A stretch of DNA of 30,253 nt from Chloroflexota bacterium (GTDB taxonomy: Bacteria > Chloroflexota > UBA11872 > UBA12225). The position numbers were made by a program, and so were the translations under genes. The stretch is from the NCBI GenBank assembly GCA_016199265.1, contig JACQGX010000284.1, positions 1 to 30,253 of the forward strand, given 5' to 3'. The first letter of the stretch is position 1. Each line of letters opens with the position of its first letter. The notes beneath the pieces were generated by a model. The model ran no database searches. It was not told the origin of the DNA and was given only the letters and a program-made list of their open reading frames with translations. Positions 1 to 30,253 of the stretch are shown here, one piece after another.

Positions 1-119
1 GCGCGTGGCGTCGGACCCAAGCCGCCGGTGTTGAGGTACGTCGAATGCGCCAGCGCCGGCAACTCGGCGCGGATGGCATCGAGATCTATCGTGCTCGTTG
101 CGTCGGCGGTGTTCGTCAT
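1..119 (-). CDS. Partial gene; only the N-terminus is in the window and the gene runs off the 5' edge. Translation MTNTADATSTIDLDAIRAELPALAHSTYLNTGGLGPTPR resembles the N-terminus of class-V aminotransferase-fold PLP enzymes (YLNxGxxGPxP).
   Basis: Reverse-complement translation of 1-119 is open from an ATG at ~117-119 with TGGAG about 9 nt upstream. The YLNTGGLGP motif is typical of cysteine desulfurase/aminotransferase class V N-termini. Not in the ORF track because it is under 60 aa in-window. Confidence 0.35.
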   Translation of the reverse strand, partial: MTNTADATSTIDLDAIRAELPALAHSTYLNTGGLGPTPR

Positions 120-136
120 TTAGGTGCTCCAGTTTT

Positions 137-240
137 GGACGAAGGACGAAGGACGAAGCAGGTGGTCTGTGGACCATTACTTCGTGGCTTGTCTGCTTGG
201 TCGTTCGTCTGCTTCGTCCTTCGTCCTTCTTCTGCTTCGC
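137..240. repeat. GGACGAA-heptamer palindromic element. Left arm (GGACGAA)x3-GCAG, right arm CTGC-(TTCGTCC)x2-TTC, about 45-nt loop. Intergenic.
   Basis: Arms at 137-161 and 209-229 are reverse complements. Sits between the stop of the propeller gene (240) and the start of the partial gene at 119. Confidence 0.8.
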
Positions 241-1325
241 TATACCGTCGCAACGTACACCTGTGGATGGCCGGTGGCATCGGAGGTGTAGACGACGCGG
301 GCGCCATCGGGGCTGTAGGATGGGTGAGGGTGGGTCCACTGGGGACCATAAGCAGCCTCGGGCGTGGGGCCGTCCCAAATGGGTTCGGGTAGCGCCCACT
401 GGTAGCCCTGGCAGGAGGCACGCGGCTGGCAGAGCGTGCGGCGGGCGCCGGTGCGGGGATCGATGAGGACGAGGCCAACATCGGGCAGCGCCGTGTCGCA
501 GACGATCAGCCCTCCATCCGGGCGCGGCGCCGGGTGCCAGCAGTTGAACGCGGCGACGGCGCGGTCGCCGGTGCCGTCGCGCCGGATAGACCGGAGCGCG
601 TGCGGCCAATGGGTGTAGATGATCTCGTCGTCGTTCAGCCAGCTCTCGTGCGTGAGCCACTCGCGGCGTGTCTGGCCGCGGAGCGGGTGCGGATCGGTCC
701 CGTCGCGGTTCACCAGCCACAGACGGGGCAGATCGCTCGAGAACAAGATCTGGCGACCATTGGGGCTGAACTGCGCGTGGCCGACGAAGCGTTCGGTCTC
801 GTATGCGGTGCGGACGCCCGACCCGTCGGTGCGGATGGCGAGCAGCGCGTTGCGCCGGCCGTGCGTGCTGCTCTCGCCGCTGAACGCCGACGTGACGAGC
901 TCGGCACCGTCGGGGCTGAGGCTGCCGGTGTCGACGTGAGCATCGCCGGGGCAGACCGCGACGGTTGAGCGATACGCCGTGGCCACTTCGACGGCGCGCA
1001 GCTCGCGTCCGGCGCCGTAGAACACATGGCTGCCGTCGCGGCCGACGCACGCCGACCAGGGGTTCACCTCTCCGGTGTCGGTGAGCTGTAGCAACTCGCC
1101 CGAGGCCTCGTCGACCGCATACAGGTTGGCGCGCCCGCCGTCGCGGTACGACGTGACGATCAGACACGACTCGCCGCCGCGGCCGCGAGGGAACGCCCAC
1201 GCCTGGTTGAGGAAGTAGGGTGCGTGATTGATGCATGGCGTGTTGGTGAGCTGCACGATGGCGGTGCCGGTCTCCGGCTCGACCCACGCGCGCCGCTCGG
1301 GCGGAAAGCGATCGCCTGCGCTCAT
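240..1325 (-). CDS. Beta-propeller protein with PD40/WD40-like repeats (TolB-like / oligogalacturonate-lyase-like fold).
   Basis: 361-aa ORF with recurring SPDG/SPNG/YSPDG blade motifs and high codon-usage regularity. TAG stop at 240-242 directly abuts a palindromic repeat element. Confidence 0.6.
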   Translation of the reverse strand: MSAGDRFPPERRAWVEPETGTAIVQLTNTPCINHAPYFLNQAWAFPRGRGGESCLIVTSYRDGGRANLYAVDEASGELLQLTDTGEVNPWSACVGRDGSHVFYGAGRELRAVEVATAYRSTVAVCPGDAHVDTGSLSPDGAELVTSAFSGESSTHGRRNALLAIRTDGSGVRTAYETERFVGHAQFSPNGRQILFSSDLPRLWLVNRDGTDPHPLRGQTRREWLTHESWLNDDEIIYTHWPHALRSIRRDGTGDRAVAAFNCWHPAPRPDGGLIVCDTALPDVGLVLIDPRTGARRTLCQPRASCQGYQWALPEPIWDGPTPEAAYGPQWTHPHPSYSPDGARVVYTSDATGHPQVYVATV

Positions 1326-1469
1326 AAGTACGGTTACACCTCGGCGGACTGCTGCAGATGATACGCAAGCCGGCGTGGGGTGCGGGCAAAAGTTCCGGAG
1401 GCGTCAATGTCCTGTCGACTACCGGCAGACCGGGAGCTAACAGTGCCTCACAACCCCACCGCTCACGCT

Positions 1470-1501
1470 GAGCCTGTCGAAGGGCGCCCTTCGACAGGCT
1501 C
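1470..1501. terminator. 32-bp perfect palindrome GAGCCTGTCGAAGGGC/GCCCTTCGACAGGCTC, 35 nt downstream of the pcm stop. Probable pcm terminator hairpin, no U-tract.
   Basis: Read directly. Shares the 9-mer GCCTGTCGRAG with the terminal repeats of the 4066-4203 element. Confidence 0.45.
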
Positions 1502-1535
1502 AGGGCGAGCGGACTTCTGTGAGACGTTCCAAATG

Positions 1536-2207
1536 CTAGTCTGCCTCCGCCGAGTATCCGTACTTGCCGTAGAGCCTCACGAAGTACGCTTCCACGACTG
1601 TGCGGCGGCGGATCAACCCCTGCGGCCCCTTTTCGAACAGCACGACGTCCTCGGCACCCCCCGGCCCGATCGGCTGGACGAGCCGGCCGCCGGGAGCGAG
1701 TTGCTCCACCAGCGGCGGCGGTACCTGCGGGAACGCCGCCGCCACGACGATCGCGTCAAACGGCGCGTGCTCGGGCAGCCCCTCGGTCCCGTCGCCTACG
1801 ACCACCTCGACGTTGGCGATGTCGTGCCGGGCCAGGTTGGCCGTGGCGGCCGCGGCGATGTCCGGCCAGCGCTCGATGCTCCAGACGAACCGCGCCAGCC
1901 GGGCCAGCAGCGCCGTCTGGAAGCCGTAGCCCGTGCCCACCTCCAGCACCTGCTCCGCTCCGGTGAGCCCCAGGGCCTCAATCATCTTGGCCACCAGCGA
2001 CGGTTGGGTCGTGACCTGCCCGTGCGGGATGCGCACCGGCTGGTCGAGGGAGGCCTGCACGGCGACCTCCGGCGGGACGAACCCCGCACGCGGCACCGCG
2101 CGAAAGGCCTGCAGCACGCGCGGGTCGCGTACCCCCGCAACTATGACCGCCCTGACGAGGTCTTCCTGCCGGCTAGACAGATTGGGCCGATTGCGCCGTT
2201 CCATCAC
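1536..2207 (-). CDS. pcm: Protein-L-isoaspartate O-methyltransferase
   Basis: VLEVGTGYGFQTALLA SAM-binding motif. Overall PIMT-like sequence (GQVTTQPSLVAKMIEAL...). 223 aa. Confidence 0.9.
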   Translation of the reverse strand: MMERRNRPNLSSRQEDLVRAVIVAGVRDPRVLQAFRAVPRAGFVPPEVAVQASLDQPVRIPHGQVTTQPSLVAKMIEALGLTGAEQVLEVGTGYGFQTALLARLARFVWSIERWPDIAAAATANLARHDIANVEVVVGDGTEGLPEHAPFDAIVVAAAFPQVPPPLVEQLAPGGRLVQPIGPGGAEDVVLFEKGPQGLIRRRTVVEAYFVRLYGKYGYSAEAD

Positions 2208-2242
2208 ACCCAGTATGTAGCAACCCGCGCACCGCGCTGCAC

Positions 2243-2317
2243 TAAACCAAAGCCACAGTGGGACCCACAGGCCTCCTCACTTTGCACTTTGCACTTTGCA
2301 TTTTGCACTTGGTTTAG
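2243..2317 (-). repeat. GTGCAAA-heptamer element, copy 1 (family consensus 5'-CTAAACCAAG-(TGCAAAR)x3-4-GTGAGG-[about 20 nt variable]-GGCTTTGGTTTAG-3').
   Basis: Reverse complement is near-identical to the copies at 6737-6805 and 8674-8742. 11-nt terminal inverted repeats CTAAACCAARG. Lies between the selA-like stop and the pcm start. Confidence 0.9.
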
Positions 2318-2330
2318 CCGGCTGCTTCTC

Positions 2331-3485
2331 TCAGACCGCCGCGAGGGCCGGTTGACGCGCGGCCTGCGCCAGTACGTGCCGCAGCCGGGCCGCTACCTGT
2401 TCGGCTTCGCCGGGCTCGAGGTTGTGAGGGTTAATGGTGACCGAGTCGCGGGAGTGGGCGACGGCGATGGGTGGATCGCCATCGCGAAGCCGGGCGGCGA
2501 GCTCGGGTGCGGTGAGGCCGGCGCGTGCGGGGTCGACGGTGAGCCTGGCCTGGGGAATGGTGCGCGCGATGATGCGTTCGGCGGCGACGCCGTCGAGGCC
2601 GCGCACGGCGTCGAGGACAGTCTGCGCGCAGGCGTCCCAGTAGCGCAGGTCGGCGGCGTGGTCGCGGCTGACGTAGAGCTCGACGGCTTTGAGCAGGCCG
2701 GCTATCTCTTCCTTGCCGACCTTCATGGGACGCCCCATCGAGGCGTTCGGGTTGGTGTTTAGGCGGCAGGCTTTGATCAGCTCCGCTTTGCCGAGGATCA
2801 GGCCCGACGACTGCGGGCCGCGCAGGCCCTTGCCGCCGGAGAAGACGACGAGGTCGGCGCCGAGCTCGCTGAACGTTCGTAGATTTCCGGGCGGCGGGAG
2901 CTCGGCGGCGGCGTCGACGATCACCGGCACGCCGCGTTCGTGGGCGATCTCGACAACTTCCGCCAGACTGGTGCCGGTCGGGAAGCGCGCGTTTCCCGGC
3001 AGCTCGCCGCCGCAGAAGGTGACGGCCACGGTACGCTCTGCGATCGCGGCTCTGAATTCGTCGGGTGTGGCGCCGGCTGGGCCGCCGATGTCGACGAGCC
3101 GCGGGCCGGCATTGCGGTAGCCCTGAGCGTAGCCGGTGACATGCGTCTTCTGGATGACGATCTCGTCCTTCGCGCCCGGCCAGTCGAGGTGCGGCAGCGC
3201 CCGAATCCTCTGGGGATCGGTCCCGGCGACGCACGCGGCGGTCGAGATGGCCAGCCCGGCGGCGGCGCCGCACACCATCGCGGCGTCCTCGATGGCGGGC
3301 GAACCGAGCAACTGGGCGACCTTCCGTCCGGCCGCGCGATGGAGCTCCGGCAGCTCGACGTAATTGCCGCCCGCGCGCCGCATCACCTCGAGCACTTCGG
3401 GAGGCATGAGGCTGCCGCCGAGCCGAGTCTTCATCCCATCGGCGTTGATGACGGTTCGTAGGCCGAGCTCTTGGTACGGGTTCAT
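2331..3485 (-). CDS. SelA-like PLP-dependent enzyme (L-seryl-tRNA(Sec) selenium transferase-related family). Probable start is the internal ATG (MNPYQELG...) with GAGAGGTG RBS; the track ORF extends to 3521.
   Basis: FSGGKGLRGPQSSGLILGK resembles the SelA PLP-lysine region (SGDKLLGGPQAG). Fold-type I PLP enzyme length. Confidence 0.7.
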   Translation of the reverse strand: MNPYQELGLRTVINADGMKTRLGGSLMPPEVLEVMRRAGGNYVELPELHRAAGRKVAQLLGSPAIEDAAMVCGAAAGLAISTAACVAGTDPQRIRALPHLDWPGAKDEIVIQKTHVTGYAQGYRNAGPRLVDIGGPAGATPDEFRAAIAERTVAVTFCGGELPGNARFPTGTSLAEVVEIAHERGVPVIVDAAAELPPPGNLRTFSELGADLVVFSGGKGLRGPQSSGLILGKAELIKACRLNTNPNASMGRPMKVGKEEIAGLLKAVELYVSRDHAADLRYWDACAQTVLDAVRGLDGVAAERIIARTIPQARLTVDPARAGLTAPELAARLRDGDPPIAVAHSRDSVTINPHNLEPGEAEQVAARLRHVLAQAARQPALAAV

Positions 3486-3568
3486 AGGATCTTGCACCTC
3501 TCGTGTGTGTGCCCCCATCATAGGCGATCACAAGCGATATGGGATCCGCCCCGCCGCGTTACGGCGAC

Positions 3569-3598
3569 GCGAACGTTGAGGTTGGCGTTGAGGTTCGC
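3569..3598. promoter_or_regulatory. Direct repeat CGTTGAGGTT x2 (2-nt spacing) embedded in the inverted ends GCGAAC...GTTCGC, upstream of the lipoprotein gene. Candidate transcription-factor site.
   Basis: gcgaacgttgaggttggcgttgaggttcgc, in the divergent promoter region between the selA-like gene and gene 3604. Confidence 0.3.
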
Positions 3599-3603
3599 CC
3601 TCT

Positions 3604-4068
3604 ATGCTCGTGGCATCAGACATGGCACACTCGGTACTATCGACACGTCACGCGCTCCTGCGCCGCTTTATGGGCACGAGCGCGCTGGTATTTGCCTCGT
3701 GCGCGGCCGGCGAAGCCGCGCCCGCGCCAACGCCGACACCGGAACGGCGGCCCACGCCATCTCCGTATCAGGTTGAGGTGCGGATGCACCCCCAAGAGGC
3801 CAAGTACGGCAAGGACGAGCATGTGGTGATCCAGGCGCGCTTCACCAGGAACCGGCGCGGTGTGTCCGGGGCGCAGCTCTCGGCGACCGCGCACTACCCA
3901 GGCGGCCCGCAGACGTTTCGGTCCGAGATCACGACGTTCCCCGACGGTCGCGTCGACCTGGCGATCCCGGTAGAGCCGGCGAAGCCCGGCTCTACGGTGC
4001 CGGTGGAGGTGATCATGACCTACCGGGGCGAGGCGTACCGGGCCAAGAGCGGCTTTTCGGTGCGCTAG
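3604..4068 (+). CDS. Putative secreted lipoprotein, unknown function. Start may be the ATG at 3622.
   Basis: Signal peptide ending in lipobox LVFASC, followed by a Pro/Thr-rich linker. TAG stop at 4066-4068 is the first triplet of a palindromic element. Confidence 0.5.
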   Translation: MLVASDMAHSVLSTRHALLRRFMGTSALVFASCAAGEAAPAPTPTPERRPTPSPYQVEVRMHPQEAKYGKDEHVVIQARFTRNRRGVSGAQLSATAHYPGGPQTFRSEITTFPDGRVDLAIPVEPAKPGSTVPVEVIMTYRGEAYRAKSGFSVR

Positions 4069-4203
4069 CAGCCTGTCGGAGAGAACCATTTCGGTGAGCA
4101 ATCCGCCCTCGGGAAAGCCGTTTTGCGACGGAATGAGTACCCATTTCGCCCCACTTTCGGGGCCAAAACCGCCGGAAATGGAGCCAGGGACGTTTTCTCC
4201 GAC
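4066..4203. repeat. 137-bp palindromic element bounded by 18-20-bp terminal inverted repeats TAGCAGCCTGTCGGAGAGAA / TTCTCCGACAGGCTGCTA. A nested second inverted pair CCATTTCGG / CCGGAAATGG and internal GC hairpins. MITE-like or a structured RNA.
   Basis: The left TIR begins with the TAG stop of the lipoprotein gene. Located in the 234-nt spacer before the PRTase gene. Confidence 0.7.
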
Positions 4204-4302
4204 AGGCTGCTAGCACGCCGGTCGCGTTCGGTGGCACGGAGGCACTGCCGGCGGCACATATTCTGCCGTGACTCCGGTGGATAGACGGCATGGAGTTACG
4301 CT

Positions 4303-4995
4303 ATGAATTCGCGTTTCCGCGATCGATACGAAGCCGGCCGCGTGCTGGCCGAAGCGCTTTCGGAGTATGCCGGCCGGCAGGATGTGACCGTCCTGGCGTT
4401 GCCCCGCGGCGGCGTGCCGGTGGCCTACGAGGTGGCGCGCGCACTGCAGGCGCCGCTCGACGTCTTTTTGGTCCGCAAGCTCGGCGTACCGGGGCAGGAG
4501 GAGCTGGCGATGGGCGCCATCGCCACCGGGGGCGTCCGCGTGCTCAACGACGACGTCGTGCAGGCGCTGCGTATCCCCGATGACGTGCTCGACCGAGTCG
4601 CCGCCCGCGAGTCGCAGGAGCTGGCGCGGCGCGAGGTGGCGTATCGAGGCGACCGTCCGCTCCCGGACGTGCGCGACCGCACCGTAATCCTGGTCGACGA
4701 CGGTCTGGCGACCGGCTCGACGATGCGGGCCGCGGCCGCCGCGGTACGCCGCCTCGGACCTGCCCAGGTCGTCGTTGCCGTGCCGGTGGCATCGCGCGAC
4801 ACGTGCGAGGATTTCCGGCATGAGGTCGACAAGATCGTCTGCGCCGCGACGCCCGAGCCGTTTTTCGGTGTGGGGCTGTGGTACGAAGACTTCTCGCAAA
4901 CCACCGACGACGAGGTTCGCGACCTGCTCGCCCGCGCTGCCCGCGAGCACAAGTCGCGTGGTGAAACCGTCACGGCTGGTCGCCGAGCGGCGTAA
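4303..4995 (+). CDS. Phosphoribosyltransferase-domain protein
   Basis: PRPP-binding motif [21 protein letters not shown] 8 nt upstream of ATG. This family is commonly paired with a dienelactone hydrolase, and one follows here. Confidence 0.85.
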
Positions 4996-5149
4996 CGGTC
5001 GAGCAGAAGACTGCCCCCGCGAGCGAGTGGCCGGCGACCACAGGCCGCCGATCACCGCGGGTCACCGCGGGGCGAGGTTGGTCGTCATGTCTAAATGGCG
5101 CGCCGGCTCTGCACCAGCAGAGCGGCGGCCCAGGGAGGACAGAGCTACG

Positions 5150-5842
5150 ATGAAGGACCGTGACAATCGGACGGTAGAAGAGCACGTGGTACACGTGTCC
5201 GTAGGACCCGTGACGCTCGAAGGCAACCTGGTCGTGCCGACAGGTGCCACGGGAGTGGCGCTGTTTGCGCACGGGAGCGGCAGCGGCCGGCACAGCCCGC
5301 GCAACCGCTTTGTCGCCGAAGTGCTGCAGCGGGGCGGGCTTGGCACGCTGCTGATCGATCTCCTAACGCGCCAGGAGGAAGCGGTCGATCTGCAAACGGG
5401 ACACTTGCGGTTTGATATCGGCCTGCTCGCCGAGCGGCTCGCAGGCGCCACCGACTGGCTCAAGCAGCACCCGCAGACCCGCAACTTGACGGTCGGGTAC
5501 TTTGGGGCAAGCACCGGCGGTGGAGCGGCGCTCGTCGCCGCGGCGGAGCGGCCCGACGTGGTCGGCGCCATCGTCTCACGCGGCGGCCGGCCGGACCTGG
5601 CGGGGCCCGCGCTGGCTCGCGTGCGCGCGCCGACGCTGCTGATCGTGGGCGGCCACGACTATCCGGTCATCCACATGAATCAGGAGGCGTACGATCAGCT
5701 TCGGTGTGAGAAGAAGCTGGAGATCGTTCCCGGTGCAACGCACCTGTTTGAGGAGCCGGGCGCGCTCGAGGAAGTGGCGCGGCTGGCGCGCGATTGGTTC
5801 CAGCGGTATCTGGTGCGGGCGGAGCGCGCGCGGGCGGCGTAG
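5150..5842 (+). CDS. Dienelactone hydrolase family alpha/beta hydrolase. The true start is the internal ATG (MKDRDNRTVEE...); the track ORF 4775..5842 over-extends upstream across the PRTase gene.
   Basis: GGGAGGA RBS about 11 nt upstream of the ATG at 5150. DLH-like motifs FAHGSGSG...GYFGASTGG...GGHD. Classic PRTase+DLH gene pair. Confidence 0.85.
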   Translation: MKDRDNRTVEEHVVHVSVGPVTLEGNLVVPTGATGVALFAHGSGSGRHSPRNRFVAEVLQRGGLGTLLIDLLTRQEEAVDLQTGHLRFDIGLLAERLAGATDWLKQHPQTRNLTVGYFGASTGGGAALVAAAERPDVVGAIVSRGGRPDLAGPALARVRAPTLLIVGGHDYPVIHMNQEAYDQLRCEKKLEIVPGATHLFEEPGALEEVARLARDWFQRYLVRAERARAA

Positions 5843-5982
5843 TGGAGTGCAAGGTGCAAAGTGAGACGAGGGGCGCATGACCACCGGTCATGCGCCCCTC
5901 GTGCTTCCAAACCAAAGCCGAGGTAGGACTCACAGGCGTCCTCACTTTGCACTTTGCACTTTGCACTCTGCACTTGGTTTAG
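5843..5982. repeat. Composite of two GTGCAAA-family elements. At 5843-5905, heptamers GTGCAAGGTGCAAAGTGAG plus a perfect 17-bp hairpin ACGAGGGGCGCATGACC/GGTCATGCGCCCCTCGT. At 5906-5982, a complete minus-orientation copy.
   Basis: Starts 1 nt after the TAG stop of the dienelactone hydrolase gene. The second unit ends with (TTTGCAC)x3...CTTGGTTTAG. Confidence 0.85.
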
Positions 5983-6222
5983 CCGCTCCTGTTTGTCACT
6001 TCTCCTTGCTTTCCTTCCTCCCCCTTCACCATCGCAAAGACGGTGCCGCTGAATTGTTTCGAACTCGTCTCAATTCGCCCCTATCTCCCTGCGCCCGGCG
6101 GCGTTATAGACGCTGGAAGCACTGCACACCGGGCCGAAGTACAGGCGGTTTCAGTCTTCCGGCACTGGCGGCGCAGCCAACTCACAATCGACATACCAGA
6201 CACACGGGAGTATCAGGGGGTG

Positions 6223-6660
6223 ATGGAACAGCGGCCTACGAGGCGCACGAGAAGAGGAACCACGACCGCCGCGTCGCGGCTGGGGATTGGCCTGCTGCTG
6301 GCGCTGGCGCCGGTCACGCTCGACCGCGCGGCGGCCCCGGCTGCGCTGGCTCAGGAAGCTGAGGAAGTCGAGACTGAGGTGGTGGAAGTCCAGGAGCCGA
6401 TCGGCCTCTTCCTGGAGATCGCCGGCCTCGAGTCCGACGATCTCACCGTACCGGCGGAAGTGGAGAGCATTTGGCTCGAGGGCAGCACGCTCCCCGACGC
6501 CATCGTGAGCGTCGACGGCGAGCTCGTCCTGCCCGACGAGTACGGCATTTTCGGCGTCGAGGTGCCGCTAGAGATCGGCGCCAACGACGTCACGGTCATC
6601 GCGTCAGACGCCGACGGCAACGTCGTTGAGAAGACGATCTACGTCGTCCGCGAGGACTAA
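6223..6660 (+). CDS. Small acidic secreted protein with a probable Tat signal (RRTRRGTT...ALA). Unknown function.
   Basis: Twin-arginine motif plus a hydrophobic h-region and AxA site. The mature part is very D/E-rich. The track ORF 6043..6660 starts upstream; the start chosen here is the internal ATG after an ATCAGGGGG RBS. Confidence 0.55.
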   Translation: MEQRPTRRTRRGTTTAASRLGIGLLLALAPVTLDRAAAPAALAQEAEEVETEVVEVQEPIGLFLEIAGLESDDLTVPAEVESIWLEGSTLPDAIVSVDGELVLPDEYGIFGVEVPLEIGANDVTVIASDADGNVVEKTIYVVRED

Positions 6661-6736
6661 TCACAACAACAGTCTGTCAAGGCCCGACAGGCGAGACAGA
6701 CGAGATACGCCAGACATCACCGACCTAGCAGACACA

Positions 6737-6805
6737 CTAAACCAAGTGCAAAGTGCAAAATGCAAAGTGAGGCAGCCTGCGCGTTCCACCTTGGCTTTGG
6801 TTTAG
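6737..6805 (+). repeat. GTGCAAA-heptamer element, copy 3 (plus orientation), between the two secreted-protein genes.
   Basis: CTAAACCAAGTGCAAAGTGCAAAATGCAAAGTGAGG...CCTTGGCTTTGGTTTAG. Followed by an AC-rich spacer and the RBS of gene 6838. Confidence 0.9.
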
Positions 6806-6837
6806 ACACACCAGACACACCAGGAGGAACAAACACA

Positions 6838-7461
6838 GTGAACCGCAACCCGCTTCGCACCACCGCCAGGATGCGCGTCGTCCTCGCCGCCGGCGGCCTC
6901 GTCGCCGCCTTCACCGGCCTCGCCGCGGCACCGGCGCTCGCCGCCGATCCGCAACCGATCCACGGCCACCAGATCCATGGTACGGTCAAGTCGGTCAACA
7001 CGGGCGCCAAGTCGTTCGTCGTCGACACGTCGACGCCCGACGACGTCAAACATGGCGATGTTACCGTCCAACTGCCGAACAACCTCTCGCGGCCGGGCAA
7101 GGCCGGCCAGCACGGCCAGGGCAAGGCGAAGTCGCACCTGGCCGCGTCGATCGACGACGTCAAGGTAGGCACCCGGGTCGTCGTACAGGGCACCCTCGAA
7201 AGCGGCAAGTTCAACGCGCGGCGCGTGCACGTCCTGCCAGCGAAGGAGATCACGCACGCCGTCGGCGAGGTGCAGTCGTATACCAACGGCACACTGACGG
7301 TCAAGCTGGCCGATAACTCCACCAAGACCTTCAAGGTAACGAGCGACACCAAGTTCCATCCGGAAGGCAAGTCGGCTGCCAACCTGACGCCGCCGGGCGC
7401 CAAGGTAACCGTCGTCGCGAAGGACGGCGAGGCGAAGAACATCGTCTTCCTAGCGTCGTAA
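6838..7461 (+). CDS. Secreted repeat protein (DUF5666-like beta-strand repeats), His-rich N-terminal region. GTG start.
   Basis: AGGAGG RBS 9 nt before the GTG at 6838. Signal peptide (AAPALA). Three internal repeats of pattern TVKSVNTGAKSFVVDT / TRVVVQGTLESGKF / GTLTVKLADNSTKTFKVT. HGHQIHG and GQHGQGK His motifs. Two hairpin terminators follow. Confidence 0.6.
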   Translation: MNRNPLRTTARMRVVLAAGGLVAAFTGLAAAPALAADPQPIHGHQIHGTVKSVNTGAKSFVVDTSTPDDVKHGDVTVQLPNNLSRPGKAGQHGQGKAKSHLAASIDDVKVGTRVVVQGTLESGKFNARRVHVLPAKEITHAVGEVQSYTNGTLTVKLADNSTKTFKVTSDTKFHPEGKSAANLTPPGAKVTVVAKDGEAKNIVFLAS

Positions 7462-7462
7462 G

Positions 7463-7567
7463 CAGCGTGGCGGCCGCGGTGGAGCCGCGGCCGCCACGCT
7501 GTGCGCTCTGCGAAGGGCAGCGGGCAGACCAAGGCAACGGACAGACCGTTGCCTTCTCCGTTTCTGG
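7463..7567. terminator. Two consecutive hairpins between convergent genes. The first is CAGCGTGGCGGCCGCGG-tggag-CCGCGGCCGCCACGCTG at 7463-7501. The second is AAGGCAACGG-acaga-CCGTTGCCTT plus CTCCGTTTCTGG at 7531-7567.
   Basis: Perfect 17-bp and 10-bp stems. The second has a U-rich tail on the plus strand. Placed after the secreted-protein operon and before the 3' end of the flp gene. Confidence 0.7.
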
Positions 7568-7656
7568 AGCTTGCTGGCGCTCCTGCGGTCAGAATGACAG
7601 GGGGAGGAGGGCAATAGGACAGCGAGCTGGTCGGACTCACCGGGCGACGACGGCCC

Positions 7657-8028
7657 TCATTCGCCGCCGCGGAGCTTCTGCCACATGCTCAGCGCCGTGA
7701 CGGCACCCAGCGTGATGGCCATGAGCGCCAGCACGATCGATTCGGTGGAGAATCCGCCCCCAGCCAGCGCCCCGGCGCCTGCCCCCGGCGCTCCTACCCC
7801 ACCCGGATCGAGGGCGGCGGCCGCGGTCGCGAAGACGGCGCCGACCCGGAGTCCCAGTTGCGGCAGGATGACGACCGCGGCGACCGCCACCAACCCGACG
7901 AGTACGGCATACTCCGTCATGCCTTGCCCCTGCTCCTCACTTAGCCGGTGCAGCAAGAACCAGCTCCGGGGGCATTCGGCGCGGTTCTTGTAGGCTCGTG
8001 GGCGTACGTTGCAGCGCTGCGTATTCAT
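7657..8028 (-). CDS. flp: Flp/Fap-family type IVb pilin precursor. The real start is probably the internal TTG near 7956, giving leader MLHRLSEEQGQG.
   Basis: ...LSEEQGQG|MTEYAVLVGLVAVAAVVILPQLG matches the Flp prepilin processing motif G/xxxxEY followed by the hydrophobic helix. The mature part (about 87 aa) is longer than usual and has a second Gly/Ala-rich hydrophobic segment. Confidence 0.6.
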   Translation of the reverse strand: MNTQRCNVRPRAYKNRAECPRSWFLLHRLSEEQGQGMTEYAVLVGLVAVAAVVILPQLGLRVGAVFATAAAALDPGGVGAPGAGAGALAGGGFSTESIVLALMAITLGAVTALSMWQKLRGGE

Positions 8029-8131
8029 CGTTTCAATCCGTAACAGATCGTTTGCCTTCTCTTAGCGCACGTCGCGTGCCACCAGCACGGTCCGCAACAC
8101 ACTTGTCACACATTTCGGCGACAAAATCGGT

Positions 8132-8677
8132 ATGGACGGTGTCGTGCTCGAGCTCGTACGGATCGGACTGCGCACCGCGCACGCGCTGGCGGCGGTGCTG
8201 TGGGTCGGCGGCAGCCTATTCTTCGCGCTCGCCCTCATCCCAGCCCTGCGGCGCATCGGCGCTACCGCCGAACGGCTCGAGCTCGCGACGGCCGTTGGGC
8301 GCGAGTTCCGCCGGCTCGTGCGCGCCTCGATAGTGATCTTTCTCGTCACGGGGGCGATCCTTGCCTTCGACCGCTTGAGCCGGCCGGGCGTGCCCGCCCT
8401 CTACACGGCACTGCTCGGCGTCAAGATCGCCCTCGCGCTCTGGATGTTCTGGTTGGTGCGCGAGCGTGACGTGCCCGACCGTCCGGCGACGCTTGCCACG
8501 GCGACGGCACCTTCAGAGTCGGGCGCGGCCGCTGCATCCAGCGAAGCAAGCGCCTTGTGGCACCCGTGCATCCGGCGGCAGACGCTCCTGCTCACGCTGG
8601 GAATCGCCGTGTATCTGCTGGCGATCGTGCTCAGGGTGATCTTTGAAGCGGCGCAGGCAGCGCAGCCGCGTGTCTAA
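8132..8677 (+). CDS. CopD-family-like integral membrane protein (4 TM, short form); putative copper-handling membrane protein.
   Basis: TM1 motif RTAHALAAVLWVGGSLFF matches the CopD hallmark Hx6-7WxGG. Four predicted TM helices. TAA stop overlaps the left end of a palindromic repeat element. Confidence 0.45.
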   Translation: MDGVVLELVRIGLRTAHALAAVLWVGGSLFFALALIPALRRIGATAERLELATAVGREFRRLVRASIVIFLVTGAILAFDRLSRPGVPALYTALLGVKIALALWMFWLVRERDVPDRPATLATATAPSESGAAAASSEASALWHPCIRRQTLLLTLGIAVYLLAIVLRVIFEAAQAAQPRV

Positions 8678-8742
8678 ACCAAGTGCAAAATGCAAAGTGC
8701 AAAGTGAGGATCCCTGCGGGTCCCACTGTGGCTTTGGTTTAG
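8674..8742 (+). repeat. GTGCAAA-heptamer element, copy 4. Its first bases CTAAACC supply the TAA stop codon of the CopD-like gene.
   Basis: CTAAACCAAGTGCAAAATGCAAAGTGCAAAGTGAGGATCCCTGCGGGTCCCACTGTGGCTTTGGTTTAG. The interior is 90% identical to copy 1. Confidence 0.9.
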
Positions 8743-8754
8743 GTTTGGTTCAAG

Positions 8755-8796
8755 GTCCGAAGTCCGAAGTCCGAGGTCCAGAGTCGAGGGTCGACT
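8755..8796 (+). repeat. Tandem heptamer array (GTCCGAA)x3 decaying into GTCCAGA/GTCGAGG, immediately after copy 4.
   Basis: ggtccgaagtccgaagtccgaggtccagagtcgagggtcgac read directly. Confidence 0.8.
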
Positions 8797-8843
8797 GCTG
8801 CGTGCCGCCGCTTTGGACGGTGGACGTATGACTGTGGAACCGG

Positions 8844-10610
8844 TCAAGAGGGATCTCGGCGGATCACCCAGGCGCGATACTCGCCGAATCGGCCGGCCGG
8901 AGTGGTGCCGGCCGGGAGATGCGCCGCCACCTGCGCGTGGCGCGAGACGACAACGCCTACGGCCGGCACACCGGCCGGGCTTGGAAAACCGGTGATGCCA
9001 GGCGCCACGATAGTGGGTGCGATCAAGCGTTCGCTGTCGACGAAGTGCACCGGCGCCGCGTAGTACGCGACCTCGCGGTCGGCGGCGACGAGCTCGCCGC
9101 GCGCAGCCACCGAGCGCAGCCACGCCGCCGCCTCGAACTGGCCCGACGAGCCGTAGAAGTAGGTGGTCGACTCGACCGTCGCCGCTTGGCGCGCCGCGGC
9201 TGAGACGTTGGCGCCGAGCAACAACCCGACGGCGAGCGCTCCCGCCCGCGTTGGTCCGGCGAACCGCGCGAGCGCCAGGCAGCCGGCGGCCACCGCGAGC
9301 CAGGCGGCGAGCAGACGGAGGTCGGCGTGCCGGATGAGCGCGTCGGCGCCGGTGGCGGTGCCGGCAGCGAAACCCACCGCGATTCCGGCCGGCAGAAACC
9401 AATTGGTTTTGGCGAAGGACGAATAACGGTTGACGGAGGCTCCACCGACAGAAGCGCCAATTTCGTCCTTCGTCGTTCGGCCTTCGTTAAGAAGGCGGAT
9501 GGCGGTAGGTAAGGCCGCGTCGAGCCACCGCGCTGCCGCAACGCCCGCGACGGCGGCCGCGAGGGGGAGCACGCCGGCGTGGTACTTGGGAAACCCTGCC
9601 GCCATCTTGCTCAGGTAGACCGCCATCGTCACGGCCGTGACGAACAGCAGCGCCGCGGCCGGCTCATCGCGTCGCAGCGCCAGCGGCGCCGCGACGAGCA
9701 GGCCGACCAACAGCGGGTGCAGCCACTGCATGCTCCGCAACGCCGCGACGAGCGTACGCAGCGCCGCAAGCCCCACCCCGGCGGCCGGCCCGGTCGCCGC
9801 GTTCCCCGTCAGGCCGGCCGTGTCCAGCGCCTCGTACCAGACATCACGGAATGGCTGTACAGCGGGCAGGCCGGTGCCCCACGCCACGAGCAGCCACGAG
9901 ACCAATAACACCAGACTGCCGGCGATACACGCGACGGCGAGCCGCCGCGCTTGCGGCCGGCGCCGCTGCAGCGTCAGCCAGAGCACGAGCGCCGCGGCAA
10001 CGATGAGGGGGGTGGTGAGCTTGCACCAGAGAGCAAGGGCGAAGGCGGCGGACAGCGCGGCGCCCGACCTGAGCCGGCGCCCTCCGTCCTTCGTCCTTCG
10101 TCCTTCGTCTCTTCCGGTGCGCAGGGCGAGCCAGACGAAGGCTGCGGTGGCAGGCGCCAGGACGGTGCCGTCGATGTCGAGCAGGAGGGCGCTCTGGATG
10201 GCGTACGGCGACGTCGCCCAGAGGAGCGCCGCGAGGACGCCGGCGCGTGGGCCACCGGCGAACCGGCCGAGCGCCGCCGCGCCAGCCAGCGAGGCCAGAC
10301 CCGCCAGGACACCGAAAGCGCGCAGCGCGGCGTCACCCGCCCCGGCGACGCGCTGCCACGCCGCCAGCGCCAGCAGGTAGCCCGGCGGGTGGTAGAGCGC
10401 GTACTGCAGGCGCAGGCCGTGCTCCGGATTCCAGGGGTAGTCGGCAATGTACCCGCGGTCGTAGAGAAAACTGCCGCCCGCGATTGCCCGCGCGGCTTTG
10501 GCGAAGTCGACTTCGTCGTACGTCAGCGGGCGACCTATCTGTGACAGTGCTAGGACGAGATAGAGCGCCACCGCTGCCAGGAAGACCGCACCGGTGTAGG
10601 GGCGAAGCAT
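8844..10610 (-). CDS. GT-C fold glycosyltransferase of the ArnT / PMT (GT39/GT83) type. Polytopic membrane protein.
   Basis: About 14 hydrophobic helices. N-terminal loop motif YDEVDFAKAARAIAGG (the DE motif of ArnT/PMT_2 enzymes). Carries two in-frame insertions of GGACGAA-heptamer palindromic elements (see repeats). Confidence 0.7.
   Translation of the reverse strand: MLRPYTGAVFLAAVALYLVLALSQIGRPLTYDEVDFAKAARAIAGGSFLYDRGYIADYPWNPEHGLRLQYALYHPPGYLLALAAWQRVAGAGDAALRAFGVLAGLASLAGAAALGRFAGGPRAGVLAALLWATSPYAIQSALLLDIDGTVLAPATAAFVWLALRTGRDEGRRTKDGGRRLRSGAALSAAFALALWCKLTTPLIVAAALVLWLTLQRRRPQARRLAVACIAGSLVLLVSWLLVAWGTGLPAVQPFRDVWYEALDTAGLTGNAATGPAAGVGLAALRTLVAALRSMQWLHPLLVGLLVAAPLALRRDEPAAALLFVTAVTMAVYLSKMAAGFPKYHAGVLPLAAAVAGVAAARWLDAALPTAIRLLNEGRTTKDEIGASVGGASVNRYSSFAKTNWFLPAGIAVGFAAGTATGADALIRHADLRLLAAWLAVAAGCLALARFAGPTRAGALAVGLLLGANVSAAARQAATVESTTYFYGSSGQFEAAAWLRSVAARGELVAADREVAYYAAPVHFVDSERLIAPTIVAPGITGFPSPAGVPAVGVVVSRHAQVAAHLPAGTTPAGRFGEYRAWVIRRDPS
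9411..9492. repeat. GGACGAA-family palindromic element inserted in-frame in the glycosyltransferase gene. Encodes roughly NEGRTTKDEIGASVGGASVNRYSSFA.
   Basis: Arms GGCGAAGGACGAA ... TTCGTCCTTCGTCGTTCGGCCTTCG are inverted repeats. The 82-84-nt length preserves the reading frame of ORF 8844..10610. Confidence 0.75.
10037..10110. repeat. Second, partly degenerate GGACGAA-family element in-frame in the glycosyltransferase gene ((TCCTTCG)x3 arm with a weak GGGCGAAGGCGGCGGAC partner). Encodes ...DEGRRTKDGG....
   Basis: cctccgtccttcgtccttcgtccttcgtc at 10082-10110, with a partial inverted partner at 10037-10053. Confidence 0.6.
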
Positions 10611-10741
10611 TTGCGGTGGTCTCCCTCGAGCGCTCCGATACGGCCGCTATGGTAGTCACCGAGACCCTCGTTGGGTAGCGGGAGCAGTGGCCGGCGGCCA
10701 AAACCCAAAGCGTACAGGCCCCACACGAATGCGCCGCGATC

Positions 10742-12676
10742 CTACAGACCGCCGGCCGGGGACTCGGTTCGCAGCCAGGAGGCGGCGCCCATGACCACGG
10801 TGAGCAGGGACACGAGCACGGCGCCTTCCGGCTGGTTGCTCTGGTCGAGCGCCATTGCCCACAGGATCGCGCCGACTATCGACGCGATAAGCACAATGAC
10901 GGCCAGCGTCGAGTGGCCGTGTTGCACCAGCCAGCGGCGCACACCGATCGTGAACACGGCGGCGACCGCAAAGATCAACAGGAGCAGACGCAGGGCATCA
11001 TCGGCAACGAAGACGACTAGCGGCGCAAGCGCGACGAATGCCACTTCCAGCGGCAGAAAAGCGCGCGGTGGCGTTTCGCCGTCATCCGATCGCATCCCCG
11101 GCCGCAGCGCCCTCGCCACCTTGAAGATCCGCACAAACCGCAGCAACCGAAGCGCGCGCAGCGTCTTGAGCGATTGAAGATTGAGCGCGACCAACAACGT
11201 TGGCAGGATGGCTAGGAGATCGACGATCCCCCACGGGCCGAGCACGTACCTCCAGCGGCTCGCGGCGTATACGATGCTGAGCGCGTAGTCGGCAACGAAA
11301 CAGACGGCAACCGCGATCTCCAGCCAGAAGAAGAGATCTCCGTATGCCTCCAGCAGCGCGGCGTCGTGCTCTAGCAGCGTGACCACAACCGACACGACGA
11401 CCAACGTCACGACGACCTCGGTGAGCGTCGCGGCCTCCTGCGAACGCTGGTCGACGTATGCCTGCCTCAGCCAGCTCACCAGCTGCTGCTTCCATGTCGT
11501 GCGGGGCACCGCCGCCGCGACCGCCGGTTTTGGTGGCAGCGCGGGTGCCACCGGCGCCGGCGGCGGTTCGGCGATACCGGTCTTCTGAACAGGTGCCGGC
11601 CCTTGGGCGCCACCGGCCCCTCGATCGGATCGCGCCACGCTTCCCGCTGCAGCCGGGTCGGTAGCCTGCCGGACCGACGTATCGGGCGCGGTGGTCGTGG
11701 CTGCGGCAGCCGTGGTAGGTACCGTCGCCGCGCCGGCCGCGCCGGCCGCGCCGGTCGTCGCAGCCGCCGTGTTCGCCGCGACCGCCGGCGGCGCGGTCGC
11801 GGTAGGTGCGTCGGCGGTCGCCACCACAGGCGGCGCCGGTGCGGGTAATGGGGCAGCAGACGAAGGCGGCGGCGATGCCGGTGCCGCCGAAGCGTCAGGC
11901 AAGGTCAGGTGCAGCAGTTGGGTGTTGATTGTCGGTGCGGCCGCCGGCGCCGGAAAGTCTGGTGATGGCGCAAATGCCGGTGGCTCTGGAAACGCCGGCG
12001 CCGGCGAAAACAGCGGTGTCGTCCCAGGTTCGGGAGTCTCGCTCGAGACAGGAGCAGACCGACCGGCGATGGCGAGCGGCGCCGCCGGAAACACCGGCGG
12101 CGCGGCAAACTCTGGTGCCGCCGAAAACGCCGGAGCCTCCGGCGCAGCCGGGGACTCGACCGTCGCCAGCCGGATGCCGGCCGCGAGCCCGGCCACCACC
12201 GCCGGGTCGAGTGCCCTAGCCGGCGGCGCCGCCTCGGTCGAGGCCGCGCCTGCCGCCGGCCCGCCCAGCGCGAACCCGGCACGGCCGGCATGTCGTTGCG
12301 TCGCCGGACTCTCCCACGTAGGGATGAAGGGGACTGAGGCGCTCGCCGGGCCACCATTTCCCCTCTCGCCCGCGGGCGAGAGGGGGCCAGGGGATGAGGG
12401 GACGTTCGGCGCCGGTCGGGGTTCGACCGTCGCGCCGCAGCGGGTGCAGAACTTCGCCCCGGCGCGCGCCGGCGTGCCGCAAGCGGCACACCAATACTCG
12501 ACGACAGTAGCCGCGGCCGCACCGGCCGCATGCGCCGCAGTCGCCGGGGCCAGGGCCGCACCGCAGCGGGTGCAGAACTTCGCCCCGGCGCGCGCCGGCG
12601 TGCCGCACTTCAGACAGCGGCTCGTCGCGCCGTCTGGCGCAGTCTCGTGTGGTATGGCCTGCGGTACGGAAGTCAC
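10742..12676 (-). CDS. Membrane protein. N-terminal double zinc ribbon (2 x CxxC-x10-CxxC), roughly 300-aa Pro/Ala-rich low-complexity linker, C-terminal voltage-sensor-like ion_trans domain (S1-S4 plus 3-4 further TM). No recognisable K/Na/Ca selectivity filter.
   Basis: CLKCGTPARAGAKFCTRCGA and CAACGTPARAGAKFCTRCGA. S2 FFWLEIAVAVCFVADYAL, S3 WGIVDLLAILP, S4 LRALRLLRFVRIFKVARALRP with Arg at every third position. GTG start with GGAGG RBS. Confidence 0.7.
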   Translation of the reverse strand: MTSVPQAIPHETAPDGATSRCLKCGTPARAGAKFCTRCGAALAPATAAHAAGAAAATVVEYWCAACGTPARAGAKFCTRCGATVEPRPAPNVPSSPGPLSPAGERGNGGPASASVPFIPTWESPATQRHAGRAGFALGGPAAGAASTEAAPPARALDPAVVAGLAAGIRLATVESPAAPEAPAFSAAPEFAAPPVFPAAPLAIAGRSAPVSSETPEPGTTPLFSPAPAFPEPPAFAPSPDFPAPAAAPTINTQLLHLTLPDASAAPASPPPSSAAPLPAPAPPVVATADAPTATAPPAVAANTAAATTGAAGAAGAATVPTTAAAATTTAPDTSVRQATDPAAAGSVARSDRGAGGAQGPAPVQKTGIAEPPPAPVAPALPPKPAVAAAVPRTTWKQQLVSWLRQAYVDQRSQEAATLTEVVVTLVVVSVVVTLLEHDAALLEAYGDLFFWLEIAVAVCFVADYALSIVYAASRWRYVLGPWGIVDLLAILPTLLVALNLQSLKTLRALRLLRFVRIFKVARALRPGMRSDDGETPPRAFLPLEVAFVALAPLVVFVADDALRLLLLIFAVAAVFTIGVRRWLVQHGHSTLAVIVLIASIVGAILWAMALDQSNQPEGAVLVSLLTVVMGAASWLRTESPAGGL

Positions 12677-12938
12677 CTCGTTTGCCTCCGCTTTCCAGGG
12701 TTAACGGGCACCGGCGCGCTCCACCGAAACAGGCACGTGCTCCATTTCTACGGCCCGCTGGAGTAACACGCGCCCTCGGCCGGCTAGCAGAGTAGGGCTA
12801 ATTGGCGGTTCCGGCGCAGCATACCAGACAAATGCGCTATAACGGGCCACGCTAGCCGTTCGGCTACTTCTCGCGGCTTCCCCAACGCGGGGGGTCTGTG
12901 GGGTACTGCGGGGCATTCAGAACGTAAGGAGCACCACC

Positions 12939-14702
12939 ATGCCGAGATCGGGCAGTGGCACGGGTAGGACACTCATCGTATTGGCGATTCTGCTATTGGT
13001 TGGACCAAAACTCCTATCGCTCGTGCCGGCGCGTAATCTCGCGCTCGACCCGAGCACGGAGCTGATCGTCACAGCGGCAGGTGCCGGTCTCTTCGCGCTG
13101 GGATTGTTTCTCACCGCGTTTACGGCCATGTACCACCGCGGCGCCGCCGATCGCGCCTTCGTGCGCACCGGCCTGGGAGGGGCCAAGGTGGTCATCGACG
13201 GTGGCGCGCTGGTCCTCCCTGCGGTACACGAGGTCACCTGGGTCTCGCTGCGCACCATGCCCTTGGAGCTCACCCGCGAAGGCCAGACGGCGCTGATCAC
13301 CAACGATTGCCTGCGGGCCAACATCACCGCCGCGTTCTTCATCAAGGTGCCTAAGGAGGCCGAACCCGTTCGGACGGCGGCGACGTCGCTCGGCGCGCAG
13401 GCGATCGATCCGGCCGGCATGCTGGAGTTTCTGGAGACCAAGCTCGAATCGGCGCTACGGGAAGTCGCGTCCGAAATGGCGCTCACCGAGCTGCTGATCA
13501 ATCGCAGCGAGTTCGTGCGCCGCATCACCGACCGCGTCAGCCGCGACATCGCGAGCAACGGCCTTGCGCTCGAGGGCGTCACGATCGCCAAGCTCGACCA
13601 GACGCCTACCTCGGCGCTGCGCGCCGAGGACAACGTCGTCGACGCGCAGGGCGCCAAGAAGATCATGGAGATCACGACGGCGCAGAACATCGAGCGCAAC
13701 CGGCTCCAGCTCGAGGCGCAGCGCCTGATCGAGCAGGAAAAGGTACGGACGAACCAGTTCCTCTACGAGCTCGAAGTGGCCCGCGCCTCGGCCGAGGCCG
13801 AGCGGGTGAGCCAAATCAAGGTGGCGCAGGCGGCGGCCGAACAGGAAGCGGCGACAAAATCCGCCGAACAGGTGCGCCTGTCGAAGATGGCCGAAGTCGA
13901 GCGCGACCGGGCGATCGAGCTCGCCGAGGTTGCCCGCCAGCAGGCCGTCGAGGTCGCCAACCAGGAGCGCGAGCGCGCGACGATGATCGCCAGAATCGGC
14001 AAGGAGCAGGCGCTCGAGGTGGCGAATCGCGAGCGCGAGATCGCCGTTGCGGCGAAAGAGACCGAACGTTCGCACGCGATGGCGCAGCAGCTCGAGGCCG
14101 AGGCGCTCAAGACGAGGGCTGAGCAGGAGGTCATCGCCGTCCAGGCGGCGGCCGAGGCCGAGCGGCGCGCCAACGCCCGCGTAATCGAGGCCAGGGCCGA
14201 ACAGGAAGCACGCGCGCTAGACGCGGAGGGCGAGAGAACTCGCCAGCTCGTGCCGGTCGAGGTCGCACGCGCGCAGGCGGAGGTCGAGCGCACCCGGCTC
14301 AAGAACCAGTCAGAGTTCGAATCGATCGCCCGCGACCTGCCGCTTGCGATGGCACGCATCGAAGCCGAGCGCGAGGTCGGTCTCAAGTCGGCTGAGGCGC
14401 TGGGCGCGGCGCTCTCGCAAGCCAAGCTGGTGATTTACGGCGATCCCTCCACGCTCGCCCAGGTGTCGCGCGCGTTTACGCGCGGCCAGATGCTCGGGGA
14501 GACCGCGAGCGGATTCGCCGGCGCCGCCCCGCCGCAGTTGGTGAACGGCGCCAACGATCTGGCCCAATGGCTCGCCGGCCTCGTCAAGCACCAGTTCGGC
14601 GTCGAAGTCGCCCCGGACACCATGAAAGACTTCATCAAGCAAGGCGCCCAGGGACCTGCCGGGCCTGATGCACCGGCGCATGCCGGAGCGACATCGACTT
14701 GA
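12939..14702 (+). CDS. Flotillin-like SPFH/band-7 protein (YqiK/FloA-like) with a long EA-rich coiled-coil region.
   Basis: N-terminal TM segment plus PHB domain, then Ala/Glu-rich flotillin repeats (AEAERVSQIKVAQAAAEQEA...). GTAAGGAG RBS. Confidence 0.9.
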   Translation: MPRSGSGTGRTLIVLAILLLVGPKLLSLVPARNLALDPSTELIVTAAGAGLFALGLFLTAFTAMYHRGAADRAFVRTGLGGAKVVIDGGALVLPAVHEVTWVSLRTMPLELTREGQTALITNDCLRANITAAFFIKVPKEAEPVRTAATSLGAQAIDPAGMLEFLETKLESALREVASEMALTELLINRSEFVRRITDRVSRDIASNGLALEGVTIAKLDQTPTSALRAEDNVVDAQGAKKIMEITTAQNIERNRLQLEAQRLIEQEKVRTNQFLYELEVARASAEAERVSQIKVAQAAAEQEAATKSAEQVRLSKMAEVERDRAIELAEVARQQAVEVANQERERATMIARIGKEQALEVANREREIAVAAKETERSHAMAQQLEAEALKTRAEQEVIAVQAAAEAERRANARVIEARAEQEARALDAEGERTRQLVPVEVARAQAEVERTRLKNQSEFESIARDLPLAMARIEAEREVGLKSAEALGAALSQAKLVIYGDPSTLAQVSRAFTRGQMLGETASGFAGAAPPQLVNGANDLAQWLAGLVKHQFGVEVAPDTMKDFIKQGAQGPAGPDAPAHAGATST

Positions 14703-14727
14703 CAACGCCGGGCGGCCAGGCTATGTT
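14699..14727 (+). promoter_or_regulatory. Near-consensus sigma-70-type promoter TTGACA-17 nt-TATGTT, overlapping the flotillin TGA stop and reading rightward into the convergent intergenic region.
   Basis: -35 TTGACA at 14699-14704, 17-nt spacer, -10 TATGTT at 14722-14727. Confidence 0.5.
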
Positions 14728-14796
14728 ATTAGTGGCGGGAGCGAGTCCCGTCACATGGGTCGTCACATAGGGCAAGGACGAAAGGAGGTGGCTATT

Positions 14797-14871
14797 TGCT
14801 GTCACGTTCCACGGTCCTGAACCGGAAGAAGCCGCTGACTCTGTACGGAGTCCTGCAGGTTGACAGGTAAT
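14797..14871 (+). CDS. Candidate 24-codon sORF (MLSRSTVLNRKKPLTLYGVLQVDR) inside an orphan promoter-terminator unit. TTG start. Hypothetical.
   Basis: AAAGGAGG RBS 7 nt upstream of TTG. TAA stop. Lies downstream of a near-consensus promoter and upstream of a hairpin terminator. No homolog recognised. Could equally be part of a non-coding RNA. Confidence 0.2.
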
Positions 14872-15016
14872 CGCCCAGGGGGAACCAGCCCTCTGGGCGT
14901 GGGTCGACCGCAGGCGAGCCCTCCAAGAGCGGAGCCAAGAAACGGCCGGAGAAAGCTCATCCGGCGGCTCCGGGCATACGGCGAACGCCGGAGGGCGGGA
15001 GTCCTGGACGCAGAGG

Positions 15017-15055
15017 AGCCCCGGTACACAACCGGGGCTCGTTGCTTTCCGTTCC
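15017..15055. terminator. Hairpin GAGCCCCGG-tacacaa-CCGGGGCTC followed by GTTGCTTTCCGTTC on the plus strand. Terminator for the orphan plus-strand unit, and possibly bidirectional for the MFS gene.
   Basis: 9-bp perfect GC-rich stem, 7-nt loop, U-rich tail on the plus strand only. Confidence 0.55.
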
Positions 15056-15080
15056 TACACCCTCCTACACCCGTCAGCAG

Positions 15081-16589
15081 TCAGCGCGCCGCGGCCCGGT
15101 GCGCCGCATCCCGTGGGCGGCCGAAGAGGGAGGTGGCCAGCGCGACGACGGCCAGCGCCGCCGAGGTCGCGAACACCACCTGGAAGCCGGGCAGCATCAC
15201 CTCGGGCGGCGCCTCGATCGCCAGCGTCGTGGTACCGGCGGCCGCGGCGAGCACCACCGCCGACCAGGTGAGGCTCGCCACCACCTGCCCGAGCGACTGG
15301 CCGAGGTTGCGCGTCAGCGCCTGAAAGCCACCCACGACGCCCAACCGGGAGCGCGGCACCGAGCCAAAGAGGGCGCTGCTGTTGGGCGACTGGAAGAGGC
15401 CCACGCCGAAGCCGATGACCAGCAAGCGCGCGGCCGCCGAAAGCGCCGAATCGTGTGCTCCTAGAAACACCAGGCTGCCCAATCCAACCACCTCCACCAC
15501 GAGGCCGGCCGAAGCGATCAGGCGCGAACCGAACTTGTCCGAGAGCGCGCCGCTGAACGGGGCGGTGACGGCCATCGCCGCCGGAATGGCCGTCAGCAAT
15601 AGGCCCGTCTGGTCGACCGGCAGCCTGAGCACGAAGATGAAGTAGAACGGCATCAGCAGCATGACCGGCGCCAGGGCGAGGAAGCTCAAGAATGCCGAGG
15701 CGGCGGCCGCGGTGAACCCCCGGTTGCGGAACAGCGTGAGGTCGATCGTCGGATGCGGCACGTGGCGCTCGACCCAGACGAACGCCGCCCCGGCACCACC
15801 GAACGTCACCAGCGCGGCGAGGGTCGGCAGACTCGTCCAGCCCCACGTCGCGCCCTGGTTGAGCCCCAACAGCAGTCCAACCGCCGCGAAGACGAACAGC
15901 GCAGCGCCGGCCGCGTCGAAGCGCTGCCCCTTTGCCACGGGCGACGGACGGAGCAGGTACCAGCCGACCGGCGCGGCCACTGCGCTGATCGGCACGTTGA
16001 CGTAAAACGCCGACCGCCAGCCGAAGTGCTCGGTGATGAGGCCGCCTATCACCGGCCCGGACAGCAATCCGAGCGAGACGATCGACCCGTTGAGCCCCAG
16101 CGCCCGCCCCCGCTCGGTCGCGGGAAACGCCTGTGTCAGGAGCGCGGCGGTATTGGCCTGGATCAGCGCGCTCCCCACGCCCTGGAGTACCCGCGCGGCG
16201 ATCAGCCAGCCGATCGACGGCGCGAGGCCACACAGCGCCGAAGCGGCGCCGAACAAGGCAAAGCCGCCGATGAACACCTCGCGCCGGCCGGCCATGTCGG
16301 CCAGGCGTCCCGCCGGCAGCAGCAGACCGGCGATGCACAGGACGTACCCGAGAATCACCCACTGCGCGAGCACGAGCGACGCCGAGAACTCACGCGTGAG
16401 CACGGGGAGCGCGACGTTGACGATCCCGGAATCGAGCGTCGCCATGTACACGCCGGCGCCGACGACGAGCAACACGATCCACTTGTAGTTCCCAGGCGGG
16501 GCCGATTCTTCCGCCGGCGGCGTTCCGGCCCGGTGGAGCGCCGACGCCGGGCCTCCACGAGCCGCCGCGCGAGACGACTTATCAATCAC
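15081..16589 (-). CDS. MFS transporter, DHA2 (EmrB/QacA-like, 14-TM) drug/H+ antiporter family.
   Basis: 502 aa, 14 hydrophobic segments. MFS signature GRLADMAGRREVF. The overlapping track ORF 15055..16362 is an out-of-frame shadow. Confidence 0.9.
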   Translation of the reverse strand: MIDKSSRAAARGGPASALHRAGTPPAEESAPPGNYKWIVLLVVGAGVYMATLDSGIVNVALPVLTREFSASLVLAQWVILGYVLCIAGLLLPAGRLADMAGRREVFIGGFALFGAASALCGLAPSIGWLIAARVLQGVGSALIQANTAALLTQAFPATERGRALGLNGSIVSLGLLSGPVIGGLITEHFGWRSAFYVNVPISAVAAPVGWYLLRPSPVAKGQRFDAAGAALFVFAAVGLLLGLNQGATWGWTSLPTLAALVTFGGAGAAFVWVERHVPHPTIDLTLFRNRGFTAAAASAFLSFLALAPVMLLMPFYFIFVLRLPVDQTGLLLTAIPAAMAVTAPFSGALSDKFGSRLIASAGLVVEVVGLGSLVFLGAHDSALSAAARLLVIGFGVGLFQSPNSSALFGSVPRSRLGVVGGFQALTRNLGQSLGQVVASLTWSAVVLAAAAGTTTLAIEAPPEVMLPGFQVVFATSAALAVVALATSLFGRPRDAAHRAAAR

Positions 16590-16599
16590 AATTGCGACG

Positions 16600-16880
16600 C
16601 TGCCGGTAGGTGTATACGTTTAGGAGTCTTGACGGATCTGCGCCGCGCCATCTGCACCAGGCGTGCCAAGTCGTTGCACGGGAATCCGAGCACGTGGAAG
16701 CCGCGCGGCCCATAGTGCCGCTGGAGCTTTTCCAGCGCACCGTGCTGGGGAGTGTGCCCTCAGTACGACGCAGTATTGACGATCATCACCACTTCGCCCC
16801 GGTACTCGCCCAGCGTCCGCTGCCTCCCCGCTGCATCCAAAAACGGGATGTCATGCACACTCTTCTCCTTCCGCGCTGCC
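16600..16880 (-). pseudogene. Glutathione peroxidase gene remnant. N-terminal ~70 codons are conserved, an in-frame TGA sits at the catalytic Cys/Sec codon, then a frameshift and truncation within ~35 nt of the MFS start.
   Basis: Minus-strand translation V/MHDIPFLDAAGRQRTLGEYRGEVVMIVNTASY*GHTPQHGALEKLQRHYGPRGFHVLGFPCND aligns with the GPx consensus ...GKVLLIVNVASKCGLTPQY...GFEILGFPCNQF. The stop codon falls exactly on the active-site C/U. AAGGAG RBS 9 nt upstream of a GTG. The reading frame breaks after FPCND. Confidence 0.45.
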
Positions 16881-17004
16881 GCCCGGCGCGTCATGCCGGG
16901 TTGACCTGCGCCCGCTCAACCGCGTACGATGGACGCAGTTCGCGAACACCGTTCGTGGGCTGCGGTTGTATTTTCTCAAAGATCGACGAAAAGGAGAGTG
17001 CCAG

Positions 17005-18411
17005 GTGAGCCAAACGGTGATGTCGGTGGGGTTCGCCCCGGCGGCAATCGAGACCAGCGGAAGGCAGCTATCTCGCCGCGCCATGGTTCGGACCAGCAGT
17101 GGCGCCGCGGTTACGGCCGCGGCGGCCGCGGTGATCGCTTCTTGTGCCGGGCCAGAATCCGGTGGCCCAGCGAAGGTGGCCGGCAAGCCGGCCACCATCA
17201 TCTGGGCGGTGCGCGGGGGCGGTACGCCCGAAGGGCGAGAAGCGCTGCTGCAGGAGTACAAACAGGTCCAGCCATTGGCGACGATTGAGCAGTTCGACGC
17301 CAGCGGCGGCATTGCGCCTTCGATCGAAAAGCTCGCCGCCGGTCTTGCGTCAGGGTTGCCGATTGACTTCATCAACGGCCACCTTGCCGCGCGACAGTTG
17401 ATCGAGTCGATCGATCTTGTCCAACCGGTCGACGACCTCGTGAAGCGCGACCGGTTCAACCTCTCCAAGTACAACCAGGCGGCTCTCGAGTCGACCGGCA
17501 AATACGACGGTAAGCTGTACACGCTGCCGTACGCCTACGGCGGTGACGTTGCCGCCGTCGCCTATAACAAAACACTGTTTCGACAGGCCGGCGTGAAGGA
17601 GCCCTCGTCCGACTGGAGCAAGCCGTGGACGTGGGATGAGTTCCGTGAGGCGATGCGACGGCTCACCAAGTCCGAGGGCAGTACGCTGACCCAGGTCGGC
17701 GCGGCCGGATTCGGCTACTGGGTACACACCGCCATCATGCAATGGGGAGCCACGTGGCTCAAACCGGACTACAAGACGGTCGTCTGTGACTCCCAACAGA
17801 CGATCGACGCCTACGCCAAGTACACCGACCTCCTCTTCAAGGACCGCGTGCTGGCGCAGAGCCCGGGCGCCAGTCTCGGCTCCGGCAACGCCTTCCTCAA
17901 CGGCAAGGCCGCCGTCGACATGCCGTGCTGCTACGCCGCGCGCTTCGCCAAGAACACGAAGGGGCCCAACATCGAGTGGGCATTCATCACCATGCCAAAG
18001 GGAACTGTCTCCTCGCTCGACGTGTCGCCGGTGATCATGGGCCTCGCCAAGTCGTCGAAGCAGCGCAACGAGGCATGGGAGTTCCTCAAGTTCCTCGACG
18101 ACAAATCGCGCCTCGCCGCCGTCGAAGACCGGATTCCGGCCGTGATCCCAGACATCATGCCGTGGATCAAGCAGAACTTCGCCGAGTGGCCCGATTCGCG
18201 CGCTGAAATGCTCGCCGAAGGCATGCGCGTCGCCAAGCCGCTCGAGCCGCTGCGCTACCACCCGCAGTGGCAGCGCATCGTGCAGGAAGTGCTCGACCCG
18301 GGCTGGAAAGAGGTGAGAGAGCAAACCAAGACCATGACCGACATGCTTCGCGCCTCCAAGCCACTCATCCAGAATATCGTCGACGAGCACGCCCGGAGCC
18401 GGCGCAAGTAA
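17005..18411 (+). CDS. ABC transporter substrate-binding lipoprotein (family-1 extracellular solute-binding protein, carbohydrate type). GTG start.
   Basis: AAGGAGAG RBS 6 nt before GTG. Tat-like RR motif plus lipobox IASCAG. About 470 aa with SBP_bac_1-like organisation. No adjacent permease or ATPase genes. Confidence 0.8.
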   Translation: MSQTVMSVGFAPAAIETSGRQLSRRAMVRTSSGAAVTAAAAAVIASCAGPESGGPAKVAGKPATIIWAVRGGGTPEGREALLQEYKQVQPLATIEQFDASGGIAPSIEKLAAGLASGLPIDFINGHLAARQLIESIDLVQPVDDLVKRDRFNLSKYNQAALESTGKYDGKLYTLPYAYGGDVAAVAYNKTLFRQAGVKEPSSDWSKPWTWDEFREAMRRLTKSEGSTLTQVGAAGFGYWVHTAIMQWGATWLKPDYKTVVCDSQQTIDAYAKYTDLLFKDRVLAQSPGASLGSGNAFLNGKAAVDMPCCYAARFAKNTKGPNIEWAFITMPKGTVSSLDVSPVIMGLAKSSKQRNEAWEFLKFLDDKSRLAAVEDRIPAVIPDIMPWIKQNFAEWPDSRAEMLAEGMRVAKPLEPLRYHPQWQRIVQEVLDPGWKEVREQTKTMTDMLRASKPLIQNIVDEHARSRRK

Positions 18412-18664
18412 CGCCATCAATCACCACCAGCTCACGCGGGAACACCCAAACCGAAGAGGAGATCGGTCCTATTGAAGAGGCCCGGCGAGAAATGTGGTCG
18501 AATTTCCCGCGCGAGGACAGTGCATGATCACGGCCATCGCCGACACACACACCGCTCTGTGGCAAATTTCGGCGACCAGCGTCTGTCGCGGAGGGCCAAG
18601 CGTCACATCGACGGGGTTCTGCAGCCAATGACCAGGACAGCTTCTGCTGGTCGCCCGTCGTTGG

Positions 18665-19732
18665 TCATTCGTCTTCCAGCAGTTCGTCCGGCGGCACCTT
18701 TACCCTGACCTGGACCGGCCGGCCGTCGCGCTCGACTTCGACCGTCTCTTCGATTGGATAGTCCTCGTCGGTCAGCTCGTCTTCGTGGCGCTCGCAGAAC
18801 GTCACCAGCGCCTCGATCGCCAGCGCCGCGCGCCCGGCCTCGTCTTCGTTGATGTCGCCGGGCGGTGCGTCGCCACCCATCGCGCCGAACGTCGGCACGA
18901 CGGTGGTCCGGCGCGGCCAGCCGTTCTTGGCGAGCTGGTCGCGGTACTCCGGGACGACGTCGCTCCGCCGGTCGAAGCTGATCAGTATGGTGCGGTGGCG
19001 CAGCGCCTCCAGGATCTCATCTGCTTCTTCGTCATCCGGCGGCGGTAGTGGCGTGCCGGGTGGCCCGACCACCTCCTCTCCCACCTCGACGAACCGCTCG
19101 AGGTCGTCGAGCGAGCCGTACAGCGCGATGCCGAGCACTTCTCGATTGGCGCCCAAAACGGAGGCGTAGAGGGGCGGCTCGTCCTGCGGGACGAGCTCGA
19201 GCGGCGGATAGTCATGGACGTACTGCCACGGCTTGGCGCGCCAGAGCCGGGCGCATGCTTTGCAGAGCGCCGCGATCGCGGGATCGGGAAGGTCGAGCGT
19301 CGGATGTCGCTGCTGCTCGTAGTGCTCGAAGAACGAGCGGAACAGCTCGTCGAATTCGTCGAACGGCTCGGTCAGCTCGAATGCGATGCGTGGGTCGTCG
19401 AGCAGGAGGCGTACCTCGCGTGCGAGCGCCTCGTCGAAGAGCACCAGCTTCCCCGGCAGCTCCTCCCGTGGCCCAAACGGTGGTGGTCCCGCTTCGACGA
19501 GGGCGTGGACGAGCGTCTGTGCGCGCTCGCCGGGCTTCCCTACCATCATGCCCCAGATCAGGCCCGTATCGGGCTGCGCCCAGATCGCCACGTCGGGGTG
19601 GTAGAGACGACCATCGTCGTCGCGCACCTGCATCGGTCCTGTGCGCACGTCGCCGATGAGCGTCAGCGACCGGTTAACCGGCAGACGACTCCGAGATGAA
19701 TCGGCCGTGCGCCCTTTCTTCCGTGAGGCCAT
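18665..19732 (-). CDS. Hypothetical acidic protein (355 aa), no recognisable domain. Start at the internal ATG (MASRKKGRT...); the track ORF extends further, to 19954.
   Basis: GAGGAGGG RBS 4-5 nt upstream of ATG 19732. Coding-like composition. C-terminal acidic tail DELLEDE. Divergent from csoR. Confidence 0.55.
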   Translation of the reverse strand: MASRKKGRTADSSRSRLPVNRSLTLIGDVRTGPMQVRDDDGRLYHPDVAIWAQPDTGLIWGMMVGKPGERAQTLVHALVEAGPPPFGPREELPGKLVLFDEALAREVRLLLDDPRIAFELTEPFDEFDELFRSFFEHYEQQRHPTLDLPDPAIAALCKACARLWRAKPWQYVHDYPPLELVPQDEPPLYASVLGANREVLGIALYGSLDDLERFVEVGEEVVGPPGTPLPPPDDEEADEILEALRHRTILISFDRRSDVVPEYRDQLAKNGWPRRTTVVPTFGAMGGDAPPGDINEDEAGRAALAIEALVTFCERHEDELTDEDYPIEETVEVERDGRPVQVRVKVPPDELLEDE

Positions 19733-19828
19733 CGCGCCCTCCTCATGCTTAGCATGCTGGATAGGACGCGGTTCGCGCAACCCGGCCCGTTGACCGAACC
19801 CGGTGCGCGGTGTGCTATAGTCAACGTG

Positions 19829-19858
19829 CGAGGCACCCCTCCCCCCGGGGGGAGGGGT
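19829..19858. promoter_or_regulatory. 30-bp perfect palindrome GGCACCCCTCCCCCC/GGGGGGAGGGGTGCC between divergent genes, immediately upstream of csoR. Candidate CsoR operator, overlapping a TGCTATAGT extended -10-like element.
   Basis: Known CsoR operators are GC-rich pseudo-palindromes with a C-tract/G-tract core. This one sits about 20 nt upstream of the csoR start and 10 nt downstream of TATAGT. Confidence 0.5.
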
Positions 19859-19877
19859 GCCCACGAGAGGGAGCCAT

Positions 19878-20174
19878 ATGCCATCGGCGCAGGGACGAAC
19901 GCAGATTGTGAATCGGTTGAAGAGCGTCGACGGCCATCTGCGCGGCGTGATCAAGATGGTCGAAGAAGACGCTTACTGCATCGACGTGATCCAGCAGTTG
20001 CGCGCCGTCCAGGCCGCGATCAATAGGGTCAACGCACTGCTCTTGGCCGACCACCTCGACACGTGCGTCACGACCGCGATCCGAAGCGACGAGCCGACCG
20101 AGCGCGAGCGTGTCATCGGCGAACTGCTCCGCGTCTTCGAACACGGTGCCGATGCAGCAGGCAGCAGGCAGTAG
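19878..20174 (+). CDS. csoR: CsoR/RcnR-family copper-sensing transcriptional repressor
   Basis: [43 protein letters not shown] matches the CsoR core, including the YC...H...C metal ligands (C..., H..., C in DTC). GAGAGGGAG RBS. Located directly upstream of copA. Confidence 0.85.
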
Positions 20175-20188
20175 GCAGCAGGCAGCGG
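20154..20188 (+). repeat. Tandem heptamer array GCAGCAG GCAGCAG GCAGTAG GCAGCAG GCAGCGG spanning the csoR stop codon and the copA start region.
   Basis: Read directly. The csoR TAG stop is the TAG inside the third unit. Confidence 0.85.
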
Positions 20189-20196
20189 CACGCGAC

Positions 20197-22860
20197 ATGA
20201 AGACACTCGATCACGCGGCACAGATGAACACCGCGACGGATACGGGCCAGCGCCAGACCGGCGCGAACGGCGCCGCCGAGCGTACAGCAGTCAGCGGCAG
20301 CGCCGCGCCGCCGGCGGCCGCCGAGCTTACCTTCCCCGTCACCGGCATGACGTGCGCCTCGTGCGTCCGGCGCATCGAACGCTCGCTCTCCAAGGTCGAA
20401 GGCGTTGTCGAGGCCAACGTGAACCTCGCCACCGAGCAGGCGACGGTTCGTTACGATCCCAGCGCCCCGACGCTCGCCGAGGCGCCGCCGATGGCCGTCT
20501 TCCGCGCCGCCGTCGAGCGCGCAGGATACGGCGTCCGTGAGACCGAGCCGGCCTCGCCCGCAGCGGGGGCGGCCATGATCGAAAGCTCGGAAGCGCGCGC
20601 GGCCGCGGACGAGCGGCGTGAGACCAGGACGGTGTTGGCCAAGACCGGCCTCTCGCTTGGCGTCGCCGCGATCATCATGGGGCTGATGTTTTTGCCGGCT
20701 CGCCTGATCGGCGTGCCGGCACTGCCGTGGAGCATGGAGCTGCTCAACTGGCTGTTCTTGGTCCTGGCGACGCCGGTGCAGTTCTGGGCCGGTTGGGATT
20801 TCTACCGCGCGACGTGGGCGGCCGCGAAACACGGCGCGACGAATATGAACACGCTCGTCGCCGTCGGCACGAGCGCCGCCTACGTCTACAGCGCCTTCGC
20901 CACATTCTTTCCGCAGGTGCTGGCCGGTGCCGGGATCATGCCCGAGACGTACTTCGACAGCTCGACGATCATCGTCGGCTTGATCCTGCTCGGTCGCTAC
21001 CTCGAGCATCGCGCGCGCGGCCAGACGAGCGCCGCGATCAAGAAGCTGATCGGGCTGCAACCCAAGACGGCCCAGGTGATCCGCAACGGCGAAGAACACG
21101 ACGTGCCGGTCGAAATGGTACAGATCGAGGACATTGTCCGCGTGCGCCCGGGCGAGAAGATCCCCGTCGACGGCGTCGTGCTCGAGGGCCGCTCGGCGGT
21201 CGACGAGAGTATGCTGACCGGCGAAAGCCTGCCGGTAGAGAAGGGGCCGGGCGATCAGGTGATCGGCGCCACGCTCAACGCCACCGGTGCGTTCACGTTC
21301 CGCGCGACACGCGTCGGTACCGACACGACGCTCGCGCAGATCGTGAAGCTGGTGCAGGAGGCGCAGGGCTCCAAAGCACCGATCCAGCGCCTCGCCGACC
21401 TGATCTCGTCGTACTTCGTACCGGTCGTTCTCGTCGTGTCCGCGTTCACGTTCGGCGTCTGGTACGTTTTCGGTCCGGAGCCGCAAGTCACCTTCGCGCT
21501 CACCACCTTCATCGCCGTCCTTATCATCGCCTGCCCGTGCGCGATGGGCCTGGCGACGCCCACCGCCATCATGGTCGGCACCGGCCAGGGCGCCGAGCAC
21601 GGCATCCTCATCCGCGGCGGCGAGGCGCTCGAGCAGGCGCACAAGGTGCGCGCGATCGTCCTCGACAAGACGGGGACGCTGACGCAGGGCAAACCGGCGC
21701 TGACGGACGTCAACTCAGTCCAAAGTCCAAAGTCCAAAGTCCAAAGTAATGGGCCATCCGGCTGGGGACTGGGGACCGGGGACCGGGGACTGCTGCGCCT
21801 CGTCGCCGCTGCCGAGCGGAACTCGGAGCATCCGGTGGCGGCGGCGATTGTGGAGGGGGCGCGGGCGCGCGGCGTCGAGCTTGTGGAGGCGGAACGATTC
21901 GAGTCGGTGACGGGGCGGGGCGTGGCTGCCGTCGTCGATGGGCATTTCGTGCTCGCGGGCAACCAGGCGCTCCTGGCCGATTACAGCGTCTCACTCGACG
22001 GGCTTGAGACGCAGGTAGCGGCGCTCGCACGGGAGGGCAAGACGCCGATCTACGTCGCCGTTGACGGCGCGGCGGCGGGCGTGCTGGCGGTCGCCGATAC
22101 GCTCAAGCCGACGTCGCCGCAGGCGGTGGCGCAGCTCGAAGCGCTCGGGCTCGAGGTCTGGATGCTCACCGGCGATAACCGGGCGACCGCCGAGGCGATC
22201 GCGCGGCAGGCCGGGATCGTACCCGAGCGCGTGCTCGCCGAGGTACTGCCCGATCAGAAGGCGGCGCAGGTCAAGGCGCTCCAAGCGCGCGGCCTGCCGA
22301 CCGCCATGGTCGGCGACGGCATCAACGACGCGCCGGCGCTGGCGCAGGCCGATCTGGGGATCGCCATCGGCACGGGGACGGATGTCGCCATGGAGGCGTC
22401 CGATGTCACGCTCGTCGGCGGCGATCTGCGGGGCGTCGTCGCGGCGATCGCCCTGTCGCGCCGGACGATCGACGTCATCCGCCAGAACCTGTTCTGGGCG
22501 TTCGCCTACAACGTCCTGCTCATCCCCGTCGCGATGGGCGCGCTCTACCCGTTTTTTGGCATGCTGCTGAACCCGGGATTGGCGGCCGGCGCGATGGCGC
22601 TCTCGAGCGTGTCGGTCGTTACCAACTCGCTCCGGCTCCGTGGCTTCCGGGTGCCGGATGATCCGCGCGATATTACACACCCACCGCTCGGCGCCCGCCT
22701 GCGCGAGTGGAGCTATCTCGCCGGAATCGCGGCCATCGCGCTCGCGCTCGGCGCGGCCATCATGTGGTGGTCGGCCGGCCGCGGCCCGGCGGACCAGGGC
22801 GAGCAGCAAATGGCGACAACTCAGGCCGATTCAACGCAACACAAAGGAGGCACACAATGA
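20197..22860 (+). CDS. copA: Copper-translocating P1B-type ATPase. Track ORF starts at GTG 20110; an ATG at 20152 is also possible.
   Basis: N-terminal HMA domain [13 protein letters not shown] motif [20 protein letters not shown] phosphorylation site. GDGINDAP hinge. Contains a 26-aa in-frame heptamer-repeat insertion after [16 protein letters not shown]. Confidence 0.95.
21718..21791 (+). repeat. Two adjacent tandem heptamer arrays inside the copA coding sequence: (GTCCAAA)x4 then (GGGGACY)x4. In-frame; encodes [25 protein letters not shown].
   Basis: Located right after the [16 protein letters not shown] phosphorylation loop. The equivalent linker in characterised CopA proteins is about 15 aa shorter. 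Confidence 0.85.
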
Positions 22861-23078
22861 GCAAGGTGGTTCTAGACGTTCCCGAGATCTCGTGCGCGCA
22901 CTGCTCGCAGGCGATCACGCAGGCGCTGCAGCCGCAGGCAGGCGTCGAGAAGGTACGAGTCGACGTGCCGAGCCGGAAGGTCTATCTCGACTACGACGAG
23001 AACACGATCTCCATCGACAAGGTGAAGGCGCTCCTCGCCGAGGAGGAGTATCCCGTCGCCAACATCAGCAACGCCTAA
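22857..23078 (+). CDS. copZ: Copper chaperone, heavy-metal-associated (HMA) domain protein (73 aa).
   Basis: ATGA start/stop overlap with copA. AAAGGAGG RBS. Metal-binding motif [11 protein letters not shown]. Strong hairpin terminator follows. Confidence 0.8.
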
Positions 23079-23105
23079 GGGCGAGTGCGGTAGGTCCGTC
23101 GCATC

Positions 23106-23160
23106 GCCGGGGGGAGCCACGGATTTCCGTGGCTCCCCCCGGCGTCTTGATTCTGACTTC
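23106..23160 (+). terminator. Rho-independent terminator after copZ. Stem GCCGGGGGGAGCCACGG, loop ATTT, CCGTGGCTCCCCCCGGC, then GTCTTGATTCTGACTTC.
   Basis: 17-bp perfect stem, tetraloop, T-rich tail. Confidence 0.8.
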
Positions 23161-23250
23161 TCCAGCCCAGCCATTGCGTGCGGCAGCCGCCGCGCCCTAT
23201 AATCTAGACGCAATTTGTTGTTGCTATTCATTCGCAATAGGGAGAAGGGA

Positions 23251-23442
23251 ATGGTCGCGAACTTCGCAACACGTACCGCCACCCGTACCGCCACGATCAG
23301 CATCAATCTCACCATTCAGGCCGTCGTCTTCCTCGCGATCGCCGGCCTGGTGCTCTGGACGATGCTGTTCACGCCGTACGCCAACGTACACGATGCGCTG
23401 CACGCGCTGCGTCACGCGCTCTACATCATCCCGTGCCATTAG
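23251..23442 (+). CDS. CbtB-like small membrane protein (single TM, C-terminal His/Cys metal-binding tail HDALHALRHALYIIPCH).
   Basis: AGGGAGAAGGGA RBS. One TM helix. C-terminal HDxxHxxRH....PCH resembles the CbtB family terminus. 63 aa. Confidence 0.45.
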   Translation: MVANFATRTATRTATISINLTIQAVVFLAIAGLVLWTMLFTPYANVHDALHALRHALYIIPCH

Positions 23443-23443
23443 G

Positions 23444-23478
23444 GCAGTAGGCAGTAAGCAGTAGCCGGTGGGCAGTTG
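23444..23478 (+). repeat. Tandem heptamer array GCAGTAG GCAGTAA GCAGTAG CCGGTGG GCAGTTG, starting 2 nt after the cbtB-like stop codon. Same GCAGYAG family as 20154-20188.
   Basis: Read directly. Confidence 0.8.
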
Positions 23479-23613
23479 GGCGCTGTCTCGACTAGGGCGC
23501 GTACGCGCGCTTGGCGGAGGGTCAAGCGCGTGCGCCGGACGCGGCTTGTAGGCGTGTGCAGCGCCGGCTGACGCACCGGCTCAGAAGAGAAGAATTACGG
23601 AAGTGGAGGACCG

Positions 23614-24189
23614 ATGATGCGTCCTATGGGATTCGTGCGCCTGCCGCTCGTGCTGGGCGTGGCGCTGTTGCTGCTGTTGATAGGCAGCGTGGTTGCGTTC
23701 GGTCAGGGCGCAGCCGGAGCCGGCGGCACGATCACGCTGTCGACCAGGCCGGAGGCACACGAGATCGTGCCCGACGAGGTGGAGGCGCCGACGAGGTTCA
23801 TTGTCGAGGCTCGCGGGCCACAGGGACCGCTGCGCAATGCGTACATCGACGTCGAGATGACCGCGCCGACCAGCGGCGCACTCGCATCGACCGATATTCC
23901 GGCGATCGAGAGCACGACGCTGATGAAGAGTCGCTTCGGCGCACCCGACGGCCGGCTCGAGTTCGATTACGTGGTGCCGATCCGCGGTACGTACAAGGTG
24001 AAGGTGCAGGCAATCCCGGCGCCGGGTGCGACATTCCAGCCGATCGCCAAGGAATTCGATCTGATGGTCAGCGAGCGGCAATCGGAGGTCGTCAACTTCT
24101 ACGCATTGATTGCCGGACTGTTCGTGGTCGGCTTGGCGGCCGGCGCCGTGCTCGGCTACGCCAACCGGGGAAGCCGCGCCGCCGTCTAG
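23614..24189 (+). CDS. Bitopic membrane-anchored extracytoplasmic protein (N-terminal signal/anchor, roughly 130-aa beta-rich domain, C-terminal TM). Unknown function.
   Basis: GGAAGTGGAGGA RBS. Signal peptide. C-terminal TM LIAGLFVVGLAAGAVLGY. Paralogous organisation to the next gene. Confidence 0.5.
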   Translation: MMRPMGFVRLPLVLGVALLLLLIGSVVAFGQGAAGAGGTITLSTRPEAHEIVPDEVEAPTRFIVEARGPQGPLRNAYIDVEMTAPTSGALASTDIPAIESTTLMKSRFGAPDGRLEFDYVVPIRGTYKVKVQAIPAPGATFQPIAKEFDLMVSERQSEVVNFYALIAGLFVVGLAAGAVLGYANRGSRAAV

Positions 24190-24207
24190 CGTGAGGAGAA
24201 ACGTGCA

Positions 24208-24831
24208 ATGAAACGGAACCCACTTGCCTGGGCGATTGCCGGTGTTGCGGCGATCGCCGCCATCGCCCTCCTCGTCGTCGCCGTGATCGGCGAGGGCGAG
24301 CGTTACGGCGGCCACGGCGAAGAAGAGCATGCGCCGCAGGCGGCCCCGCAGCGCGAAGTGACGAATGGCGGGTACAAGCTGTCGATCACTCTTACACCCG
24401 ACGCCGGTAAAGTCGGCGAGGTCGTCACCATCGTCGGCCGGGTCGCCGACGCCAGCGGGAACATGGTGCGCAACGTGCGCTTCGAGCTCACCAGCCACCA
24501 CCTCGAGGACGATGTCGAGGTGTTCAAGACCACGTTCGTCGCACCGGACGGCGTGTTCAATTGGGGCAACCAGTTCTGGGATGGCACAGAGCACGAGATT
24601 CGCATCACCGCCAGCCCCGGGCCCGAAGCGTCGGCCCAATTCGCGCCGCTGACGCTCCGGCGCATCGTCGAGGTCGAGGCGGTGCCACCGTCGGTCGGCG
24701 TACAGGTGCGCGCGATGTTGTGGCTCCTGTTACCGGTCGCGCTCGGTCTCGCCGCCGGCATACCGCTCGGGCTGCGGGCACCGCGCCGGGCGACCACGTT
24801 CGAGCGCACTCCGGCAGCGGCACACGCGTAA
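24208..24831 (+). CDS. Bitopic membrane-anchored extracytoplasmic protein with His-rich segments (HGEEEH, SHH). Paralog-like to 23614..24189. Possible metal-binding periplasmic domain.
   Basis: N-terminal TM, central domain sharing the motif FVAPDG / FGAPDG with the previous protein, C-terminal TM. Position downstream of copZ and the cbtB-like gene. Confidence 0.5.
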   Translation: MKRNPLAWAIAGVAAIAAIALLVVAVIGEGERYGGHGEEEHAPQAAPQREVTNGGYKLSITLTPDAGKVGEVVTIVGRVADASGNMVRNVRFELTSHHLEDDVEVFKTTFVAPDGVFNWGNQFWDGTEHEIRITASPGPEASAQFAPLTLRRIVEVEAVPPSVGVQVRAMLWLLLPVALGLAAGIPLGLRAPRRATTFERTPAAAHA

Positions 24832-24852
24832 TAGCTCCCACCGCGCGACGGC

Positions 24853-27285
24853 TTGGCCGTCCGGTTTCCCTGGTATTGGGCGAAAGGCAGAGGGGAATGC
24901 TGCATTCGACCTGCGCCTTTCGCCCTTCGTCATGTTCCTGCAGTGATTAGTCAGACACCCACAGCATCGCACTCGCCCGCCGCTTCTCCGACCGCTTCAG
25001 GCGCCCGCGGCCTCCGGGCCCAACTTGCCCGCACGTACGTTGCGGCGCTCGGCCGGATGGACAACCCAAGTCTCCTGCCGCTCGCACTCGCCCAAGCCGG
25101 CTCGCTCGTACCCGATGGCCCGAACGGCTTGGCGCTGCTGCACGAGTTTGCCGGCCGTCCGGAATGGCCGGCGCGCTACCTCGCCGCGCGGCAGCTCGGC
25201 GAGCGTGGCGCCGCTGCCGGCGCCGAAGCGCAGGCGGCCGCCTGGCCGGTGCTTCTGTATTTGGCGGCCGATACGGAACGATGGGTGGCCGAAGGCGCGG
25301 CCTGGGGCCTCGGCGCGCTCCTCCGCGCTGATCCAGAACGGTGGGGGCCGGCCTTTCTGGCGGGGTTTGGGGGAGAGGCGACGGCGGCTGCGGTACGACG
25401 CGCGTTGCTCTTCGGCGTTGTGCCGGCGTTGCGGGAGGGCCCTGACGGTGCGCGGCGCATCGCACTCGAGGTGATCGATTGGGCGGCGGGCGATCAATCG
25501 AGCGCGACGCGGCAGCTCGGCTCGTTGATTGTCGGACGCGAAGCGGCGGAGCACGCGCCGGACACAGCGCTCGATCTGGTGGAGAGATGGGCGTCGTCCG
25601 GCGATCCCGCCCGCCAATGGCAGGCCGCGCGCGCGCTGACGGCGAGCCTGCGCGCGATCGACGAGCAGCGAGCGGCCGCGATCGTGACCCACCTCGAAGC
25701 CTCTCCCGATCCCGCCGTGCGCAACGCGCTGCGCGGTGCCCTGAGGGAGGGGACCGAGGACGAAGACGAGGTGGTCGGGCACGGACCGCAACACAACAGA
25801 ACGGGCGGAACAGGGGACATGGCCGTATCACACGGGGCCTTGGCACCGGCCTCCACCACCGCTAGGCCCGCGCCCGCCGAATACACGACCAACCGCGCCC
25901 CCACCGTTCCCGTGGCACCCACGCCTGACGGCGCCGCCTCCGCCGTATCTCCGTCCCCCGGACCCTGGCAGACGACGGCCGACATTCCGGTCAGCGACGA
26001 CTTGATCGACCAGGTCATCGGGCAGGACCGCGCGGTCGAGATCGTGCGTCTCGCCGCGCGGCAGCGGCGCTTCGTCCTGATGGTCGGCGAGCCGGGTACG
26101 GGCAAGAGCATGCTCGCTGCAGCGATGGCCGAGATGATGGGCGCCGACGATCTCGAGGACGTACTGGTGCTGCCCAATCCGGAGAGCCGGATTACGCCGC
26201 AAGTGGAGGTCACGCCGGCGGCGCAGGGTGAGCAGGCCGTGCGGGAGGCGAAGAAACGGCGCGGCGAAGCCGAGACGGCGATTACGTTTCTGTTCTGGGC
26301 CGCGTCGATCGCGACGACGCTCATTGCCGGCTGGTACGCGCTGGCGACCAGGAGCGCCGTACCGGGAATCGCCGCGGCGGTCGTGGTCGCAGTGCTGTGG
26401 GGCGTGCGCCGCATGTTCCGCGCGCCGGCGCGTCACCCGGTGCCGAAGCTGCTCGTGAACAACGCTCGGGCCGTCGAGTCCAACCGGGCGCCGCTCGTCG
26501 ACGCCACGGGGTTCCACGCCGGCGCGCTGCTCGGCGACGTCCGGCACGACCCGTTCCAATCGGGCGGCTACGAGACGCCGCCGCACGAGCTCGTCGAGCC
26601 AGGCGCGATTCACCTGGCGCATCGAGGGGTGCTCTTTATCGACGAGGTTTCGACGCTCTCGATCGAGTCGCAGCAATCGCTGCTGACCGCGATCCAGGAA
26701 AAGCGGTTCCCGATTTCGGGCCGCACGCTCGGCTCCTCGGGCACGATGATCCGGTCCGCGCCCACGCCGTGCGATTTCCTGCTCATCCTTGCGGGGAACA
26801 TGGAGGATGTGCAGAAGATGCATCCTGCGCTGCGCTCGCGCGTCCGCGGCTACGGCTACGAGATCTATGTGAACGAGGACATGCCGGACAGCGAGGAGAA
26901 CCGGGCCAAGCTGGCACGCTTCTGCGCACAAGAGGTGCGGAAAGACCGCAAGATCCCGCACCTCAGCCGGGCAGCGGTCGACGCGGTGATCGACGAGGCG
27001 CGCATTCGCGCCGGAACCAGGGACCGGTTGACGACCCGCCTGCGCGAGCTAGGCGGGCTCATCCGTGCCGCCGGCGACCTCGCCGTGCAAGAGGGCGCAC
27101 CGCTCATTGAACCGCGCCACGTCATCGCCGCCCGCCAGAACACCCGGACGCTGGAAGAGCAAATGGAGGCGAGGAAGTCTACTTCGCCACGTCTTCCAGC
27201 TCCGGCAGTAGCACCACGCTCTCCTGCTCGTTCGGATCGGTCCGCGCGAGGATGGCGGTACACGGCTCGGTTTGGCTCAGGTTGA
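24853..27285 (+). CDS. Fusion protein. N-terminal HEAT/AlkD-like helical repeat domain, then an archaeal-type LonB AAA+ module with a two-helix transmembrane insertion between Walker A and Walker B. No Lon protease domain. Start uncertain; an ATG at 25057 is possible.
   Basis: DLIDQVIGQDRAVEIVRLAARQRRFVLMVGEPGTGKSML (Walker A). LEDVLVLPNPESRITPQVEVTPAAQGE. TM hairpin AITFLFWAASIATTLIAGWYALA / GIAAAVVVAVLWGV. GVLFIDEV (Walker B). RFPISGRTLGSSGTMIRSAPTPCDFLLILAGN. HPALRSRVRGYGYEIYV. All are LonB-type signatures. The ORF ends about 60 aa after the AAA lid, inside the antisense of the cupin gene. Confidence 0.65.
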   Translation: MAVRFPWYWAKGRGECCIRPAPFALRHVPAVISQTPTASHSPAASPTASGARGLRAQLARTYVAALGRMDNPSLLPLALAQAGSLVPDGPNGLALLHEFAGRPEWPARYLAARQLGERGAAAGAEAQAAAWPVLLYLAADTERWVAEGAAWGLGALLRADPERWGPAFLAGFGGEATAAAVRRALLFGVVPALREGPDGARRIALEVIDWAAGDQSSATRQLGSLIVGREAAEHAPDTALDLVERWASSGDPARQWQAARALTASLRAIDEQRAAAIVTHLEASPDPAVRNALRGALREGTEDEDEVVGHGPQHNRTGGTGDMAVSHGALAPASTTARPAPAEYTTNRAPTVPVAPTPDGAASAVSPSPGPWQTTADIPVSDDLIDQVIGQDRAVEIVRLAARQRRFVLMVGEPGTGKSMLAAAMAEMMGADDLEDVLVLPNPESRITPQVEVTPAAQGEQAVREAKKRRGEAETAITFLFWAASIATTLIAGWYALATRSAVPGIAAAVVVAVLWGVRRMFRAPARHPVPKLLVNNARAVESNRAPLVDATGFHAGALLGDVRHDPFQSGGYETPPHELVEPGAIHLAHRGVLFIDEVSTLSIESQQSLLTAIQEKRFPISGRTLGSSGTMIRSAPTPCDFLLILAGNMEDVQKMHPALRSRVRGYGYEIYVNEDMPDSEENRAKLARFCAQEVRKDRKIPHLSRAAVDAVIDEARIRAGTRDRLTTRLRELGGLIRAAGDLAVQEGAPLIEPRHVIAARQNTRTLEEQMEARKSTSPRLPAPAVAPRSPARSDRSARGWRYTARFGSG

Positions 27286-27613
27286 TTGGGACGTGCGGTA
27301 CGCCCGCCGGGATGTACAGGAATTCGCCGCTGCGTACCACCAGCCGCTCGCGCAGCCCTTCCCCGTAGAGCATTTCTGCTTCGCCGCTCAGGACGTAGAC
27401 GGTCGTTTCGTGGTCCTGATGCAGGTGCGTCCGCGCGCGGGCGCCCGGCGGAATCGTCAGAAGGTGCATGCAGATGGCCTTCGACCCGGCGTTCTGCGCC
27501 GAAATACCCTCAAAGTAGGAGAGCTGCTGCTTGCCCGCGTAGGTCTGCCCCTGCCCGGCACGGATCACCACACAACCGGTCTCCCGACCACCCACTGTTT
27601 GCTCGGTCACCAT
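27179..27613 (-). CDS. Cupin-domain protein (cupin_2 conserved barrel).
   Basis: GGAGGTG RBS 6 nt before ATG 27613. Cupin motifs THLHQDHETTVYVLSGEAEM and GEFLYIPAGVPHVPIN. 3' end overlaps the convergent LonB-like ORF by about 107 nt. Confidence 0.8.
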   Translation of the reverse strand: MVTEQTVGGRETGCVVIRAGQGQTYAGKQQLSYFEGISAQNAGSKAICMHLLTIPPGARARTHLHQDHETTVYVLSGEAEMLYGEGLRERLVVRSGEFLYIPAGVPHVPINLSQTEPCTAILARTDPNEQESVVLLPELEDVAK

Positions 27614-27707
27614 TGAGACACCTCCGCCCTCCGGCGGCACCGCATGGCACCGCCGGGTGAAGGGCCGCTACCGCAAGAATCGTGCCTGCGCGCAGTCTCA
27701 CCCCGTC

Positions 27708-29252
27708 TTACCGGGCCATCGCAACGACCCGGTACACCGTTCCATCGCCCAGGCCGGTGACGTAGAGCTCGCCGGCTTCGTCTTCGCCGAACGAGCTGAT
27801 CTGGACATCGGTGTCGAGTAGCTCGGTCTGGACCCACTTGCCGGCCGGATCGCGGTGGAGCGACCAGATGCGGCCGCTGCAGTAGTCGCCGAAGAGGTAG
27901 GCGCCGACGAGCAAGGGAGACTGCCGGCCGCGGTAAACGTAGCCGCCGGTGATCGAACACCCCAGGCTGTGGGCGTACTCGCCGATAGGCTGGACAAACC
28001 CATCGCGATCGCAGGTGCTGTTGGCCGGATAGCAGTGCAGCCCTTCTGTGCGGGGCCAGCCGAAATTCAGTCCACCCGGCGTGCCGGCGGCGACGAAGTT
28101 GACTTCTTCGTACATGTTCTGACCGACGTCGGCAATATACAGATCGCCCGTTGCCCGGTCGAAGGTGTAGCGCCAGGGGTTGCGCAGGCCGGTGAACCAG
28201 ATTTCCGGACGCGCCGTCGCAACGCCTGCGAATGGGTTATCTGGTGGGATGGCATACGCGTTCCCGCGTTCCGCTCGGTCGACGTCGAGGCGCAGCATCT
28301 TGCCCAGGAGCGCCTGGCCGTTCTGCGCGTTGCGGAACTGGTCGCCGGCGCCGCCGCCGTCGCCGGTGCCGATGTAGAGGTAGCCGTCCGGACCGAAAAC
28401 AAGATTGCCGCCGTTGTGATTCGCCGCCGGCTGCGGGATGCGTAACACGATCTGTGCAGTCGAGGGGTCGGCGATGTCCCGTGTACCGCCCGACGCGCGT
28501 GCCGTGTAGCGCGCGACGACGGTATTGCCGGCGCTGTCGGTGTAGTTGACGTACAGGTACCCGTTCTGCGCGTATCTGGGATGGAACGCTAGCCCGAGCA
28601 GTCCTTGCTCGCTGCCGCTCGAGCGGACCAGCGGCTGAATATCGAGCAGCGGCGCCGGTAGAATGGCACCGCCGTCGATCACTCGGATGATGCCACGCTT
28701 CTCGGCGACGTAGGCACGGCCGCTGCCATCGGCCGCATGCGTCAACTGGAGCGGGCCCGCGAGGCCGCGCACGAGCGGCTCGAGGCGCAGCGCGACTCTG
28801 GTTGGGTCGAAGGCAGCCAAGACGGGCACGGTCGCAATTGCCGTCGTGCCCGGTGTGCCGGCGTCAGCCTCCCAGGGAAAACGCTCGGTATTGAGACGGG
28901 ACTGGACGCCGCCGGGGCCGTCGATCCACGTCCGGTCTCCGTCGGTAAATGCCGTCCAATTGTCCGCCTTGCGGTAGACGGCGAGCCCATTGGCCGTCTG
29001 CTGGACGGAGTCGCCACTCGGCGCGGGGACCTCATTTTCGACGCACTCTCCCATGATGCGAGGAATCTGCTGGTAGAGCGCCCGGAAGCCGAGGACGTAC
29101 TGGCATCCCTGGGTCTGTGCCGCCGCCGAGCGCGACGGTTCTCCTGTGGCCAGGGTACCGAGCACCACTGCGCCGGCCAGCGCCGCCGGAATCAATCTTT
29201 GGACCGCCGAGACAGGAAACCGGAAAAGGAAGAGGCATCGCCTGAGTCGCAC
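27708..29252 (-). CDS. PQQ-dependent soluble sugar dehydrogenase (SGDH / glucose-sorbosone dehydrogenase beta-propeller family) with a signal peptide and an extra N-terminal domain.
   Basis: GLLGLAFHP, HNGGNLVFGPDGYLYIGTGDGG, WFTGLRNPWR and GGYVYRG motifs typical of the SGDH family. 514 aa. Confidence 0.85.
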   Translation of the reverse strand: MRLRRCLFLFRFPVSAVQRLIPAALAGAVVLGTLATGEPSRSAAAQTQGCQYVLGFRALYQQIPRIMGECVENEVPAPSGDSVQQTANGLAVYRKADNWTAFTDGDRTWIDGPGGVQSRLNTERFPWEADAGTPGTTAIATVPVLAAFDPTRVALRLEPLVRGLAGPLQLTHAADGSGRAYVAEKRGIIRVIDGGAILPAPLLDIQPLVRSSGSEQGLLGLAFHPRYAQNGYLYVNYTDSAGNTVVARYTARASGGTRDIADPSTAQIVLRIPQPAANHNGGNLVFGPDGYLYIGTGDGGGAGDQFRNAQNGQALLGKMLRLDVDRAERGNAYAIPPDNPFAGVATARPEIWFTGLRNPWRYTFDRATGDLYIADVGQNMYEEVNFVAAGTPGGLNFGWPRTEGLHCYPANSTCDRDGFVQPIGEYAHSLGCSITGGYVYRGRQSPLLVGAYLFGDYCSGRIWSLHRDPAGKWVQTELLDTDVQISSFGEDEAGELYVTGLGDGTVYRVVAMAR

Positions 29253-29304
29253 GACTCTGAAACGGTGGCGGCGCCGCTACCGGTACCACTCGCGGCCGCG
29301 TCTA

Positions 29305-30253
29305 CTACCGACGCTTCAACCGCCGCACGTCGTCCTGCGCCTCGGCCGCGATATTGTGCCGCTCGCCGGCATCGGTCTGGTGATCGAACAGCAACGCGCC
29401 GTCCTGCTGGTGTTCGACCAGCTTGTAGCGGCCGTCGAAGACCATCCGCCAGCGATCGAGCGCCGAGGTAACGCACTCGCGATGGCTCTCCGCCCTGCCG
29501 GACAGCACCGGCACGAGCGAACGGCTGTCCATCTCCGGCAGCGGCTCGAGGCCCGCAAGCTCTAGAAAGGTGGCCGTCAGATCGTGCAGTAACACAAGCG
29601 CGGCGCTCACGACCCCCGCTCGCACGCCCGGCCCGGCGACGATCAGCGGCACACCGACCGACGGCTGGTAGTAGGTGCTCTTGGCCCAGCGGTTGTGCTC
29701 TCCCAGCATCTCGCCGTGATCGCTGCTGTAGACGATTACCGTGCGGTCGAGCTCGCCCCGCACCTCGACCAGTTCGAGGTAGCGTCCGATGTGGTCGTCG
29801 ATGTTCTCCAGCATCGCGGCGTAGTTCTGCCGGATTCGGCGGTGCGTCGCGGCGTCGAGCTGGTCGTTGGTCTCGGGCGGTGGGAGCTCGATGCCCTCCC
29901 AGCGGCGCTGCATCGATTCGGTCACGTCCATCGGGTTGTGCGGCCCGGTGAAGTTGACCACCAGGTGCCATGGCCGTCCGGCTGGGAAACGCTCGAGCAG
30001 GCGGAGACCGTTTTCGGCGATCCAGTTGTCGCAGTAGGCGTCGTCGGGCAGCGGCGTCGGATGCGTCGCGGCGTAGCCCTTGCGACCACGGAAATCGTCG
30101 ACGTGAAGCTGTGCCAAGCCACGCGCGTGCAGGTGCGCCATGTACGGCCCTTTCGGCTCGAGCGCACCGCTCCGCACGGCGTCCATCTTGCCCTCGTTGT
30201 CGATTCCCTCGGTAAACCCCCACTCGGGCAGGCAAGCGTCGCCACTTAGTCCC
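29305..30253 (-). CDS. Sulfatase-family protein, partial (N-terminal part beyond window end). The reading frame is open from 30186 to the window edge.
   Basis: Frame stays open upstream of the track's ATG at 30186 (…GLSGDACLPEWGFTEGIDNEGK-MDAVRSG…). Sulfatase-like core HLVVNFTGPHNPMD...YSSDHGEMLGEH. 52 nt upstream of the SGDH gene on the same strand. Confidence 0.7.
   Translation of the reverse strand, partial: GLSGDACLPEWGFTEGIDNEGKMDAVRSGALEPKGPYMAHLHARGLAQLHVDDFRGRKGYAATHPTPLPDDAYCDNWIAENGLRLLERFPAGRPWHLVVNFTGPHNPMDVTESMQRRWEGIELPPPETNDQLDAATHRRIRQNYAAMLENIDDHIGRYLELVEVRGELDRTVIVYSSDHGEMLGEHNRWAKSTYYQPSVGVPLIVAGPGVRAGVVSAALVLLHDLTATFLELAGLEPLPEMDSRSLVPVLSGRAESHRECVTSALDRWRMVFDGRYKLVEHQQDGALLFDHQTDAGERHNIAAEAQDDVRRLKRR

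Follow-up and report, generated by a model that had tools for sequence, protein, structure and literature searches.

The window analyzed here, the entire 30,253-bp contig of a "Chloroflexi bacterium" MAG with 68% GC, carries, among other genes, a PCMT gene, a GT39 (PMT_2) gene, copA and a cbtB-like gene, and heptanucleotide tandem arrays lie both between and within its genes. Arrays were detected by TRF on the 30-kb contig, and further units were found by motif search. TRF returned 13 period-7 rows with copy numbers of 2.6–5.4, nine of which fall in non-coding DNA and four within genes. Six or more unit types are dispersed over 23 kb of this single contig. The arrays listed in the earlier note are all present in the TRF output and the sequence, in place to within a few bases, and its picture of several distinct heptamer families at a very high density (13 arrays in the 30-kb contig) was confirmed.

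Is period 7 truly in excess? Exact arrays of at least three copies number five at period 7 and one at period 9 in the contig, with none at the remaining periods among 4–8 or at 10–15. Furthermore, we observed seven lag-7 runs of at least 12 consecutive matches, whereas 200 dinucleotide-preserving shuffles averaged 0.01, and the other periods from 4 to 12 gave 0–1 long lag-match runs. The enrichment that had been proposed over other periods and over shuffled sequence thus holds within the 30-kb contig (7 versus 0.01). The density of period-7 arrays (n = 13, by TRF or a looser detector) is 0.43 per kb, compared with 0.015 per kb in unrelated CopA loci totalling 535 kb and scanned with the looser detector (8 arrays), a difference of ~29 times.

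The first intergenic feature (137–239, no strand assigned) is a palindromic pair in which TRF found (GGACGAA)3.1 at 137–158 and a degenerate (TTCGTCC)n at 191–239. Its inverted arms (138–161 and 209–232) are 96% complementary, and it occupies the spacer from the stop of the minus-strand gene 240–1325 to the RBS and start (~119) of the next minus-strand gene. The region 125–245 forms a hairpin with a DNA fold of -30 kcal/mol (z = -7.3), and none of 200 shuffles was equally stable. GTGCAAA/CACTTTG arrays were located by TRF and motif search at five sites (2278–2310, 5843–5865, 5943–5975, 6744–6769 and 8681–8706). The second of these, a short (GTGCAAR)2.4 array on the plus strand (sequence, motif search), begins directly 3′ of the TAG stop at 5840–5842 and is the inverted partner of the array at 5943–5975 (13/14 match), with a perfect 17-bp GC-rich hairpin between the two (5866–5902). 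The spacer between the convergent genes 8132–8677 and GT39 is filled by a MITE-like copy (D, see below) and by a feature at 8747–8833 (no strand assigned; TRF, sequence), in which (GTCCGAA)3.6 at 8755–8779 is matched weakly (10/14) by the inverted partner TTTGGACGGTGGACG at 8812–8826. At 23443–23476, on the plus strand, a degenerate (GGCAGTA)4.9 array with 74% matches (TRF, sequence) begins directly after the TAG stop (23440–23442) of the cbtB-like gene, and its units contain TAG/TAA.

The earlier view that most arrays abut stop codons or start regions is borne out by four arrays or elements that touch or contain a stop (240–242, 5840–5842, 8675–8677 and 23440–23442), but not by the four arrays that lie inside coding sequence, a position that the earlier note had overlooked. 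The suggested link to palindromes is supported: in heptamer-rich loci, 21 of 48 arrays have an inverted partner (at least 12/14 match within 130 nt), and four arrays lie within an element bounded by terminal inverted repeats (TIRs). Six of the ten array regions tested have folds no more stable than those of shuffles (z > -1.5), and no Rfam family matched.

The TIR element, with ends CTAAACC...GGTTTAG, occurs in four aligned copies in 6.5 kb, which are 69–76 nt long, have TIRs of 9–10 nt and share 83–92% identity; its size, terminal inverted repeats and multiple copies are those of a MITE. Copy A (2242–2317, minus strand, 76 nt; alignment, TRF) has an internal (CAAAGTG)4.7 array at 2278–2310 and separates the stop of gene 2331–3521 from the PCMT start (2207). 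Copy B (5907–5982, minus strand, 76 nt; alignment) contains the array at 5943–5975 and has one terminal base mutated (GGTTTGG). Copies C (6737–6805; TRF, alignment) and D (8674–8742; alignment, sequence), both 69 nt long and on the plus strand, contain the arrays at 6744–6769 and 8681–8706, respectively, and the TAA in the left end of copy D is the stop codon (8675–8677) of gene 8132–8677. Copies A and B carry one heptamer unit more than C and D. The C-TA...TA-G ends may reflect a TA duplication, or the TA could equally be part of the TIR. No IS element was found among the proteins of the 30-kb window, and the TIR-element pattern gave 0 matches in 185,579 species genomes.

The GT39 gene, whose ORF is intact with the PMT_2 domain present, contains two minus-strand features found by TRF, each in a variable loop. 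At 9408–9487, GAAGGACGAA (9411–9420) faces (TTCGTCC)3.7 (9462–9487) in a hairpin-forming element that encodes ...NEGRTTKDEIGASVGGASVNRYSSF..., and the loop exceeds that of most homologues in length. The hairpin is strong (region 9395–9500, z = -4.6; 0/200 shuffles equally stable). At 10081–10114, a (CCTTCGT)4.7 array encodes ...RDEGRRTKDGG.... Compared with homologue L094, the array at 9462–9487 contributes seven residues (RTTKDEI) to a native N-A-E-G, and compared with L093 (R-E-D-G-G), the array at 10081–10114 corresponds to a native GACGGAG plus three units (+21 nt, +7 aa); the homologues in this comparison of native units are only 54–57% identical.

In copA, a (GCAGCAG)5.4 array lies at the 5′ end (20154–20190, plus strand; TRF, sequence). 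It has no inverted partner and a fold of z = -0.6; in the NCBI model (902 aa), translation begins with the ATG at 20152 and reads through the array as 13 residues, and a second in-frame ATG is found at 20197. The second feature (21717–21792, plus strand; TRF) consists of (AGTCCAA)4.4 at 21717–21747 and (CTGGGGA)4.4 at 21762–21792, 31 nt each, with a 14-nt gap. Located in frame after the DKTGT phosphorylation motif and before SEHP, it encodes 26 residues. An AGTCC/GGACT core is the sole common part of its arms, and the fold is weak (z = -0.5). The array at 21762–21792, with the unit GGGGACY, is a canonical G-quadruplex (G4) motif on the sense strand. The CopA ORF is intact, and the Pfam domains run on in frame across the arrays. 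All four in-gene arrays, two in the CopA loop region and two in the GT39 loops, are in frame and encode peptides with a 7-residue periodicity.

The CopA loop is 57 aa long here compared with 41 aa in most homologues, and it is filled or empty among proteins that are 94–96% identical. In the filled allele, ~33 nt of the empty allele are swapped for 114–135 nt that include a non-repetitive core. The unit CTACGGA is present in one copy in L086 and in four copies in L087 and L003, and L086 and L087 have (GTCGTGA)4 as their left arm, versus (GTCGGCA)4 in L003; a single GTCGGCG unit in L087 looks, from its sequence, like an intermediate of concerted unit replacement. In L086, where the arms have four units each, one variant unit appears in mirrored form in the two arms. 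Between the two L004 paralogues, the register differs at identical positions in every unit. A homologous insert is present in two paralogues that are only 50% identical, and the same CopA loop is occupied in both Chloroflexota and Patescibacteria.

What unites these arrays is their period (7 nt) and size (~3–5 units, mode 4, ~30 nt), not the sequence of the unit. The units vary and the period is constant across the window, L001 (59% GC), L004 (73% GC) and L041 (44% GC), and the copy number rounds to 4 in 26 of 53 arrays, mostly with units that are not rich in G. Roughly half of the arrays serve as arms in imperfect palindromes. The arrays occupy short spacers between genes (in some cases taking in the stop codon), the MITE-like element and variable surface loops, which are the places of weakest sequence constraint. 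Orthologous and paralogous arrays differ by whole units, and variant units have spread through an array.

The distribution is as patchy as the lineage-specific origin suggested in the earlier note would have it. Heptamers are dense in the MAG of this contig, in L004 (a Thermomicrobiales MAG) and in L001 (a Chloroflexia contig), and they also occur in a Patescibacteria contig; in other Chloroflexota, they are absent or nearly so. No arrays were found in the 76 kb scanned from four further Chloroflexota MAGs carrying the GT39 orthologue, and the L085–L088/L003 group is otherwise heptamer-poor, with L085–L088 nearly devoid of arrays.

Taken together, we think it probable that the arrays are heptanucleotide microsatellites of the STRR or long-unit SSR kind that grow in place by slippage. 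They have the tandem units, the period-7 excess, the several families and the differences in unit number between copies and orthologues that mark this class. Slipped-strand mispairing in a 7-nt register at replication or repair would give birth to the arrays and remodel them in place, and hairpin-forming sites would favor the mispairing. Both GT39 arrays consist of a native unit plus 21 nt and both lie in variable loops, which argues for birth in place inside genes. Selection would act as a filter only, keeping the frame and excluding sense-strand stop triplets inside genes. Filled alleles might also be transferred between homologous genes by recombination via conserved flanks such as DKTGT and SEHP. 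A sequence-specific function would not be required of the arrays, and the hairpin pairs at gene ends may incidentally form transcript-end structures.

Some observations nevertheless weigh against simple slippage. It predicts approximately geometric lengths, whereas a four-unit mode is seen. The matched unit counts of inverted arms (31/31 nt in copA; 4/4 in L086) are left unaccounted for, and the variant unit mirrored on both arms in L086 also speaks against it. The filled CopA allele resembles the product of an insertion or of allele replacement more than that of expansion alone. Furthermore, the patchiness among related Chloroflexota counts against a universal property of polymerases, and a lineage-specific repeat generator is possible.

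Could a horizontally patchy activity that measures length be making the arrays? Such an activity would work in a 7-nt register to ~four units (~30 nt), often symmetrically on hairpin arms, and would be common to STRRs, the Xanthomonas and Nostoc repeats, Chloroflexota and Patescibacteria. We put this forward as a speculative idea that is rather doubtful at present. Candidates for it are an enzyme that processes palindromes, or a polymerase, primase or repair enzyme specific to the lineage. If the idea were true, the four-unit preference would reflect the enzyme, not G-quadruplex formation.

Alternatively, the heptamers might be the arms of non-autonomous mobile palindromic elements (MITE, REPIN or Rickettsia-palindromic-element-like) that are spread by a transposase in trans or by recombination of filled alleles, with slippage secondary. 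This is a possible account, if a somewhat improbable one. The CTAAACC...GGTTTAG family fits it with its four closely spaced copies, its TIRs and its ends compatible with a TA target, as do the coexistence of filled and empty CopA loops among nearly identical proteins, the unique core of the filled form, the homologous insert in the divergent paralogues and the occupation of one loop in two phyla. The otherwise heptamer-poor background of the L085–L088/L003 group and the frequency of inverted partners (21/48) point the same way. However, outside the one TIR family, the cores in the window share no sequence and the units are locus-specific; searches of the window's proteins turned up neither a transposase nor a RAYT-like gene, and the TIR pattern is without a match in the species genomes searched. 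The GT39 arrays resemble expansions of native codons, and several arrays lack a partner and are no more stably folded than shuffled sequence.

Two narrower candidates find no support in the window. For REP/REPIN sequences, the arm sequences differ between loci and no Y1-transposase domain occurs among the window's proteins; for a single in-frame insertion family, two of the three in-gene sites have only the GGACGAA unit in common, the third shares nothing with them, and a common core is absent. Hairpin-type repeats in frame at variable loops of CopA and GT39, with ORFs and domains intact, are as expected of elements like those of Rickettsia.

Selected cis-acting elements, in the form of transcript-end hairpins or terminators, mRNA stabilizers, G-quadruplexes or protein-binding arrays of 7-nt units (e.g., for a cold-shock-domain protein), appear unlikely. 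Arrays do lie flush with stops or just upstream of starts, the hairpins at 125–245 and 9395–9500 are strong, and the GGGGACY array is a G4 motif. G4 formation and a four-unit preference are on record for such repeats (PMC4692102), regulatory effects of heptamers have been suggested in Nostoc (bioRxiv 10.1101/2022.06.06.494920), and CspB binds one heptamer per protein (PMC4679880). On the other hand, the unit sequences are not conserved across loci or lineages, the hairpins have no U-tract, and the same structures occur within coding regions, where such roles are implausible; most of the regions tested (6/10) fold like shuffles, and Rfam offers no match. As for G-quadruplexes, 12 of the 13 arrays have no G-tracts, the exception being 21762–21792, yet the four-unit mode is general. 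Since this preference is independent of G content, it is not usable as evidence for G4 formation.

It is very unlikely that the arrays are contingency (phase-variation) loci, in which a change of one unit would shift the copA or GT39 frame or alter the copA 5′ region and switch expression. In favor of this, 7 nt is not divisible by three, coding sequence and the copA start both harbor arrays, and two arrays in one loop could offset each other's frameshift. However, the reading frames are intact here and in all homologues inspected, the genes are of the housekeeping type in a free-living bacterium, and the insertions come in 21-nt multiples, which indicates purifying selection on the frame and not switching. 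An artefact of short-read metagenome assembly or binning, which can affect repeats in a MAG contig, can practically be dismissed, as the arrays (~30 nt) are well under read length, keep reading frames open, recur with the same architecture across assemblies of many projects and are identical in L001 and L002, which are independent assemblies (JGI and ENA).

The excess of 7-nt tandem repeats in bacteria is a problem that dates back to 1990 and 2007. Heptanucleotide microsatellites, our preferred reading, now extend to new lineages, namely, some Chloroflexota and one Patescibacteria contig, and patchiness within a phylum is what a phylogenetic-profiling search for the responsible gene requires. 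The four-unit preference in units incapable of G-quadruplexes weakens the published G-quadruplex explanation, and palindromic pairing and concerted unit replacement narrow the possible mechanisms. The arrays put 7-residue-periodic peptides into conserved proteins, with the CopA loop after DKTGT as a recurrent site, and can also be the source of stop codons and of apparent N-termini; these effects bear on gene calling and alignments in MAGs.

How do the arrays compare with known systems? The CTAAACC...GGTTTAG element, and it only, resembles MITEs with TA targets in being small, with TIRs, several copies and TA at both ends. Such MITEs are IS630/Tc1-type derivatives, for example, the Correia elements. 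The element here differs in that it encloses a heptamer array, with unit numbers that vary among copies, and its four known copies all lie within 6.5 kb, with no parent IS found. The Rickettsia palindromic elements, reportedly described by Ogata et al. in 2000, are likewise short hairpin repeats tolerated in frame within protein-coding genes. REPINs are also hairpin-forming inverted doublets in intergenic spacers (PMC3116915). Both, however, are sequence-conserved families spread by transposition, REPINs with RAYT transposases, whereas the arms here are made of 7-nt tandem units, with no conserved family and no RAYT gene in the window.

A close likeness is to the STRR heptamers of heterocystous cyanobacteria, reportedly described by Mazel et al. 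in 1990, and to the Nostoc repeats: several 7-nt unit families per genome are dispersed mostly just outside genes, near or overlapping stop codons, with ~four units preferred. The GGGGACY unit at 21762–21792 is identical to that of the G-rich repeat of Nostoc, and we take it to be the complement of STRR1 (CCCCAGT). In contrast to those systems, the host here is a Chloroflexota bacterium with 68% GC, most units are not G-rich and are otherwise unrelated, about half of the arrays are palindrome arms, and four arrays lie in frame within genes. GGGGA(C/T)T repeats are known from Nostoc PCC 7120, and the four-unit preference and the position near stop codons are reported for both Xanthomonas and Nostoc (PMC4692102).

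The earlier note had treated heptamers as a trait of heterocystous cyanobacteria that is unexpected at high GC. This is contradicted by Mrazek 2007, as summarized in PMC4679880 and PMC4692102, in which heptanucleotide SSRs are over-represented in Burkholderia, Actinobacteria and Xanthomonas and long-unit SSRs are commoner in large genomes with >60% GC. According to the same summary, heptanucleotide repeats are the most abundant long SSR class, and polymerase slippage has been proposed (PMC4679880). The LSSRs of Mrazek, Guo and Shah (2007), including GGGAATC of Xanthomonas, share with our arrays the period-7 excess in high-GC, free-living bacteria and the phylogenetic scatter. As far as these two accounts of that work extend, Chloroflexota and Patescibacteria are not among the lineages named, and palindromic pairing, concerted unit replacement and the recurrent CopA-loop site are not described. 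The TAACTGA direct repeats of marine Beggiatoaceae, some cyanobacteria and some Bacteroidetes, whose transfer mechanism is not known, are likewise intergenic heptamers of two to six copies, often adjoining start codons, in patchy taxa, and a few are reversed within ORFs and give heptapeptide repeats (PMC4679880). However, one unit dominates the genome there, with one inverted set among 170, whereas here the units are many and inverted pairs are frequent.

Tandem Repeats Finder returned 13 period-7 arrays in the window, and these bore out, in both position and sequence, the arrays that the earlier note had described; all five GTGCAAA sites were verified. The enrichment of period 7 over other periods and over shuffled sequence also held when it was tested on the window, where seven stretches had 12 or more lag-7 matches in a row; 200 dinucleotide-preserving shuffles gave a mean of 0.01, and no other period gave more than one such stretch. 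Similarly, exact arrays of at least three copies (periods 4–15) numbered five for period 7, one for period 9 and none for any other period. A looser detector found 13 period-7 arrays in the window (0.43 per kb) versus 8 (0.015 per kb) in a 535-kb control, which consisted of unrelated CopA loci, mostly generic and at ~50% identity, taken from among the matches listed in a metagenome scan with the CopA protein P0043. These results indicate that the heptamer feature of the window is real and strongly non-random.

The unit sequence varies along the window (GGACGAA, GTGCAAA, GTCCGAA, AGTCCAA, GGGGACY and GCAGCAG/GGCAGTA), with period and size constant. When the period-7 arrays of the window and of the other heptamer-bearing loci were counted together, the most frequent copy number was four, with 26 of the 53 arrays rounding to 4, 9 to 3 and 11 to 5. 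Selection for units that are stop-free on both strands was considered and dropped, as 12 of the 13 units, read by eye from the output of the repeat finder, were stop-free in six frames versus ~74% expected at the GC of the window, a difference that is not significant.

Could every array be one arm of a hairpin? The arms at 138–161 and 209–232 are 96% complementary (fold z = −7.3), and the region 9395–9500 folds with a z of −4.6. An inverted partner of at least 12/14 within 130 nt was found for 21 of 48 arrays overall, in support of the tie between arrays and palindromes drawn previously. The proportion in the window was 3 of 12, and the arrays at 20154–20190 and 23443–23476 lack an inverted partner and are no more stably folded than shuffles. 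Because strong partners were limited to these fractions, and because 6 of the 10 regions folded like shuffles (z > −1.5), this general reading was rejected. A G-quadruplex as the general cause was likewise rejected, since G-tracts are present in only one array.

Four GTGCAAA arrays sit within a 69–76-nt element with CTAAACC...GGTTTAG ends, which, to judge from its sequence, looks like a small MITE. Its copies (2242–2317, 5907–5982, 6737–6805 and 8674–8742) are 83–92% identical and show a difference of one heptamer unit, and the stop codon of the gene at 8132–8677 is a TAA provided by the element. The corresponding terminal-repeat pattern, GCAAAGTGAGG-N18-22-GGCTTTGGTT, had no matches in a species-genome scan. 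Arrays also adjoin the stop codons at 240–242, 5840–5842 and 23440–23442 of the window, and in related loci the stop codon is contained in the array itself (5037 and 9280 in L004, a Thermomicrobiales MAG locus; 22799 in L001, a Chloroflexia contig).

Other palindromes were observed between the genes. A perfect 17-bp GC-rich hairpin (ACGAGGGGCGCATGACC-ACC-GGTCATGCGCCCCTCGT) at 5866–5902 begins 24 nt past the stop at 5840–5842 and is nested between inverted GTGCAAA arrays, with no T-run downstream. Two palindromes are not made of heptamers: one at 1459–1512, with 27-nt arms, zero loop and 93% complementarity, and one at 4058–4220, with 29-nt arms that are separated by 105 nt and 90% complementary. 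AGCCTGTCGRAG / CTYCGACAGGCT occurs in both, and this shared sequence suggests a second, REP-like family of palindromes that occupies intergenic spacers.

The GC content is 65–70% along the full length of the window, and its genes, mapped from ORFs, third-position GC and Pfam, have ordinary metabolic and transport functions. No transposase was present in this gene map, and the tRNA and Rfam scans of the window found no tRNA and no known RNA family. The closest named relatives of the proteins belong to the Thermomicrobiales, the Chloroflexia and unclassified Chloroflexota MAGs. The copA product is identical to an NCBI protein; an exact-protein look-up of the PCMT ORF returned no record, probably because the annotated start differs.

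Four arrays of the window are in frame inside genes, and the ORFs and Pfam domains continue across all of them. Two lie in variable loops of the GT39/PMT_2 glycosyltransferase (9462–9487 and 10081–10114), where comparison with homologue DNA showed each to be a native heptamer plus three units (+21 nt, +7 residues; DEGRRTK and RTTKDEI). The other two are in the stretch of copA (21717–21792) that separates SEHP from the DKTGT phosphorylation motif. One of these, (GGGGACY)4 at 21762–21792, matches a canonical G-quadruplex motif in the sense strand of the coding sequence. The NCBI model of copA begins at the ATG at 20152, so that the GCAGCAG array is annotated as the N-terminus; the true start may be the second in-frame ATG, at 20197. 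Longer repeats were also seen in coding sequence. A 51-nt direct repeat (12431–12481 and 12557–12607; 98% identical, copies 126 nt apart) in the minus-strand zinc-ribbon/ion-transport gene at 10742–12676 probably arose when a 42-residue module was recently duplicated within the gene, and a 39-nt tandem repeat at 5525–5607 (2.2 copies, 77% matches), in frame in a dienelactone-hydrolase-like gene, is unrelated to the heptamers.

In relatives, 41 residues is the basal spacing between DKTGT and SEHP. The CopA loop is longer in many Chloroflexota homologues, where it carries peptides with a period of 7 residues, for example QHSALST, which is (CAGCACT)3, and TDYGLRT, which is (ACGGACT)3. The DNA of these long loops contains heptamer arrays, mostly as inverted pairs flanking a unique core. 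Within a group of loci whose CopA proteins are 94–96% identical, L085 and L088 carry empty alleles (43 residues) and L086, L087 and L003 carry filled ones, the inverted arms of which, (GTCGTGA)4 and (CTCACGA)4, are near-perfect complements. In L003, one arm has been replaced in concert by (GTCGGCA)4, and L087 has a single variant unit of intermediate type; an internal CTACGGA is present in one copy in L086 and in four copies in L087 and L003. The two tandem copA paralogues of L004 (50% protein identity) share a homologous heptamer-palindrome insert (3412–3684 and 7184–7420) with a common core, GGCGAGGCGG..AAC...CGGCCGGTACT, and their arrays differ in register at identical positions of every unit. 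The comparison suggests that the insert was transferred between the paralogues. In a further locus, L056, the two arms of a perfect inverted pair, (TGGAGAT)4.3 and (ATCTCCA)3, at 1652–1719, are separated by ~17 nt and lie close upstream of a copA whose loop contains a (GGTCAAC)4.7 array.

The heptamer trait is not limited to this contig or to high GC. We counted 11 arrays in 15 kb of L004 (73% GC) and 7 in 23 kb of L001 (59% GC). The organism behind L001 has been assembled a second time, independently and with identical arrays, so that an assembly artefact is excluded. No arrays were present in 76 kb from four Chloroflexota MAG loci that carry a GT39 orthologue and came from a species-genome scan with the GT39 alignment, and in the group with filled and empty CopA loops the arrays are confined to that loop. 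Given these dense, array-free and loop-only loci, the trait is patchy within the Chloroflexota. A 44%-GC Patescibacteria contig of 4.5 kb (L041) has three arrays spanning 1392–3024, including one within the CopA loop, and 7-residue-periodic loop inserts occur in several Patescibacteria CopA proteins (P0138, P0141, P0149 and P0153), for example KLKTKSE-ELKTKSV-KLKTDKS.

How might such arrays form? Across the window and its relatives, array size varies in whole-unit steps, individual arrays are homogenised for variant units, and the arrays are restricted to weakly constrained sequence. The most likely process is slipped-strand mispairing in a 7-nt register, which would both give birth to arrays in place and turn them over, with hairpin-forming sites preferred; selection would purge products inside genes that are out of frame or carry stops, and would allow growth up to or across stop codons. 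Filled CopA-loop alleles may spread by homologous recombination through the conserved flanks, which would account for the filled/empty polymorphism, the insert shared by paralogues and the recurrence at this site. Slippage leaves the register of 7, the four-unit mode and the symmetry of the arms unaccounted for, and these features, together with the patchy distribution, make two alternatives possible, a generator dedicated to the task and specific to the lineage, or a palindromic element that is mobile; a lineage-specific process, as proposed in the earlier note, is reasonable but unproven. Purely functional arrays, acting as terminator, G-quadruplex or protein-binding array, are a weak explanation, as the unit sequences are not conserved, only one array has G-quadruplex capacity and the same structures occur within genes.

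Slippage has also been proposed for heptanucleotide repeats elsewhere, which in several lineages of high GC were reported to outnumber the other classes of long SSR (Mrazek 2007, as summarised in PMC4679880). The contrast that the earlier note drew with high-GC genomes was mistaken. The first heptanucleotide repeats to be described were the STRRs of Calothrix (as cited in PMC4692102), and those of Xanthomonas and Nostoc prefer four units and positions near stop codons (PMC4692102). The arrays of the window fit this known kind of repeat, for which high GC is nothing unusual. Our literature search returned nothing relevant linking heptamer repeats with Chloroflexi, Chloroflexota, Thermomicrobium or Patescibacteria. 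Compared with this literature, what is new is the Chloroflexota and Patescibacteria as carrier lineages, the frequent palindromic pairing, the concerted replacement of units, a mode of four units in arrays that lack G-tracts and the recurrence of in-frame arrays at the CopA loop.

Follow-up and report, generated by a model that had tools for sequence, protein, structure and literature searches.

The window, i.e. the whole stretch of 30,253 nucleotides analyzed, is an entire contig of an NCBI Chloroflexota MAG (uncultured bacterium). Direct reading of the sequence reveals four full copies of a repeat which, at 62-76 nt, is too small for any gene, plus one partner/variant unit. The element belongs to a genuine dispersed multicopy family, found also in other populations. 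The copies are probably very small, selfish, non-autonomous MITEs, moved by a TA-duplicating (IS630/Tc1-like) transposase with a preference for CTAG. The MITE family itself is new, the kind of element already known; mode of transposition, target duplication and transposase family are proposed from sequence features.

Structure of the repeats

All copies are built on a common framework of 49 nt, formed by C-TA-AACCRAG, followed after the heptamer array by GTGAGG, a short GC hairpin, and GCTTTGGTT-TA-G. Once the array is set aside, every full copy (n = 9; four in the window, five in metagenomes) measures exactly 49 nt, with zero indels. The array is the sole source of length variation, the 62, 69, and 76 nt classes corresponding to 2, 3, and 4 TGCAAAG units, respectively. 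Framework identity is 82-94% among window copies, and 69-84% to metagenome copies. The inverted termini, CTAAACCAA and TTGGTTTAG, have ends conserved across copies and pair, in every fold, as a terminal stem of 9-10 bp; the array sits just inside the left terminus, and is unpaired. The outer C-TA...TA-G is almost invariant, and no conservation is seen in the bases beyond. In the window, CTAAACCAAG (one mismatch at most) is matched 7 times vs. 0.36 expected, a number reached in none of 100 shuffles, and GTGCAAAGTGCAAA (up to two mismatches) 14 times vs. 0.12 expected. A profile HMM recovers all copies, with E values of 1e-16 to 1e-22.

Copies in the window

All four full copies reside in the initial 9 kb of a contig of 30 kb. 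Copy A (2242..2317, minus strand; 76 nt, four heptamer units) separates a SelA-like aminotransferase gene, which ends with TGA at 2331-2333, from a PCMT methyltransferase gene, which starts with GTG at 2207, and is in sense orientation relative to both. Copy B (5907..5982, minus strand; 76 nt, four units) is antisense to the plus strand genes on either side, and has a degenerate 3' terminus, GGTTTGG in place of GGTTTAG. Next to it, immediately after the TAG stop (5840-5842) of a dienelactone-hydrolase-like (DLH-like) gene, is the partner/variant unit (5843..5906, plus strand), which features a diverged left end (TGGA plus GTGCAAG GTGCAAA GTGAG, then the hairpin, then GCTT) and a perfect 17-bp hairpin (5866-5882/5886-5902). 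The heptamer arrays of copy B and its partner are inverted repeats of each other, and pair together. Copy C (6737..6805, plus strand; 69 nt, three units) is found 76 nt past a stop at 6660 and 16 nt ahead of the AGGAGG (6822-6827) which precedes GTG 6838 of a DUF5666 gene; it is inside a putative operon, 32 nt from the next start codon. Copy D (8674..8742, plus strand; 69 nt, three units) supplies with its bases 2-4 the TAA stop (8675-8677) of a CopD-like gene (8132-8677), the homologues of which carry the PF05425 CopD domain.

An earlier note on this DNA had described a MITE-like short family with terminal inverted repeats, present in both orientations as four full copies and a variant, one unit starting 1 nt after the dienelactone hydrolase stop, one lying ahead of an RBS, and one providing the CopD-like stop. 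All of this is confirmed, A and B being on the minus and C and D on the plus strand. The family stands, with two starts (given as 2243 and 5906) each one base off. The variant, listed next to the full copies, is present, but is not independent of copy B, the two forming one folded unit (5838-5990).

Copies outside the window

Both termini of the element were found in six metagenome contigs (L008, L016, L022, L032, L042, and L049), one terminus only in another three or four. Flanking sequences bear no relation from one copy to the next, and the loci are unrelated. L032 and L049 share an identical 49 nt framework, with arrays differing by one base; the frameworks of L008 and L022 are 98% identical; in either pair the loci differ. 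In L042 the TAA of the element ends an ABC permease gene, and the BPD_transp_1 domain extends to residue 378 of 388; in L049 the copy is placed between divergent amidohydrolase and metallo-beta-lactamase genes, that is, in a 5' region. Occurrence on metagenome contigs, as in the two proteins described below, answers the doubt that copies could be unique to the window.

Assemblies break at these elements. One Logan contig, from an independent assembly of a 99.8%-identical strain, starts in the array of copy C and ends in that of copy D, as expected where an assembler meets a repeat. The varying number of heptamers could act as a strain marker.

The element is not conserved at the CopD-like locus: orthologues from the nearest available relatives, 54-57% identical, have none after their stop; contigs hosting these homologues (identity at most 57%) are too divergent to provide an exact empty site. 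No match to CTAAACCAAGTGCARARTGCAAA was found in 185,579 species-representative reference genomes; a gapped two-terminus pattern gave six matches in the same genomes, all by chance and lacking heptamers. Viral contigs gave no matches, plasmids only chance matches of 19-23 nt. Rfam yielded no match at gathering scores over the whole window, and none on the copies at E <= 1 (region 1-9000). Full-text literature searches covering MITEs, STRR, and heptamer repeats in bacteria found no matching family. These results agree with the earlier note, which had not recognized the architecture among described families.

Copies inside proteins

Two copies are translated. The O-antigen ligase P0168 (MBI3971825.1) contains PKPRWNPQAASLCTLHFALCTWF, corresponding to reverse frame 3 of the 76-nt form; the RepA protein P0169 (MBI3970200.1) contains LKQVQSAKCKVQSEDTCEAHLGIGL, corresponding to forward frame 1 of the same form, a match which taken alone has E = 1.7. 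Both intragenic copies (n=2) are known from protein sequences alone. Accessions fall within about 2,900 of those of the window's own proteins, and both proteins are therefore probably encoded by the same MAG. Exact-sequence look-ups with P0168 and P0169, as with the PCMT, PRTase, and CopD-like proteins of the window, matched no record. In RepA, two conserved blocks are joined by a linker which varies in length among homologues; the element segment is part of this linker, and exact insertion boundaries are unreadable there. Annotated proteins are lengthened or interrupted in the MAG, among them O-antigen ligase, RepA, CopA, and a PMT_2 glycosyltransferase.

The arithmetic of the reading frame fits both intragenic copies, 76 - 4 = 72 nt being a whole number of codons. 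Upon TA duplication at CTAG, the 76-nt form alone would add whole codons, and this is the form seen in both proteins, the argument resting on two cases, in one of which (RepA) the linker is variable in length. Should the arithmetic hold genome-wide, the family would be a clean example of reading-frame selection filtering the length variants of a transposon.

As 7 mod 3 = 1, gain or loss of units could restore the reading frame of an intragenic insertion. It is conceivable, if doubtful, that the array is a functional module which aids frame recovery, beyond being passive debris of slippage. Both the element and a wider class of heptamer-armed hairpins would in that case have a built-in survival route inside coding loops. 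Hairpin elements armed with heptamers, making up such a wider class, were observed both here and in related Chloroflexota.

Proposed mobility and target sites

According to the MITE interpretation, the element would have spread through an uncultured Chloroflexota lineage by the action in trans of a DDE transposase of the IS630/Tc1-mariner type, which would duplicate TA and prefer the tetranucleotide CTAG. The outer C-TA and TA-G would derive from the target site, and the heptamer microsatellite, (TGCAAAG)2-4, would be lengthened or shortened by replication slippage. IS630 itself prefers CTAG. Insertion at TA with duplication of the dinucleotide is known for IS630-family transposases (PMC2170065). 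CTAG and TA are rare in the window (24 vs. 90 expected, and 490 vs. 790 expected, respectively). Because both are rare in a genome with 68% G+C, and CTAG often holds a TAG stop, insertions would land at or just past gene ends; the TAG stop would be rebuilt as TAA, by the duplicated TA and the first A of the element. Selection would then purge disruptive intragenic copies. Targeting of CTAG/TA in a high-G+C genome, steering the element onto TAG, offers a simple mechanical account of stop-codon placement. Two real genes end at the TAA of the element, one being the CopD-like gene of the window, the other the ABC permease gene in L042. The C-TA...TA-G boundary delimits as well a second, unrelated TIR element of 149 bp (4065-4213), the left TAG of which serves as stop codon for gene 3592-4068.

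The earlier note had placed the elements exactly at gene boundaries. Boundary placement is indeed observed, and is more readily accounted for by a preference for CTAG/TA targets, combined with selection against disruptive insertions.

Among the points against the MITE reading is the short inverted repeat (9-10 bp). The window encodes no transposase, and CTA/TAG could alternatively be just the outermost bases of the inverted repeat. No empty site was found among available loci by BLAST with the flanks of all elements, the sole match being the same-strain contig L072.

The elements may have moved by another route, although this is unlikely: either by a Y1 single-strand transposase (RAYT, IS200/IS605), with no target duplication, as REP-like or PATE-like elements, or by a different DDE family, in which case CTA/TAG belongs to the element. 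Very short size, extragenic location, partial palindromy, and a subterminal hairpin near one end speak for this, and target duplication is unproven as long as no empty site is recovered. The ends, however, lack the GTAG or CGTC tag which defines most REP superfamilies (PMC3733652), and the termini make up a single inverted-repeat pair rather than two distinct subterminal hairpins. Addition of a whole 76-nt unit would shift the frame, yet both proteins are in frame; the C-TA...TA-G boundary shared with an unrelated TIR element better fits a boundary derived from the target.

Folding and a possible role in transcripts

Selection of the repeats at gene ends as cis-acting transcript elements, either terminators or attenuators (possibly bidirectional) or 3' stabilizing hairpins, is improbable. 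Copies do follow stop codons or separate co-directional genes, and since the small GC hairpin core sits between the A-rich array and the T-rich GCTTTGGTTTAG, either strand reads as a hairpin with a T-rich tail. A consensus scan flagged copy D on both strands, if weakly, and the composite of copy B and variant (5838-5990) folds at -89.5 kcal/mol (z = -10.2), the partner/variant unit alone reaching -38.7 kcal/mol (z -5.8). Single copies, in contrast, show no or marginal extra stability over shuffles (z -0.4 to -2.9), and terminator-like sites in the region as a whole are 10 vs. 6.3 +/- 3.0 in shuffles. The RNAalifold consensus has 14 pairs, 0 with compensatory change, on a MAFFT alignment in which the array gap is wrongly put into the left terminus, so that covariation is uninformative on structure. 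Location also speaks against such a role: L049 hosts a copy between divergent genes, two copies are translated within proteins, copy C is within a putative operon, 32 nt ahead of the next start codon, and no element follows the orthologous CopD-like gene in the nearest available relatives. Support for dedicated termination or attenuation is therefore poor, and terminator, mRNA stabilizer or attenuator functions, put forward in the earlier note, are not supported as main explanation. Under the MITE interpretation effects on transcripts, as those of a weak hairpin with a T-rich tail, would be a by-product.

That the copies are unrelated by descent, and are microsatellites which arose by in-place slippage in a heptamer-rich genome, is highly improbable: the contig has many other heptamer arrays (GGACGAA, GTCCGAA, AGTCCAA, GGGGACY, GGCAGCA), and heptamer repeats are over-represented in bacteria, including Chloroflexus (PMC4692102, PMC6749651), but 49 nt of non-repeat sequence in common, spanning both termini and core with no indels, contradict it, as does the recovery of all copies by the profile HMM. 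Two further candidates were dropped, a CRISPR-like mini-array (units are 7 nt, and spacers are missing) and a fragment of tRNA or known IS origin, which no match supports.

Comparison with known systems

REP/BIME and REPIN sequences are likewise short, extragenic, palindromic, and high-copy. REPs are associated with RAYT genes. They measure 20-40 bp, and most have a GTAG or CGTC head (PMC3733652); the present family, in contrast, has no such tag and differs in size, the ends being CTAAACC/GGTTTAG, the length 62-76 nt, and the array unpaired.

Bacterial MITEs typically feature TIRs, 5'-TA-3' termini, and frames which fuse in frame into genes (PMC2229807). The Chloroflexota repeats share with them (Delihas 2007, PMC2229807) the small, non-coding size (for MITEs, below about 200-300 bp), the terminal inverted repeats, and the dispersal of copies at unrelated loci; TA is found at both termini, inside a conserved C...G. 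RUP elements are close: dispersed short repeats of non-coding nature, they have a 9-bp TIR, terminal 5'-TA-3', and TA target sites, and are thought to be mobilized by IS630-Spn1 (PMC2229807). They differ in being 107 bp long, in residing in Firmicutes, in missing an internal tandem array, and in having a known partner IS; sequences are unrelated. RPE and the 107-bp Correia/NEMIS elements are also palindromic, with open frames, in-frame fusions, and intergenic copies (PMC2229807). RPEs, however, are 105-146 bp long, restricted to Rickettsia, and lack a heptamer array, the intragenic copies described here being known from two protein sequences; Correia elements have 24-bp TIRs, IHF or promoter motifs, and no heptamer array. 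A literature search found no such repeat elements described in Chloroflexota, for which the present family is a compact, well-delimited MITE.

Cyanobacterial STRR are tandem CCCCAGT, TTGGTCA or CAACAGT repeats of heterocystous cyanobacteria; unit and host are here GTGCAAA/TGCAAAG and Chloroflexota. Nezha and other cyanobacterial MITEs, which occur in genomes rich in heptamer repeats, may be comparable. In the CopA insert of the window, the right arm reads (GGGGACY)4, a unit reported for Nostoc; GGGGACY is the complement of CCCCAGT-type units, and in the window is confined to this separate insert.

Heptamer SSRs, such as cyanobacterial STRR/GGGGACT, Beggiatoaceae TAACTGA, and Chloroflexus (GATAGRA)n, are similarly made up by tandem 7-nt units, mostly intergenic near starts or stops, and sometimes in inverted arrays (PMC4692102, PMC4679880, PMC6749651). 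GTGCAAA is not among the published heptamer units found in the literature searched. Those repeats are described as arrays alone, whereas the array described here is a module within a TIR-bounded unit with a 49-nt framework. If the array were truly a functional module, the wider class of heptamer-armed hairpins would be in Chloroflexota what the unexplained STRR repeats are in cyanobacteria, and heptamer repeats across phyla would be tied to TA-targeting transposition.

Structure and genomic context of the copies

The window contains four full copies of the element, all read directly from the sequence: copy A (2242-2317) and copy B (5907-5982) on the minus strand, copy C (6737-6805) and copy D (8674-8742) on the plus strand. 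The earlier note had recognized the four, but its starts for copies A and B were each off by one base. A profile HMM run over 30 kb recovers the same four copies and no others. Family motifs are far above chance in the window, CTAAACCAAG being matched 7 times with at most one mismatch (0.36 expected), the double heptamer 14 times (0.12 expected). Read in the direction of the element, all copies consist of C-TA-AACCRAG, (TGCAAAG)n, TGAGG, a short GC hairpin, and GCTTTGGTT-TA-G. Array and remainder were analyzed separately in nine full copies, comprising the four window copies and five metagenome ones. In all nine the remainder is a framework of exactly 49 nt, free of indels, and the presence of 2, 3 or 4 heptamer units, resulting in elements of 62, 69 or 76 nt, is the sole source of length variation. 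Window copies are 82-94% identical among themselves, and 69-84% identical to metagenome copies. The outermost C-TA...TA-G is nearly invariant among copies, and bases further out are not conserved.

Coding frames in the window, which has a G+C content of 68%, were assigned from codon-position G+C and Pfam domains. Copy A occupies the gap between two minus-strand genes, following the TGA stop of a SelA-like aminotransferase gene and preceding the start of a PCMT gene. The partner unit of copy B (the variant, 5843-5906, plus strand) directly follows the TAG stop of a gene encoding a DLH-like hydrolase and adjoins copy B, after which the next gene starts at 6043. Copy C is found 76 nt past a stop, and its end is 16 nt away from the AGGAGG preceding the GTG at 6838 of a DUF5666 gene. 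In copy D, the TAA at bases 2-4 serves as stop codon of a gene whose homologues carry the CopD domain PF05425. Direct reading of the sequence thus bears out what had been said of the placement of copies at gene boundaries, of the stop supplied by copy D to a gene correctly labelled CopD-like, of the variant beginning at the dienelactone hydrolase stop, and of one copy residing just ahead of a ribosome binding site (RBS).

Distribution outside the window

Searches of 185,579 species-representative genomes, of viral contigs and of plasmids detected no member of the family. It has no match in Rfam either, in line with the initial impression that it belongs to no recognized family. The copies are not unique to the window. 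A scan of public metagenomes with TGCAAARTGCAAAGTGAGG returned 61 loci, six of which (L008, L016, L022, L032, L042, L049) feature both termini, and three or four a single terminus. Another 12 of the 61 have a different layout, in which (GTGCAAA)n is opposed by inverted (TTTGCAC)n; the remainder are unrelated to the family. The L032 and L049 copies have identical 49-nt frameworks, differ at one base in the array and have different flanks; those at L008 and L022 differ at one framework base, again in different flanks. Such near-identity amid different flanks marks a dispersed repeat that was copied recently.

Array-facing hairpins were noted at L004, L007, L019, L024, L026, L028, L044, L045, L056, L057 and L071 (2390-2490). 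Their heptamer arms, (GTGCAAA)n and inverted (TTTGCAC)n, are set across a short spacer and lack CTAAACC termini, and the contigs hosting them have a G+C content of 48-67%. The L071 array is translated, and forms the N-terminus of the called protein P0170.

Assemblers typically break within multicopy repeats. The 1,952-nt contig L072 (Logan, SRR12113422), from an independent assembly of a 99.8% identical strain, covers only window positions 6752-8703; it starts inside the copy C array and ends inside the copy D array, showing that repeats of the family fragment short-read assemblies.

Copies at gene ends and within genes, and a proposed mode of insertion

IS630 itself prefers CTAG as target. 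IS630/Tc1-mariner transposases insert at TA, which is duplicated (PMC2170065), and 5'-TA-3' termini are typical of bacterial MITEs (PMC2229807). Both sequences are rare in the window, CTAG being found 24 times (90 expected) and TA 490 times (790 expected). Several CTAG sites, as those at 1536, 4065 and 24186, include the TAG stop of a gene, so that a CTAG-targeting element would often hit a stop codon. Upon insertion at a TAG, the stop would be remade as TA plus the first base of the element, hence as TAA for this family. A TAA provided by the element is the stop of the CopD-like gene at copy D and of an ABC-permease gene at the metagenome locus L042, where the BPD_transp_1 domain extends to residue 378 of 388. 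This mechanism is inferred: no partner transposase was found in the window, and no empty site among the loci compared.

Six-frame translations of the element, used as protein query, returned two proteins from Chloroflexota MAGs. The O-antigen ligase P0168 (MBI3971825.1) contains TTPKPRWNPQAASLCTLHFALCTWFRG, corresponding to a 76-nt copy in reverse frame 3 (E = 3.3e-4), and the replication initiator A P0169 (MBI3970200.1) contains ARLKQVQSAKCKVQSEDTCEAHLGIGLGD, corresponding to a 76-nt copy in forward frame 1. The latter segment matches the translation of copy B at 20 of 25 residues (E = 1.7 on its own), and is located in a length-variable linker flanked by two blocks conserved in RepA homologues. 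To judge from accession order, both proteins probably derive from the same MAG as the window, their numbers falling within ~2,900 of those of the window proteins MBI3973056 and MBI3973065. The two intragenic copies have 76 nt, although the commonest length between genes is 69 nt. If a unit of length L adds L - 4 nt net, whole codons would be added by the 76-nt form only (72 nt net). The length of the intragenic copies, two cases in all, supports the notion that 4 nt of the unit may be target-derived.

A second, unrelated MITE-like element of 149 bp (4065-4213) carries GCAGCCTGTCGGAGAGAAC and its complement as terminal inverted repeats of 19 bp. It too has C-TA...TA-G boundaries, the left TAG doubling as stop codon of the gene at 3592-4068. 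No further copies of it were found among the sequences examined. Between two minus-strand genes, at 1459-1512, lies a near-perfect palindrome whose 27-nt arms (GAGCCTGTCGAAGGGC/GCCCTTCGACAGGCTC) directly abut; its core, GCCTGTCG[A/G]AG, resembles the inverted repeat of the 149-bp element.

Folding and possible transcription termination

The earlier note had suggested that the copies might act as terminators, mRNA stabilisers or attenuators; evidence for termination or attenuation is weak. In folds of single copies, a terminal stem of 9-10 bp and a small inner hairpin form while the heptamers stay unpaired, and a consensus terminator scan weakly flagged copy D on both strands, the hairpin being followed by CTTTGGTTTA or ACTTTGCATT. 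Yet folding energies of single copies are near those of shuffled sequences (z from -0.4 to -2.9), none of the 14 pairs in the consensus fold shows compensatory changes, and terminator-like sites in the whole region number 10, versus 6.3 +/- 3.0 in shuffles. Moreover, the L049 copy is situated between divergently transcribed genes, the copies in the ligase and RepA are translated, and in the closest CopD-like orthologues (54-57% identity) no element follows the stop. As a dedicated role of the family, termination or attenuation is poorly supported, and targeting of CTAG/TA is the reading we prefer for the location of copies at gene ends.

Incidental effects on transcripts may occur, above all from copy B and the variant. 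Both units are present as described, but cannot be treated as independent: the heptamer array of one is an inverted repeat of the other's, over 20 nt and with 95% complementarity, and the interval 5838-5990 forms a single three-way fold (-89.5 kcal/mol, z = -10.2). A perfect 17-bp GC-rich hairpin with a 5-nt loop (CAGCGTGGCGGCCGCGG / CCGCGGCCGCCACGCTG) at 7463-7501, 1 nt past the TAA stop of the DUF5666 gene, is a more convincing candidate for a structural hairpin at a gene end than any individual family member.

Other heptamer arrays in the contig

Over-representation of heptamer repeats is known for bacteria, and for Chloroflexus (PMC4692102, PMC4679880, PMC6749651). Many further arrays reside in the contig, so that the family bounded by terminal inverted repeats is one well-defined member among the many repeats of this genome. 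At 137-232, (GGACGAA)3 faces inverted (CTTCGTC)n in a hairpin with a 21-bp stem (-49.7 kcal/mol, z = -7.0), right after the TAG stop of a PD40-repeat gene (240-242, minus strand) and separated by ~15 nt from the RBS of the minus-strand gene that follows; in Rfam it resembles only a miRNA precursor, below threshold. The copA gene (20197-22860, plus strand), encoding a copper P-type ATPase, carries in-frame (AGTCCAA)4 and (GGGGACY)4 arrays at 21711-21795, just after DKTGT, within an insert bounded by CAGTCC...GGACTG. The DKTGT-SEHP spacing is 30 residues in 78 of 120 CopA homologues and 46 in the window protein, which is 100% identical to an NCBI protein of a Chloroflexi MAG; its next relatives, from Thermomicrobiales and other Chloroflexota MAGs, are only ~65% identical. 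Different insertions occur in the same loop in many other Chloroflexota homologues; the insert in the L073 contig (11222-11345) is likewise a pair of heptamer arrays in inverted orientation, made up of GTCGTGA and CTCACGA units.

Additional arrays were observed. A (GTCCGAA)n array followed by GAGTCGAGGGTCGAC adjoins copy D (8747-8795), and the 12-mer AGTCGAGGGTCG recurs in the heptamer insert of the L073 CopA gene. The PMT_2 glycosyltransferase gene (8844-10610, minus strand) has in-frame GGACGAA-type / (GACGAAG)n arrays at 9462-9487 and 10078-10114, encoding the peptides GRDEGRRTKDGGRR and NEGRTTKDE. Just upstream of copA, a (GGCAGCA/GGCAGTA)n array (20152-20190) extends over the final codons of a csoR-like repressor gene, TAG stop included, and a similar one is found ~3.3 kb downstream, after an HMA-domain gene (23443-23479); the two run in the same direction, with the copper genes between them.

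Relation to known elements

No description of this family was found in the literature on bacterial heptamer repeats, STRR and MITEs. The family is real and fits the known class of bacterial MITEs, among which it is set apart by its very small size, the internal heptamer microsatellite and the apparent targeting of CTAG/TA.

Follow-up and report, generated by a model that had tools for sequence, protein, structure and literature searches.

Heptanucleotide repeat arrays in frame within a membrane glycosyltransferase gene of a Chloroflexota bacterium

The glycosyltransferase gene and its two repeat segments

The minus strand of the window, i.e., the whole stretch of 30,253 nt analysed here (contig JACQGX010000284.1), carries at 8844..10610 an intact gene for a GT39/ArnT-like membrane glycosyltransferase of 588 aa (GT-C fold), recognised by an ORF with an ATG start, a Pfam match, an AF2 model and a fold search. 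The PMT_2 match covers aa 74-239 (E 1.8e-10; 41.7 bits against a cut-off of 26.1), and an identical protein (P0001) is named by NCBI as 'glycosyltransferase family 39 protein', while an NCBIfam scan returned no family and no equivalog. The AF2 model (pLDDT 79, pTM 0.84) is nearest to ArnT (5ezm, E 3e-9) in a Foldseek search, followed by AglB, STT3 and PMT. The protein shares with ArnT and PMT (CAZy GT83 and GT39, lipid-linked-sugar enzymes) the PMT_2 domain, the GT-C fold, an acidic motif and a C-terminal soluble domain, but is only 15-17% identical to ArnT. The conserved acidic motif, YDEVDF, follows TM1 in what is predicted to be the first extracytoplasmic loop, and its residues D35 and F36 are invariant among 15 homologs. 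The closest homolog is 57% identical, and an end-to-end alignment with 14 homologs showed that all 63 invariant columns are kept. The description of the gene in an earlier, sequence-only reading, as ArnT/PMT-like and intact, is confirmed by these results.

Two segments of the gene are repetitive at the DNA level. The first lies at 9396..9497 and is a composite palindromic block, in frame, that specifies aa 372-405 (RLLNEGRTTKDEIGASVGGASVNRYSSFAKTNWF), with the NEGRTTKDEIGASVGGASVNRYSSFA peptide beginning at aa 375; these coordinates are approximate bounds of an insertion of about 30 aa. The left hairpin arm, GGCGAAGGACGAA, is at 9411..9423 (plus strand), and the right arm, at 9462..9487 (plus strand), is a degenerate (TTCGTCC) array of 3.7 units (TRF: period 7, 78% matches). 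The first 13 nt of the right arm (TTCGTCCTTCGTC, 9462-9474) pair with the left arm to give a 13 bp stem (fold z = -3.3). Both edges of the block carry a further small feature. Adjoining the left arm is a perfect 12 nt palindrome read from the sequence (AACCAATTGGTT, 9399..9410), and at the other edge, folding of 9400-9500 gave a second small hairpin, GCCTTC-GTTAA-GAAGGC (9477..9499). The 12 nt palindrome looks like the two ends (AAACCAA / TTGGTTT) of the CACTTTG elements of the window, joined together.

Alignment with homologs had been proposed as a way of recognising lineage-specific insertions, and for this block the outcome was clear. The spacing between the anchor residues W362 and D423 is 60 aa in the window protein compared with 27-31 aa in 12 of 14 homologs. 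The block has a GC content of 0.53 and a GC3 of 0.56, where the gene as a whole has 0.72 and 0.84; pLDDT falls below 50 at aa 368-393 of the AF2 model. Taken at the sequence level, the data support the view that the block represents a lineage-specific insertion of about 30 aa. No direct repeat (target duplication) flanks 9396-9497. Two homologs (P0002 and P0004) have extra residues at the same site, specified by non-repetitive DNA in which neither hairpins nor heptamers were found (z = -0.02, -0.92 and +0.65) but which may be decayed copies of the same insertion. Length thus changes readily at this site in general, and the block in the window could therefore be an older loop that has been remodelled. 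A faint peptide likeness is seen at this site (GASVNRY versus GLSVTRW). With the closest glycosyltransferase homolog only 57% identical, the insertion can neither be dated nor seen as an empty site.

The second segment, at 10081..10114, is a heptamer array, (GACGAAG)x4.7 on the coding (minus) strand, which encodes DEGRRTKDGG at aa 168-177 (TRF: period 7, 4.7 copies, 92% matches; GC3 0.54) and includes a perfect run at 10085-10109. In the AF2 model the loop encoded by the array (aa 171-175) connects helices 151-170 and 176-196. The array has a weak inverted counterpart at 10036..10057 (14 of 22 bases identical, a score that 0.2% of windows in this ORF attain), within sequence coding for a conserved TM helix (AAFALA); the coding of 10037-10080 (AAFALALW) is conserved, as is the peptide in all homologs, and the inverted match is probably not part of an inserted element. 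The region 10030-10130 folds no better than shuffled sequences (z = -0.96) and its left half is conserved; therefore, the second feature is a solitary array and not a palindrome. The sequence-only reading had counted two in-frame palindromic elements, which holds for the reading frame of both and for the hairpin at 9411-9474, but not for the structure of the second. Nor did the homolog alignment reveal a clear insertion here, because the corresponding loop, 32 aa in the window protein, ranges from 16 to 54 aa across the homologs, three of which exceed the window protein.

Both segments (GC3 0.50-0.56, against 0.84 for the gene) fall between helices predicted by AF2, in agreement with the loop positions first suggested for them. 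Both loops are rich in Arg and Lys and are probably cytoplasmic, as judged from the AF2 helices, the conserved motifs and the positive-inside rule; a simple hydropathy scan gave an ambiguous topology. The peptides DEGRRTK and NEGRTTK are absent from the aligned homologs of the glycosyltransferase; their presence in orthologs had been named as evidence against insertion.

Heptanucleotide arrays in the window and in other genomes

The two segments belong to a larger set. TRF identified 13 arrays of period 7, with at least 7 unit types, in the 30 kb of the window; 8 are intergenic or at gene edges and 5 lie within ORFs. Counting only perfect arrays with 2.6 copies or more, there are seven for period 7, one for period 9 and none for periods 5, 6, 8 and 10-12. 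The sequence GGACGAAGGACGAA, allowing up to 2 mismatches, occurs 12 times where 0.27 would be expected. At all three in-ORF sites in the window, the reading frame is intact.

An intergenic element at 137..240, between the stop of ORF 240..1325 (minus strand) and the start (119) of the next minus-strand gene, consists of (GGACGAA)x3, a loop of about 54 nt and (TTCGTCC)x2+. The 137-158 array has a period of 7 and 3.1 copies (TRF), and the hairpin is strong (-28.7 kcal/mol, z = -6.9); the element is real and of the same kind, as first proposed. It has the arms and the 5′ flank (TTTTGG) in common with the 9411-9474 element, and each is about 90-105 nt in size. The 137-240 hairpin was considered as an intrinsic terminator and rejected, as no terminator-like site was called and no T-run is found past the stem. 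Past the 3′ end of the glycosyltransferase gene, in its flank, there is a (GTCCGAA)x3.6 array (8755..8779, plus strand; TRF), and folding of 8740-8845 gave no significant hairpin (z = -1.08). The CACTTTG elements form a second family in the window, with four copies at 80% identity and conservation of both ends and body. No transposase domain was detected in 20 ORFs of the window and no RAYT gene is present in it; no Rfam family matched anywhere in the window at the gathering cut-off, and a 24-mer from the interior of the 9411-9474 element gave 0 matches in the metagenome collection.

Arrays of GGACGAA with three or more units were found at no fewer than 119 loci in many phyla, and the heptamer recurs at several loci per genome. 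Within 928 kb of other genomes, period-7 arrays numbered 319, compared with 23, 26 and 14 for periods 5, 6 and 8, and more than half of the 319 (183) are not the heptamer searched for. Twenty-six of 123 arrays are deep in long ORFs with coding-type GC3, and the ORFs that carry arrays include those for DNA ligase, Mfd, CtaA-CtaB and another PMT_2 protein (two arrays). Most arrays (105 of 123) have no inverted partner. Among the inverted pairs there is a bias of orientation, the partner being downstream in 15 cases and upstream in 3, i.e., 15 of 18 have the GGACGAA arm 5′ and the TTCGTCC arm 3′. The interiors of 137-240, 9411-9474 and 14 other GGACGAA palindromes are unrelated, with loops of 4 to about 70 nt, and these copies have only the heptamer arms in common and no conserved body.

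Arrays in CopA and a pair of filled and empty alleles

Two adjoining arrays, (AGTCCAA)x4.4 and (CTGGGGA)x4.4 (TRF), are found in frame at 21717..21792 (plus strand) in the gene for a CopA P-type ATPase (20152/20197..22860). They encode 25 residues in the linker from the P-domain to the N-domain. The CopA of the window has 17 aa more than that of A. fulgidus (3j09), and its linker is 46 aa long, against the canonical 30 aa seen in 78 of 120 near homologs. Insertions at the same site occur in 21 of 119 other near homologs, and in three homologs read at the DNA level the extra sequence is made up of different heptamers. Folding of 21717-21792 gave no significant hairpin (z = -0.63).

In another Chloroflexi population, filled and empty CopA alleles are embedded in DNA of about 99% identity. 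The filled one (L125) carries (GTCGTGA)n, a loop and (TCACGAC)n, and the element has arms of 4-5 heptamers, a loop of about 50 nt and a total length of 114 nt, with a pronounced hairpin (z = -6.7). Filled and empty alleles differ by a net 81 nt; about 33 nt of the ancestral loop were replaced, no target duplication is present, and the site lies within a patch of about 1 kb of raised divergence. The pair shows rapid turnover. The active element family proposed earlier was not borne out for the glycosyltransferase gene, as turnover was seen only at this analogous CopA element of the other population.

Known repeat systems and a proposed origin of the arrays

Dispersed heptanucleotide repeats have been known from cyanobacteria (STRR) since about 1990, and have no accepted origin or function. 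STRR-like repeats and the arrays described here both have a 7 nt unit, usually in 3-5 copies, with several units per genome and many dispersed loci. STRR-like repeats are also mainly intergenic with a minority in genes, as in the window (8 versus 5), and inverted pairs have been noted among them too. The (CTGGGGA)n array of the window corresponds, on the opposite strand, to the STRR1 unit CCCCAGT (Mazel et al. 1990). Unlike strict STRR, which are cyanobacterial, the window derives from a high-GC Chloroflexi host, and its units (GGACGAA, CACTTTG, GTCCGAA, AGTCCAA and others) differ from those of the known heptanucleotide repeats and are not G4-forming. Geobacter metallireducens carries a 49-copy, four-heptamer GGGACCG element (Aklujkar et al. 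2009, PMC2700814), Xanthomonas and Nostoc carry GGGAATC and GGGGA(C/T)T heptanucleotide repeats (Rehm et al. 2015, PMC4692102), and intragenic heptanucleotide arrays have already been reported in all three genera (PMC2700814, PMC4692102). No literature linking heptanucleotide repeats to Chloroflexi was found, and ortholog-anchored in-frame insertions, in-ORF hairpins of about 100 nt and filled/empty pairs were not found in the heptanucleotide-repeat literature examined.

The segments had originally been likened to Rickettsia palindromic elements (RPEs). As summarised in two reports (PMC10969869, PMC3733652), RPEs (Ogata et al. 2000) are palindromic repeats of about 100-150 nt, in frame within functional genes, whose peptides occupy fold-compatible positions, and RPE families have a consensus conserved along the full length and a conserved peptide. 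The likeness lies in the in-frame insertion into an intact conserved gene. The analogy fails on the conserved body, since the copies share only their arms of tandem 7-mers and have unrelated interiors, and that of 9411-9474 had no match in the metagenome collection; there is also no target duplication and no transposase in the window, and the host is not a Rickettsia. MITEs have terminal inverted repeats flanked by target duplications, and no such duplication is found at 9396-9497 or at the CopA pair. REP, BIME and REPIN sequences, which are mobilised by RAYT (Y1) transposases, are likewise short hairpin repeats, mostly at gene 3′ ends and often in inverted pairs, and the CGTC in every arm unit of the window recalls the CGTC-tagged REP superfamily. 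However, a REP is one imperfect palindrome, 20-40 nt long, whose tetranucleotide (GTAG or CGTC) lies outside the stem, whereas in the window CGTC is part of the stem and the arms consist of 7-mers in tandem. The elements resemble cyanobacterial STRR and the Geobacter four-heptamer elements and are not RPE-like or MITE-like; they are clearly a new example of a phenomenon that has already been reported but little studied.

Both segments are likely to be members of a genome-wide set of dispersed heptanucleotide arrays that arose by a repeat-driven route without a transposase, and such an origin is favoured over cut-and-paste transposition. Slippage alone cannot create the arrays, because stepwise slippage in an ORF would cause frameshifts. 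Pre-formed arrays or hairpins might instead be copied by template switching or gene conversion, array length could be adjusted by slippage in steps of three units, and the alleles would spread by homologous recombination. Survival within genes may be aided in three ways: a 7 nt unit yields the same cyclic 7 aa peptide in any frame; GGACGAA is free of stops in all six frames (GRRTKDE / FVLRPSS); and selection would retain only those cases whose net length is divisible by 3 and whose position is a surface or cytoplasmic loop that tolerates them. On this repeat-driven account, the block of about 100 nt in the glycosyltransferase gene (heptamer arms and an unrelated 38 nt loop) lengthens by about 30 aa a loop rich in Arg and Lys in all homologs, and the repeat-coded peptides are most likely passengers without a function of their own.

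The heptanucleotide class is very dense in this Chloroflexi lineage, where arrays are often paired in inverted orientation and fold into hairpins of about 100 nt, and most copies are intergenic. Arrays are nevertheless regularly in frame within conserved proteins, namely the GT39 glycosyltransferase and CopA in the window, and DNA ligase, Mfd and CtaA-CtaB elsewhere, and of two near-identical genomes, one carries at least one such block that the other lacks. Exact boundaries can be read from the filled/empty pair and from the in-frame copies anchored by orthologs, and these provide material for working out how arrays originate. In practical terms, the arrays lead to longer loops, regions of low confidence in structure models and truncated domain matches, such as the PMT_2 match in L079, which ends at the array.

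The exact GGACGAA unit across phyla and the orientation bias of its inverted pairs hint at a specific process outside the repeat-driven explanation. It is conceivable, though doubtful, that Chloroflexota and some members of other phyla possess a dedicated process, specific to 7 nt units, that writes or copies arrays and heptamer-armed hairpins, often enough for loops of conserved proteins to be reshaped many times over in independent events. Templated addition at the two ends of a break, for instance, would produce the GGACGAA 5′ / TTCGTCC 3′ order of the 15 pairs. If true, such a process would give rise to new peptide segments quite generally, much as RPEs do, but across a phylum and without dependence on sequence.

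An unlikely source is a genuinely mobile palindromic element of the RPE, MITE or REPIN type, on which a transposase encoded elsewhere in the genome acts in trans and which entered the gene twice, surviving because it is free of stops and a multiple of 3 in length. Such an element would suit the common arms, TTTTGG flank and size of 137-240 and 9411-9474, but not their unrelated interiors and variable loops, nor the absence of the interior 24-mer from the metagenome collection. The L125 CopA element is built alike, with similar arms and loop, yet neither it nor 9411-9474 shows a target duplication, and its replacement of ancestral sequence is no clean addition. The CACTTTG family, with its conserved ends and body, the orientation of the inverted pairs and the recurrence of one heptamer at several loci per genome are all compatible with mobility; the many unpaired arrays and the lack of a transposase in the window weigh against it.

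Short-repeat-driven, phase-variable glycosyltransferases are established in other bacteria. The arrays could be contingency loci, in which the gain or loss of one 7 nt unit shifts the frame and switches CopA and the glycosyltransferase, an enzyme that modifies the cell surface, on and off at high frequency; simple sequence repeats have been tied to phase variation (PMC4692102), and the runs at 10085-10109 (3.6 units) and 21717-21747 (4.4 units) are perfect or nearly so, which suits slippage. This is improbable given that arrays of the same kind occur in the housekeeping proteins Mfd, DNA ligase and CtaA-CtaB, where switching hardly makes sense, that copy numbers are low (3 to 5), that the arrays are mostly intergenic or else mid-gene in tolerant loops and not near the N-terminus, and that no frameshifted variant was seen in the clusters examined.

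There is very little likelihood that the segments are ordinary selected loops, i.e., hydrophilic linkers with DNA that is repetitive by chance and not inserted. Both loops vary in length, three homologs being longer at the solitary array and P0002 and P0004 having non-repetitive extra residues at the block, but a GC3 of 0.5 against 0.84 indicates non-ameliorated sequence, the identical heptamer is present in an intergenic hairpin 9 kb away, a 13 bp inverted repeat is not expected from selection on a peptide, and no homolog has DEGRRTK or NEGRTTK. Composition and the intergenic copies largely refute this reading.

That the arrays are mis-joined repeats or that the gene is a decaying pseudogene is hardly credible even for a contig from a MAG, where repeats are error-prone in short-read assembly, as the frame and the invariant family residues are retained, analogous arrays are present in isolates (Kouleothrix aurantiaca, Ferrimonas, Streptomyces) as well as in megabase contigs, and independent assemblies share one CopA allele with its array, that of P0150 having been read on 9 contigs.

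Repeat segments in the glycosyltransferase gene

The G+C content of the window is 67.6% over 30,253 nt, and its proteins are identical to database entries named from a Chloroflexi MAG. The ORF at 8844..10610 (minus strand) is an intact GT39/ArnT-like glycosyltransferase gene, as the sequence-only reading had held. From an ATG start it reads through 588 codons without interruption, its product matches Pfam PMT_2 at aa 74-239 (E 1.8e-10), and 14 homologs (41-60% identity) align with it end to end, with all invariant residues kept, including a YDEVDF motif after the first helix. The closest solved fold to an AlphaFold model made from this alignment (pLDDT 79, pTM 0.84) is ArnT 5ezm (E 3e-9), followed by AglB, STT3 and PMT.

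The repeats described by that reading were found in all three places. A 13-bp stem is formed by GGCGAAGGACGAA (9411-9423) and TTCGTCCTTCGTC (9462-9474; z = -3.3), a period-7 array of 4.7 units (TRF) occupies 10081-10114, and in intergenic DNA the element at 137-240 folds into a hairpin (-28.7 kcal/mol, z = -6.9). The 14-mer GGACGAAGGACGAA occurs 12 times at no more than two mismatches, against 0.27 expected.

The view that both segments in the gene are insertions relative to orthologs holds at the palindromic site, where 60 residues separate anchors W362 and D423, about 30 aa above the 27-31 residues of 12 of the 14 homologs. This surplus corresponds to a DNA block at ~9396-9497 made up of three palindromic modules: AACCAATTGGTT, a perfect palindrome of 12 nt at 9399-9410; the hairpin with heptamer arms and a 38-nt loop; and a small GCCTTC/GAAGGC hairpin. 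The other two homologs (P0002 and P0004) also have surplus residues here, and the DNA coding for them contains neither heptamers nor a hairpin. The view is not sustained for the loop containing the period-7 array, which varies throughout the family (16-54 aa; 32 aa in the window protein). A partial element had been proposed at 10037-10110, but its left half is conserved TM-helix coding sequence, with a weak inverted match to the array (14/22 bases) and no significant fold; lineage specificity at this site is confined to the array. The GC3 of both segments is 0.50-0.56, against 0.84 for the gene, and is the lowest in the gene except for TM1, indicating sequence not adapted to the codon usage of the glycosyltransferase gene. 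Immediately 3′ of the stop codon (8745-8835), a (GTCCGAA)x3.6 array, weakly partnered by TTTGGACGGTGGAC, adjoins a CACTTTG element; the fold of this region is not significant (z = -1.08).

Both repeats had been expected to fall between TM helices. The AlphaFold model places the array in a short loop (aa 171-175) flanked by helices 151-170 and 176-196, and the palindromic block in a low-confidence segment (aa 368-393) flanked by helices 345-364 and 394-420. Both loops are rich in Arg/Lys in all homologs. The acidic motifs of GT-C enzymes (ArnT, PglB, PMT) face outside, and the invariant acidic motifs here are YDEVDF and LLLDIDG. Since the model helices, outward acidic motifs and Arg/Lys-rich loops agree, both loops are predicted to be cytoplasmic and remote from the active site, in a topology that puts the N-terminus on the inner and the C-terminal domain on the outer side. 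A plain hydropathy scan is not decisive on this point.

Heptamer arrays in the window and in other genomes

The window carries 13 period-7 arrays (TRF), mostly intergenic, with seven or more kinds of unit (GGACGAA, CACTTTG, GTCCGAA, AGTCCAA, CTGGGGA, GGCAGTA and GCAGCAG). With a minimum of 2.6 copies, there are seven perfect arrays at period 7, one at period 9 and none at periods 5, 6, 8 and 10-12. A degenerate (GGCAGTA) array of about five units follows the CopA gene in intergenic DNA (23443-23476). Four intergenic copies of a ~72-nt CACTTTG element are located at 2243-2317 and 5907-5982 and, as reverse complements, at 6737-6805 and 8674-8743. They are 80% identical; the element has CTAAACCAAAG / CTTGGTTTAG as its ends and contains an internal hairpin plus 3-4 CACTTTG units. 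In contrast to the GGACGAA hairpins, the body is conserved, and the copies resemble a genuine family of REP- or MITE-like elements. The palindrome at 9399-9410 resembles both ends of this element fused without the interior. Elsewhere in the window, an 810-aa AAA+ protein (24853-27285) has its Walker-A part at aa 386-436 and the remaining ATPase domain at aa 577-663; the ~140 aa between could be an insertion of a segment or a domain.

Among species-representative genomes, (GGACGAA)x3 is present at at least 119 loci, against ~0.3 expected by chance as calculated from collection size. The hosts include Chloroflexia, Anaerolineae, Caldilineales, Thermomicrobia and Kouleothrix and, outside these, Acidobacteria, Bacteroidales, Planctomycetes and others. 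Deep within long ORFs with coding-type GC3 lie 26 of 123 GGACGAA arrays, and arrays in ORFs are found in both orientations. Host products include an ATP-dependent DNA ligase (array within the adenylation domain), Mfd (whose CarD_TRCF_RID domain covers 78 aa, the profile having 57 positions), a CtaA-CtaB fusion carrying its array in the linker, an NB-ARC/TPR regulator and a TonB-dependent receptor. Another is a second PMT_2/GT39-type membrane protein, from an Anaerolineae MAG (L079:3210-5573), with two in-frame (TTCGTCC) arrays and other heptamer arrays; its Pfam PMT_2 match, which takes in positions 2-95 of the 160 in the profile, breaks off at the first array.

An inverted partner with identical unit accompanies only 18 of the 123 arrays; relative to the GGACGAA arm, 15 of these partners are downstream and three upstream. 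These palindromes have unrelated interiors, with loops of between 4 and ~70 nt. In a Caldilineales MAG (L046, ~30-250, minus strand), tandem GGACGAA/TTCGTCC hairpins, each with a 19-nt spacer TGAAATCGGCCCAAGCCCA, constitute a higher-order array of hairpins. In the isolate Ferrimonas gelatinilytica JCM 18720 (L011, 4315-4846), GGACGAA is repeated perfectly 76 times in tandem (532 nt), within or adjoining a 336-codon open frame.

Allele turnover in CopA

The CopA-type P-type ATPase gene (20152/20197..22860) carries two in-frame arrays, (AGTCCAA)x4.4 at 21717-21747 and (CTGGGGA)x4.4 at 21762-21792, in the P-to-N domain linker. The resulting 25-aa peptide comes after the DKTGT phosphorylation motif and before the N-domain, and the protein has 17 aa more at this site than A. 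fulgidus CopA. A third array, (GCAGCAG)x5 at 20154-20190, codes for the N-terminal 15 aa of the NCBI-called 902-aa product. The DKTGTLT-to-SEHP segment is 30 aa in 78 of the 120 nearest homologs and 37-80 aa in 21 others; in the window it is 46 aa, against the canonical 30. In all three loci read at the DNA level, other heptamer arrays, located at this same position, make up the surplus.

Related CopA alleles can be exactly 7 aa apart (TDYGLRTTDSSHD vs TD-------PSHD). In one 90%-identity cluster, two 1172-aa members have VGRESRVVSEGTLPRAGNAQQLATTDTAHDSRLTTH and two 1145-aa members the short LDARYDGSRDE. The flanking DNA of filled and empty loci, with and without a heptamer palindrome, is 99-100% identical. 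The filled allele (L125:3095-3240, compared with the empty L126) contains a 114-nt in-frame palindrome, (GTCGTGA)n, a ~50-nt loop and (TCACGAC)n, with a hairpin of -47 kcal/mol (z = -6.7) and an architecture in common with the glycosyltransferase block. It takes the place of ~33 nt in the empty allele, a net difference of 81 nt, and target duplication is absent at the junction. This pair shows that heptamer blocks are gained and lost with the reading frame kept. The site lies inside a ~1-kb patch of raised divergence, suggesting that the alleles were exchanged by homologous recombination. The L125 arm unit is similar to conserved upstream codons, GTCACCGAC.

Relation to known repeats and proposed origin of in-frame blocks

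While the observation of the repeats is confirmed, their interpretation as mobile elements of the Rickettsia palindromic element (RPE) type is only partly supported. Like RPEs, they are in-frame and loop-compatible, and the 9411-9474 hairpin is palindromic as well, but RPEs are defined by a conserved full-length consensus, and the GGACGAA elements have neither such a body nor a target duplication. The nearest known class is that of dispersed heptanucleotide repeats. Read as its reverse complement, the (CTGGGGA)n array corresponds to CCCCAGT, the unit of cyanobacterial STRR1. For bacteria, Rehm et al. report an excess of heptamer SSRs and find inverted pairs, with 7-11% of copies intragenic in Xanthomonas and 32% in Nostoc (PMC4692102). 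No literature linking heptanucleotide repeats to Chloroflexi was found. The window arrays are a well-documented addition to a known, if poorly understood, repeat class; what the analysis contributes is the ortholog-anchored insertion sites and the filled/empty allele pair.

As 7 and 3 are coprime, a heptamer array encodes one and the same cyclic 7-aa peptide in whichever frame it is read, and GGACGAA is stop-free in all six frames (peptides GRRTKDE or FVLRPSS). Persistence would be limited to blocks of net length 3n in tolerant loops, so that in-frame copies would survive through heptamer arithmetic and selection. Classical transposition is an unlikely source, given the lack of a conserved body and target duplication, the absence of a transposase among the window's encoded proteins, and an interior of the 9411-9474 hairpin that was not found elsewhere in a metagenome scan with a 24-mer. 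Simple stepwise slippage inside an ORF would inevitably cause frameshifts. With transposition unlikely and slippage alone insufficient, we favour a model in which template switching or gene conversion copies arrays or hairpins that already exist. Array length would then be altered in 3-unit steps, as exemplified by the 7-aa difference between CopA alleles. A dedicated process may lie behind the orientation bias of the inverted pairs and the reappearance of one heptamer in different phyla.

Follow-up and report, generated by a model that had tools for sequence, protein, structure and literature searches.

Bacterial 6TM Kv channels that carry a zinc ribbon (Ion_trans plus Ion_trans_2; e.g. the 'ion transporter' proteins of Algoriphagus) are the nearest known system to the protein described here. 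Our protein shares with bacterial Kv channels an S1-S4 sensor, an S2/S3 charge-transfer centre and an S4 charge ladder, and with its nearest Kv relatives a cytoplasmic CxxC...CxxC zinc ribbon. Unlike Kv channels it has no P-helix, TxGYG filter or S6, and it alone possesses a helix before S1, four helices after S4 and, at its end, an IE(S/G)PAG motif. The ribbon is also placed differently, being N-terminal, duplicated and set on a 300-aa tether, whereas in the Kv relatives it is single and C-terminal (a C-terminal CxxC-x11-CxxC ends 106 of the 114 nearest ones).

Voltage-sensor domains (VSDs) with no canonical pore domain attached also occur in Hv1, Ci-VSP/TPTE and TMEM266, all of which are eukaryotic and continue after S4 with a coiled coil or phosphatase in the cytoplasm, whereas our protein continues with a transmembrane (TM) module. 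Hv1 has an S1 Asp and only three S4 arginines, while the VSD studied here is Kv-like by sequence. According to a 2024 review, Hv channels are absent from bacteria and archaea, and the eukaryotic protein TMEM266 has a functional VSD yet does not conduct (PMC13095418). The sperm Na+/H+ exchanger SLC9C1 likewise joins a VSD covalently to a non-channel membrane transport module and shares the theme of CNBD regulation; its VSD, however, follows a 13-TM NHE domain and its CNBD is fused, whereas here a four-helix module follows the VSD and CNBD or RCK proteins occur at most as products of separate neighbour genes, in two distant relatives only. Finally, the two ribbons, which exceed the Pfam cut-offs, resemble the DZR and Zn_Ribbon_1 N-terminal modules of bacterial membrane proteins, but in the collections searched no other protein has this module joined to a VSD and four-helix (4TM) core.

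The window that we analysed is a stretch of 30,253 nt from a Chloroflexota metagenome-assembled genome (MAG), contig JACQGX010000284.1. The gene of interest (Table 1) starts with GTG at 12676, and its product is deposited at NCBI as MBI3973058.1, 'zinc ribbon domain-containing protein'. Two zinc ribbons are followed by an Ala/Pro-rich linker, the VSD (S1-S4) and four TM helices. We estimate at roughly 0.85 the probability that the gene product belongs to a distinct family of Kv-type VSD proteins without a pore.

Table 1. Features of the locus, in coordinates of the window.
Feature	Position	Strand	Remarks
Whole gene	10742..12676	-	644 aa + stop; single 644-codon ORF
Shine-Dalgarno-like GGAGG	12685..12689	-	8 nt upstream of GTG; read directly from sequence
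Zinc ribbon 1 (aa 21-38, CLKC-x10-CTRC)	12563..12616	-	Pfam + motif
Zinc ribbon 2 (aa 63-80, CAAC-x10-CTRC)	12437..12490	-	Pfam + motif
51-nt direct repeat, copy 1 (reference)	12431..12481	.	underlies zinc ribbon 2
51-nt direct repeat, copy 2	12557..12607	.	98% identical, 126-nt offset; underlies zinc ribbon 1
Ala/Pro-rich low-complexity linker (aa 90-392, 303 aa)	11501..12409	-	composition
Family-specific pre-S1 helix (aa 393-416, W..WLR.AY.D)	11429..11500	-	family alignment, AlphaFold
VSD S1-S4 (aa 417-525)	11102..11428	-	Pfam, alignment, profile match
Short acidic post-S4 loop (aa 526-540)	11057..11101	-	poorly conserved, low pLDDT
Family-specific four-helix TM module H5-H8 (aa 541-637)	10766..11056	-	hydropathy, alignment, AlphaFold
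C-terminal end motif ESPAGGL (aa 638-644), conserved	10745..10765	-	family alignment
Weak terminator-like hairpin + T-rich tail	10711..10727	-	just past stop codon; 2 sites vs 1.1 expected
Flotillin-like SPFH/Band_7 protein, 587 aa	12939..14702	+	Pfam; context only

A Kv-type sensor joined to a four-helix module

The voltage-sensor S4 that the sequence-only reading had pointed out is present, with a basic residue at every third position (K504, R507, R510, R513, R516, K519, R522 and R525), and S2 and S3 carry E453, F460 and D463, and D486, respectively. The spacing of the S2 residues (7+3, E-x6-F-x2-D) equals that of Kv1.2, in which their counterparts are E226, F233 and E236. Among 13 family members D463 and D486 do not vary and F460 hardly does, while E453 is strictly kept only by the seven closest members, two others having D or nothing at this position; four to six S4 charges are conserved, and S4 carries five to eight basic residues. 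As the sequences show, none of the residue classes that voltage sensing requires is missing, and all are conserved. The window VSD is 35-46% identical to bacterial Kv VSDs, and that of the family matches them with 99.8% probability (E 1e-29, hhalign); it is closest to Kv channels and not to Hv1. Directly upstream, the pre-S1 helix has a nearly invariant W402 and an invariant Y407 across the family.

What follows S4 is not a recognisable pore, as had been proposed. The Pfam Ion_trans match (PF00520, aa 422-524, E 4.5e-12, 46 bits against a 25-bit cut-off) spans only positions 8-115 of the 241 in the profile, its VSD half, and no Ion_trans_2 match was found in the protein by the same search. Hydropathy and AlphaFold (monomer predictions only; pLDDT 80-82) settle the number of further helices, initially given as three or four, at exactly four; their lack of a selectivity filter stands, a GYG or TLESW-type motif being present in no family member. 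Their conserved features are a DD hairpin tip, RRW, an invariant D and an invariant A. The module has no Pfam family match and, by profile sequence search, no PDB match; its structural matches are generic helix bundles only, and when aligned by hhalign with the pore half of the closest bacterial Kv channels it reaches a probability of 0.65%. No similarity to any known pore or transporter was found, and the protein has no S5-P-helix-selectivity filter-S6 pore domain. The module is nonetheless a functional part of the protein and not junk, since it is conserved nearly as well as the VSD and is predicted by AlphaFold at the pLDDT given above.

Two eukaryotic types were considered as candidates and rejected. 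For the Hv1 proton channel, family members have an invariant Ser and no acid in the middle of S1, five to eight S4 basic residues and four TM helices after S4; for the Ci-VSP/TPTE phosphatases, there is no PTEN-like phosphatase or C2 match in Pfam or NCBIfam, and the post-S4 region is all transmembrane.

An exhaustive HMM search with the 4TM profile retrieved 12 representatives in 1.84 billion clusters, and the VSD+4TM core was found at one locus in 185,579 species genomes. Every full-length representative (about 280 aa or more) has a VSD upstream of the module, and all members whose source is named come from Chloroflexota. End-to-end alignment of the window protein to P0001-P0006 gives 39-44% identity, and its match to the 4TM profile has E 2e-42, all invariant residues being present. 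It contains each of the elements that define the family: the pre-S1 W..Y helix, a Kv-type VSD, four post-S4 helices (DD turn, RRW, invariant Asp, invariant Ala) and the C-terminal IE(S/G)PAG(G)L. Mean pairwise identity is 38% in the 4TM module, 46% in the VSD and 60% in the C-terminal motif. The family, whose members are 22-83% identical, is under purifying selection in both VSD and 4TM module.

No description of the VSD plus four-helix architecture was found in the literature searched, and these proteins constitute a very rare, undescribed family. The earlier impression that the domain combination is not a described family holds for this architecture; it does not extend to the pairing of a zinc ribbon with a Kv-type VSD, which recurs in the Kv relatives counted above. 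The family descends from bacterial Kv channels, with S1-S4 kept whole and possibly the S5 position as well.

Possible output and gene neighbourhoods

Our best reading is that of a Kv-derived, self-contained voltage-controlled membrane protein, which would either conduct in a non-canonical way or sense the membrane potential without conducting. The parts of the K+ pore (P-helix, filter and S6) are replaced by the conserved, tightly packed helical module, making four post-S4 helices in total. S4 would move with the membrane potential, and its motion would pass through the short post-S4 loop to the 4TM bundle and to a conserved cytoplasmic face, to which RRW, W..IE, ESPAGG at the C-terminus and the helix before S1 contribute; on the outer side would lie the acidic tip of the H5-H6 hairpin and, at the outer end of H7, the invariant Asp. 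The family has neither a partner gene nor an enzymatic domain that is conserved throughout, and for this reason the output would sit in the 8-TM core itself. We tentatively put ion conduction or transport first, our guess being a voltage-controlled, non-canonical pathway formed by oligomerised 4TM modules.

Several observations were counted against a conducting output: the missing P-loop, the absence of conserved charged or polar residues from the TM cores of H5-H8, and the Gly/Ala/Ser/Thr-rich composition of these helices, which is like that of a compact packed bundle. The single-instance RCK and CNBD neighbours, the one-contig zinc-ribbon fusion and a dip in linker GC3 were counted in the same way.

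Nearly as likely, the protein is a non-conducting membrane-potential sensor or regulator, whose 4TM module and cytoplasmic face dock a partner encoded elsewhere, such as respiratory complex I or another membrane complex, and whose zinc-ribbon tether, in the window genome, recruits or scaffolds a cytoplasmic component. A pore signature of any kind is missing, and the conserved residues (R and W of RRW, W..E, the C-terminal motif and the pre-S1 helix) group at the membrane-cytoplasm interface. A 300-aa disordered tether ending in zinc ribbons resembles an interaction module, and TMEM266 offers a precedent for a VSD without conduction (PMC13095418). The gene neighbourhoods speak on both sides. 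At nine of 15 homologue loci (seven distinct contigs) the gene lies divergently beside nuoA of the complex I operon; these genomes, however, are closely related (NuoA 83-98% identical), so that the synteny may be inheritance only, and neither the window gene nor the genes of four other lineages have nuo nearby. Such a sensor would moreover lack an enzymatic output domain, and no common neighbour was found across the six different gene neighbourhoods of the family.

In the window the divergent neighbour across a 262-bp gap is, as had been recognised, of flotillin type, with a weak FloT match. The membrane-organisation module that had been proposed on this basis did not survive a search for conserved synteny: tblastn with the window flotillin (E <= 1e-5) found a homologue at none of the 15 family-bearing loci, and Band_7 is absent from all their gene tables. 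The flotillin gene is probably a coincidental neighbour. In a distant subclade, both informative contexts have a protein with a soluble channel-regulator-type domain encoded directly upstream on the same strand, in one case a TrkA_N/RCK protein (205-nt gap) and in the other a stand-alone cNMP-binding protein (32-nt gap), each a single instance; these are hints of an ion-transport role.

At somewhat under even odds, this would be the first prokaryotic voltage-sensor family without a canonical pore, one whose Kv-type VSD drives a four-helix effector module not known before. If true, the family would stand for a novel kind of voltage-gated conduction pathway or else for a bacterial sensor dedicated to membrane potential, with possible links to respiratory complex I in one clade and to RCK or cNMP regulators in another.

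The zinc ribbons and their tether

The two near-identical CxxC-x10-CxxC ribbons are confirmed and form a predicted double zinc ribbon, with Zn_Ribbon_1 (PF13240, 42.6 bits, cut-off 25), DZR (PF12773, 38.4, cut-off 27.3) and Zn_ribbon_3 all above the Pfam curated cut-offs. A direct repeat of about 60 bp had been noted beneath them; the repeat is real, and its exact extent is 51 nt (the 66-nt spans originally given share 55 of 66 bases). The ribbons appear to be a recent duplication, gained in the window genome. They are absent from 12 of 12 family homologues, and the closest relative of the module is P0137, a 175-aa protein with three such ribbons and Pro-rich spacers. In no other protein of the searched collections is the module joined to the VSD+4TM core. 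What is unique is only the N-terminal, duplicated, long-tethered arrangement.

The Pro/Ala-rich spacer, correctly put at about 300 residues (28.7% Ala, 20.5% Pro), has seven PxF motifs at aa 182-241 and an 18-nt tandem array at 12077-12141, and presumably lies disordered in the cytoplasm. Homologues P0003-6, P0122, P0130 and L003 have N-terminal tails rich in Pro and Ala that are 20-190 aa long, and the family's typical short cytoplasmic tail seems to have been expanded to about 300 residues in the window genome. The tether may then be a lineage-specific cytoplasmic accessory, in a position comparable to that of the C-terminal ribbon of the Kv relatives.

Artefact or decay is unlikely, be it a mis-assembly or read-through joining a zinc-ribbon gene to a VSD gene, or a decaying Kv remnant with no voltage function. 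The ribbon-bearing form is indeed a singleton, seen in one metagenome-assembled contig only and in none of the homologues; long chance ORFs are frequent at 69% GC, and GC3 drops to 0.60-0.68 over part of the linker (aa 176-250), the neighbouring genes having about 0.84. However, the fusion is real at the sequence level, since ribbons and VSD, with Pfam support at both ends, lie in one frame uninterrupted by stop codons, the upstream start has a Shine-Dalgarno sequence before it, the ORF has no strong internal start and the Pro/Ala-rich tails recur in homologues. The alternative frames are Arg-rich junk, and the N-terminal MTSVPQ resembles homologue starts (MTSAVQ, MATVIQ, MAAVIQ), a weak likeness of six residues only. 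Decay is at odds with the purifying selection on VSD and 4TM module.

Improbable alternatives: conduction through the sensor or a hidden pore

It is quite improbable that the VSD itself conducts, as an Hv1-like proton channel or an omega-type pore, with the 4TM module serving for anchoring or dimerisation only. VSD-only conduction is established for eukaryotic Hv1 (reviews, including PMC13095418), and the family has no other obvious pathway. Against this, S1 is without the mid-helix Asp that is the selectivity residue of Hv1, its conserved mid-helix residue being Ser; a C-terminal coiled coil is absent, and the VSD is nearest to Kv channels. S4, furthermore, keeps Arg or Lys at all R1-R4 positions, where these residues occlude the gating pore in Kv and Nav channels (omega currents).

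An ordinary voltage-gated cation channel with a P-loop too divergent to recognise, the outcome named beforehand as speaking against a pore-less protein, is not what the profile searches show and is barely credible: HMMER alignments to Kv4.2, Kv1.2 and Shaker do extend beyond S4 into the helix that comes next, which puts H5 at the S5 position, and the C-terminal W-L-x-I-E-[GS]-P-x-G is weakly like the 'LIEGxxxGF' at the end of bacterial Kv S5, but hhalign and the filter motifs are as negative as reported above, the tight DD turn after H5 has no room for turret, P-helix and filter, and the positive-inside rule and four hydrophobic helices give a 4-pass topology unfit for S5-P-S6.

The voltage sensor and the helices that follow it

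The window is an entire contig of 30,253 bp from a Chloroflexota MAG, and the protein studied here (the window protein) has the same sequence as NCBI MBI3973058.1, annotated 'zinc ribbon domain-containing protein'. In the window protein the Pfam domain Ion_trans is matched over its S1-S4 half only (Table), and Ion_trans_2 has no match. Lys or Arg occupies every third position of S4. In S2, E453 is the outer acid, F460 the plug and D463 the inner acid, and S3 contributes D486; the 7+3 spacing of the S2 residues is that of the charge-transfer residues of the voltage-gated K+ (Kv) channel Kv1.2. The 13 family members show no variation at D463 and D486 and almost none at F460. E453 is kept without exception in the closest seven members only, and four to six S4 charges are conserved across the family. 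When the family's voltage-sensor domain (VSD) was compared as a profile with its counterpart in the nearest bacterial Kv channels, the match had 99.8% probability (E 1e-29), and the PDB matches of the family profile were Kv4.2, Kv1.2 and Shaker (E 4e-18 to 1e-12). Judged by these sequence features, the window protein descends from Kv-channel voltage sensors and would work like them.

Hydropathy and AlphaFold place four further hydrophobic helices (H5-H8, the 4TM module) in the 114 residues after S4, where the sequence-only reading had correctly seen additional helices and left their number at three or four. We did not find any consistent Pfam family when all sequences of the module were searched at E <= 10, only scattered hydrophobic noise, and the post-S4 region had no PDB sequence match at E <= 10. 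Modelled alone, the module reached a pLDDT of 82, its structural matches being generic or designed helical bundles only. Neither a degenerate second VSD (hhalign 0.5%) nor a duplicated 2TM hairpin (0.8%) was supported. The HMMER alignment to Kv channels extends into H5, which thus occupies the S5 position and may be an S5 remnant; after H5, however, comes only a tight Asp-Asp turn, too short to accommodate a turret, P-helix and filter. The loop charges fit a four-pass topology, in which the C-terminus and the RRW-bearing H6-H7 loop would be cytoplasmic and the acidic H5-H6 and H7-H8 loops would lie outside. We also considered whether the C-terminal 'WLxIE(G/S)PxG' derives from 'LIEGxxxGF', where S5 of Kv channels ends; the likeness is real by eye, but given a significance of 0.65% and its conflict with a four-pass, positive-inside topology, we take it as coincidence.

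This 8-TM core defines a family that is distinct and very rare. With the C-terminal 252 aa as query, 5.8 billion clusters yielded six whole-query matches only (255-278 aa, 40-44% identity), the remaining matches being Kv channels that aligned over the VSD alone. The family count is taken from an exhaustive scan in which the post-S4 HMM was run against 1.84 billion representatives and found 12 proteins including the window protein (279-307 aa, 535 aa, 644 aa, and fragments of 56-180 aa); a pre-filtered, word-indexed search with the 4TM profile gave one fragment. In every full-length match of the exhaustive scan (about 280 aa or more) the module comes after a VSD. A search of 185,579 species genomes turned up one locus, carried by a MAG of an uncultured Chloroflexi, and JGI metagenomes gave three; the members with a named source are Chloroflexota. 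Common to the family are the VSD with a helix before S1 (W..WLR.AY.D), the 4TM module and the C-terminal IE(S/G)PAG(G)L. The module contains a DD turn and RRW, and two of its residues are invariant, an Ala and the Asp at the outer end of H7. Mean pairwise identity is 38% in the 4TM module, compared with 46% in the VSD and 60% in the end motif, which argues that selection acts on the module as an integral component.

Gene neighbourhood

The divergent neighbour of the window gene encodes a flotillin-like protein with a weak FloT match, and a joint membrane-organisation module had been proposed on this basis. Our tblastn searches and gene tables revealed no relatives of this flotillin, or of the downstream PMT_2 glycosyltransferase, at the 15 loci that carry family members. 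The pairing is therefore specific to the window contig, the proposed module finds no support, and we regard the adjacency as coincidental. PADLOC returned no defence-system matches for the window gene or its neighbours, and the window holds no Rfam families or tRNAs. The stop codon of the window gene is followed by a weak terminator-like hairpin.

A second arrangement recurs in one clade (homologues P0001-P0006, the P0122 cluster, and loci L013 and L015), where the family gene is divergent from nuoA, in the complex I operon. This adjacency is found at nine loci on seven distinct contigs (L001, L002/L003, L004/L014, L005, L012, L013, L015), at most of which the gene is also convergent with a gene for an NAD-dependent epimerase. 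Since NuoA is 83-98% identical among these loci, the clade is narrow and the synteny is weak evidence, and we down-weight the link to complex I accordingly. In the distant subclade, two homologues have same-strand upstream neighbours, a soluble TrkA_N/RCK protein in P0130 and a stand-alone cNMP-binding (CNBD) protein in P0131, each a single instance. Proteins of both types classically regulate cation channels and transporters. The neighbours in two further family lineages are unrelated.

Other genes at these loci are included in the Table. The peroxiredoxin near two nuoA-adjacent members has an in-frame stop exactly at its peroxidatic Cys position (FYPRADTxG*T) and is probably, from this sequence, a selenocysteine enzyme split into two ORFs by gene callers.

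Table. Positions of features in the window, in the window protein and at other family loci
Feature	Position	Remarks
Gene for the window protein	window 10742..12676 (-)	644 codons
Zinc ribbons, CxxC-x10-CxxC, two copies	aa 21-38, aa 63-80	motif and Pfam
Ribbon-encoding direct repeat	window 12431-12481 and 12557-12607	126-nt period
Seven PxF motifs in linker	aa 182-241, window 11950-12140	~6-residue register; overlaps the tandem array
18-nt tandem array	window 12077-12141	
Pfam Ion_trans	aa 422-524	profile positions 8-115 of 241
S4 Lys/Arg series	aa 504 to 525	
Flotillin-like gene	window 12939..14702 (+)	SPFH/Band_7, 587 aa
PLP-dependent enzyme	window 2331-3521 (-)	SelA-like (L-seryl-tRNA selenium transferase) Pfam match, E 2e-10
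429-aa protein	window 18665-19954 (-)	DUF6930 + DUF7309
CopA-type copper P-type ATPase	window 20110-22860 (+)	N-terminal HMA domain
LonB-like protease, 810 aa	window 24853-27285 (+)	LonB match begins at aa 372, after a long, unassigned N-terminal region
TrkA_N/RCK protein	L006:1554-2480	205 nt upstream of P0130 gene
cNMP-binding protein	L010:228-872	32 nt upstream of P0131 gene
NuoC (Complex1_30kDa)	L012:2033-3022 (-)	beside family member; N-terminal Prok-RING_1 zinc finger
Bcp/PrxQ-type peroxiredoxin	L001:3664-4122, L002:5254-5724	

Possible functions

The family joins a Kv-type voltage sensor, intact and conserved, in one polypeptide to a conserved four-helix module and a conserved C-terminal motif, and we found in it no pore-domain signature, no conserved partner gene and no enzymatic domain. 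S4 would move with the membrane potential and act on the 4TM module and the cytoplasmic face; since there is neither an enzymatic domain nor a conserved neighbour, the output must come either from the 8-TM core or from a partner whose gene lies elsewhere. We tentatively favour, at a probability of about 0.35, conduction or transport by a non-canonical pathway that oligomerised cores would form and that voltage would control. Consistent with such a pathway are the Kv ancestry, the acidic tips of the outer loops and the neighbouring RCK and CNBD genes, although the TM cores are without conserved polar residues and the bundle is compact and rich in small residues.

The next candidate, possible but likewise doubtful, is a non-conducting sensor or regulator of membrane potential, for which TMEM266 provides a precedent. 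The nuo adjacency, the zinc ribbons on their tether and a clustering of conserved residues at the interface with the cytoplasm all point in this direction.

That the window protein reflects an artefact or decay is unlikely. Its gene is a single open frame, and both the zinc-ribbon end and the VSD end are supported by Pfam in one frame with zero stops between them. GGAGG precedes the GTG start by 8 nt; with this Shine-Dalgarno (SD) sequence at the upstream start and no intervening stop, translation must yield the fusion of zinc ribbons and VSD. Internal GTG codons at aa 347, 376, 390 and 400 were considered as starts of a short product resembling the homologues, and none has a convincing SD. 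Competing open frames give Arg-rich junk translations, as is typical of DNA with 69% GC. The fusion with the 8-TM core is known from one metagenome-assembled contig only.

Conduction through the VSD itself, as in Hv1, is improbable, since S1 is without Asp and the S4 arginine ladder is full. An ordinary channel with a hidden P-loop was rejected as very improbable, because the Ion_trans match covers S1-S4 only, the PDB gave no match for the post-S4 region and the alignment to the Kv pore half reached 0.65% probability, in agreement with the earlier remark that no pore filter is recognisable. The window protein lacks the pore domain that defines the voltage-gated channel family, and it does not show the defining features of Hv1 or of VSP.

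From its sequence, the window protein would be a member of the VSD superfamily with a new effector module. Bacterial VSDs are treated by current reviews as parts of Kv and Nav channels, and to our knowledge VSDs outside canonical channels occur only in a few eukaryotic proteins (Hv1, VSP, TMEM266, SLC9C1); in our search library, which is incomplete, the pore-less VSD proteins of the literature were eukaryotic only, and bacteria and archaea are stated there to have no Hv channels (PMC13095418). A conserved bacterial family with an intact Kv-type sensor and a swapped pore suggests that prokaryotes, too, have re-used the VSD as a portable module. The family would offer a small system (about 255 aa) for studying how S4 motion couples to a non-pore effector, and might uncover a pore of new architecture or else a bacterial protein that senses membrane potential directly, such sensing being an open question in bacterial electrophysiology.

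Zinc ribbons and linker

Every element listed in the sequence-only reading is present, namely the paired ribbons, the DNA repeat, the Pro/Ala-rich spacer, the voltage sensor and its S4. Zn_Ribbon_1, DZR and Zn_ribbon_3 all exceed their curated Pfam cut-offs. The origin of the near-identical ribbons in a direct DNA repeat is confirmed, with an exact extent of 51 nt at 98% identity (55/66 bases are identical over the 66-nt spans first proposed). The linker is 303 residues long (Ala 28.7%, Pro 20.5%) and contains a stretch of PxF motifs. At aa 176-250 GC3 (third-codon-position GC) is 0.60-0.68, compared with about 0.84 in adjoining genes; the sole explanation we offer is that a low-complexity, repeat-prone segment may cause this dip.

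None of the family homologues carries zinc ribbons, and the ribbon module itself has as its closest relative one 175-aa protein, which carries three ribbons. Pro/Ala-rich N-terminal tails are found in homologues (~20 aa in P0003-6, ~45 aa in P0122, ~190 aa in P0130, and 64 aa in L003 if the upstream ATG is used). The window N-terminus, MTSVPQ, resembles the homologue starts MTSAVQ, MATVIQ and MAAVIQ, a likeness of six residues only that may lend weak support to the N-terminal extension.

Of the 114 nearest non-family matches (P0008-P0120), 106 proved to be 6TM Kv channels that have a TxGYG filter and a CxxC-x11-CxxC at the C-terminus. A zinc ribbon together with a Kv-type VSD is therefore not new as such; the form particular to the window contig is the duplicated N-terminal pair on a long tether. 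The C-terminal ribbon of these nearest bacterial channels hints at an unstudied regulatory element. We found no functional description of such 'Kv + zinc ribbon' channels, which look like a large bacterial subfamily.

Follow-up and report, generated by a model that had tools for sequence, protein, structure and literature searches.

The extra segment in this copA gene is probably a tolerated, in-frame insert made of heptanucleotide arrays, one example of a genome-scattered class with about four units per array, often laid out as an inverted pair. Arrays of this class occur throughout this Chloroflexota genome, as judged from 30 kb of it only, and in many other environmental bacterial genomes. 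The copA gene itself is intact, and its extra loop is most likely harmless decoration. "The window" below means the whole stretch of DNA that was analysed, 30,253 nt in length.

The copA gene is intact across the insert

The following features of copA and its operon are referred to throughout (all on the forward strand).

19857 to 20174, forward strand: csoR-family copper-sensing repressor, the operon gene upstream of copA (Pfam Trns_repr_metal)
20197 to 22860, forward strand: copA, a Cu(I)-translocating P1B-type ATPase of 887 aa counted from the ATG at 20197 (Pfam, motifs, PDB matches)
21664 to 21678, forward strand: DKTGT phosphorylation motif (D490)
21712 to 21789, forward strand: 26 codons, N506-G531, where most homologues have an N-domain hairpin linker of 10 residues (net +16 aa)
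21717 to 21747, forward strand: 5' array, (AGTCCAA)x4.4, equivalent to a (GTCCAAA)n unit, encoding 11 residues (TRF, 100% matches, score 62)
about 21748 to 21761, forward strand: 14-nt non-repeat spacer or hairpin loop, GTAATGGGCCATCC, separating the two copA arrays
21762 to 21792, forward strand: 3' array, (CTGGGGA)x4.4, read as GGGGACT, GGGGACC, GGGGACC and GGGGAC (TRF, 91% matches, score 48)
21823 to 21834, forward strand: SEHP nucleotide-binding motif of the N-domain, S543-P546 (PDB alignment, motif search)
22857 to 23078, forward strand: copZ-like HMA metallochaperone gene, downstream of copA (Pfam HMA)

Pfam recognised HMA, E1-E2_ATPase and Hydrolase domains in the copA translation. The N-terminal HMA domain (PF00403, E = 5e-17) carries its CxxC motif, GMTCASC, at residue 50. 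The TGES (residue 341), transmembrane CPC (446), DKTGT (490), SEHP (543) and GDGINDAP (706) motifs are all intact in a single frame that runs across the insert, which places the product among the P1B Cu(I)-ATPases. Its top PDB matches were the CopA structures 3J08, 3RFU and 3A1C. The product matches an NCBI protein from the metagenome-assembled genome (MAG) at 100%; the NCBI protein P0001 starts at 20152, 15 codons 5' of the ATG at 20197. A further heptamer array, (GCAGCAG)x5.4 at 20154-20190, takes in the last codons and the stop codon of the csoR-family gene.

Two heptamer arrays lengthen a hairpin loop of the N-domain

Two period-7 arrays lie inside the copA ORF, and their unit length is not a multiple of 3. 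They sit in frame at residues 507-532 of 887, 57% into the ORF. The original prediction had described the segment as the product of two back-to-back heptamer arrays. TRF and inspection of the sequence confirmed both arrays essentially where it had put them, but not that they abut, since the spacer GTAATGGGCCATCC stands between them. This spacer encodes N-G, which HMMER aligns to the conserved NG turn of the native linker. The 5' array has a GC content of 43% as compared with 68% for the genome. The 3' array encodes the peptide WGLGTGDRG; the GGAC cores in it complement the GUCC cores in the 5' array. The arms are predicted to pair as helices of 4-6 bp separated by 3x3 loops (RNA z = -2.0 for 101 nt).

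The distance from the D of DKTGT to SEHP is 53 aa in this CopA as against a modal 37 aa, a spacing shared by 78 of the 120 closest proteins and by the majority of 80 genome loci; the insert is therefore counted as +16 aa. This agrees with the expectation that characterised CopA proteins have a linker about 15 aa shorter. The location first proposed, a P-domain linker, was wrong. Alignment to A. fulgidus CopA (3J08/3A1C), together with an AlphaFold model, puts the insertion site at the first beta-hairpin or loop of the nucleotide-binding N-domain, after the VTDV strand and before the ELLRL...SEHP helix; in the A. fulgidus alignment the insert falls between VTDL and ELLRL..SEHP. AlphaFold predicted coil for the insert, with pLDDT below 50 at residues 512-523, flanked by a confident strand (501-507) and a confident helix (529-540). 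As modelled, the insert is a disordered loop.

Heptamer arrays are frequent in the window and in metagenomes

Many such arrays are present in the window, including in another gene, and their number exceeds chance. TRF returned about 12 period-7 arrays in the 30 kb, most of them intergenic; arrays between genes lie at 137-239, 2278-2310, 5943-5975, 6744-6769, 8681-8706 and 8755-8779. There were 5 exact period-7 arrays of at least 3 units, compared with 0.0 in 50 dinucleotide shuffles. Only period 7 was enriched, the other periods within 4-12 giving 0-1 exact arrays each. Units are reused: GGACGAA and CAAAGTG each occur 4 times in the window, while (GTCCAAA) occurs once, with a GTCCGAA variant at 8755. 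Two arrays are found in frame in a PMT_2 glycosyltransferase ORF (8844-10610, reverse strand).

9462 to 9487, reverse strand: degenerate in-frame (GGACGAA)n array, peptide NEGRTTKDE (TRF)
10081 to 10114, reverse strand: in-frame (GGACGAA)n array, peptide RDEGRRTKDGGRR (TRF, Pfam)

Also in the window are four copies of an element that has terminal inverted repeats and contains a heptamer array. These copies differ by exactly one heptamer unit, and one-unit changes are thus seen in non-coding arrays of the source genome. An Rfam search of the whole window found no known RNA families.

At least 120 stretches of metagenome DNA matched (GTCCAAA)n with three or more units. Among the matches listed, the copy number had its mode at 4 (84 metagenome arrays), and 33 of 62 instances lay inside long ORFs, 28 of them in the sense orientation; the Pfam-verified hosts of in-frame arrays among these matches include UvrA, PurL and XseA. 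(GTCCAAA)n and (TTTGGAC)n also form near-perfect hairpins within unrelated ORFs (UvrA, XseA, DnaE-like). With 4.4 + 4.4 units, in a window of many arrays and reused units, the copA arrays fit this class of dispersed heptanucleotides.

A separate point is that the same few units turn up at different loci and in different genomes, for which local slippage alone is not an obvious explanation.

The same loop carries arrays in other CopA proteins

Apart from the source record itself, a genome scan and a search of 5.8 billion proteins returned no relatives above about 66% identity. Among the 119 other closest CopA proteins, 22 had inserts of +4 to +50 aa in the same loop, and the inserted peptides had no common sequence. 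Both observations, like the structural model, support the more cautious reading offered in the original prediction, that of a tolerated low-complexity insertion in a cytoplasmic domain. All of the relatives' inserts examined at the DNA level (seven relatives; L081-L087, L090, L211) were heptamer or octamer arrays, with units unrelated to each other. Of the findings that the prediction had named as counting against it, one was relatives with the segment but without DNA repeats, whereas the relatives' inserts are themselves heptamer arrays. Another was a linker of normal length for the clade, and this is partly the case because long linkers are common at this site in the clade.

In a DNA-level scan, 19 of the 21 arrays inside these ATPase genes lay 16-66 aa after DKTGT, one in a paralogous ATPase. 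At the protein level we found no 7-residue periodicity in 120 homologues; arrays of four units span only about 10 residues. Insert carriers were polyphyletic on an NJ tree. The host loop is disordered, as modelled, and recurrently array-bearing in relatives.

Array turnover is fast while the reading frame is kept. Between L083 and L090, whose copA genes are about 89% identical in nucleotide sequence, every unit of two arrays has changed in concert (GGACTAC to GGACCAC and CTCACGA to CGCACGA), while both arrays have remained at about 4 copies. P0135 and P0137 are 98% identical, one with arrays and the other with an ordinary linker, and their DNA differs mainly at the insert and close to it, where mismatches number 25 per 200 nt versus 0-3 in most other intervals. 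P0051 and P0140 differ within the insert, in one rearranged pair whose pattern suggests compensated frameshifts. In three clusters of insert-bearing homologues at 90% identity or more, we saw no length change among 11 full-length sequences and no out-of-frame alleles. Several apparent variants were discarded. P0139 (631 aa), which starts just after the 5' array, looked like a frameshifted allele, but its contig simply begins there. Cluster members of 520 and 530 aa were C-terminal fragments rather than length variants, and the 45-52-aa members of the P0002 cluster were unrelated small proteins.

We had supposed that copA inserts track the heptamer richness of the whole genome, a view that we have partly withdrawn, as L083, L084, L090 and L211 do not follow it. 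In these four, the arrays inside copA are the sole arrays in 10-20 kb. Either the allele was therefore acquired by recombination or HGT, or the arrays are somehow maintained.

That one loop is used again and again, in a paralogue as well, could be due to a targeting mechanism or a benefit and in that respect speaks against simple tolerance.

Relation to known heptamer repeats

Heptanucleotide arrays have been on record for decades (STRR, long SSRs, Gmet_H4) and have usually been described as non-coding. The name STRR for the cyanobacterial repeats is reportedly due to Mazel et al. in 1990. In the sequences analysed here, heptamer arrays often lie inside real genes, in every case in frame and for the most part oriented so that a hydrophilic peptide results, and they recur at one structurally defined loop of a well-understood enzyme. 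A literature search on Chloroflexi heptamer repeats and on the exact sequences GTCCAAAGTCCAAA, TTTGGACTTTGGAC and SPKSKVQ gave no matches.

The closest parallels to the 3' array come from two other groups of bacteria. In Nostoc PCC 7120, GGGGA(C/T)T repeats occur genome-wide and strongly favour four units (Rehm et al. 2015, PMC4692102); the unit GGGGACY is identical to that of the copA 3' array, and the four-unit preference is shared. The corresponding G-rich heptamer repeat of Xanthomonas is GGGAATC (Rehm et al. 2015, PMC4692102). [quoted passage not shown] The (GGGGACY)4 array of copA departs from this pattern and is unusually placed, as it lies mid-ORF on the sense strand and leaves the ORF intact. 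Geobacter metallireducens has 49 Gmet_H4 elements, each with four GGGACCG/GGACCGG units, within and between genes (Aklujkar et al. 2009, PMC2700814). Their unit is a rotation of the GGGGACC of the copA 3' array, also present in four copies. However, they belong to another phylum and were described as putative regulatory RNA elements, in an account that does not deal with reading frame, the structure of host proteins or the pairing of arrays (PMC2700814). The G-rich array of copA also differs in being partnered with an A-rich (GTCCAAA)4 arm.

The TAACTGA direct repeats of Beggiatoaceae, cyanobacteria and Bacteroidetes (MacGregor 2015, PMC4679880) resemble the copA-type arrays in being dispersed heptamers of 2-6 copies with a sporadic phylogenetic distribution, and their stop-free orientations can be translated within ORFs (PMC4679880). 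They are overwhelmingly intergenic, upstream of start codons, and use one favoured unit (PMC4679880), whereas copA-type arrays use many units and have a specific protein loop as a recurrent host. The same paper cites an earlier proposal of polymerase slippage on 7-nt units, and also cites Mrazek et al. 2007 for heptanucleotides being the most abundant class of long SSRs in many genomes (both as cited in PMC4679880).

How the arrays may arise and persist

The first hairpin loop of the N-domain would be solvent-exposed and unconstrained in length, and would take up arrays as a disordered, hydrophilic loop that the pump tolerates. We infer that replication slippage or template switching on 7-nt units both creates and alters the arrays. 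As 7 and 3 are coprime, any unit that lacks a stop can be read through in all three frames, and selection therefore need only purge net frameshifts. Arrays would then be left by selection where the protein is indifferent to them. Insert-bearing alleles may also pass between related genomes by homologous recombination. On this account the insert presumably has no specific protein-level function, and the behaviour of other lineages suggests that it is neutral and stable at this copA locus. Two further origins, a transposon footprint of accumulated 7-bp target-site duplications and a telomerase-like reverse transcriptase, were dropped, having found no support in the window or in the loci.

Alternative explanations

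It is possible, though doubtful, that the arrays are more than passive slippage products, namely self-propagating, coding-compatible repeat cassettes that settle in permissive loops of housekeeping proteins in several phyla, undergo concerted homogenisation and pass between alleles by recombination. They would then form a system of selfish DNA made of 7-nt tandem units, similar to the Rickettsia palindromic elements (RPEs), with a generating activity behind it. The first hairpin of the P1B-ATPase N-domain would then be a preferred landing site, with the conserved T-D-V coding sequence (ACSGACGTS) possibly seeding or targeting the arrays. That both arrays and the spacer were inserted together as one discrete mobile palindromic element (a MITE-/RPE-like hairpin cassette) that happened to be in frame and was then selected seems unlikely to us. 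The arms complement each other in register (RNA z = -2.9 for the sense and -3.05 for the antisense strand, 84 nt), the (GTCCAAA)n/(TTTGGAC)n hairpins in unrelated ORFs elsewhere are near-perfect, and the window does hold a true four-copy element with terminal inverted repeats and a heptamer array. As DNA, however, the copA hairpin is not significant (z = -0.49), and we found neither a flanking target-site duplication nor terminal inverted repeats at the insert. No match to the composite (GTCCAAA)n-N8-38-(GGGGACY)n turned up in the metagenome contigs or in the fetched loci. Same-site arrays in L081, L083 and L087 are not complementary pairs, the first array of L083 starts inside codons of the common linker (ATA GTC GGC, IVG), and in most relatives the native linker has been replaced rather than interrupted. 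RPEs, which are families of about 150 bp with conserved sequence and peptide (reviewed in PMC10969869), do provide a precedent for palindromic elements in frame. Like other intragenic MITEs, they are short palindromes in unrelated housekeeping genes whose peptide is compatible with fold and function (PMC10969869), and the same holds for the (GTCCAAA)n/(TTTGGAC)n hairpins in UvrA, XseA and DnaE-like ORFs. The copA-type elements differ in being 30-80 nt of tandem 7-mers with units that vary by locus and genome, and the copA composite is without a second copy in the metagenome contigs.

The original prediction had raised the prospect of a contingency locus, in which changes of unit number in the copA arrays switch the gene by frameshift. 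Its frame arithmetic holds, as both arrays lie within the ORF and a change of one 7-nt unit shifts the frame; switching itself finds no support in the evidence, and we consider it improbable. The one-unit differences between paralogous non-coding arrays of this genome, the rapid turnover in homologues and the apparently compensated frameshifts of P0051/P0140 would all fit a switch, and a natural one is known in neuO, the O-acetyltransferase gene of E. coli K1 (PMC13001214). There, too, a 7-nt repeat, (AAGACTC)n, lies in the coding sequence, is translated to a heptad peptide and gives full-length product only in frame (PMC13001214). But neuO has 3-53 units, 20 being commonest, at its 5' end, is out of frame in 66% of genomes and shows plus-or-minus-one subpopulations that can be measured (PMC13001214), and it is a phage-borne surface-modification gene, whereas copA is a housekeeping metal pump with about 4 units per tract in mid-gene. 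Phase-variable SSRs are enriched near N-termini (Lin and Kussell), whereas the copA arrays lie 57% into the ORF. The site belongs to a cytoplasmic domain of a metal pump and not to a surface or host-interaction gene. The 11 full-length members of the three close clusters included no length-variant or out-of-frame alleles, and the truncated P0139 marks only a contig end. Arrays of this class are not specific to copA: they are window-wide, mostly intergenic, and similar ones lie in housekeeping genes such as UvrA, PurL and XseA, where loss would be harmful. We think it very improbable that a functional nucleic-acid structure, a G-quadruplex (G4) or hairpin, is kept for mRNA stability or for slowing transcription or translation between the P- and N-domain segments. 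On the sense strand, the 3' array reads as a canonical G4-N3 quadruplex motif. ViennaRNA predicted a four-layer RNA G4 of -30.6 kcal/mol that outcompetes the hairpin (MFE with G4 -48.9 versus -42.0 for the hairpin), and (GGGGACT)4 oligonucleotides do form G4s in vitro with T1/2 >95 C in KCl (PMC4692102). The four-unit preference fits the requirement of a G4, yet the non-G4 unit GTCCAAA prefers four units as well. Most relatives' inserts are not G-rich and cannot form a G4 (units CACTCAG, AATTACG, CATTCCG and GACTACG), and the structure is not conserved across homologues. An assembly or sequencing artefact is hardly credible. The source is a MAG contig and one related contig breaks exactly inside such an array, but each copA array is 31 nt, shorter than a read, the frame is kept with the ORF continuing to all downstream motifs, and analogous inserts at the same site occur in more than 20 independent assemblies (JGI, ENA, NCBI, Logan).

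Uses of the CopA loop

Given the presence or absence of arrays among relatives and the concerted replacement of units, the N-domain loop of CopA is a handy natural system for following array birth, homogenisation and loss. It is also suited to studying the amount of low-complexity sequence that can be accommodated in a protein loop. In practical terms, such inserts break assemblies, inflate apparent protein divergence and can mislead annotation.

copA and its two heptamer arrays

The sequence (30,253 nt, 67.6% GC) is a contig of an NCBI metagenome-assembled 'Chloroflexi bacterium'. Its copA stands in csoR-copA-copZ order, and the CopA signature motifs all fall in one frame (GMTCASC at 50, TGES at 341, CPC at 446, DKTGT at 490, SEHP at 543, GDGINDAP at 706). 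Tandem Repeats Finder (TRF) located two heptamer arrays in frame within the gene, as the original prediction held. They are not back-to-back, as had been claimed, since a 14-nt non-repeat spacer separates them.

20197-22860 (+), copA, P1B-type copper ATPase, 887 aa, with HMA, E1-E2_ATPase and HAD-hydrolase domains
21717-21747, 5' array (AGTCCAA)x4.4, 100% matches
21762-21792, 3' array (CTGGGGA)x4.4, 91% matches

Both arrays and the spacer together encode residues 506-531 of CopA (26 aa). SEHP lies 53 residues from the phosphorylated Asp in the window CopA; the corresponding spacing is 37 residues for 78 of the 120 closest proteins and at most of 80 genome loci. A 10-residue linker has therefore been exchanged for one of 26, and the predicted lengthening stands at a net 16 residues over the modal linker of homologues.

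In the alignment to A. fulgidus CopA (3J08, 3A1C), the VTDL strand precedes the segment and the ELLRLAAIAERRSEHP helix follows it. By this alignment the segment forms the first hairpin of the N-domain, which binds nucleotide, and is not part of the P-domain to which it had been assigned. The N-G encoded by the spacer pairs with the conserved native NG turn in the HMMER alignment. An AlphaFold model built on a 40-sequence alignment (mean pLDDT 76.7) gave a confident strand (501-507) and a confident helix (529-540) with coil in between, and pLDDT fell below 50 for residues 512-523. The insert is thus predicted to be a disordered surface loop.

The arms of the two arrays are complementary in register (GUCC with GGAC), with 3x3 internal loops every 7 nt. 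The 84-nt core of this hairpin has z = -2.9 in sense and -3.05 in antisense, falling to z = -2.0 over 101 nt, and showed no significance when computed with DNA parameters. With quadruplexes enabled, ViennaRNA predicted a four-layer G-quadruplex at 21762-21792 (-30.6 kcal/mol), and the quadruplex beats the hairpin at the copA arrays (-48.9 versus -42.0 kcal/mol).

The same loop in relatives

Twenty-two of the 119 other closest CopA proteins, which are 58-66% identical and belong mostly to Chloroflexota and Thermomicrobiales, carry 4 to 50 additional residues at exactly the site of the window insert. The insert DNA of seven relatives consists of arrays throughout, of heptamers or, in two cases, of octamers. 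Six of these copA loci read as follows.

L081: (CACTCAG)4.6 + (CAYTCCG)n
L083: (AGTCGGC)4.4 + (CTACGGA)3.6 + (CTCACGA)4.1
L084: (ACTACGG)4.4
L085: (GGCAGTCG)3.6 + (GGAGTCG)4.7 + (CTGCCGC)2.9
L086: (AATTACG)3.9 + (CATTCCG)4.9
L087: (AGTCGGGC)4.8 + (CTCAGCA)4.4

Some units recur: CACTCAG is common to L081 and L087, CATTCCG to L081 and L086, and the AATTACG of L086 copA is also found in an intergenic inverted pair of L081. Within these ATPase genes, 19 of 21 arrays lie 16-66 residues after DKTGT, one of them in a paralogous P-type ATPase next to copA in L085 (5546-8245; CPC motif not found). Since the paralogue carries its AGTCGGC-like and (CGGCAGA)n arrays after DKTGT...TDV, the same loop is used there. 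The other two arrays form an in-frame inverted pair in L086, (GACGGTG)2.7 + (ACCGTCC)3.9 at 1327-1406, in the CopA linker that joins the second HMA domain to the membrane part; no further array site outside the loop was observed inside the copA genes examined.

Insert carriers are polyphyletic in a neighbour-joining tree of the core sequence. In the main clade, which includes the window CopA, they are interleaved with '+2' proteins (VLADGFGGSRDD), and others (P0045/P0071, P0086, P0016/21 and P0068) fall outside it. Many of the closest homologues reach 1130-1190 aa through two additions that the window CopA (887 aa) lacks: another HMA domain, and about 250 aa at the C-terminus with faint YtkA or cupredoxin Pfam hits.

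Alleles and turnover

Loci L083, L088 and L090 are syntenic, with copA DNA about 89-90% identical. L088 has an ordinary, non-repetitive linker; in L083 and L090 the entire linker is exchanged for three arrays. Between these two, all units in an array have changed in concert (GGACTAC to GGACCAC; CTCACGA to CGCACGA), and copy number stays near four despite the unit replacement. A single protein cluster at ≥90% identity holds both forms, with arrays in P0026/P0135 (1172 aa) and an ordinary linker in P0136/P0137 (1145 aa); these proteins are 98% identical, with differences clustered around the insert. In DNA, most 200-nt intervals hold 0-3 mismatches between loci L211 and L212, but the insert interval holds 25, the diverged flanks reaching about 30 nt upstream and about 120 nt downstream. 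Because divergence is concentrated at the insert, the two forms behave less like a recent clean insertion than like long-standing alleles that recombination has exchanged. These strains (~99% identical) also differ in a rearranged intergenic stretch with many indels (L211 ~7400-7800), which is flanked by a 76-aa gene and a cold-shock gene and in which L212 has an extra 130-aa ORF.

Three further clusters, with 3, 5 and 3 full-length members, each keep a constant insert length. In a fourth the arrays of P0051 and P0140 are rearranged, and their peptides suggest compensated frameshifts. No out-of-frame allele was seen among the cluster members compared; the one candidate, P0139, was rejected as a contig end. 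The ≥90% cluster of the 1159-aa CopA P0002 also lists seven unrelated proteins of 45-52 aa (P0121-P0128; MRLVFKNGPIEIWEVTE...), which looks like a clustering oddity of the protein collection.

In the window, L081, L085 and L086, copA is densely surrounded by heptamer arrays; only 2 such arrays occur in about 650 kb of loci whose CopA has no insert. L083, L084, L090 and L211 have arrays within the copA insert only, so a heptamer-rich genome is no precondition for the insert. The insert allele probably reached this group by recombination.

Other heptamer arrays of the window

The window holds about 12 period-7 arrays (TRF), and heptamer arrays are not specific to copA. Counting exact arrays of 3 or more units, period 7 has 5 where 50 shuffles gave 0.0, and each other period from 4 to 12 has 0-1. 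A few units are used more than once; GGACGAA occurs at 137-158, with an inverted copy at 196-239. Inverted pairing is frequent.

130-245 (-), inverted pair (GGACGAA)3 + (TTCGTCC)n, just past the stop of ORF 240-1325(-)
2243-2318(-), 5905-5980(-), 6737-6800(+), 8676-8742(+), four intergenic copies of a TIR element of about 75 nt
8745-8830, imperfect inverted pair: (GTCCGAA)x3.6, GTCGAGGGTCGAC mini-hairpin, then TTTGGACGGTGGAC; z = -2.4
8844-10610 (-), PMT_2-family membrane glycosyltransferase gene
10081-10114 and 9462-9487 (-), in-frame (GGACGAA)n arrays in the PMT_2 gene, in predicted loops
20154-20190, csoR-end array (GCAGCAG/GCAGTAG)x5.4, abutting the copA start

The TIR element has terminal inverted repeats CTAAACCAA/TTGGTTTAG, an internal array of unit CAAAGTG / GTGCAAA, and no Rfam match. 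The unit number is 4 in two copies and 3 in the other two, a difference of exactly one GTGCAAA heptamer; single-unit slippage therefore does occur in this genome. The 8745-8830 pair adjoins the fourth copy, and its GTCCGAA differs by one base from the copA 5' unit.

The 130-245 pair forms a perfect 21-bp stem (-47.5 kcal/mol, z = -7.9), resembling a terminator or mRNA-stabilising hairpin but without a U-tract. The PMT_2 arrays encode RDEGRRTKDGGRR and NEGRTTKDE. (GTCCAAA)n also occurs within PMT/TPR-type glycosyltransferases of three metagenome contigs (L094, L095, L140). The csoR-end array encodes the final csoR codons (DAAGSRQ) and the TAG stop, and takes in the ATG at 20152, NCBI's copA start (902-aa P0001), 15 codons upstream of ATG 20197. 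L085 (1805) and L086 (830) likewise have arrays within the csoR-copA spacer or close to it. A degenerate intergenic (GGCAGTA)x4.9 at 23443-23476, downstream of the copZ-like gene, has a unit related to the csoR-end array.

Origin of the copA insert

The arrays are real, above chance and of a dispersed class; they sit in a disordered, length-tolerant loop, recur in relatives, change in concert and occur as presence/absence alleles. We think it likely that slippage or template switching, frame selection and recombination together explain the insert. Arrays would arise and turn over by the first two processes. As 7 and 3 are coprime, a heptamer array is read as one and the same cycle of seven codons whatever the frame, and stop-free GTCCAAA or GGGGACY therefore never brings an internal stop. 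This frame arithmetic may aid survival in genes, where only net length must be a multiple of three. Selection would purge net frameshifts and hydrophobic orientations, leaving arrays in loops of no consequence, and recombination would spread the resulting alleles.

A discrete mobile hairpin cassette could account for the complementary copA arms and for the hairpins of metagenome arrays, but we find it doubtful: the insert is a composite with no second copy among the metagenome contigs scanned, it has no TIR or TSD, and the arrays that relatives carry at this site are not complementary. Phase variation, the headline of the original prediction, is possible in principle. A genuine heptanucleotide switch, neuO, provides the benchmark: (AAGACTC)n at its 5' end varies from 3 to 53 units and is out of frame in 66% of genomes (PMC13001214). 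Every comparative indicator that could be tested for copA went against such a switch, which we regard as improbable; the fallback proposal of a tolerated low-complexity insertion was right, the loop being disordered, length-tolerant and recurrently filled in relatives. A selected quadruplex or hairpin function is, if anything, harder to credit, given that most inserts of relatives are not G-rich, and an assembly artefact is very unlikely indeed.

The copA insert is real, but ordinary for heptanucleotide arrays, a class already recognised and poorly understood. According to Mrazek et al. 2007, as related in MacGregor 2015 (PMC4679880), heptanucleotide repeats outnumber every other class of long SSR in many genomes, and the polymerase was proposed to slip on 7-nt units. 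In Nostoc, GGGGA(C/T)T, the unit of our 3' array, has a marked four-unit preference, forms very stable G-quadruplexes and is under-represented on the coding strand of ORFs (Rehm et al. 2015, PMC4692102). Geobacter metallireducens has 49 elements of four GGGACCG units, a rotation of GGGGACC, both inside genes and between them (Aklujkar et al. 2009, PMC2700814). Literature searches turned up no work on Chloroflexota heptamer arrays, nor any on these particular sequences. The value added here is context: heptamer arrays return to one defined P1B-ATPase loop, where strains show allelic dimorphism and units are replaced in concert.

Arrays beyond Chloroflexota

At least 120 stretches of metagenome DNA match (GTCCAAA)≥3, with GC of 35-69% across 80 loci examined among the matches listed. 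Among these matches, 41 of 84 arrays have a copy number that rounds to 4, and many arrays continue into (TTTGGAC)n as near-perfect hairpins (-45 to -68 kcal/mol). Of the 62 listed instances with adequate flanks, 33 lie in ORFs of at least 60 codons on both sides (random sites, 67%), 28 of them sense-oriented and yielding SKVQSPK. Pfam verified UvrA, PurL and XseA as hosts; by eye, others resemble LeuRS, CstA, a DnaE-type polymerase, CobN and PMT-type glycosyltransferases. Rickettsia palindromic elements are likewise in-frame palindromic repeats within housekeeping genes (PMC10969869), and in-frame heptamer arrays in housekeeping genes of environmental bacteria appear to be much commoner than the literature suggests. 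In XseA and the polymerase, both arms are in frame (...TLDFGPGTLD), the same layout as in the window CopA.

Follow-up and report, generated by a model that had tools for sequence, protein, structure and literature searches.

The window analyzed here is a stretch of 30,253 nucleotides from a metagenome-assembled genome (MAG) of a Chloroflexota bacterium. It carries on its forward strand a four-gene cassette (23251-27285) encoding a CbtB homolog, two small membrane proteins, here named X and Y, and, as the last gene, an AAA+ protein, HEAT-LonB-AAA, that combines N-terminal HEAT-like repeats with an archaeal-type LonB ATPase module (Table 1). When started at TTG, the open reading frame (ORF) of this protein (24853..27285, +) encodes 810 amino acids (aa), and the NCBI call (P0001) begins at ATG 25057 and encodes 742 aa. 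Because the NCBI start removes a helix that the orthologs conserve, a start upstream of ATG 25057 is more likely. A preliminary description of this DNA had extended the feature to 27613, which is roughly the far end of a convergent cupin ORF, while the AAA gene ends at 27285; its estimate that the ORF stops about 60 aa past the AAA lid was close to the 47 aa found here beyond the Pfam match of the lid (aa 703-763 of 810).

Table 1. Positions of the cassette genes, the domains and motifs of HEAT-LonB-AAA, and adjoining features in the window.
Feature	Position	Strand	Basis or remark
Terminator-like hairpin: 18-bp stem, 16 G-C pairs, T-rich tail	23105..23144	+	Weak Rfam hairpin matches at same site
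cbtB, first cassette gene; 63-aa single-TM protein	23251..23442	+	PF09489 match
X, 191 aa: signal/TM segment, Ig-like beta domain, C-terminal TM	23614..24189	+	Weak Filamin match
Y, 207 aa: N-terminal TM, 8-strand beta sandwich, C-terminal TM	24208..24831	+	AF2 model, pLDDT 82.7
HEAT-LonB-AAA gene	24943..27285	+	Candidate starts TTG 24853, GTG 24943, ATG 25057; true start uncertain
N-terminal HEAT-like repeat (AlkD-like) alpha-solenoid domain	25009..25752	+	
Low-complexity Pro/Ala/Thr-rich linker, disordered	25753..25965	+	Length differs among orthologs
Archaeal-type LonB AAA+ module including lid	25966..27162	+	TIGR00764, 4zpx, LonB_AAA-LID Pfam match, invariant residues in family alignment
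VIGQ motif	26008-26025	+	
Walker A GEPGTGKS	26086-26109	+	
Membrane-anchoring two-helix hairpin between Walker A and Walker B	26281..26406	+	Hydropathy peaks; aligns to TM region of Thermococcus LonB
Pore loop-1	26521-26595	+	Loop definitions from PMC9569914
Walker B GVLFIDE	26626-26646	+	
Sensor-1	26782-26799	+	
Arg finger region	26821-26850	+	
Sensor-2	27037-27078	+	
TLEEQ, end of conserved sequence	27148-27162	+	
C-terminal tail, 40 aa, unconserved	27163..27285	+	GC3, ortholog comparison
Cupin_2 gene, convergent neighbor	27179..27640	-	Pfam Cupin_2, 8.3e-15

The LonB hallmarks listed in the preliminary description were all located in the ORF, with the LEDVLVLPNPE and GYGYEIYV motifs both inside the AAA+ module. 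The NCBIfam LonB profile TIGR00764 matched aa 372-772 over profile positions 4-399 of 608 (E-value of 1e-146, 490 bits), a score below the curated equivalog cut-off of 516.6 bits because the protease half is missing. A PDB sequence search returned the AAA+ module of Thermococcus LonB (4zpx) with an E-value of 3.9e-128, and the LonB-type lid was matched by Pfam PF20436. The membrane hairpin between Walker A and Walker B, a LonB feature (PMC9569914), was evident from hydropathy peaks at aa 407-452 of P0001, with hydrophobic helices at aa 409-430 and 435-450 (26281-26346 and 26359-26406). When 17 family members were aligned, the residues G344-S351 of Walker A, D529/E530 of Walker B, R593/R595, and R663/R670 were invariant, and N581 of sensor-1 was conserved in at least 90% of them; the pore-loop-1 sequence GALLGDVRHDPFQSGG and the SSGxM motif were likewise invariant within the family. 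Compared to archaeal LonB (e.g., Thermococcus onnurineus LonB, PDB 3K1J/4ZPX; MEROPS S16 LonB), the AAA+ modules are 49-57% identical and share the transmembrane (TM) hairpin, the long pore loop-1 (GALLGDVRHDPFQSGG), an RKH-type loop, and the PF20436 lid, whereas the window protein lacks the protease domain (profile positions 400-608), adds approximately 250 N-terminal residues of HEAT-like repeats plus a linker, and resides in a bacterial host. Altogether, the conserved motifs show that a predicted hexamer-type AAA+ motor is retained whole, with Walker A and B, sensors, Arg finger, pore loops, lid, and two-helix membrane anchor.

The HEAT/AlkD-type helical repeats proposed earlier for the N terminus were also borne out, with the domain conforming to the AlkD-type HLR alpha-solenoid fold. 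It is only 9-15% identical to the HLR proteins AlkD, AlkD2, and AlkC, and Pfam DNA_alkylation gave no match to the window protein at E-values up to 0.1. Unlike the AlkD type with its basic DNA-binding groove, the domain is near-neutral (net charge of -6 to +9 across the family and -6 in the window protein), and unlike these proteins it is fused to a membrane ATPase. It is likely a cytoplasmic docking or adaptor domain.

As noted earlier for the region downstream, a Lon protease domain was not found in any frame of the window; all six were searched by tblastn, with six genuine or degenerate Lon C-terminal domains as queries, and the search returned noise only (best E-value of 0.018). Neither PF05362, the Lon protease domain with its Ser-Lys dyad, nor TIGR00764 positions 400-608 had a match in the window protein. 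The preliminary description had left two readings of this architecture, a membrane-anchored AAA+ unfoldase or adaptor devoid of proteolysis and a recently truncated LonB reading into its neighbor. The former is supported by approximately 30 orthologs (45-73% identity) of the same architecture, which lack the Lon C-terminal domain and all end 10 to 100 aa past the same TLEEQ motif, and by the invariant ATPase and pore-loop residues. The orthologs with this endpoint come from independent assemblies, among them contigs of 4.28, 2.95, and 1.43 Mb, and from 3.0- and 3.8-Mb records of a species-representative genome set.

Of the latter reading, only the read-through part stands, and trivially so. 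The antisense cupin gene is bona fide (Cupin_2, 8e-15) and its ORF overlaps the AAA ORF by 107 nucleotides (27179-27285). In the tail, GC3 in the AAA frame is 0.45, non-coding-like, versus 0.87 in the AAA core, and the cupin frame across the same tail has a coding-like GC3 of 0.86. These last 40 codons are unconserved, and ortholog tails of 10 to 100 aa are unrelated in sequence; the 40-aa tail is incidental read-through into the convergent cupin gene at its 3' end. The cupin gene, whose possible insertion had been raised, was not found downstream of the AAA gene in the orthologous loci examined and thus lies outside the system. The pseudogene part, i.e., that the window holds a recent LonB truncation or an assembly or frameshift artifact peculiar to this MAG, is extremely improbable. 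The overlap, the non-coding composition of the tail, and the MAG origin of the sequence would fit it, as would distant relatives that have the same N-terminal domain together with a Lon-like C-terminal domain. Against these stand the shared endpoint of the orthologs, the strong coding signal of the AAA core with all catalytic residues conserved, and the absence of a protease remnant from every frame of the window; a recent truncation is thereby already contradicted.

Distant relatives bear on the same question. A Lon-like C-terminal domain is kept in Paenibacillus and Chengkuizengella (approximately 170 aa), in one archaeal paralog (locus L012), and in a Planctomycetota MAG protein (L044), and in all of these the catalytic Ser of GDSAS is missing. 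Full-length LonB forms with the same N terminus, which had been named as evidence of truncation, occur only in the distant Paenibacillus and Chengkuizengella proteins, and there the C-terminal domain is catalytically dead already. The 600-aa Brevibacillus relatives have no such domain. The dead C-terminal domains indicate that proteolysis was lost long ago, not that the window gene is a truncated pseudogene, and the data support that proteolysis would be no part of the function of this family. Several lineages, including that of the window, appear to have shed the domain altogether; repeated loss is suggested by a crude neighbor-joining tree, and the order was probably loss of the catalytic Ser first, followed by deletion of the domain.

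The cassette around the AAA gene proved to be a constant companion. In phmmer and hmmsearch comparisons, wherever the flanks of a family locus could be read, CbtB, X, and Y adjoin the AAA gene on the same strand, that is, in the window and 14 further loci (L001, L003, L004, L006, L008, L010, L011, L014, L045, L089, L090, L091, L092, and L093) from Chloroflexota, Paenibacillaceae/Brevibacillus, and other bacteria. Profile searches of approximately 70 archaeal LonB loci found no CbtB, X, or Y, with the sole exception of CbtB alone beside the degenerate paralog in L012; the operon partners are thus fixed only in the HEAT-LonB-AAA family and not at ordinary LonB loci. These searches show a fixed and new association of a non-proteolytic LonB AAA+ gene with CbtB, X, and Y, and we found no published description of the family or the cassette in the literature.

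The window CbtB ends in a C-terminal HDxxHxxRHxxxxxPCH motif and matched Pfam PF09489 (4.4e-7, 30.4 bits) above the 27-bit cut-off and TIGR02459 (5e-6, 26.8 bits) below the 64.4-bit cut-off. X and Y are paralogs, fused to each other in L006, L008, and L014, and their folds are only generically Ig-like, Y being a generic Ig/macroglobulin-like protein that matched no Pfam or NCBIfam family. Two acidic/His motifs of Y, SHHLEDD and FWDGTEHE, are conserved between Chloroflexota and Paenibacillus. CbtAB (PF09489/PF09490; TIGR02459) is said to have been predicted as a cobalt transporter by Rodionov et al. in 2003. The cassette resembles it in the CbtB homolog with its His/Cys motif and in the linkage of orthologous loci to B12 riboswitches and cobalamin biosynthesis genes; it differs in lacking the five-TM CbtA, and the partners of CbtB are instead an AAA+ ATPase and two TM-Ig-TM proteins. 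Neither X and Y nor their fused forms matched CbtA (PF09490) at E-values up to 10 or in NCBIfam, CbtA was not among the neighbors of family AAA genes in the loci examined, and the cassette has no conserved polytopic permease.

A link to cobalamin is evident in the orthologous loci. Six of them have a cobalamin riboswitch upstream of the cassette (L006, 43 bits; L008, 39.9; L045, 107; L089, 100.9; L091, 114.6; L093, 103), and four of the orthologous loci have an adjacent cbiX, cbiH, or cobN. The neighbors include cbiH and cbiX in L045 and L093, cbiX and DUF3209 in L092, cobO-cobN with hem/cbi genes in L006, cbiMNQO and Fur-family genes in L003, and cobW in L001 and L090; no metal-related neighbors were seen in L004, L010, and L011. 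One further relative, P0194, is a HEAT-LonB-BluB fusion (TIGR02476, 258 bits versus a cut-off of 150). The preliminary description had missed both the CbtB-X-Y cassette and these riboswitches.

The window itself contains no cobalamin riboswitch and no B12 gene, and a csoR-copA-copZ copper-efflux operon lies upstream of its cassette, so metal specificity in the window organism rests on orthology; the role of CbtB in cobalt uptake is itself a comparative-genomics prediction, worded as "proposed" in its NCBIfam name. If copper, nickel, zinc, or a corrinoid were the substrate here, the cobalt assignment would not transfer. The position of the cassette directly after the copper operon, the missing riboswitch, the Fur-family regulators flanking the cassette in L001 and L003, and a gene for a BtuF-like binding protein that overlaps the AAA stop codon in L006 lean that way. 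We nevertheless regard a different substrate as very unlikely, since the strong terminator-like hairpin sets the cassette apart from the copper operon, the close Chloroflexota orthologs share 54-71% identity in CbtB and Y, the Y motifs are retained as far as Paenibacillus, and the riboswitch-controlled loci L006 and L008 also fall within the protease-less, Chloroflexota-type branch.

The best explanation, and in our judgment a probable one, is that HEAT-LonB-AAA, a LonB derivative without proteolytic activity, serves as the motor subunit of a non-canonical module for cobalt acquisition under B12 control. The cassette as a whole would be repressed by B12. On the outer side of the membrane, Co2+ would be captured by CbtB and the membrane-anchored, Ig-like X and Y; the LonB-derived ring would sit in the membrane beneath them, and the HEAT domain would offer a docking platform for a cytoplasmic partner. 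ATP hydrolysis and the substrate-threading pore loops would pull on or remodel the small single-pass partners without degrading them, and this pulling might gate or energize metal hand-over, or assemble or disassemble the complex. Points against this reading are that no AAA+ unfoldase is known to drive ion transport and that a conserved polytopic permease is missing from the cassette. In a bolder version, the hexameric ring with its 12 TM helices and the single-pass CbtB, X, and Y would themselves form the translocation pathway, a new class of primary-active metal importer in which pore-loop pulling moves or releases Co2+ into the cytoplasm and a repurposed unfoldase replaces the CbtA permease. 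We consider this version doubtful.

The same motor could instead act as an extractase, pulling CbtB, X, Y, or other proteins from the bilayer for degradation by a separate protease such as FtsH. It would then be a regulator outside the transport cycle that shuts off, at the post-translational level, a metal importer that is potentially toxic. An ancestor in quality-control proteolysis, the membrane anchor, pore loops conserved as in bona fide LonB, and an operon shared with small single-pass membrane proteins with short cytoplasmic tails are all consistent with this. A shared riboswitch-controlled operon, however, would produce the remover just when the transporter is needed, the loss of the catalytic Ser in several lineages suggests that degradation was abandoned rather than outsourced, and no conserved protease gene lies nearby in the loci examined; we see extraction as a possible but minority reading.

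Rather improbable is a role functionally analogous to that of CobS/CobT or ChlI/ChlD, in which the protein, as a metallochaperone or chelatase-type AAA+ motor, would receive cobalt at the membrane and drive or guide its insertion into a corrin precursor by CbiX, CbiK, or CobN, with the HEAT domain docking the chelatase or holding the tetrapyrrole. Here the genetic context is suggestive, as cbiX (L045, L092, and L093) or cobN (L006) is adjacent to or translationally coupled with the cassette, BluB is fused to one relative, and Mg_chelatase is the top Pfam match by E-value. Yet the Mg_chelatase and Sigma54 matches span only short, generic P-loop stretches of a module that is unambiguously LonB: the best PF01078 stretch covers profile positions 3-53 of 207 rather than the full length, and TIGR02030 and TIGR02442 score far below their cut-offs in relatives. 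Many loci, the window included, have no chelatase nearby, and in L092 the HEAT domain is missing despite cbiX following directly. Small CbiX-type chelatases have no known requirement for an ATPase, which also counts against this role.

A motor subunit of a cobalt module would have partial parallels elsewhere. The FtsHi pseudo-proteases of chloroplasts have lost proteolytic residues, kept the ATPase, and been re-used as a translocation motor. The likeness is a functional analogy, i.e., a membrane-anchored AAA+ protease lineage turned non-proteolytic; FtsHi belongs to FtsH/M41 and not Lon/S16, acts in a eukaryotic organelle on imported protein rather than in the context of a metal system, and keeps its dead protease domain, which the window protein has deleted. 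LonC of Meiothermus taiwanensis, also a Lon-family member minus one activity, is the mirror image, as its AAA-like domain is reportedly dead and its protease retained, whereas in HEAT-LonB-AAA the ATPase survives and the protease is gone. Cobalt acquisition is a limiting step for B12 production. If the proposed role is correct, a Lon-derived motor was recruited as a fixed part of a membrane module that contains CbtB and is controlled by B12 riboswitches, and this motor is an unexpected energy-coupling or assembly component of prokaryotic cobalt acquisition; it would further provide a bacterial case of a membrane AAA+ protease turned non-proteolytic motor, comparable to FtsHi, and account for the partner of CbtB in genomes without CbtA.

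Direct tests of the hypothesis are possible because the family occurs in cultured bacteria (Brevibacillus gelatini, B. parabrevis, Paenibacillus vietnamensis, P. naphthalenovorans, and Chengkuizengella species). The HEAT-LonB relatives of Paenibacillus, Chengkuizengella, and Brevibacillus are approximately 45-50% identical to the window protein and share its N-terminal domain, AAA+ module, and TM hairpin; some are fused to BluB, strong cobalamin riboswitches lie upstream, and the gene order is X-Y-CbtB-AAA compared to CbtB-X-Y-AAA in the window. What has been annotated as "AAA family ATPase / LonB" becomes a defined family with a testable role, and the protease name given to several members is misleading. 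In databases, these relatives are listed as "ATP-dependent protease LonB," "AAA family ATPase," or "ATP-binding protein."

All motifs quoted in the preliminary description were found in the product of the HEAT-LonB-AAA gene (AAA gene) and were mapped to window coordinates, as listed in the table. Residues 372-772 of this protein matched positions 4-399 of the 608-position NCBIfam LonB profile TIGR00764 (E value of 1e-146), with a score of 490 bits that falls under the profile cut-off of 516.6 bits, and the nearest solved structure by sequence was the Thermococcus LonB AAA+ module (4zpx, 3.9e-128). In a tblastn search with C-terminal domains, three from true LonBs and three from degenerate relatives, no protease domain was detected in any frame of the 30-kb window, the best match being short with an E value of 0.018; this search also ruled out a frameshifted protease domain 3' of the AAA gene. 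Because motifs, profile, structure match, and tblastn agree, the core of the preliminary description, a complete LonB ATPase of the archaeal type with a membrane hairpin and without a protease domain, was correct. Without the defining protease domain and with a score under the curated cut-off, the protein falls outside the LonB proteases by membership test, yet its sequence is unmistakably LonB-derived. Membership of the Mg-chelatase or sigma-54 activator families was rejected, as the matches were short generic P-loop stretches.

Features of the AAA gene and the genes preceding it, in window coordinates
Feature	Position	Strand	Remarks
CsoR-type repressor	19857-20174		PF02583, 8e-27
CopA P1B-ATPase	20110-22860		HMA domain and CPC motif
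CopZ-like HMA protein	22860-23078		
Terminator-like hairpin	23105-23144		18-bp stem; closes copper operon
cbtB	23251-23442	+	PF09489 above cut-off
X	23614-24189	+	paralogue of Y; TM, Ig-like beta sandwich, TM
Y	24208-24831	+	paralogue of X; TM, Ig-like beta sandwich, TM
AAA gene ORF	24853 (TTG)-27285	+	810 aa
HEAT-like repeat domain	25009-25752		~250 aa
Linker	25753-25965		Pro/Ala/Thr-rich, variable length
Walker A	26086-26109		
Two hydrophobic helices	26281-26406		
LonB pore loop-1	26521-26595		
Walker B	26626-26646		
Arg-finger region	26821-26850		
Sensor-2	27037-27078		

About 30 proteins of 585-816 aa that share the N-domain and LonB-type AAA+ module and have no Lon_C domain were retrieved in a homologue search, true LonBs with PF05362 ranking only lower in the list. 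All family members stop 10-100 aa past a shared TLEEQ motif, their tails are unrelated, and their assemblies are independent of one another (among them contigs of 4.28, 2.95, and 1.43 Mb, and records of 3.0 and 3.8 Mb from species-representative genomes). The check proposed earlier, whether orthologues possess the protease domain, is answered by some 30 homologues without it, and the suggestion of a recently truncated LonB is contradicted by their ending likewise just past TLEEQ. Across a full-length alignment of 17 members, no variation was seen in the Walker A and B motifs, in the arginines, or in the pore-loop residues, and sensor-1 residue N581 was conserved in at least 90%. A scan of species-representative genomes with this alignment was dominated by archaeal LonB, the relevant loci being L009-L011, L014, L033, L045, L012, and L044.

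The GenBank entry for the AAA gene, a 742-aa "AAA family ATPase" from a Chloroflexota MAG (P0001), takes ATG 25057 as the start. An alignment of 14 N-domains revealed that this choice drops helix GLRAQLARTYVAALGR, which is kept in all orthologues, so that GTG 24943 or TTG 24853, both in-frame, is more likely to be the start. At the 3' end, position 27613, previously given as the end of the gene, proved to lie close to the distal end of the convergent cupin ORF (27179..27640, minus strand); the cupin gene is bona fide, as had been stated (Cupin_2, 8e-15), and shares 107 nt with the AAA ORF. GC content by codon position was 0.65/0.80/0.45 in the 40-codon tail, compared to 0.71/0.47/0.87 in the core of the AAA gene and 0.69/0.37/0.86 in the cupin frame across the same bases as the tail. 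From these values and the unrelated tails of the orthologues, the overlap is a read-through to the next chance stop across cupin-shaped sequence in a GC-rich genome.

The scan of species-representative genomes, together with a second homologue search, revealed three kinds of relative. Proteins of 765-800 aa from Paenibacillus and Chengkuizengella combine the same N-domain and AAA+ module with a Lon-like C-domain of ~170 aa; Brevibacillus relatives of 600 aa are without the C-domain, and 1010-aa relatives carry an extra C-terminal BluB domain (TIGR02476, 258 bits versus a cut-off of 150). Alignment with true LonBs revealed that the catalytic Ser of GDSAS is missing from every retained family C-domain, the motif being replaced by SFNHY, HADFA, IDDLS, and ESGNG among others, and the loss extends to an archaeal paralogue (L012) and to L044, a protein from Planctomycetota. 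In a crude neighbor-joining tree without support values, the bacterial CbtB-linked proteins stood apart from archaeal LonB, Brevibacillus was nested within Paenibacillaceae, and protease-less and pseudo-protease forms were interleaved; this interleaving suggests that an already inactive Lon C-domain was deleted repeatedly. As judged from motifs and alignments, the comparisons show a LonB-type motor that is intact, with its membrane anchor and conserved substrate-threading loops, and proteolytic capacity that is absent across the family.

Several related proteins were also observed. The IDDLS-bearing LonB paralogue of a Hydrothermarchaeota MAG (L012, 65-3123) is flanked on the opposite strand by cbtB and by a HEAT domain encoded as a gene of its own; an ordinary-looking LonB gene lies on a second contig of this MAG (L017), which breaks off before the catalytic motif. 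Bacterial LonB-like proteins without a HEAT domain (P0226, P0228, and P0269; e.g., the ~600-aa Paradesulfitobacterium aromaticivorans "LonB") have a protease domain without the catalytic Ser, with FTFEECPLA in place of EGVEGDSAS.

The structure of the N-domain was predicted by AlphaFold from the 14-domain alignment with a pLDDT of 96.5 and consists of 14 helices, matching only generic ARM/HEAT solenoids in the PDB (Foldseek). No match to Pfam DNA_alkylation was found, and roles as a DNA binder or a metal binder were rejected on its near-neutral net charge and the absence of any conserved Cys or His from the domain. We read the domain as a protein-docking module and not a glycosylase or metal site. 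Stand-alone proteins of ~210-260 aa (P0048-P0055, P0060, P0062, and P0065) matched the family's N-terminal HEAT profile along the entire profile; these may represent either the split arrangement of L012 or short-contig fragments.

The conserved genomic context is the main new result. Three small same-strand genes precede the AAA gene in the window, encoding CbtB, a proposed cobalt-transporter subunit, and two paralogous membrane proteins, X and Y. When six-frame ORFs of the family loci and of archaeal LonB loci were surveyed by phmmer and profile searches, CbtB, X, and Y were found to adjoin the AAA gene in the window and in L001, L003, L004, L006, L008, L010, L011, L014, L045, L089, L090, L091, L092, and L093; they were missing from ~70 ordinary archaeal LonB loci, the sole exception being CbtB alone beside the degenerate paralogue of L012. 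The order is CbtB-X-Y-AAA or X-Y-CbtB-AAA, and stop and start codons often overlap. By this sequence-level survey, CbtB and two predicted membrane-anchored Ig-like proteins are shown to be obligate operon partners of the motor. Y was modeled with a pLDDT of 82.7, Foldseek against the PDB returned only generic Ig/macroglobulin-like folds, and the motifs SHHLEDD and FWDGTEHE are conserved among its homologues, a search for which reached close relatives only. Neither X nor Y matched CbtA, the usual five-TM partner of CbtB, and CbtA was not found in the cassette loci; in lacking CbtA, the cassette departs from canonical CbtAB.

The minimal cassette (L092, 1891-6645) comprises a 477-aa LonB AAA module, with no HEAT domain and no protease, together with CbtB, X, and Y; a 246-aa gene considered as a split HEAT domain proved to be Y-like, leaving this cassette without HEAT. 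Its AAA gene is followed, with overlapping stop and start codons, by a CbiX plus 2Fe-2S fusion and then DUF3209. On another contig, P0047 (ENA, 479 aa) is a chimeric prediction, with a Y-like N-half followed by a HEAT N-terminus at 78% identity and an Arg/Gly/Pro-rich, frameshift-like end; a frameshift from sequencing or assembly is the probable cause, and the predicted sequence confirms Y-to-AAA adjacency elsewhere.

In six loci, the cassette or its operon is immediately preceded by a cobalamin riboswitch (Rfam): L006 (43 bits), L008 (39.9 bits), L045 (107 bits), L089 (100.9 bits), L091 (114.6 bits), and L093 (103 bits). These matches show predicted B12-riboswitch control in two phyla. Neighboring genes include cbiH60 and cbiX (L045 and L093), cbiX with DUF3209 (L092), cobO-cobN with hem/cbi genes (L006), cbiMNQO with Fur-family regulators (L003), and cobW (L001 and L090). 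In L093, the riboswitch stands 5' and cbiH60 3' of a Rosetta-stone fusion gene (2662-5694; P0194, also P0195 and P0196) that joins BluB, the 5,6-dimethylbenzimidazole synthase (TIGR02476, 5e-77), to HEAT, LonB-AAA, and the Lon domain devoid of the catalytic Ser. Fur-family genes directly beside the cassette in two riboswitch-less Chloroflexota-type loci (L001, 12382-12786; L003, 5746-6204 and 10541-11005) may provide alternative, metal-dependent control.

The cassette would be switched on when B12 is scarce and would serve cobalt acquisition; the B12 riboswitch logic and the proposed CbtB role are reported as established inferences from comparative genomics (Rodionov et al. 2003). The AAA+ ring might dock beneath the CbtB/X/Y helices and, powered by ATP, pull on these single-pass partners or remodel them, which would gate or energize metal hand-over or control assembly, while the HEAT domain would recruit a cytoplasmic partner. 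The weak point of this mechanism is that the cassette contains no conserved polytopic permease and that no AAA+ unfoldase is known to power the import of an ion; rival explanations are that the ring is an extractase turning over the transporter, or a chelatase-type motor supplying CbiX or CobN, whose genes neighbor some cassettes. The nearest functional analogy known to us is the chloroplast FtsHi pseudo-proteases, which have a motor role, and LonC, said to retain its protease with a dead ATPase, is an apparent mirror image. Searches of the literature on LonB, CbtB, cobalt, cobalamin riboswitches, and archaeal-type Lon in bacteria yielded no account of the family or operon. Members are named "AAA family ATPase," "ATP-binding protein," or "ATP-dependent protease LonB" in databases, the last being misleading. 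As cultured hosts exist, the cobalt-cassette hypothesis is directly testable.

No cobalamin riboswitch was found in the window at the gathering threshold, nor at E values up to 1 within 22800-23700. A complete csoR-copA-copZ copper-efflux operon (19857-23144) lies just upstream of the cassette, and on the other strand 3' of the AAA gene are the cupin, a glucose/sorbosone dehydrogenase-like, and a sulfatase gene, none of which is kept beside orthologues. With these surroundings, the cobalt/B12 link in the window's organism is one by orthology, and a further rival explanation is that the cassette handles a different metal in this host. Elsewhere in the window, an ORF that did not pass the GC3 filter for gene calling (10742-12676, minus strand, 644 aa) encodes two N-terminal zinc-ribbon-like CxxC...CxxC repeats, an extended low-complexity middle rich in Ala and Pro, and a multi-TM C-terminus resembling an ion channel.
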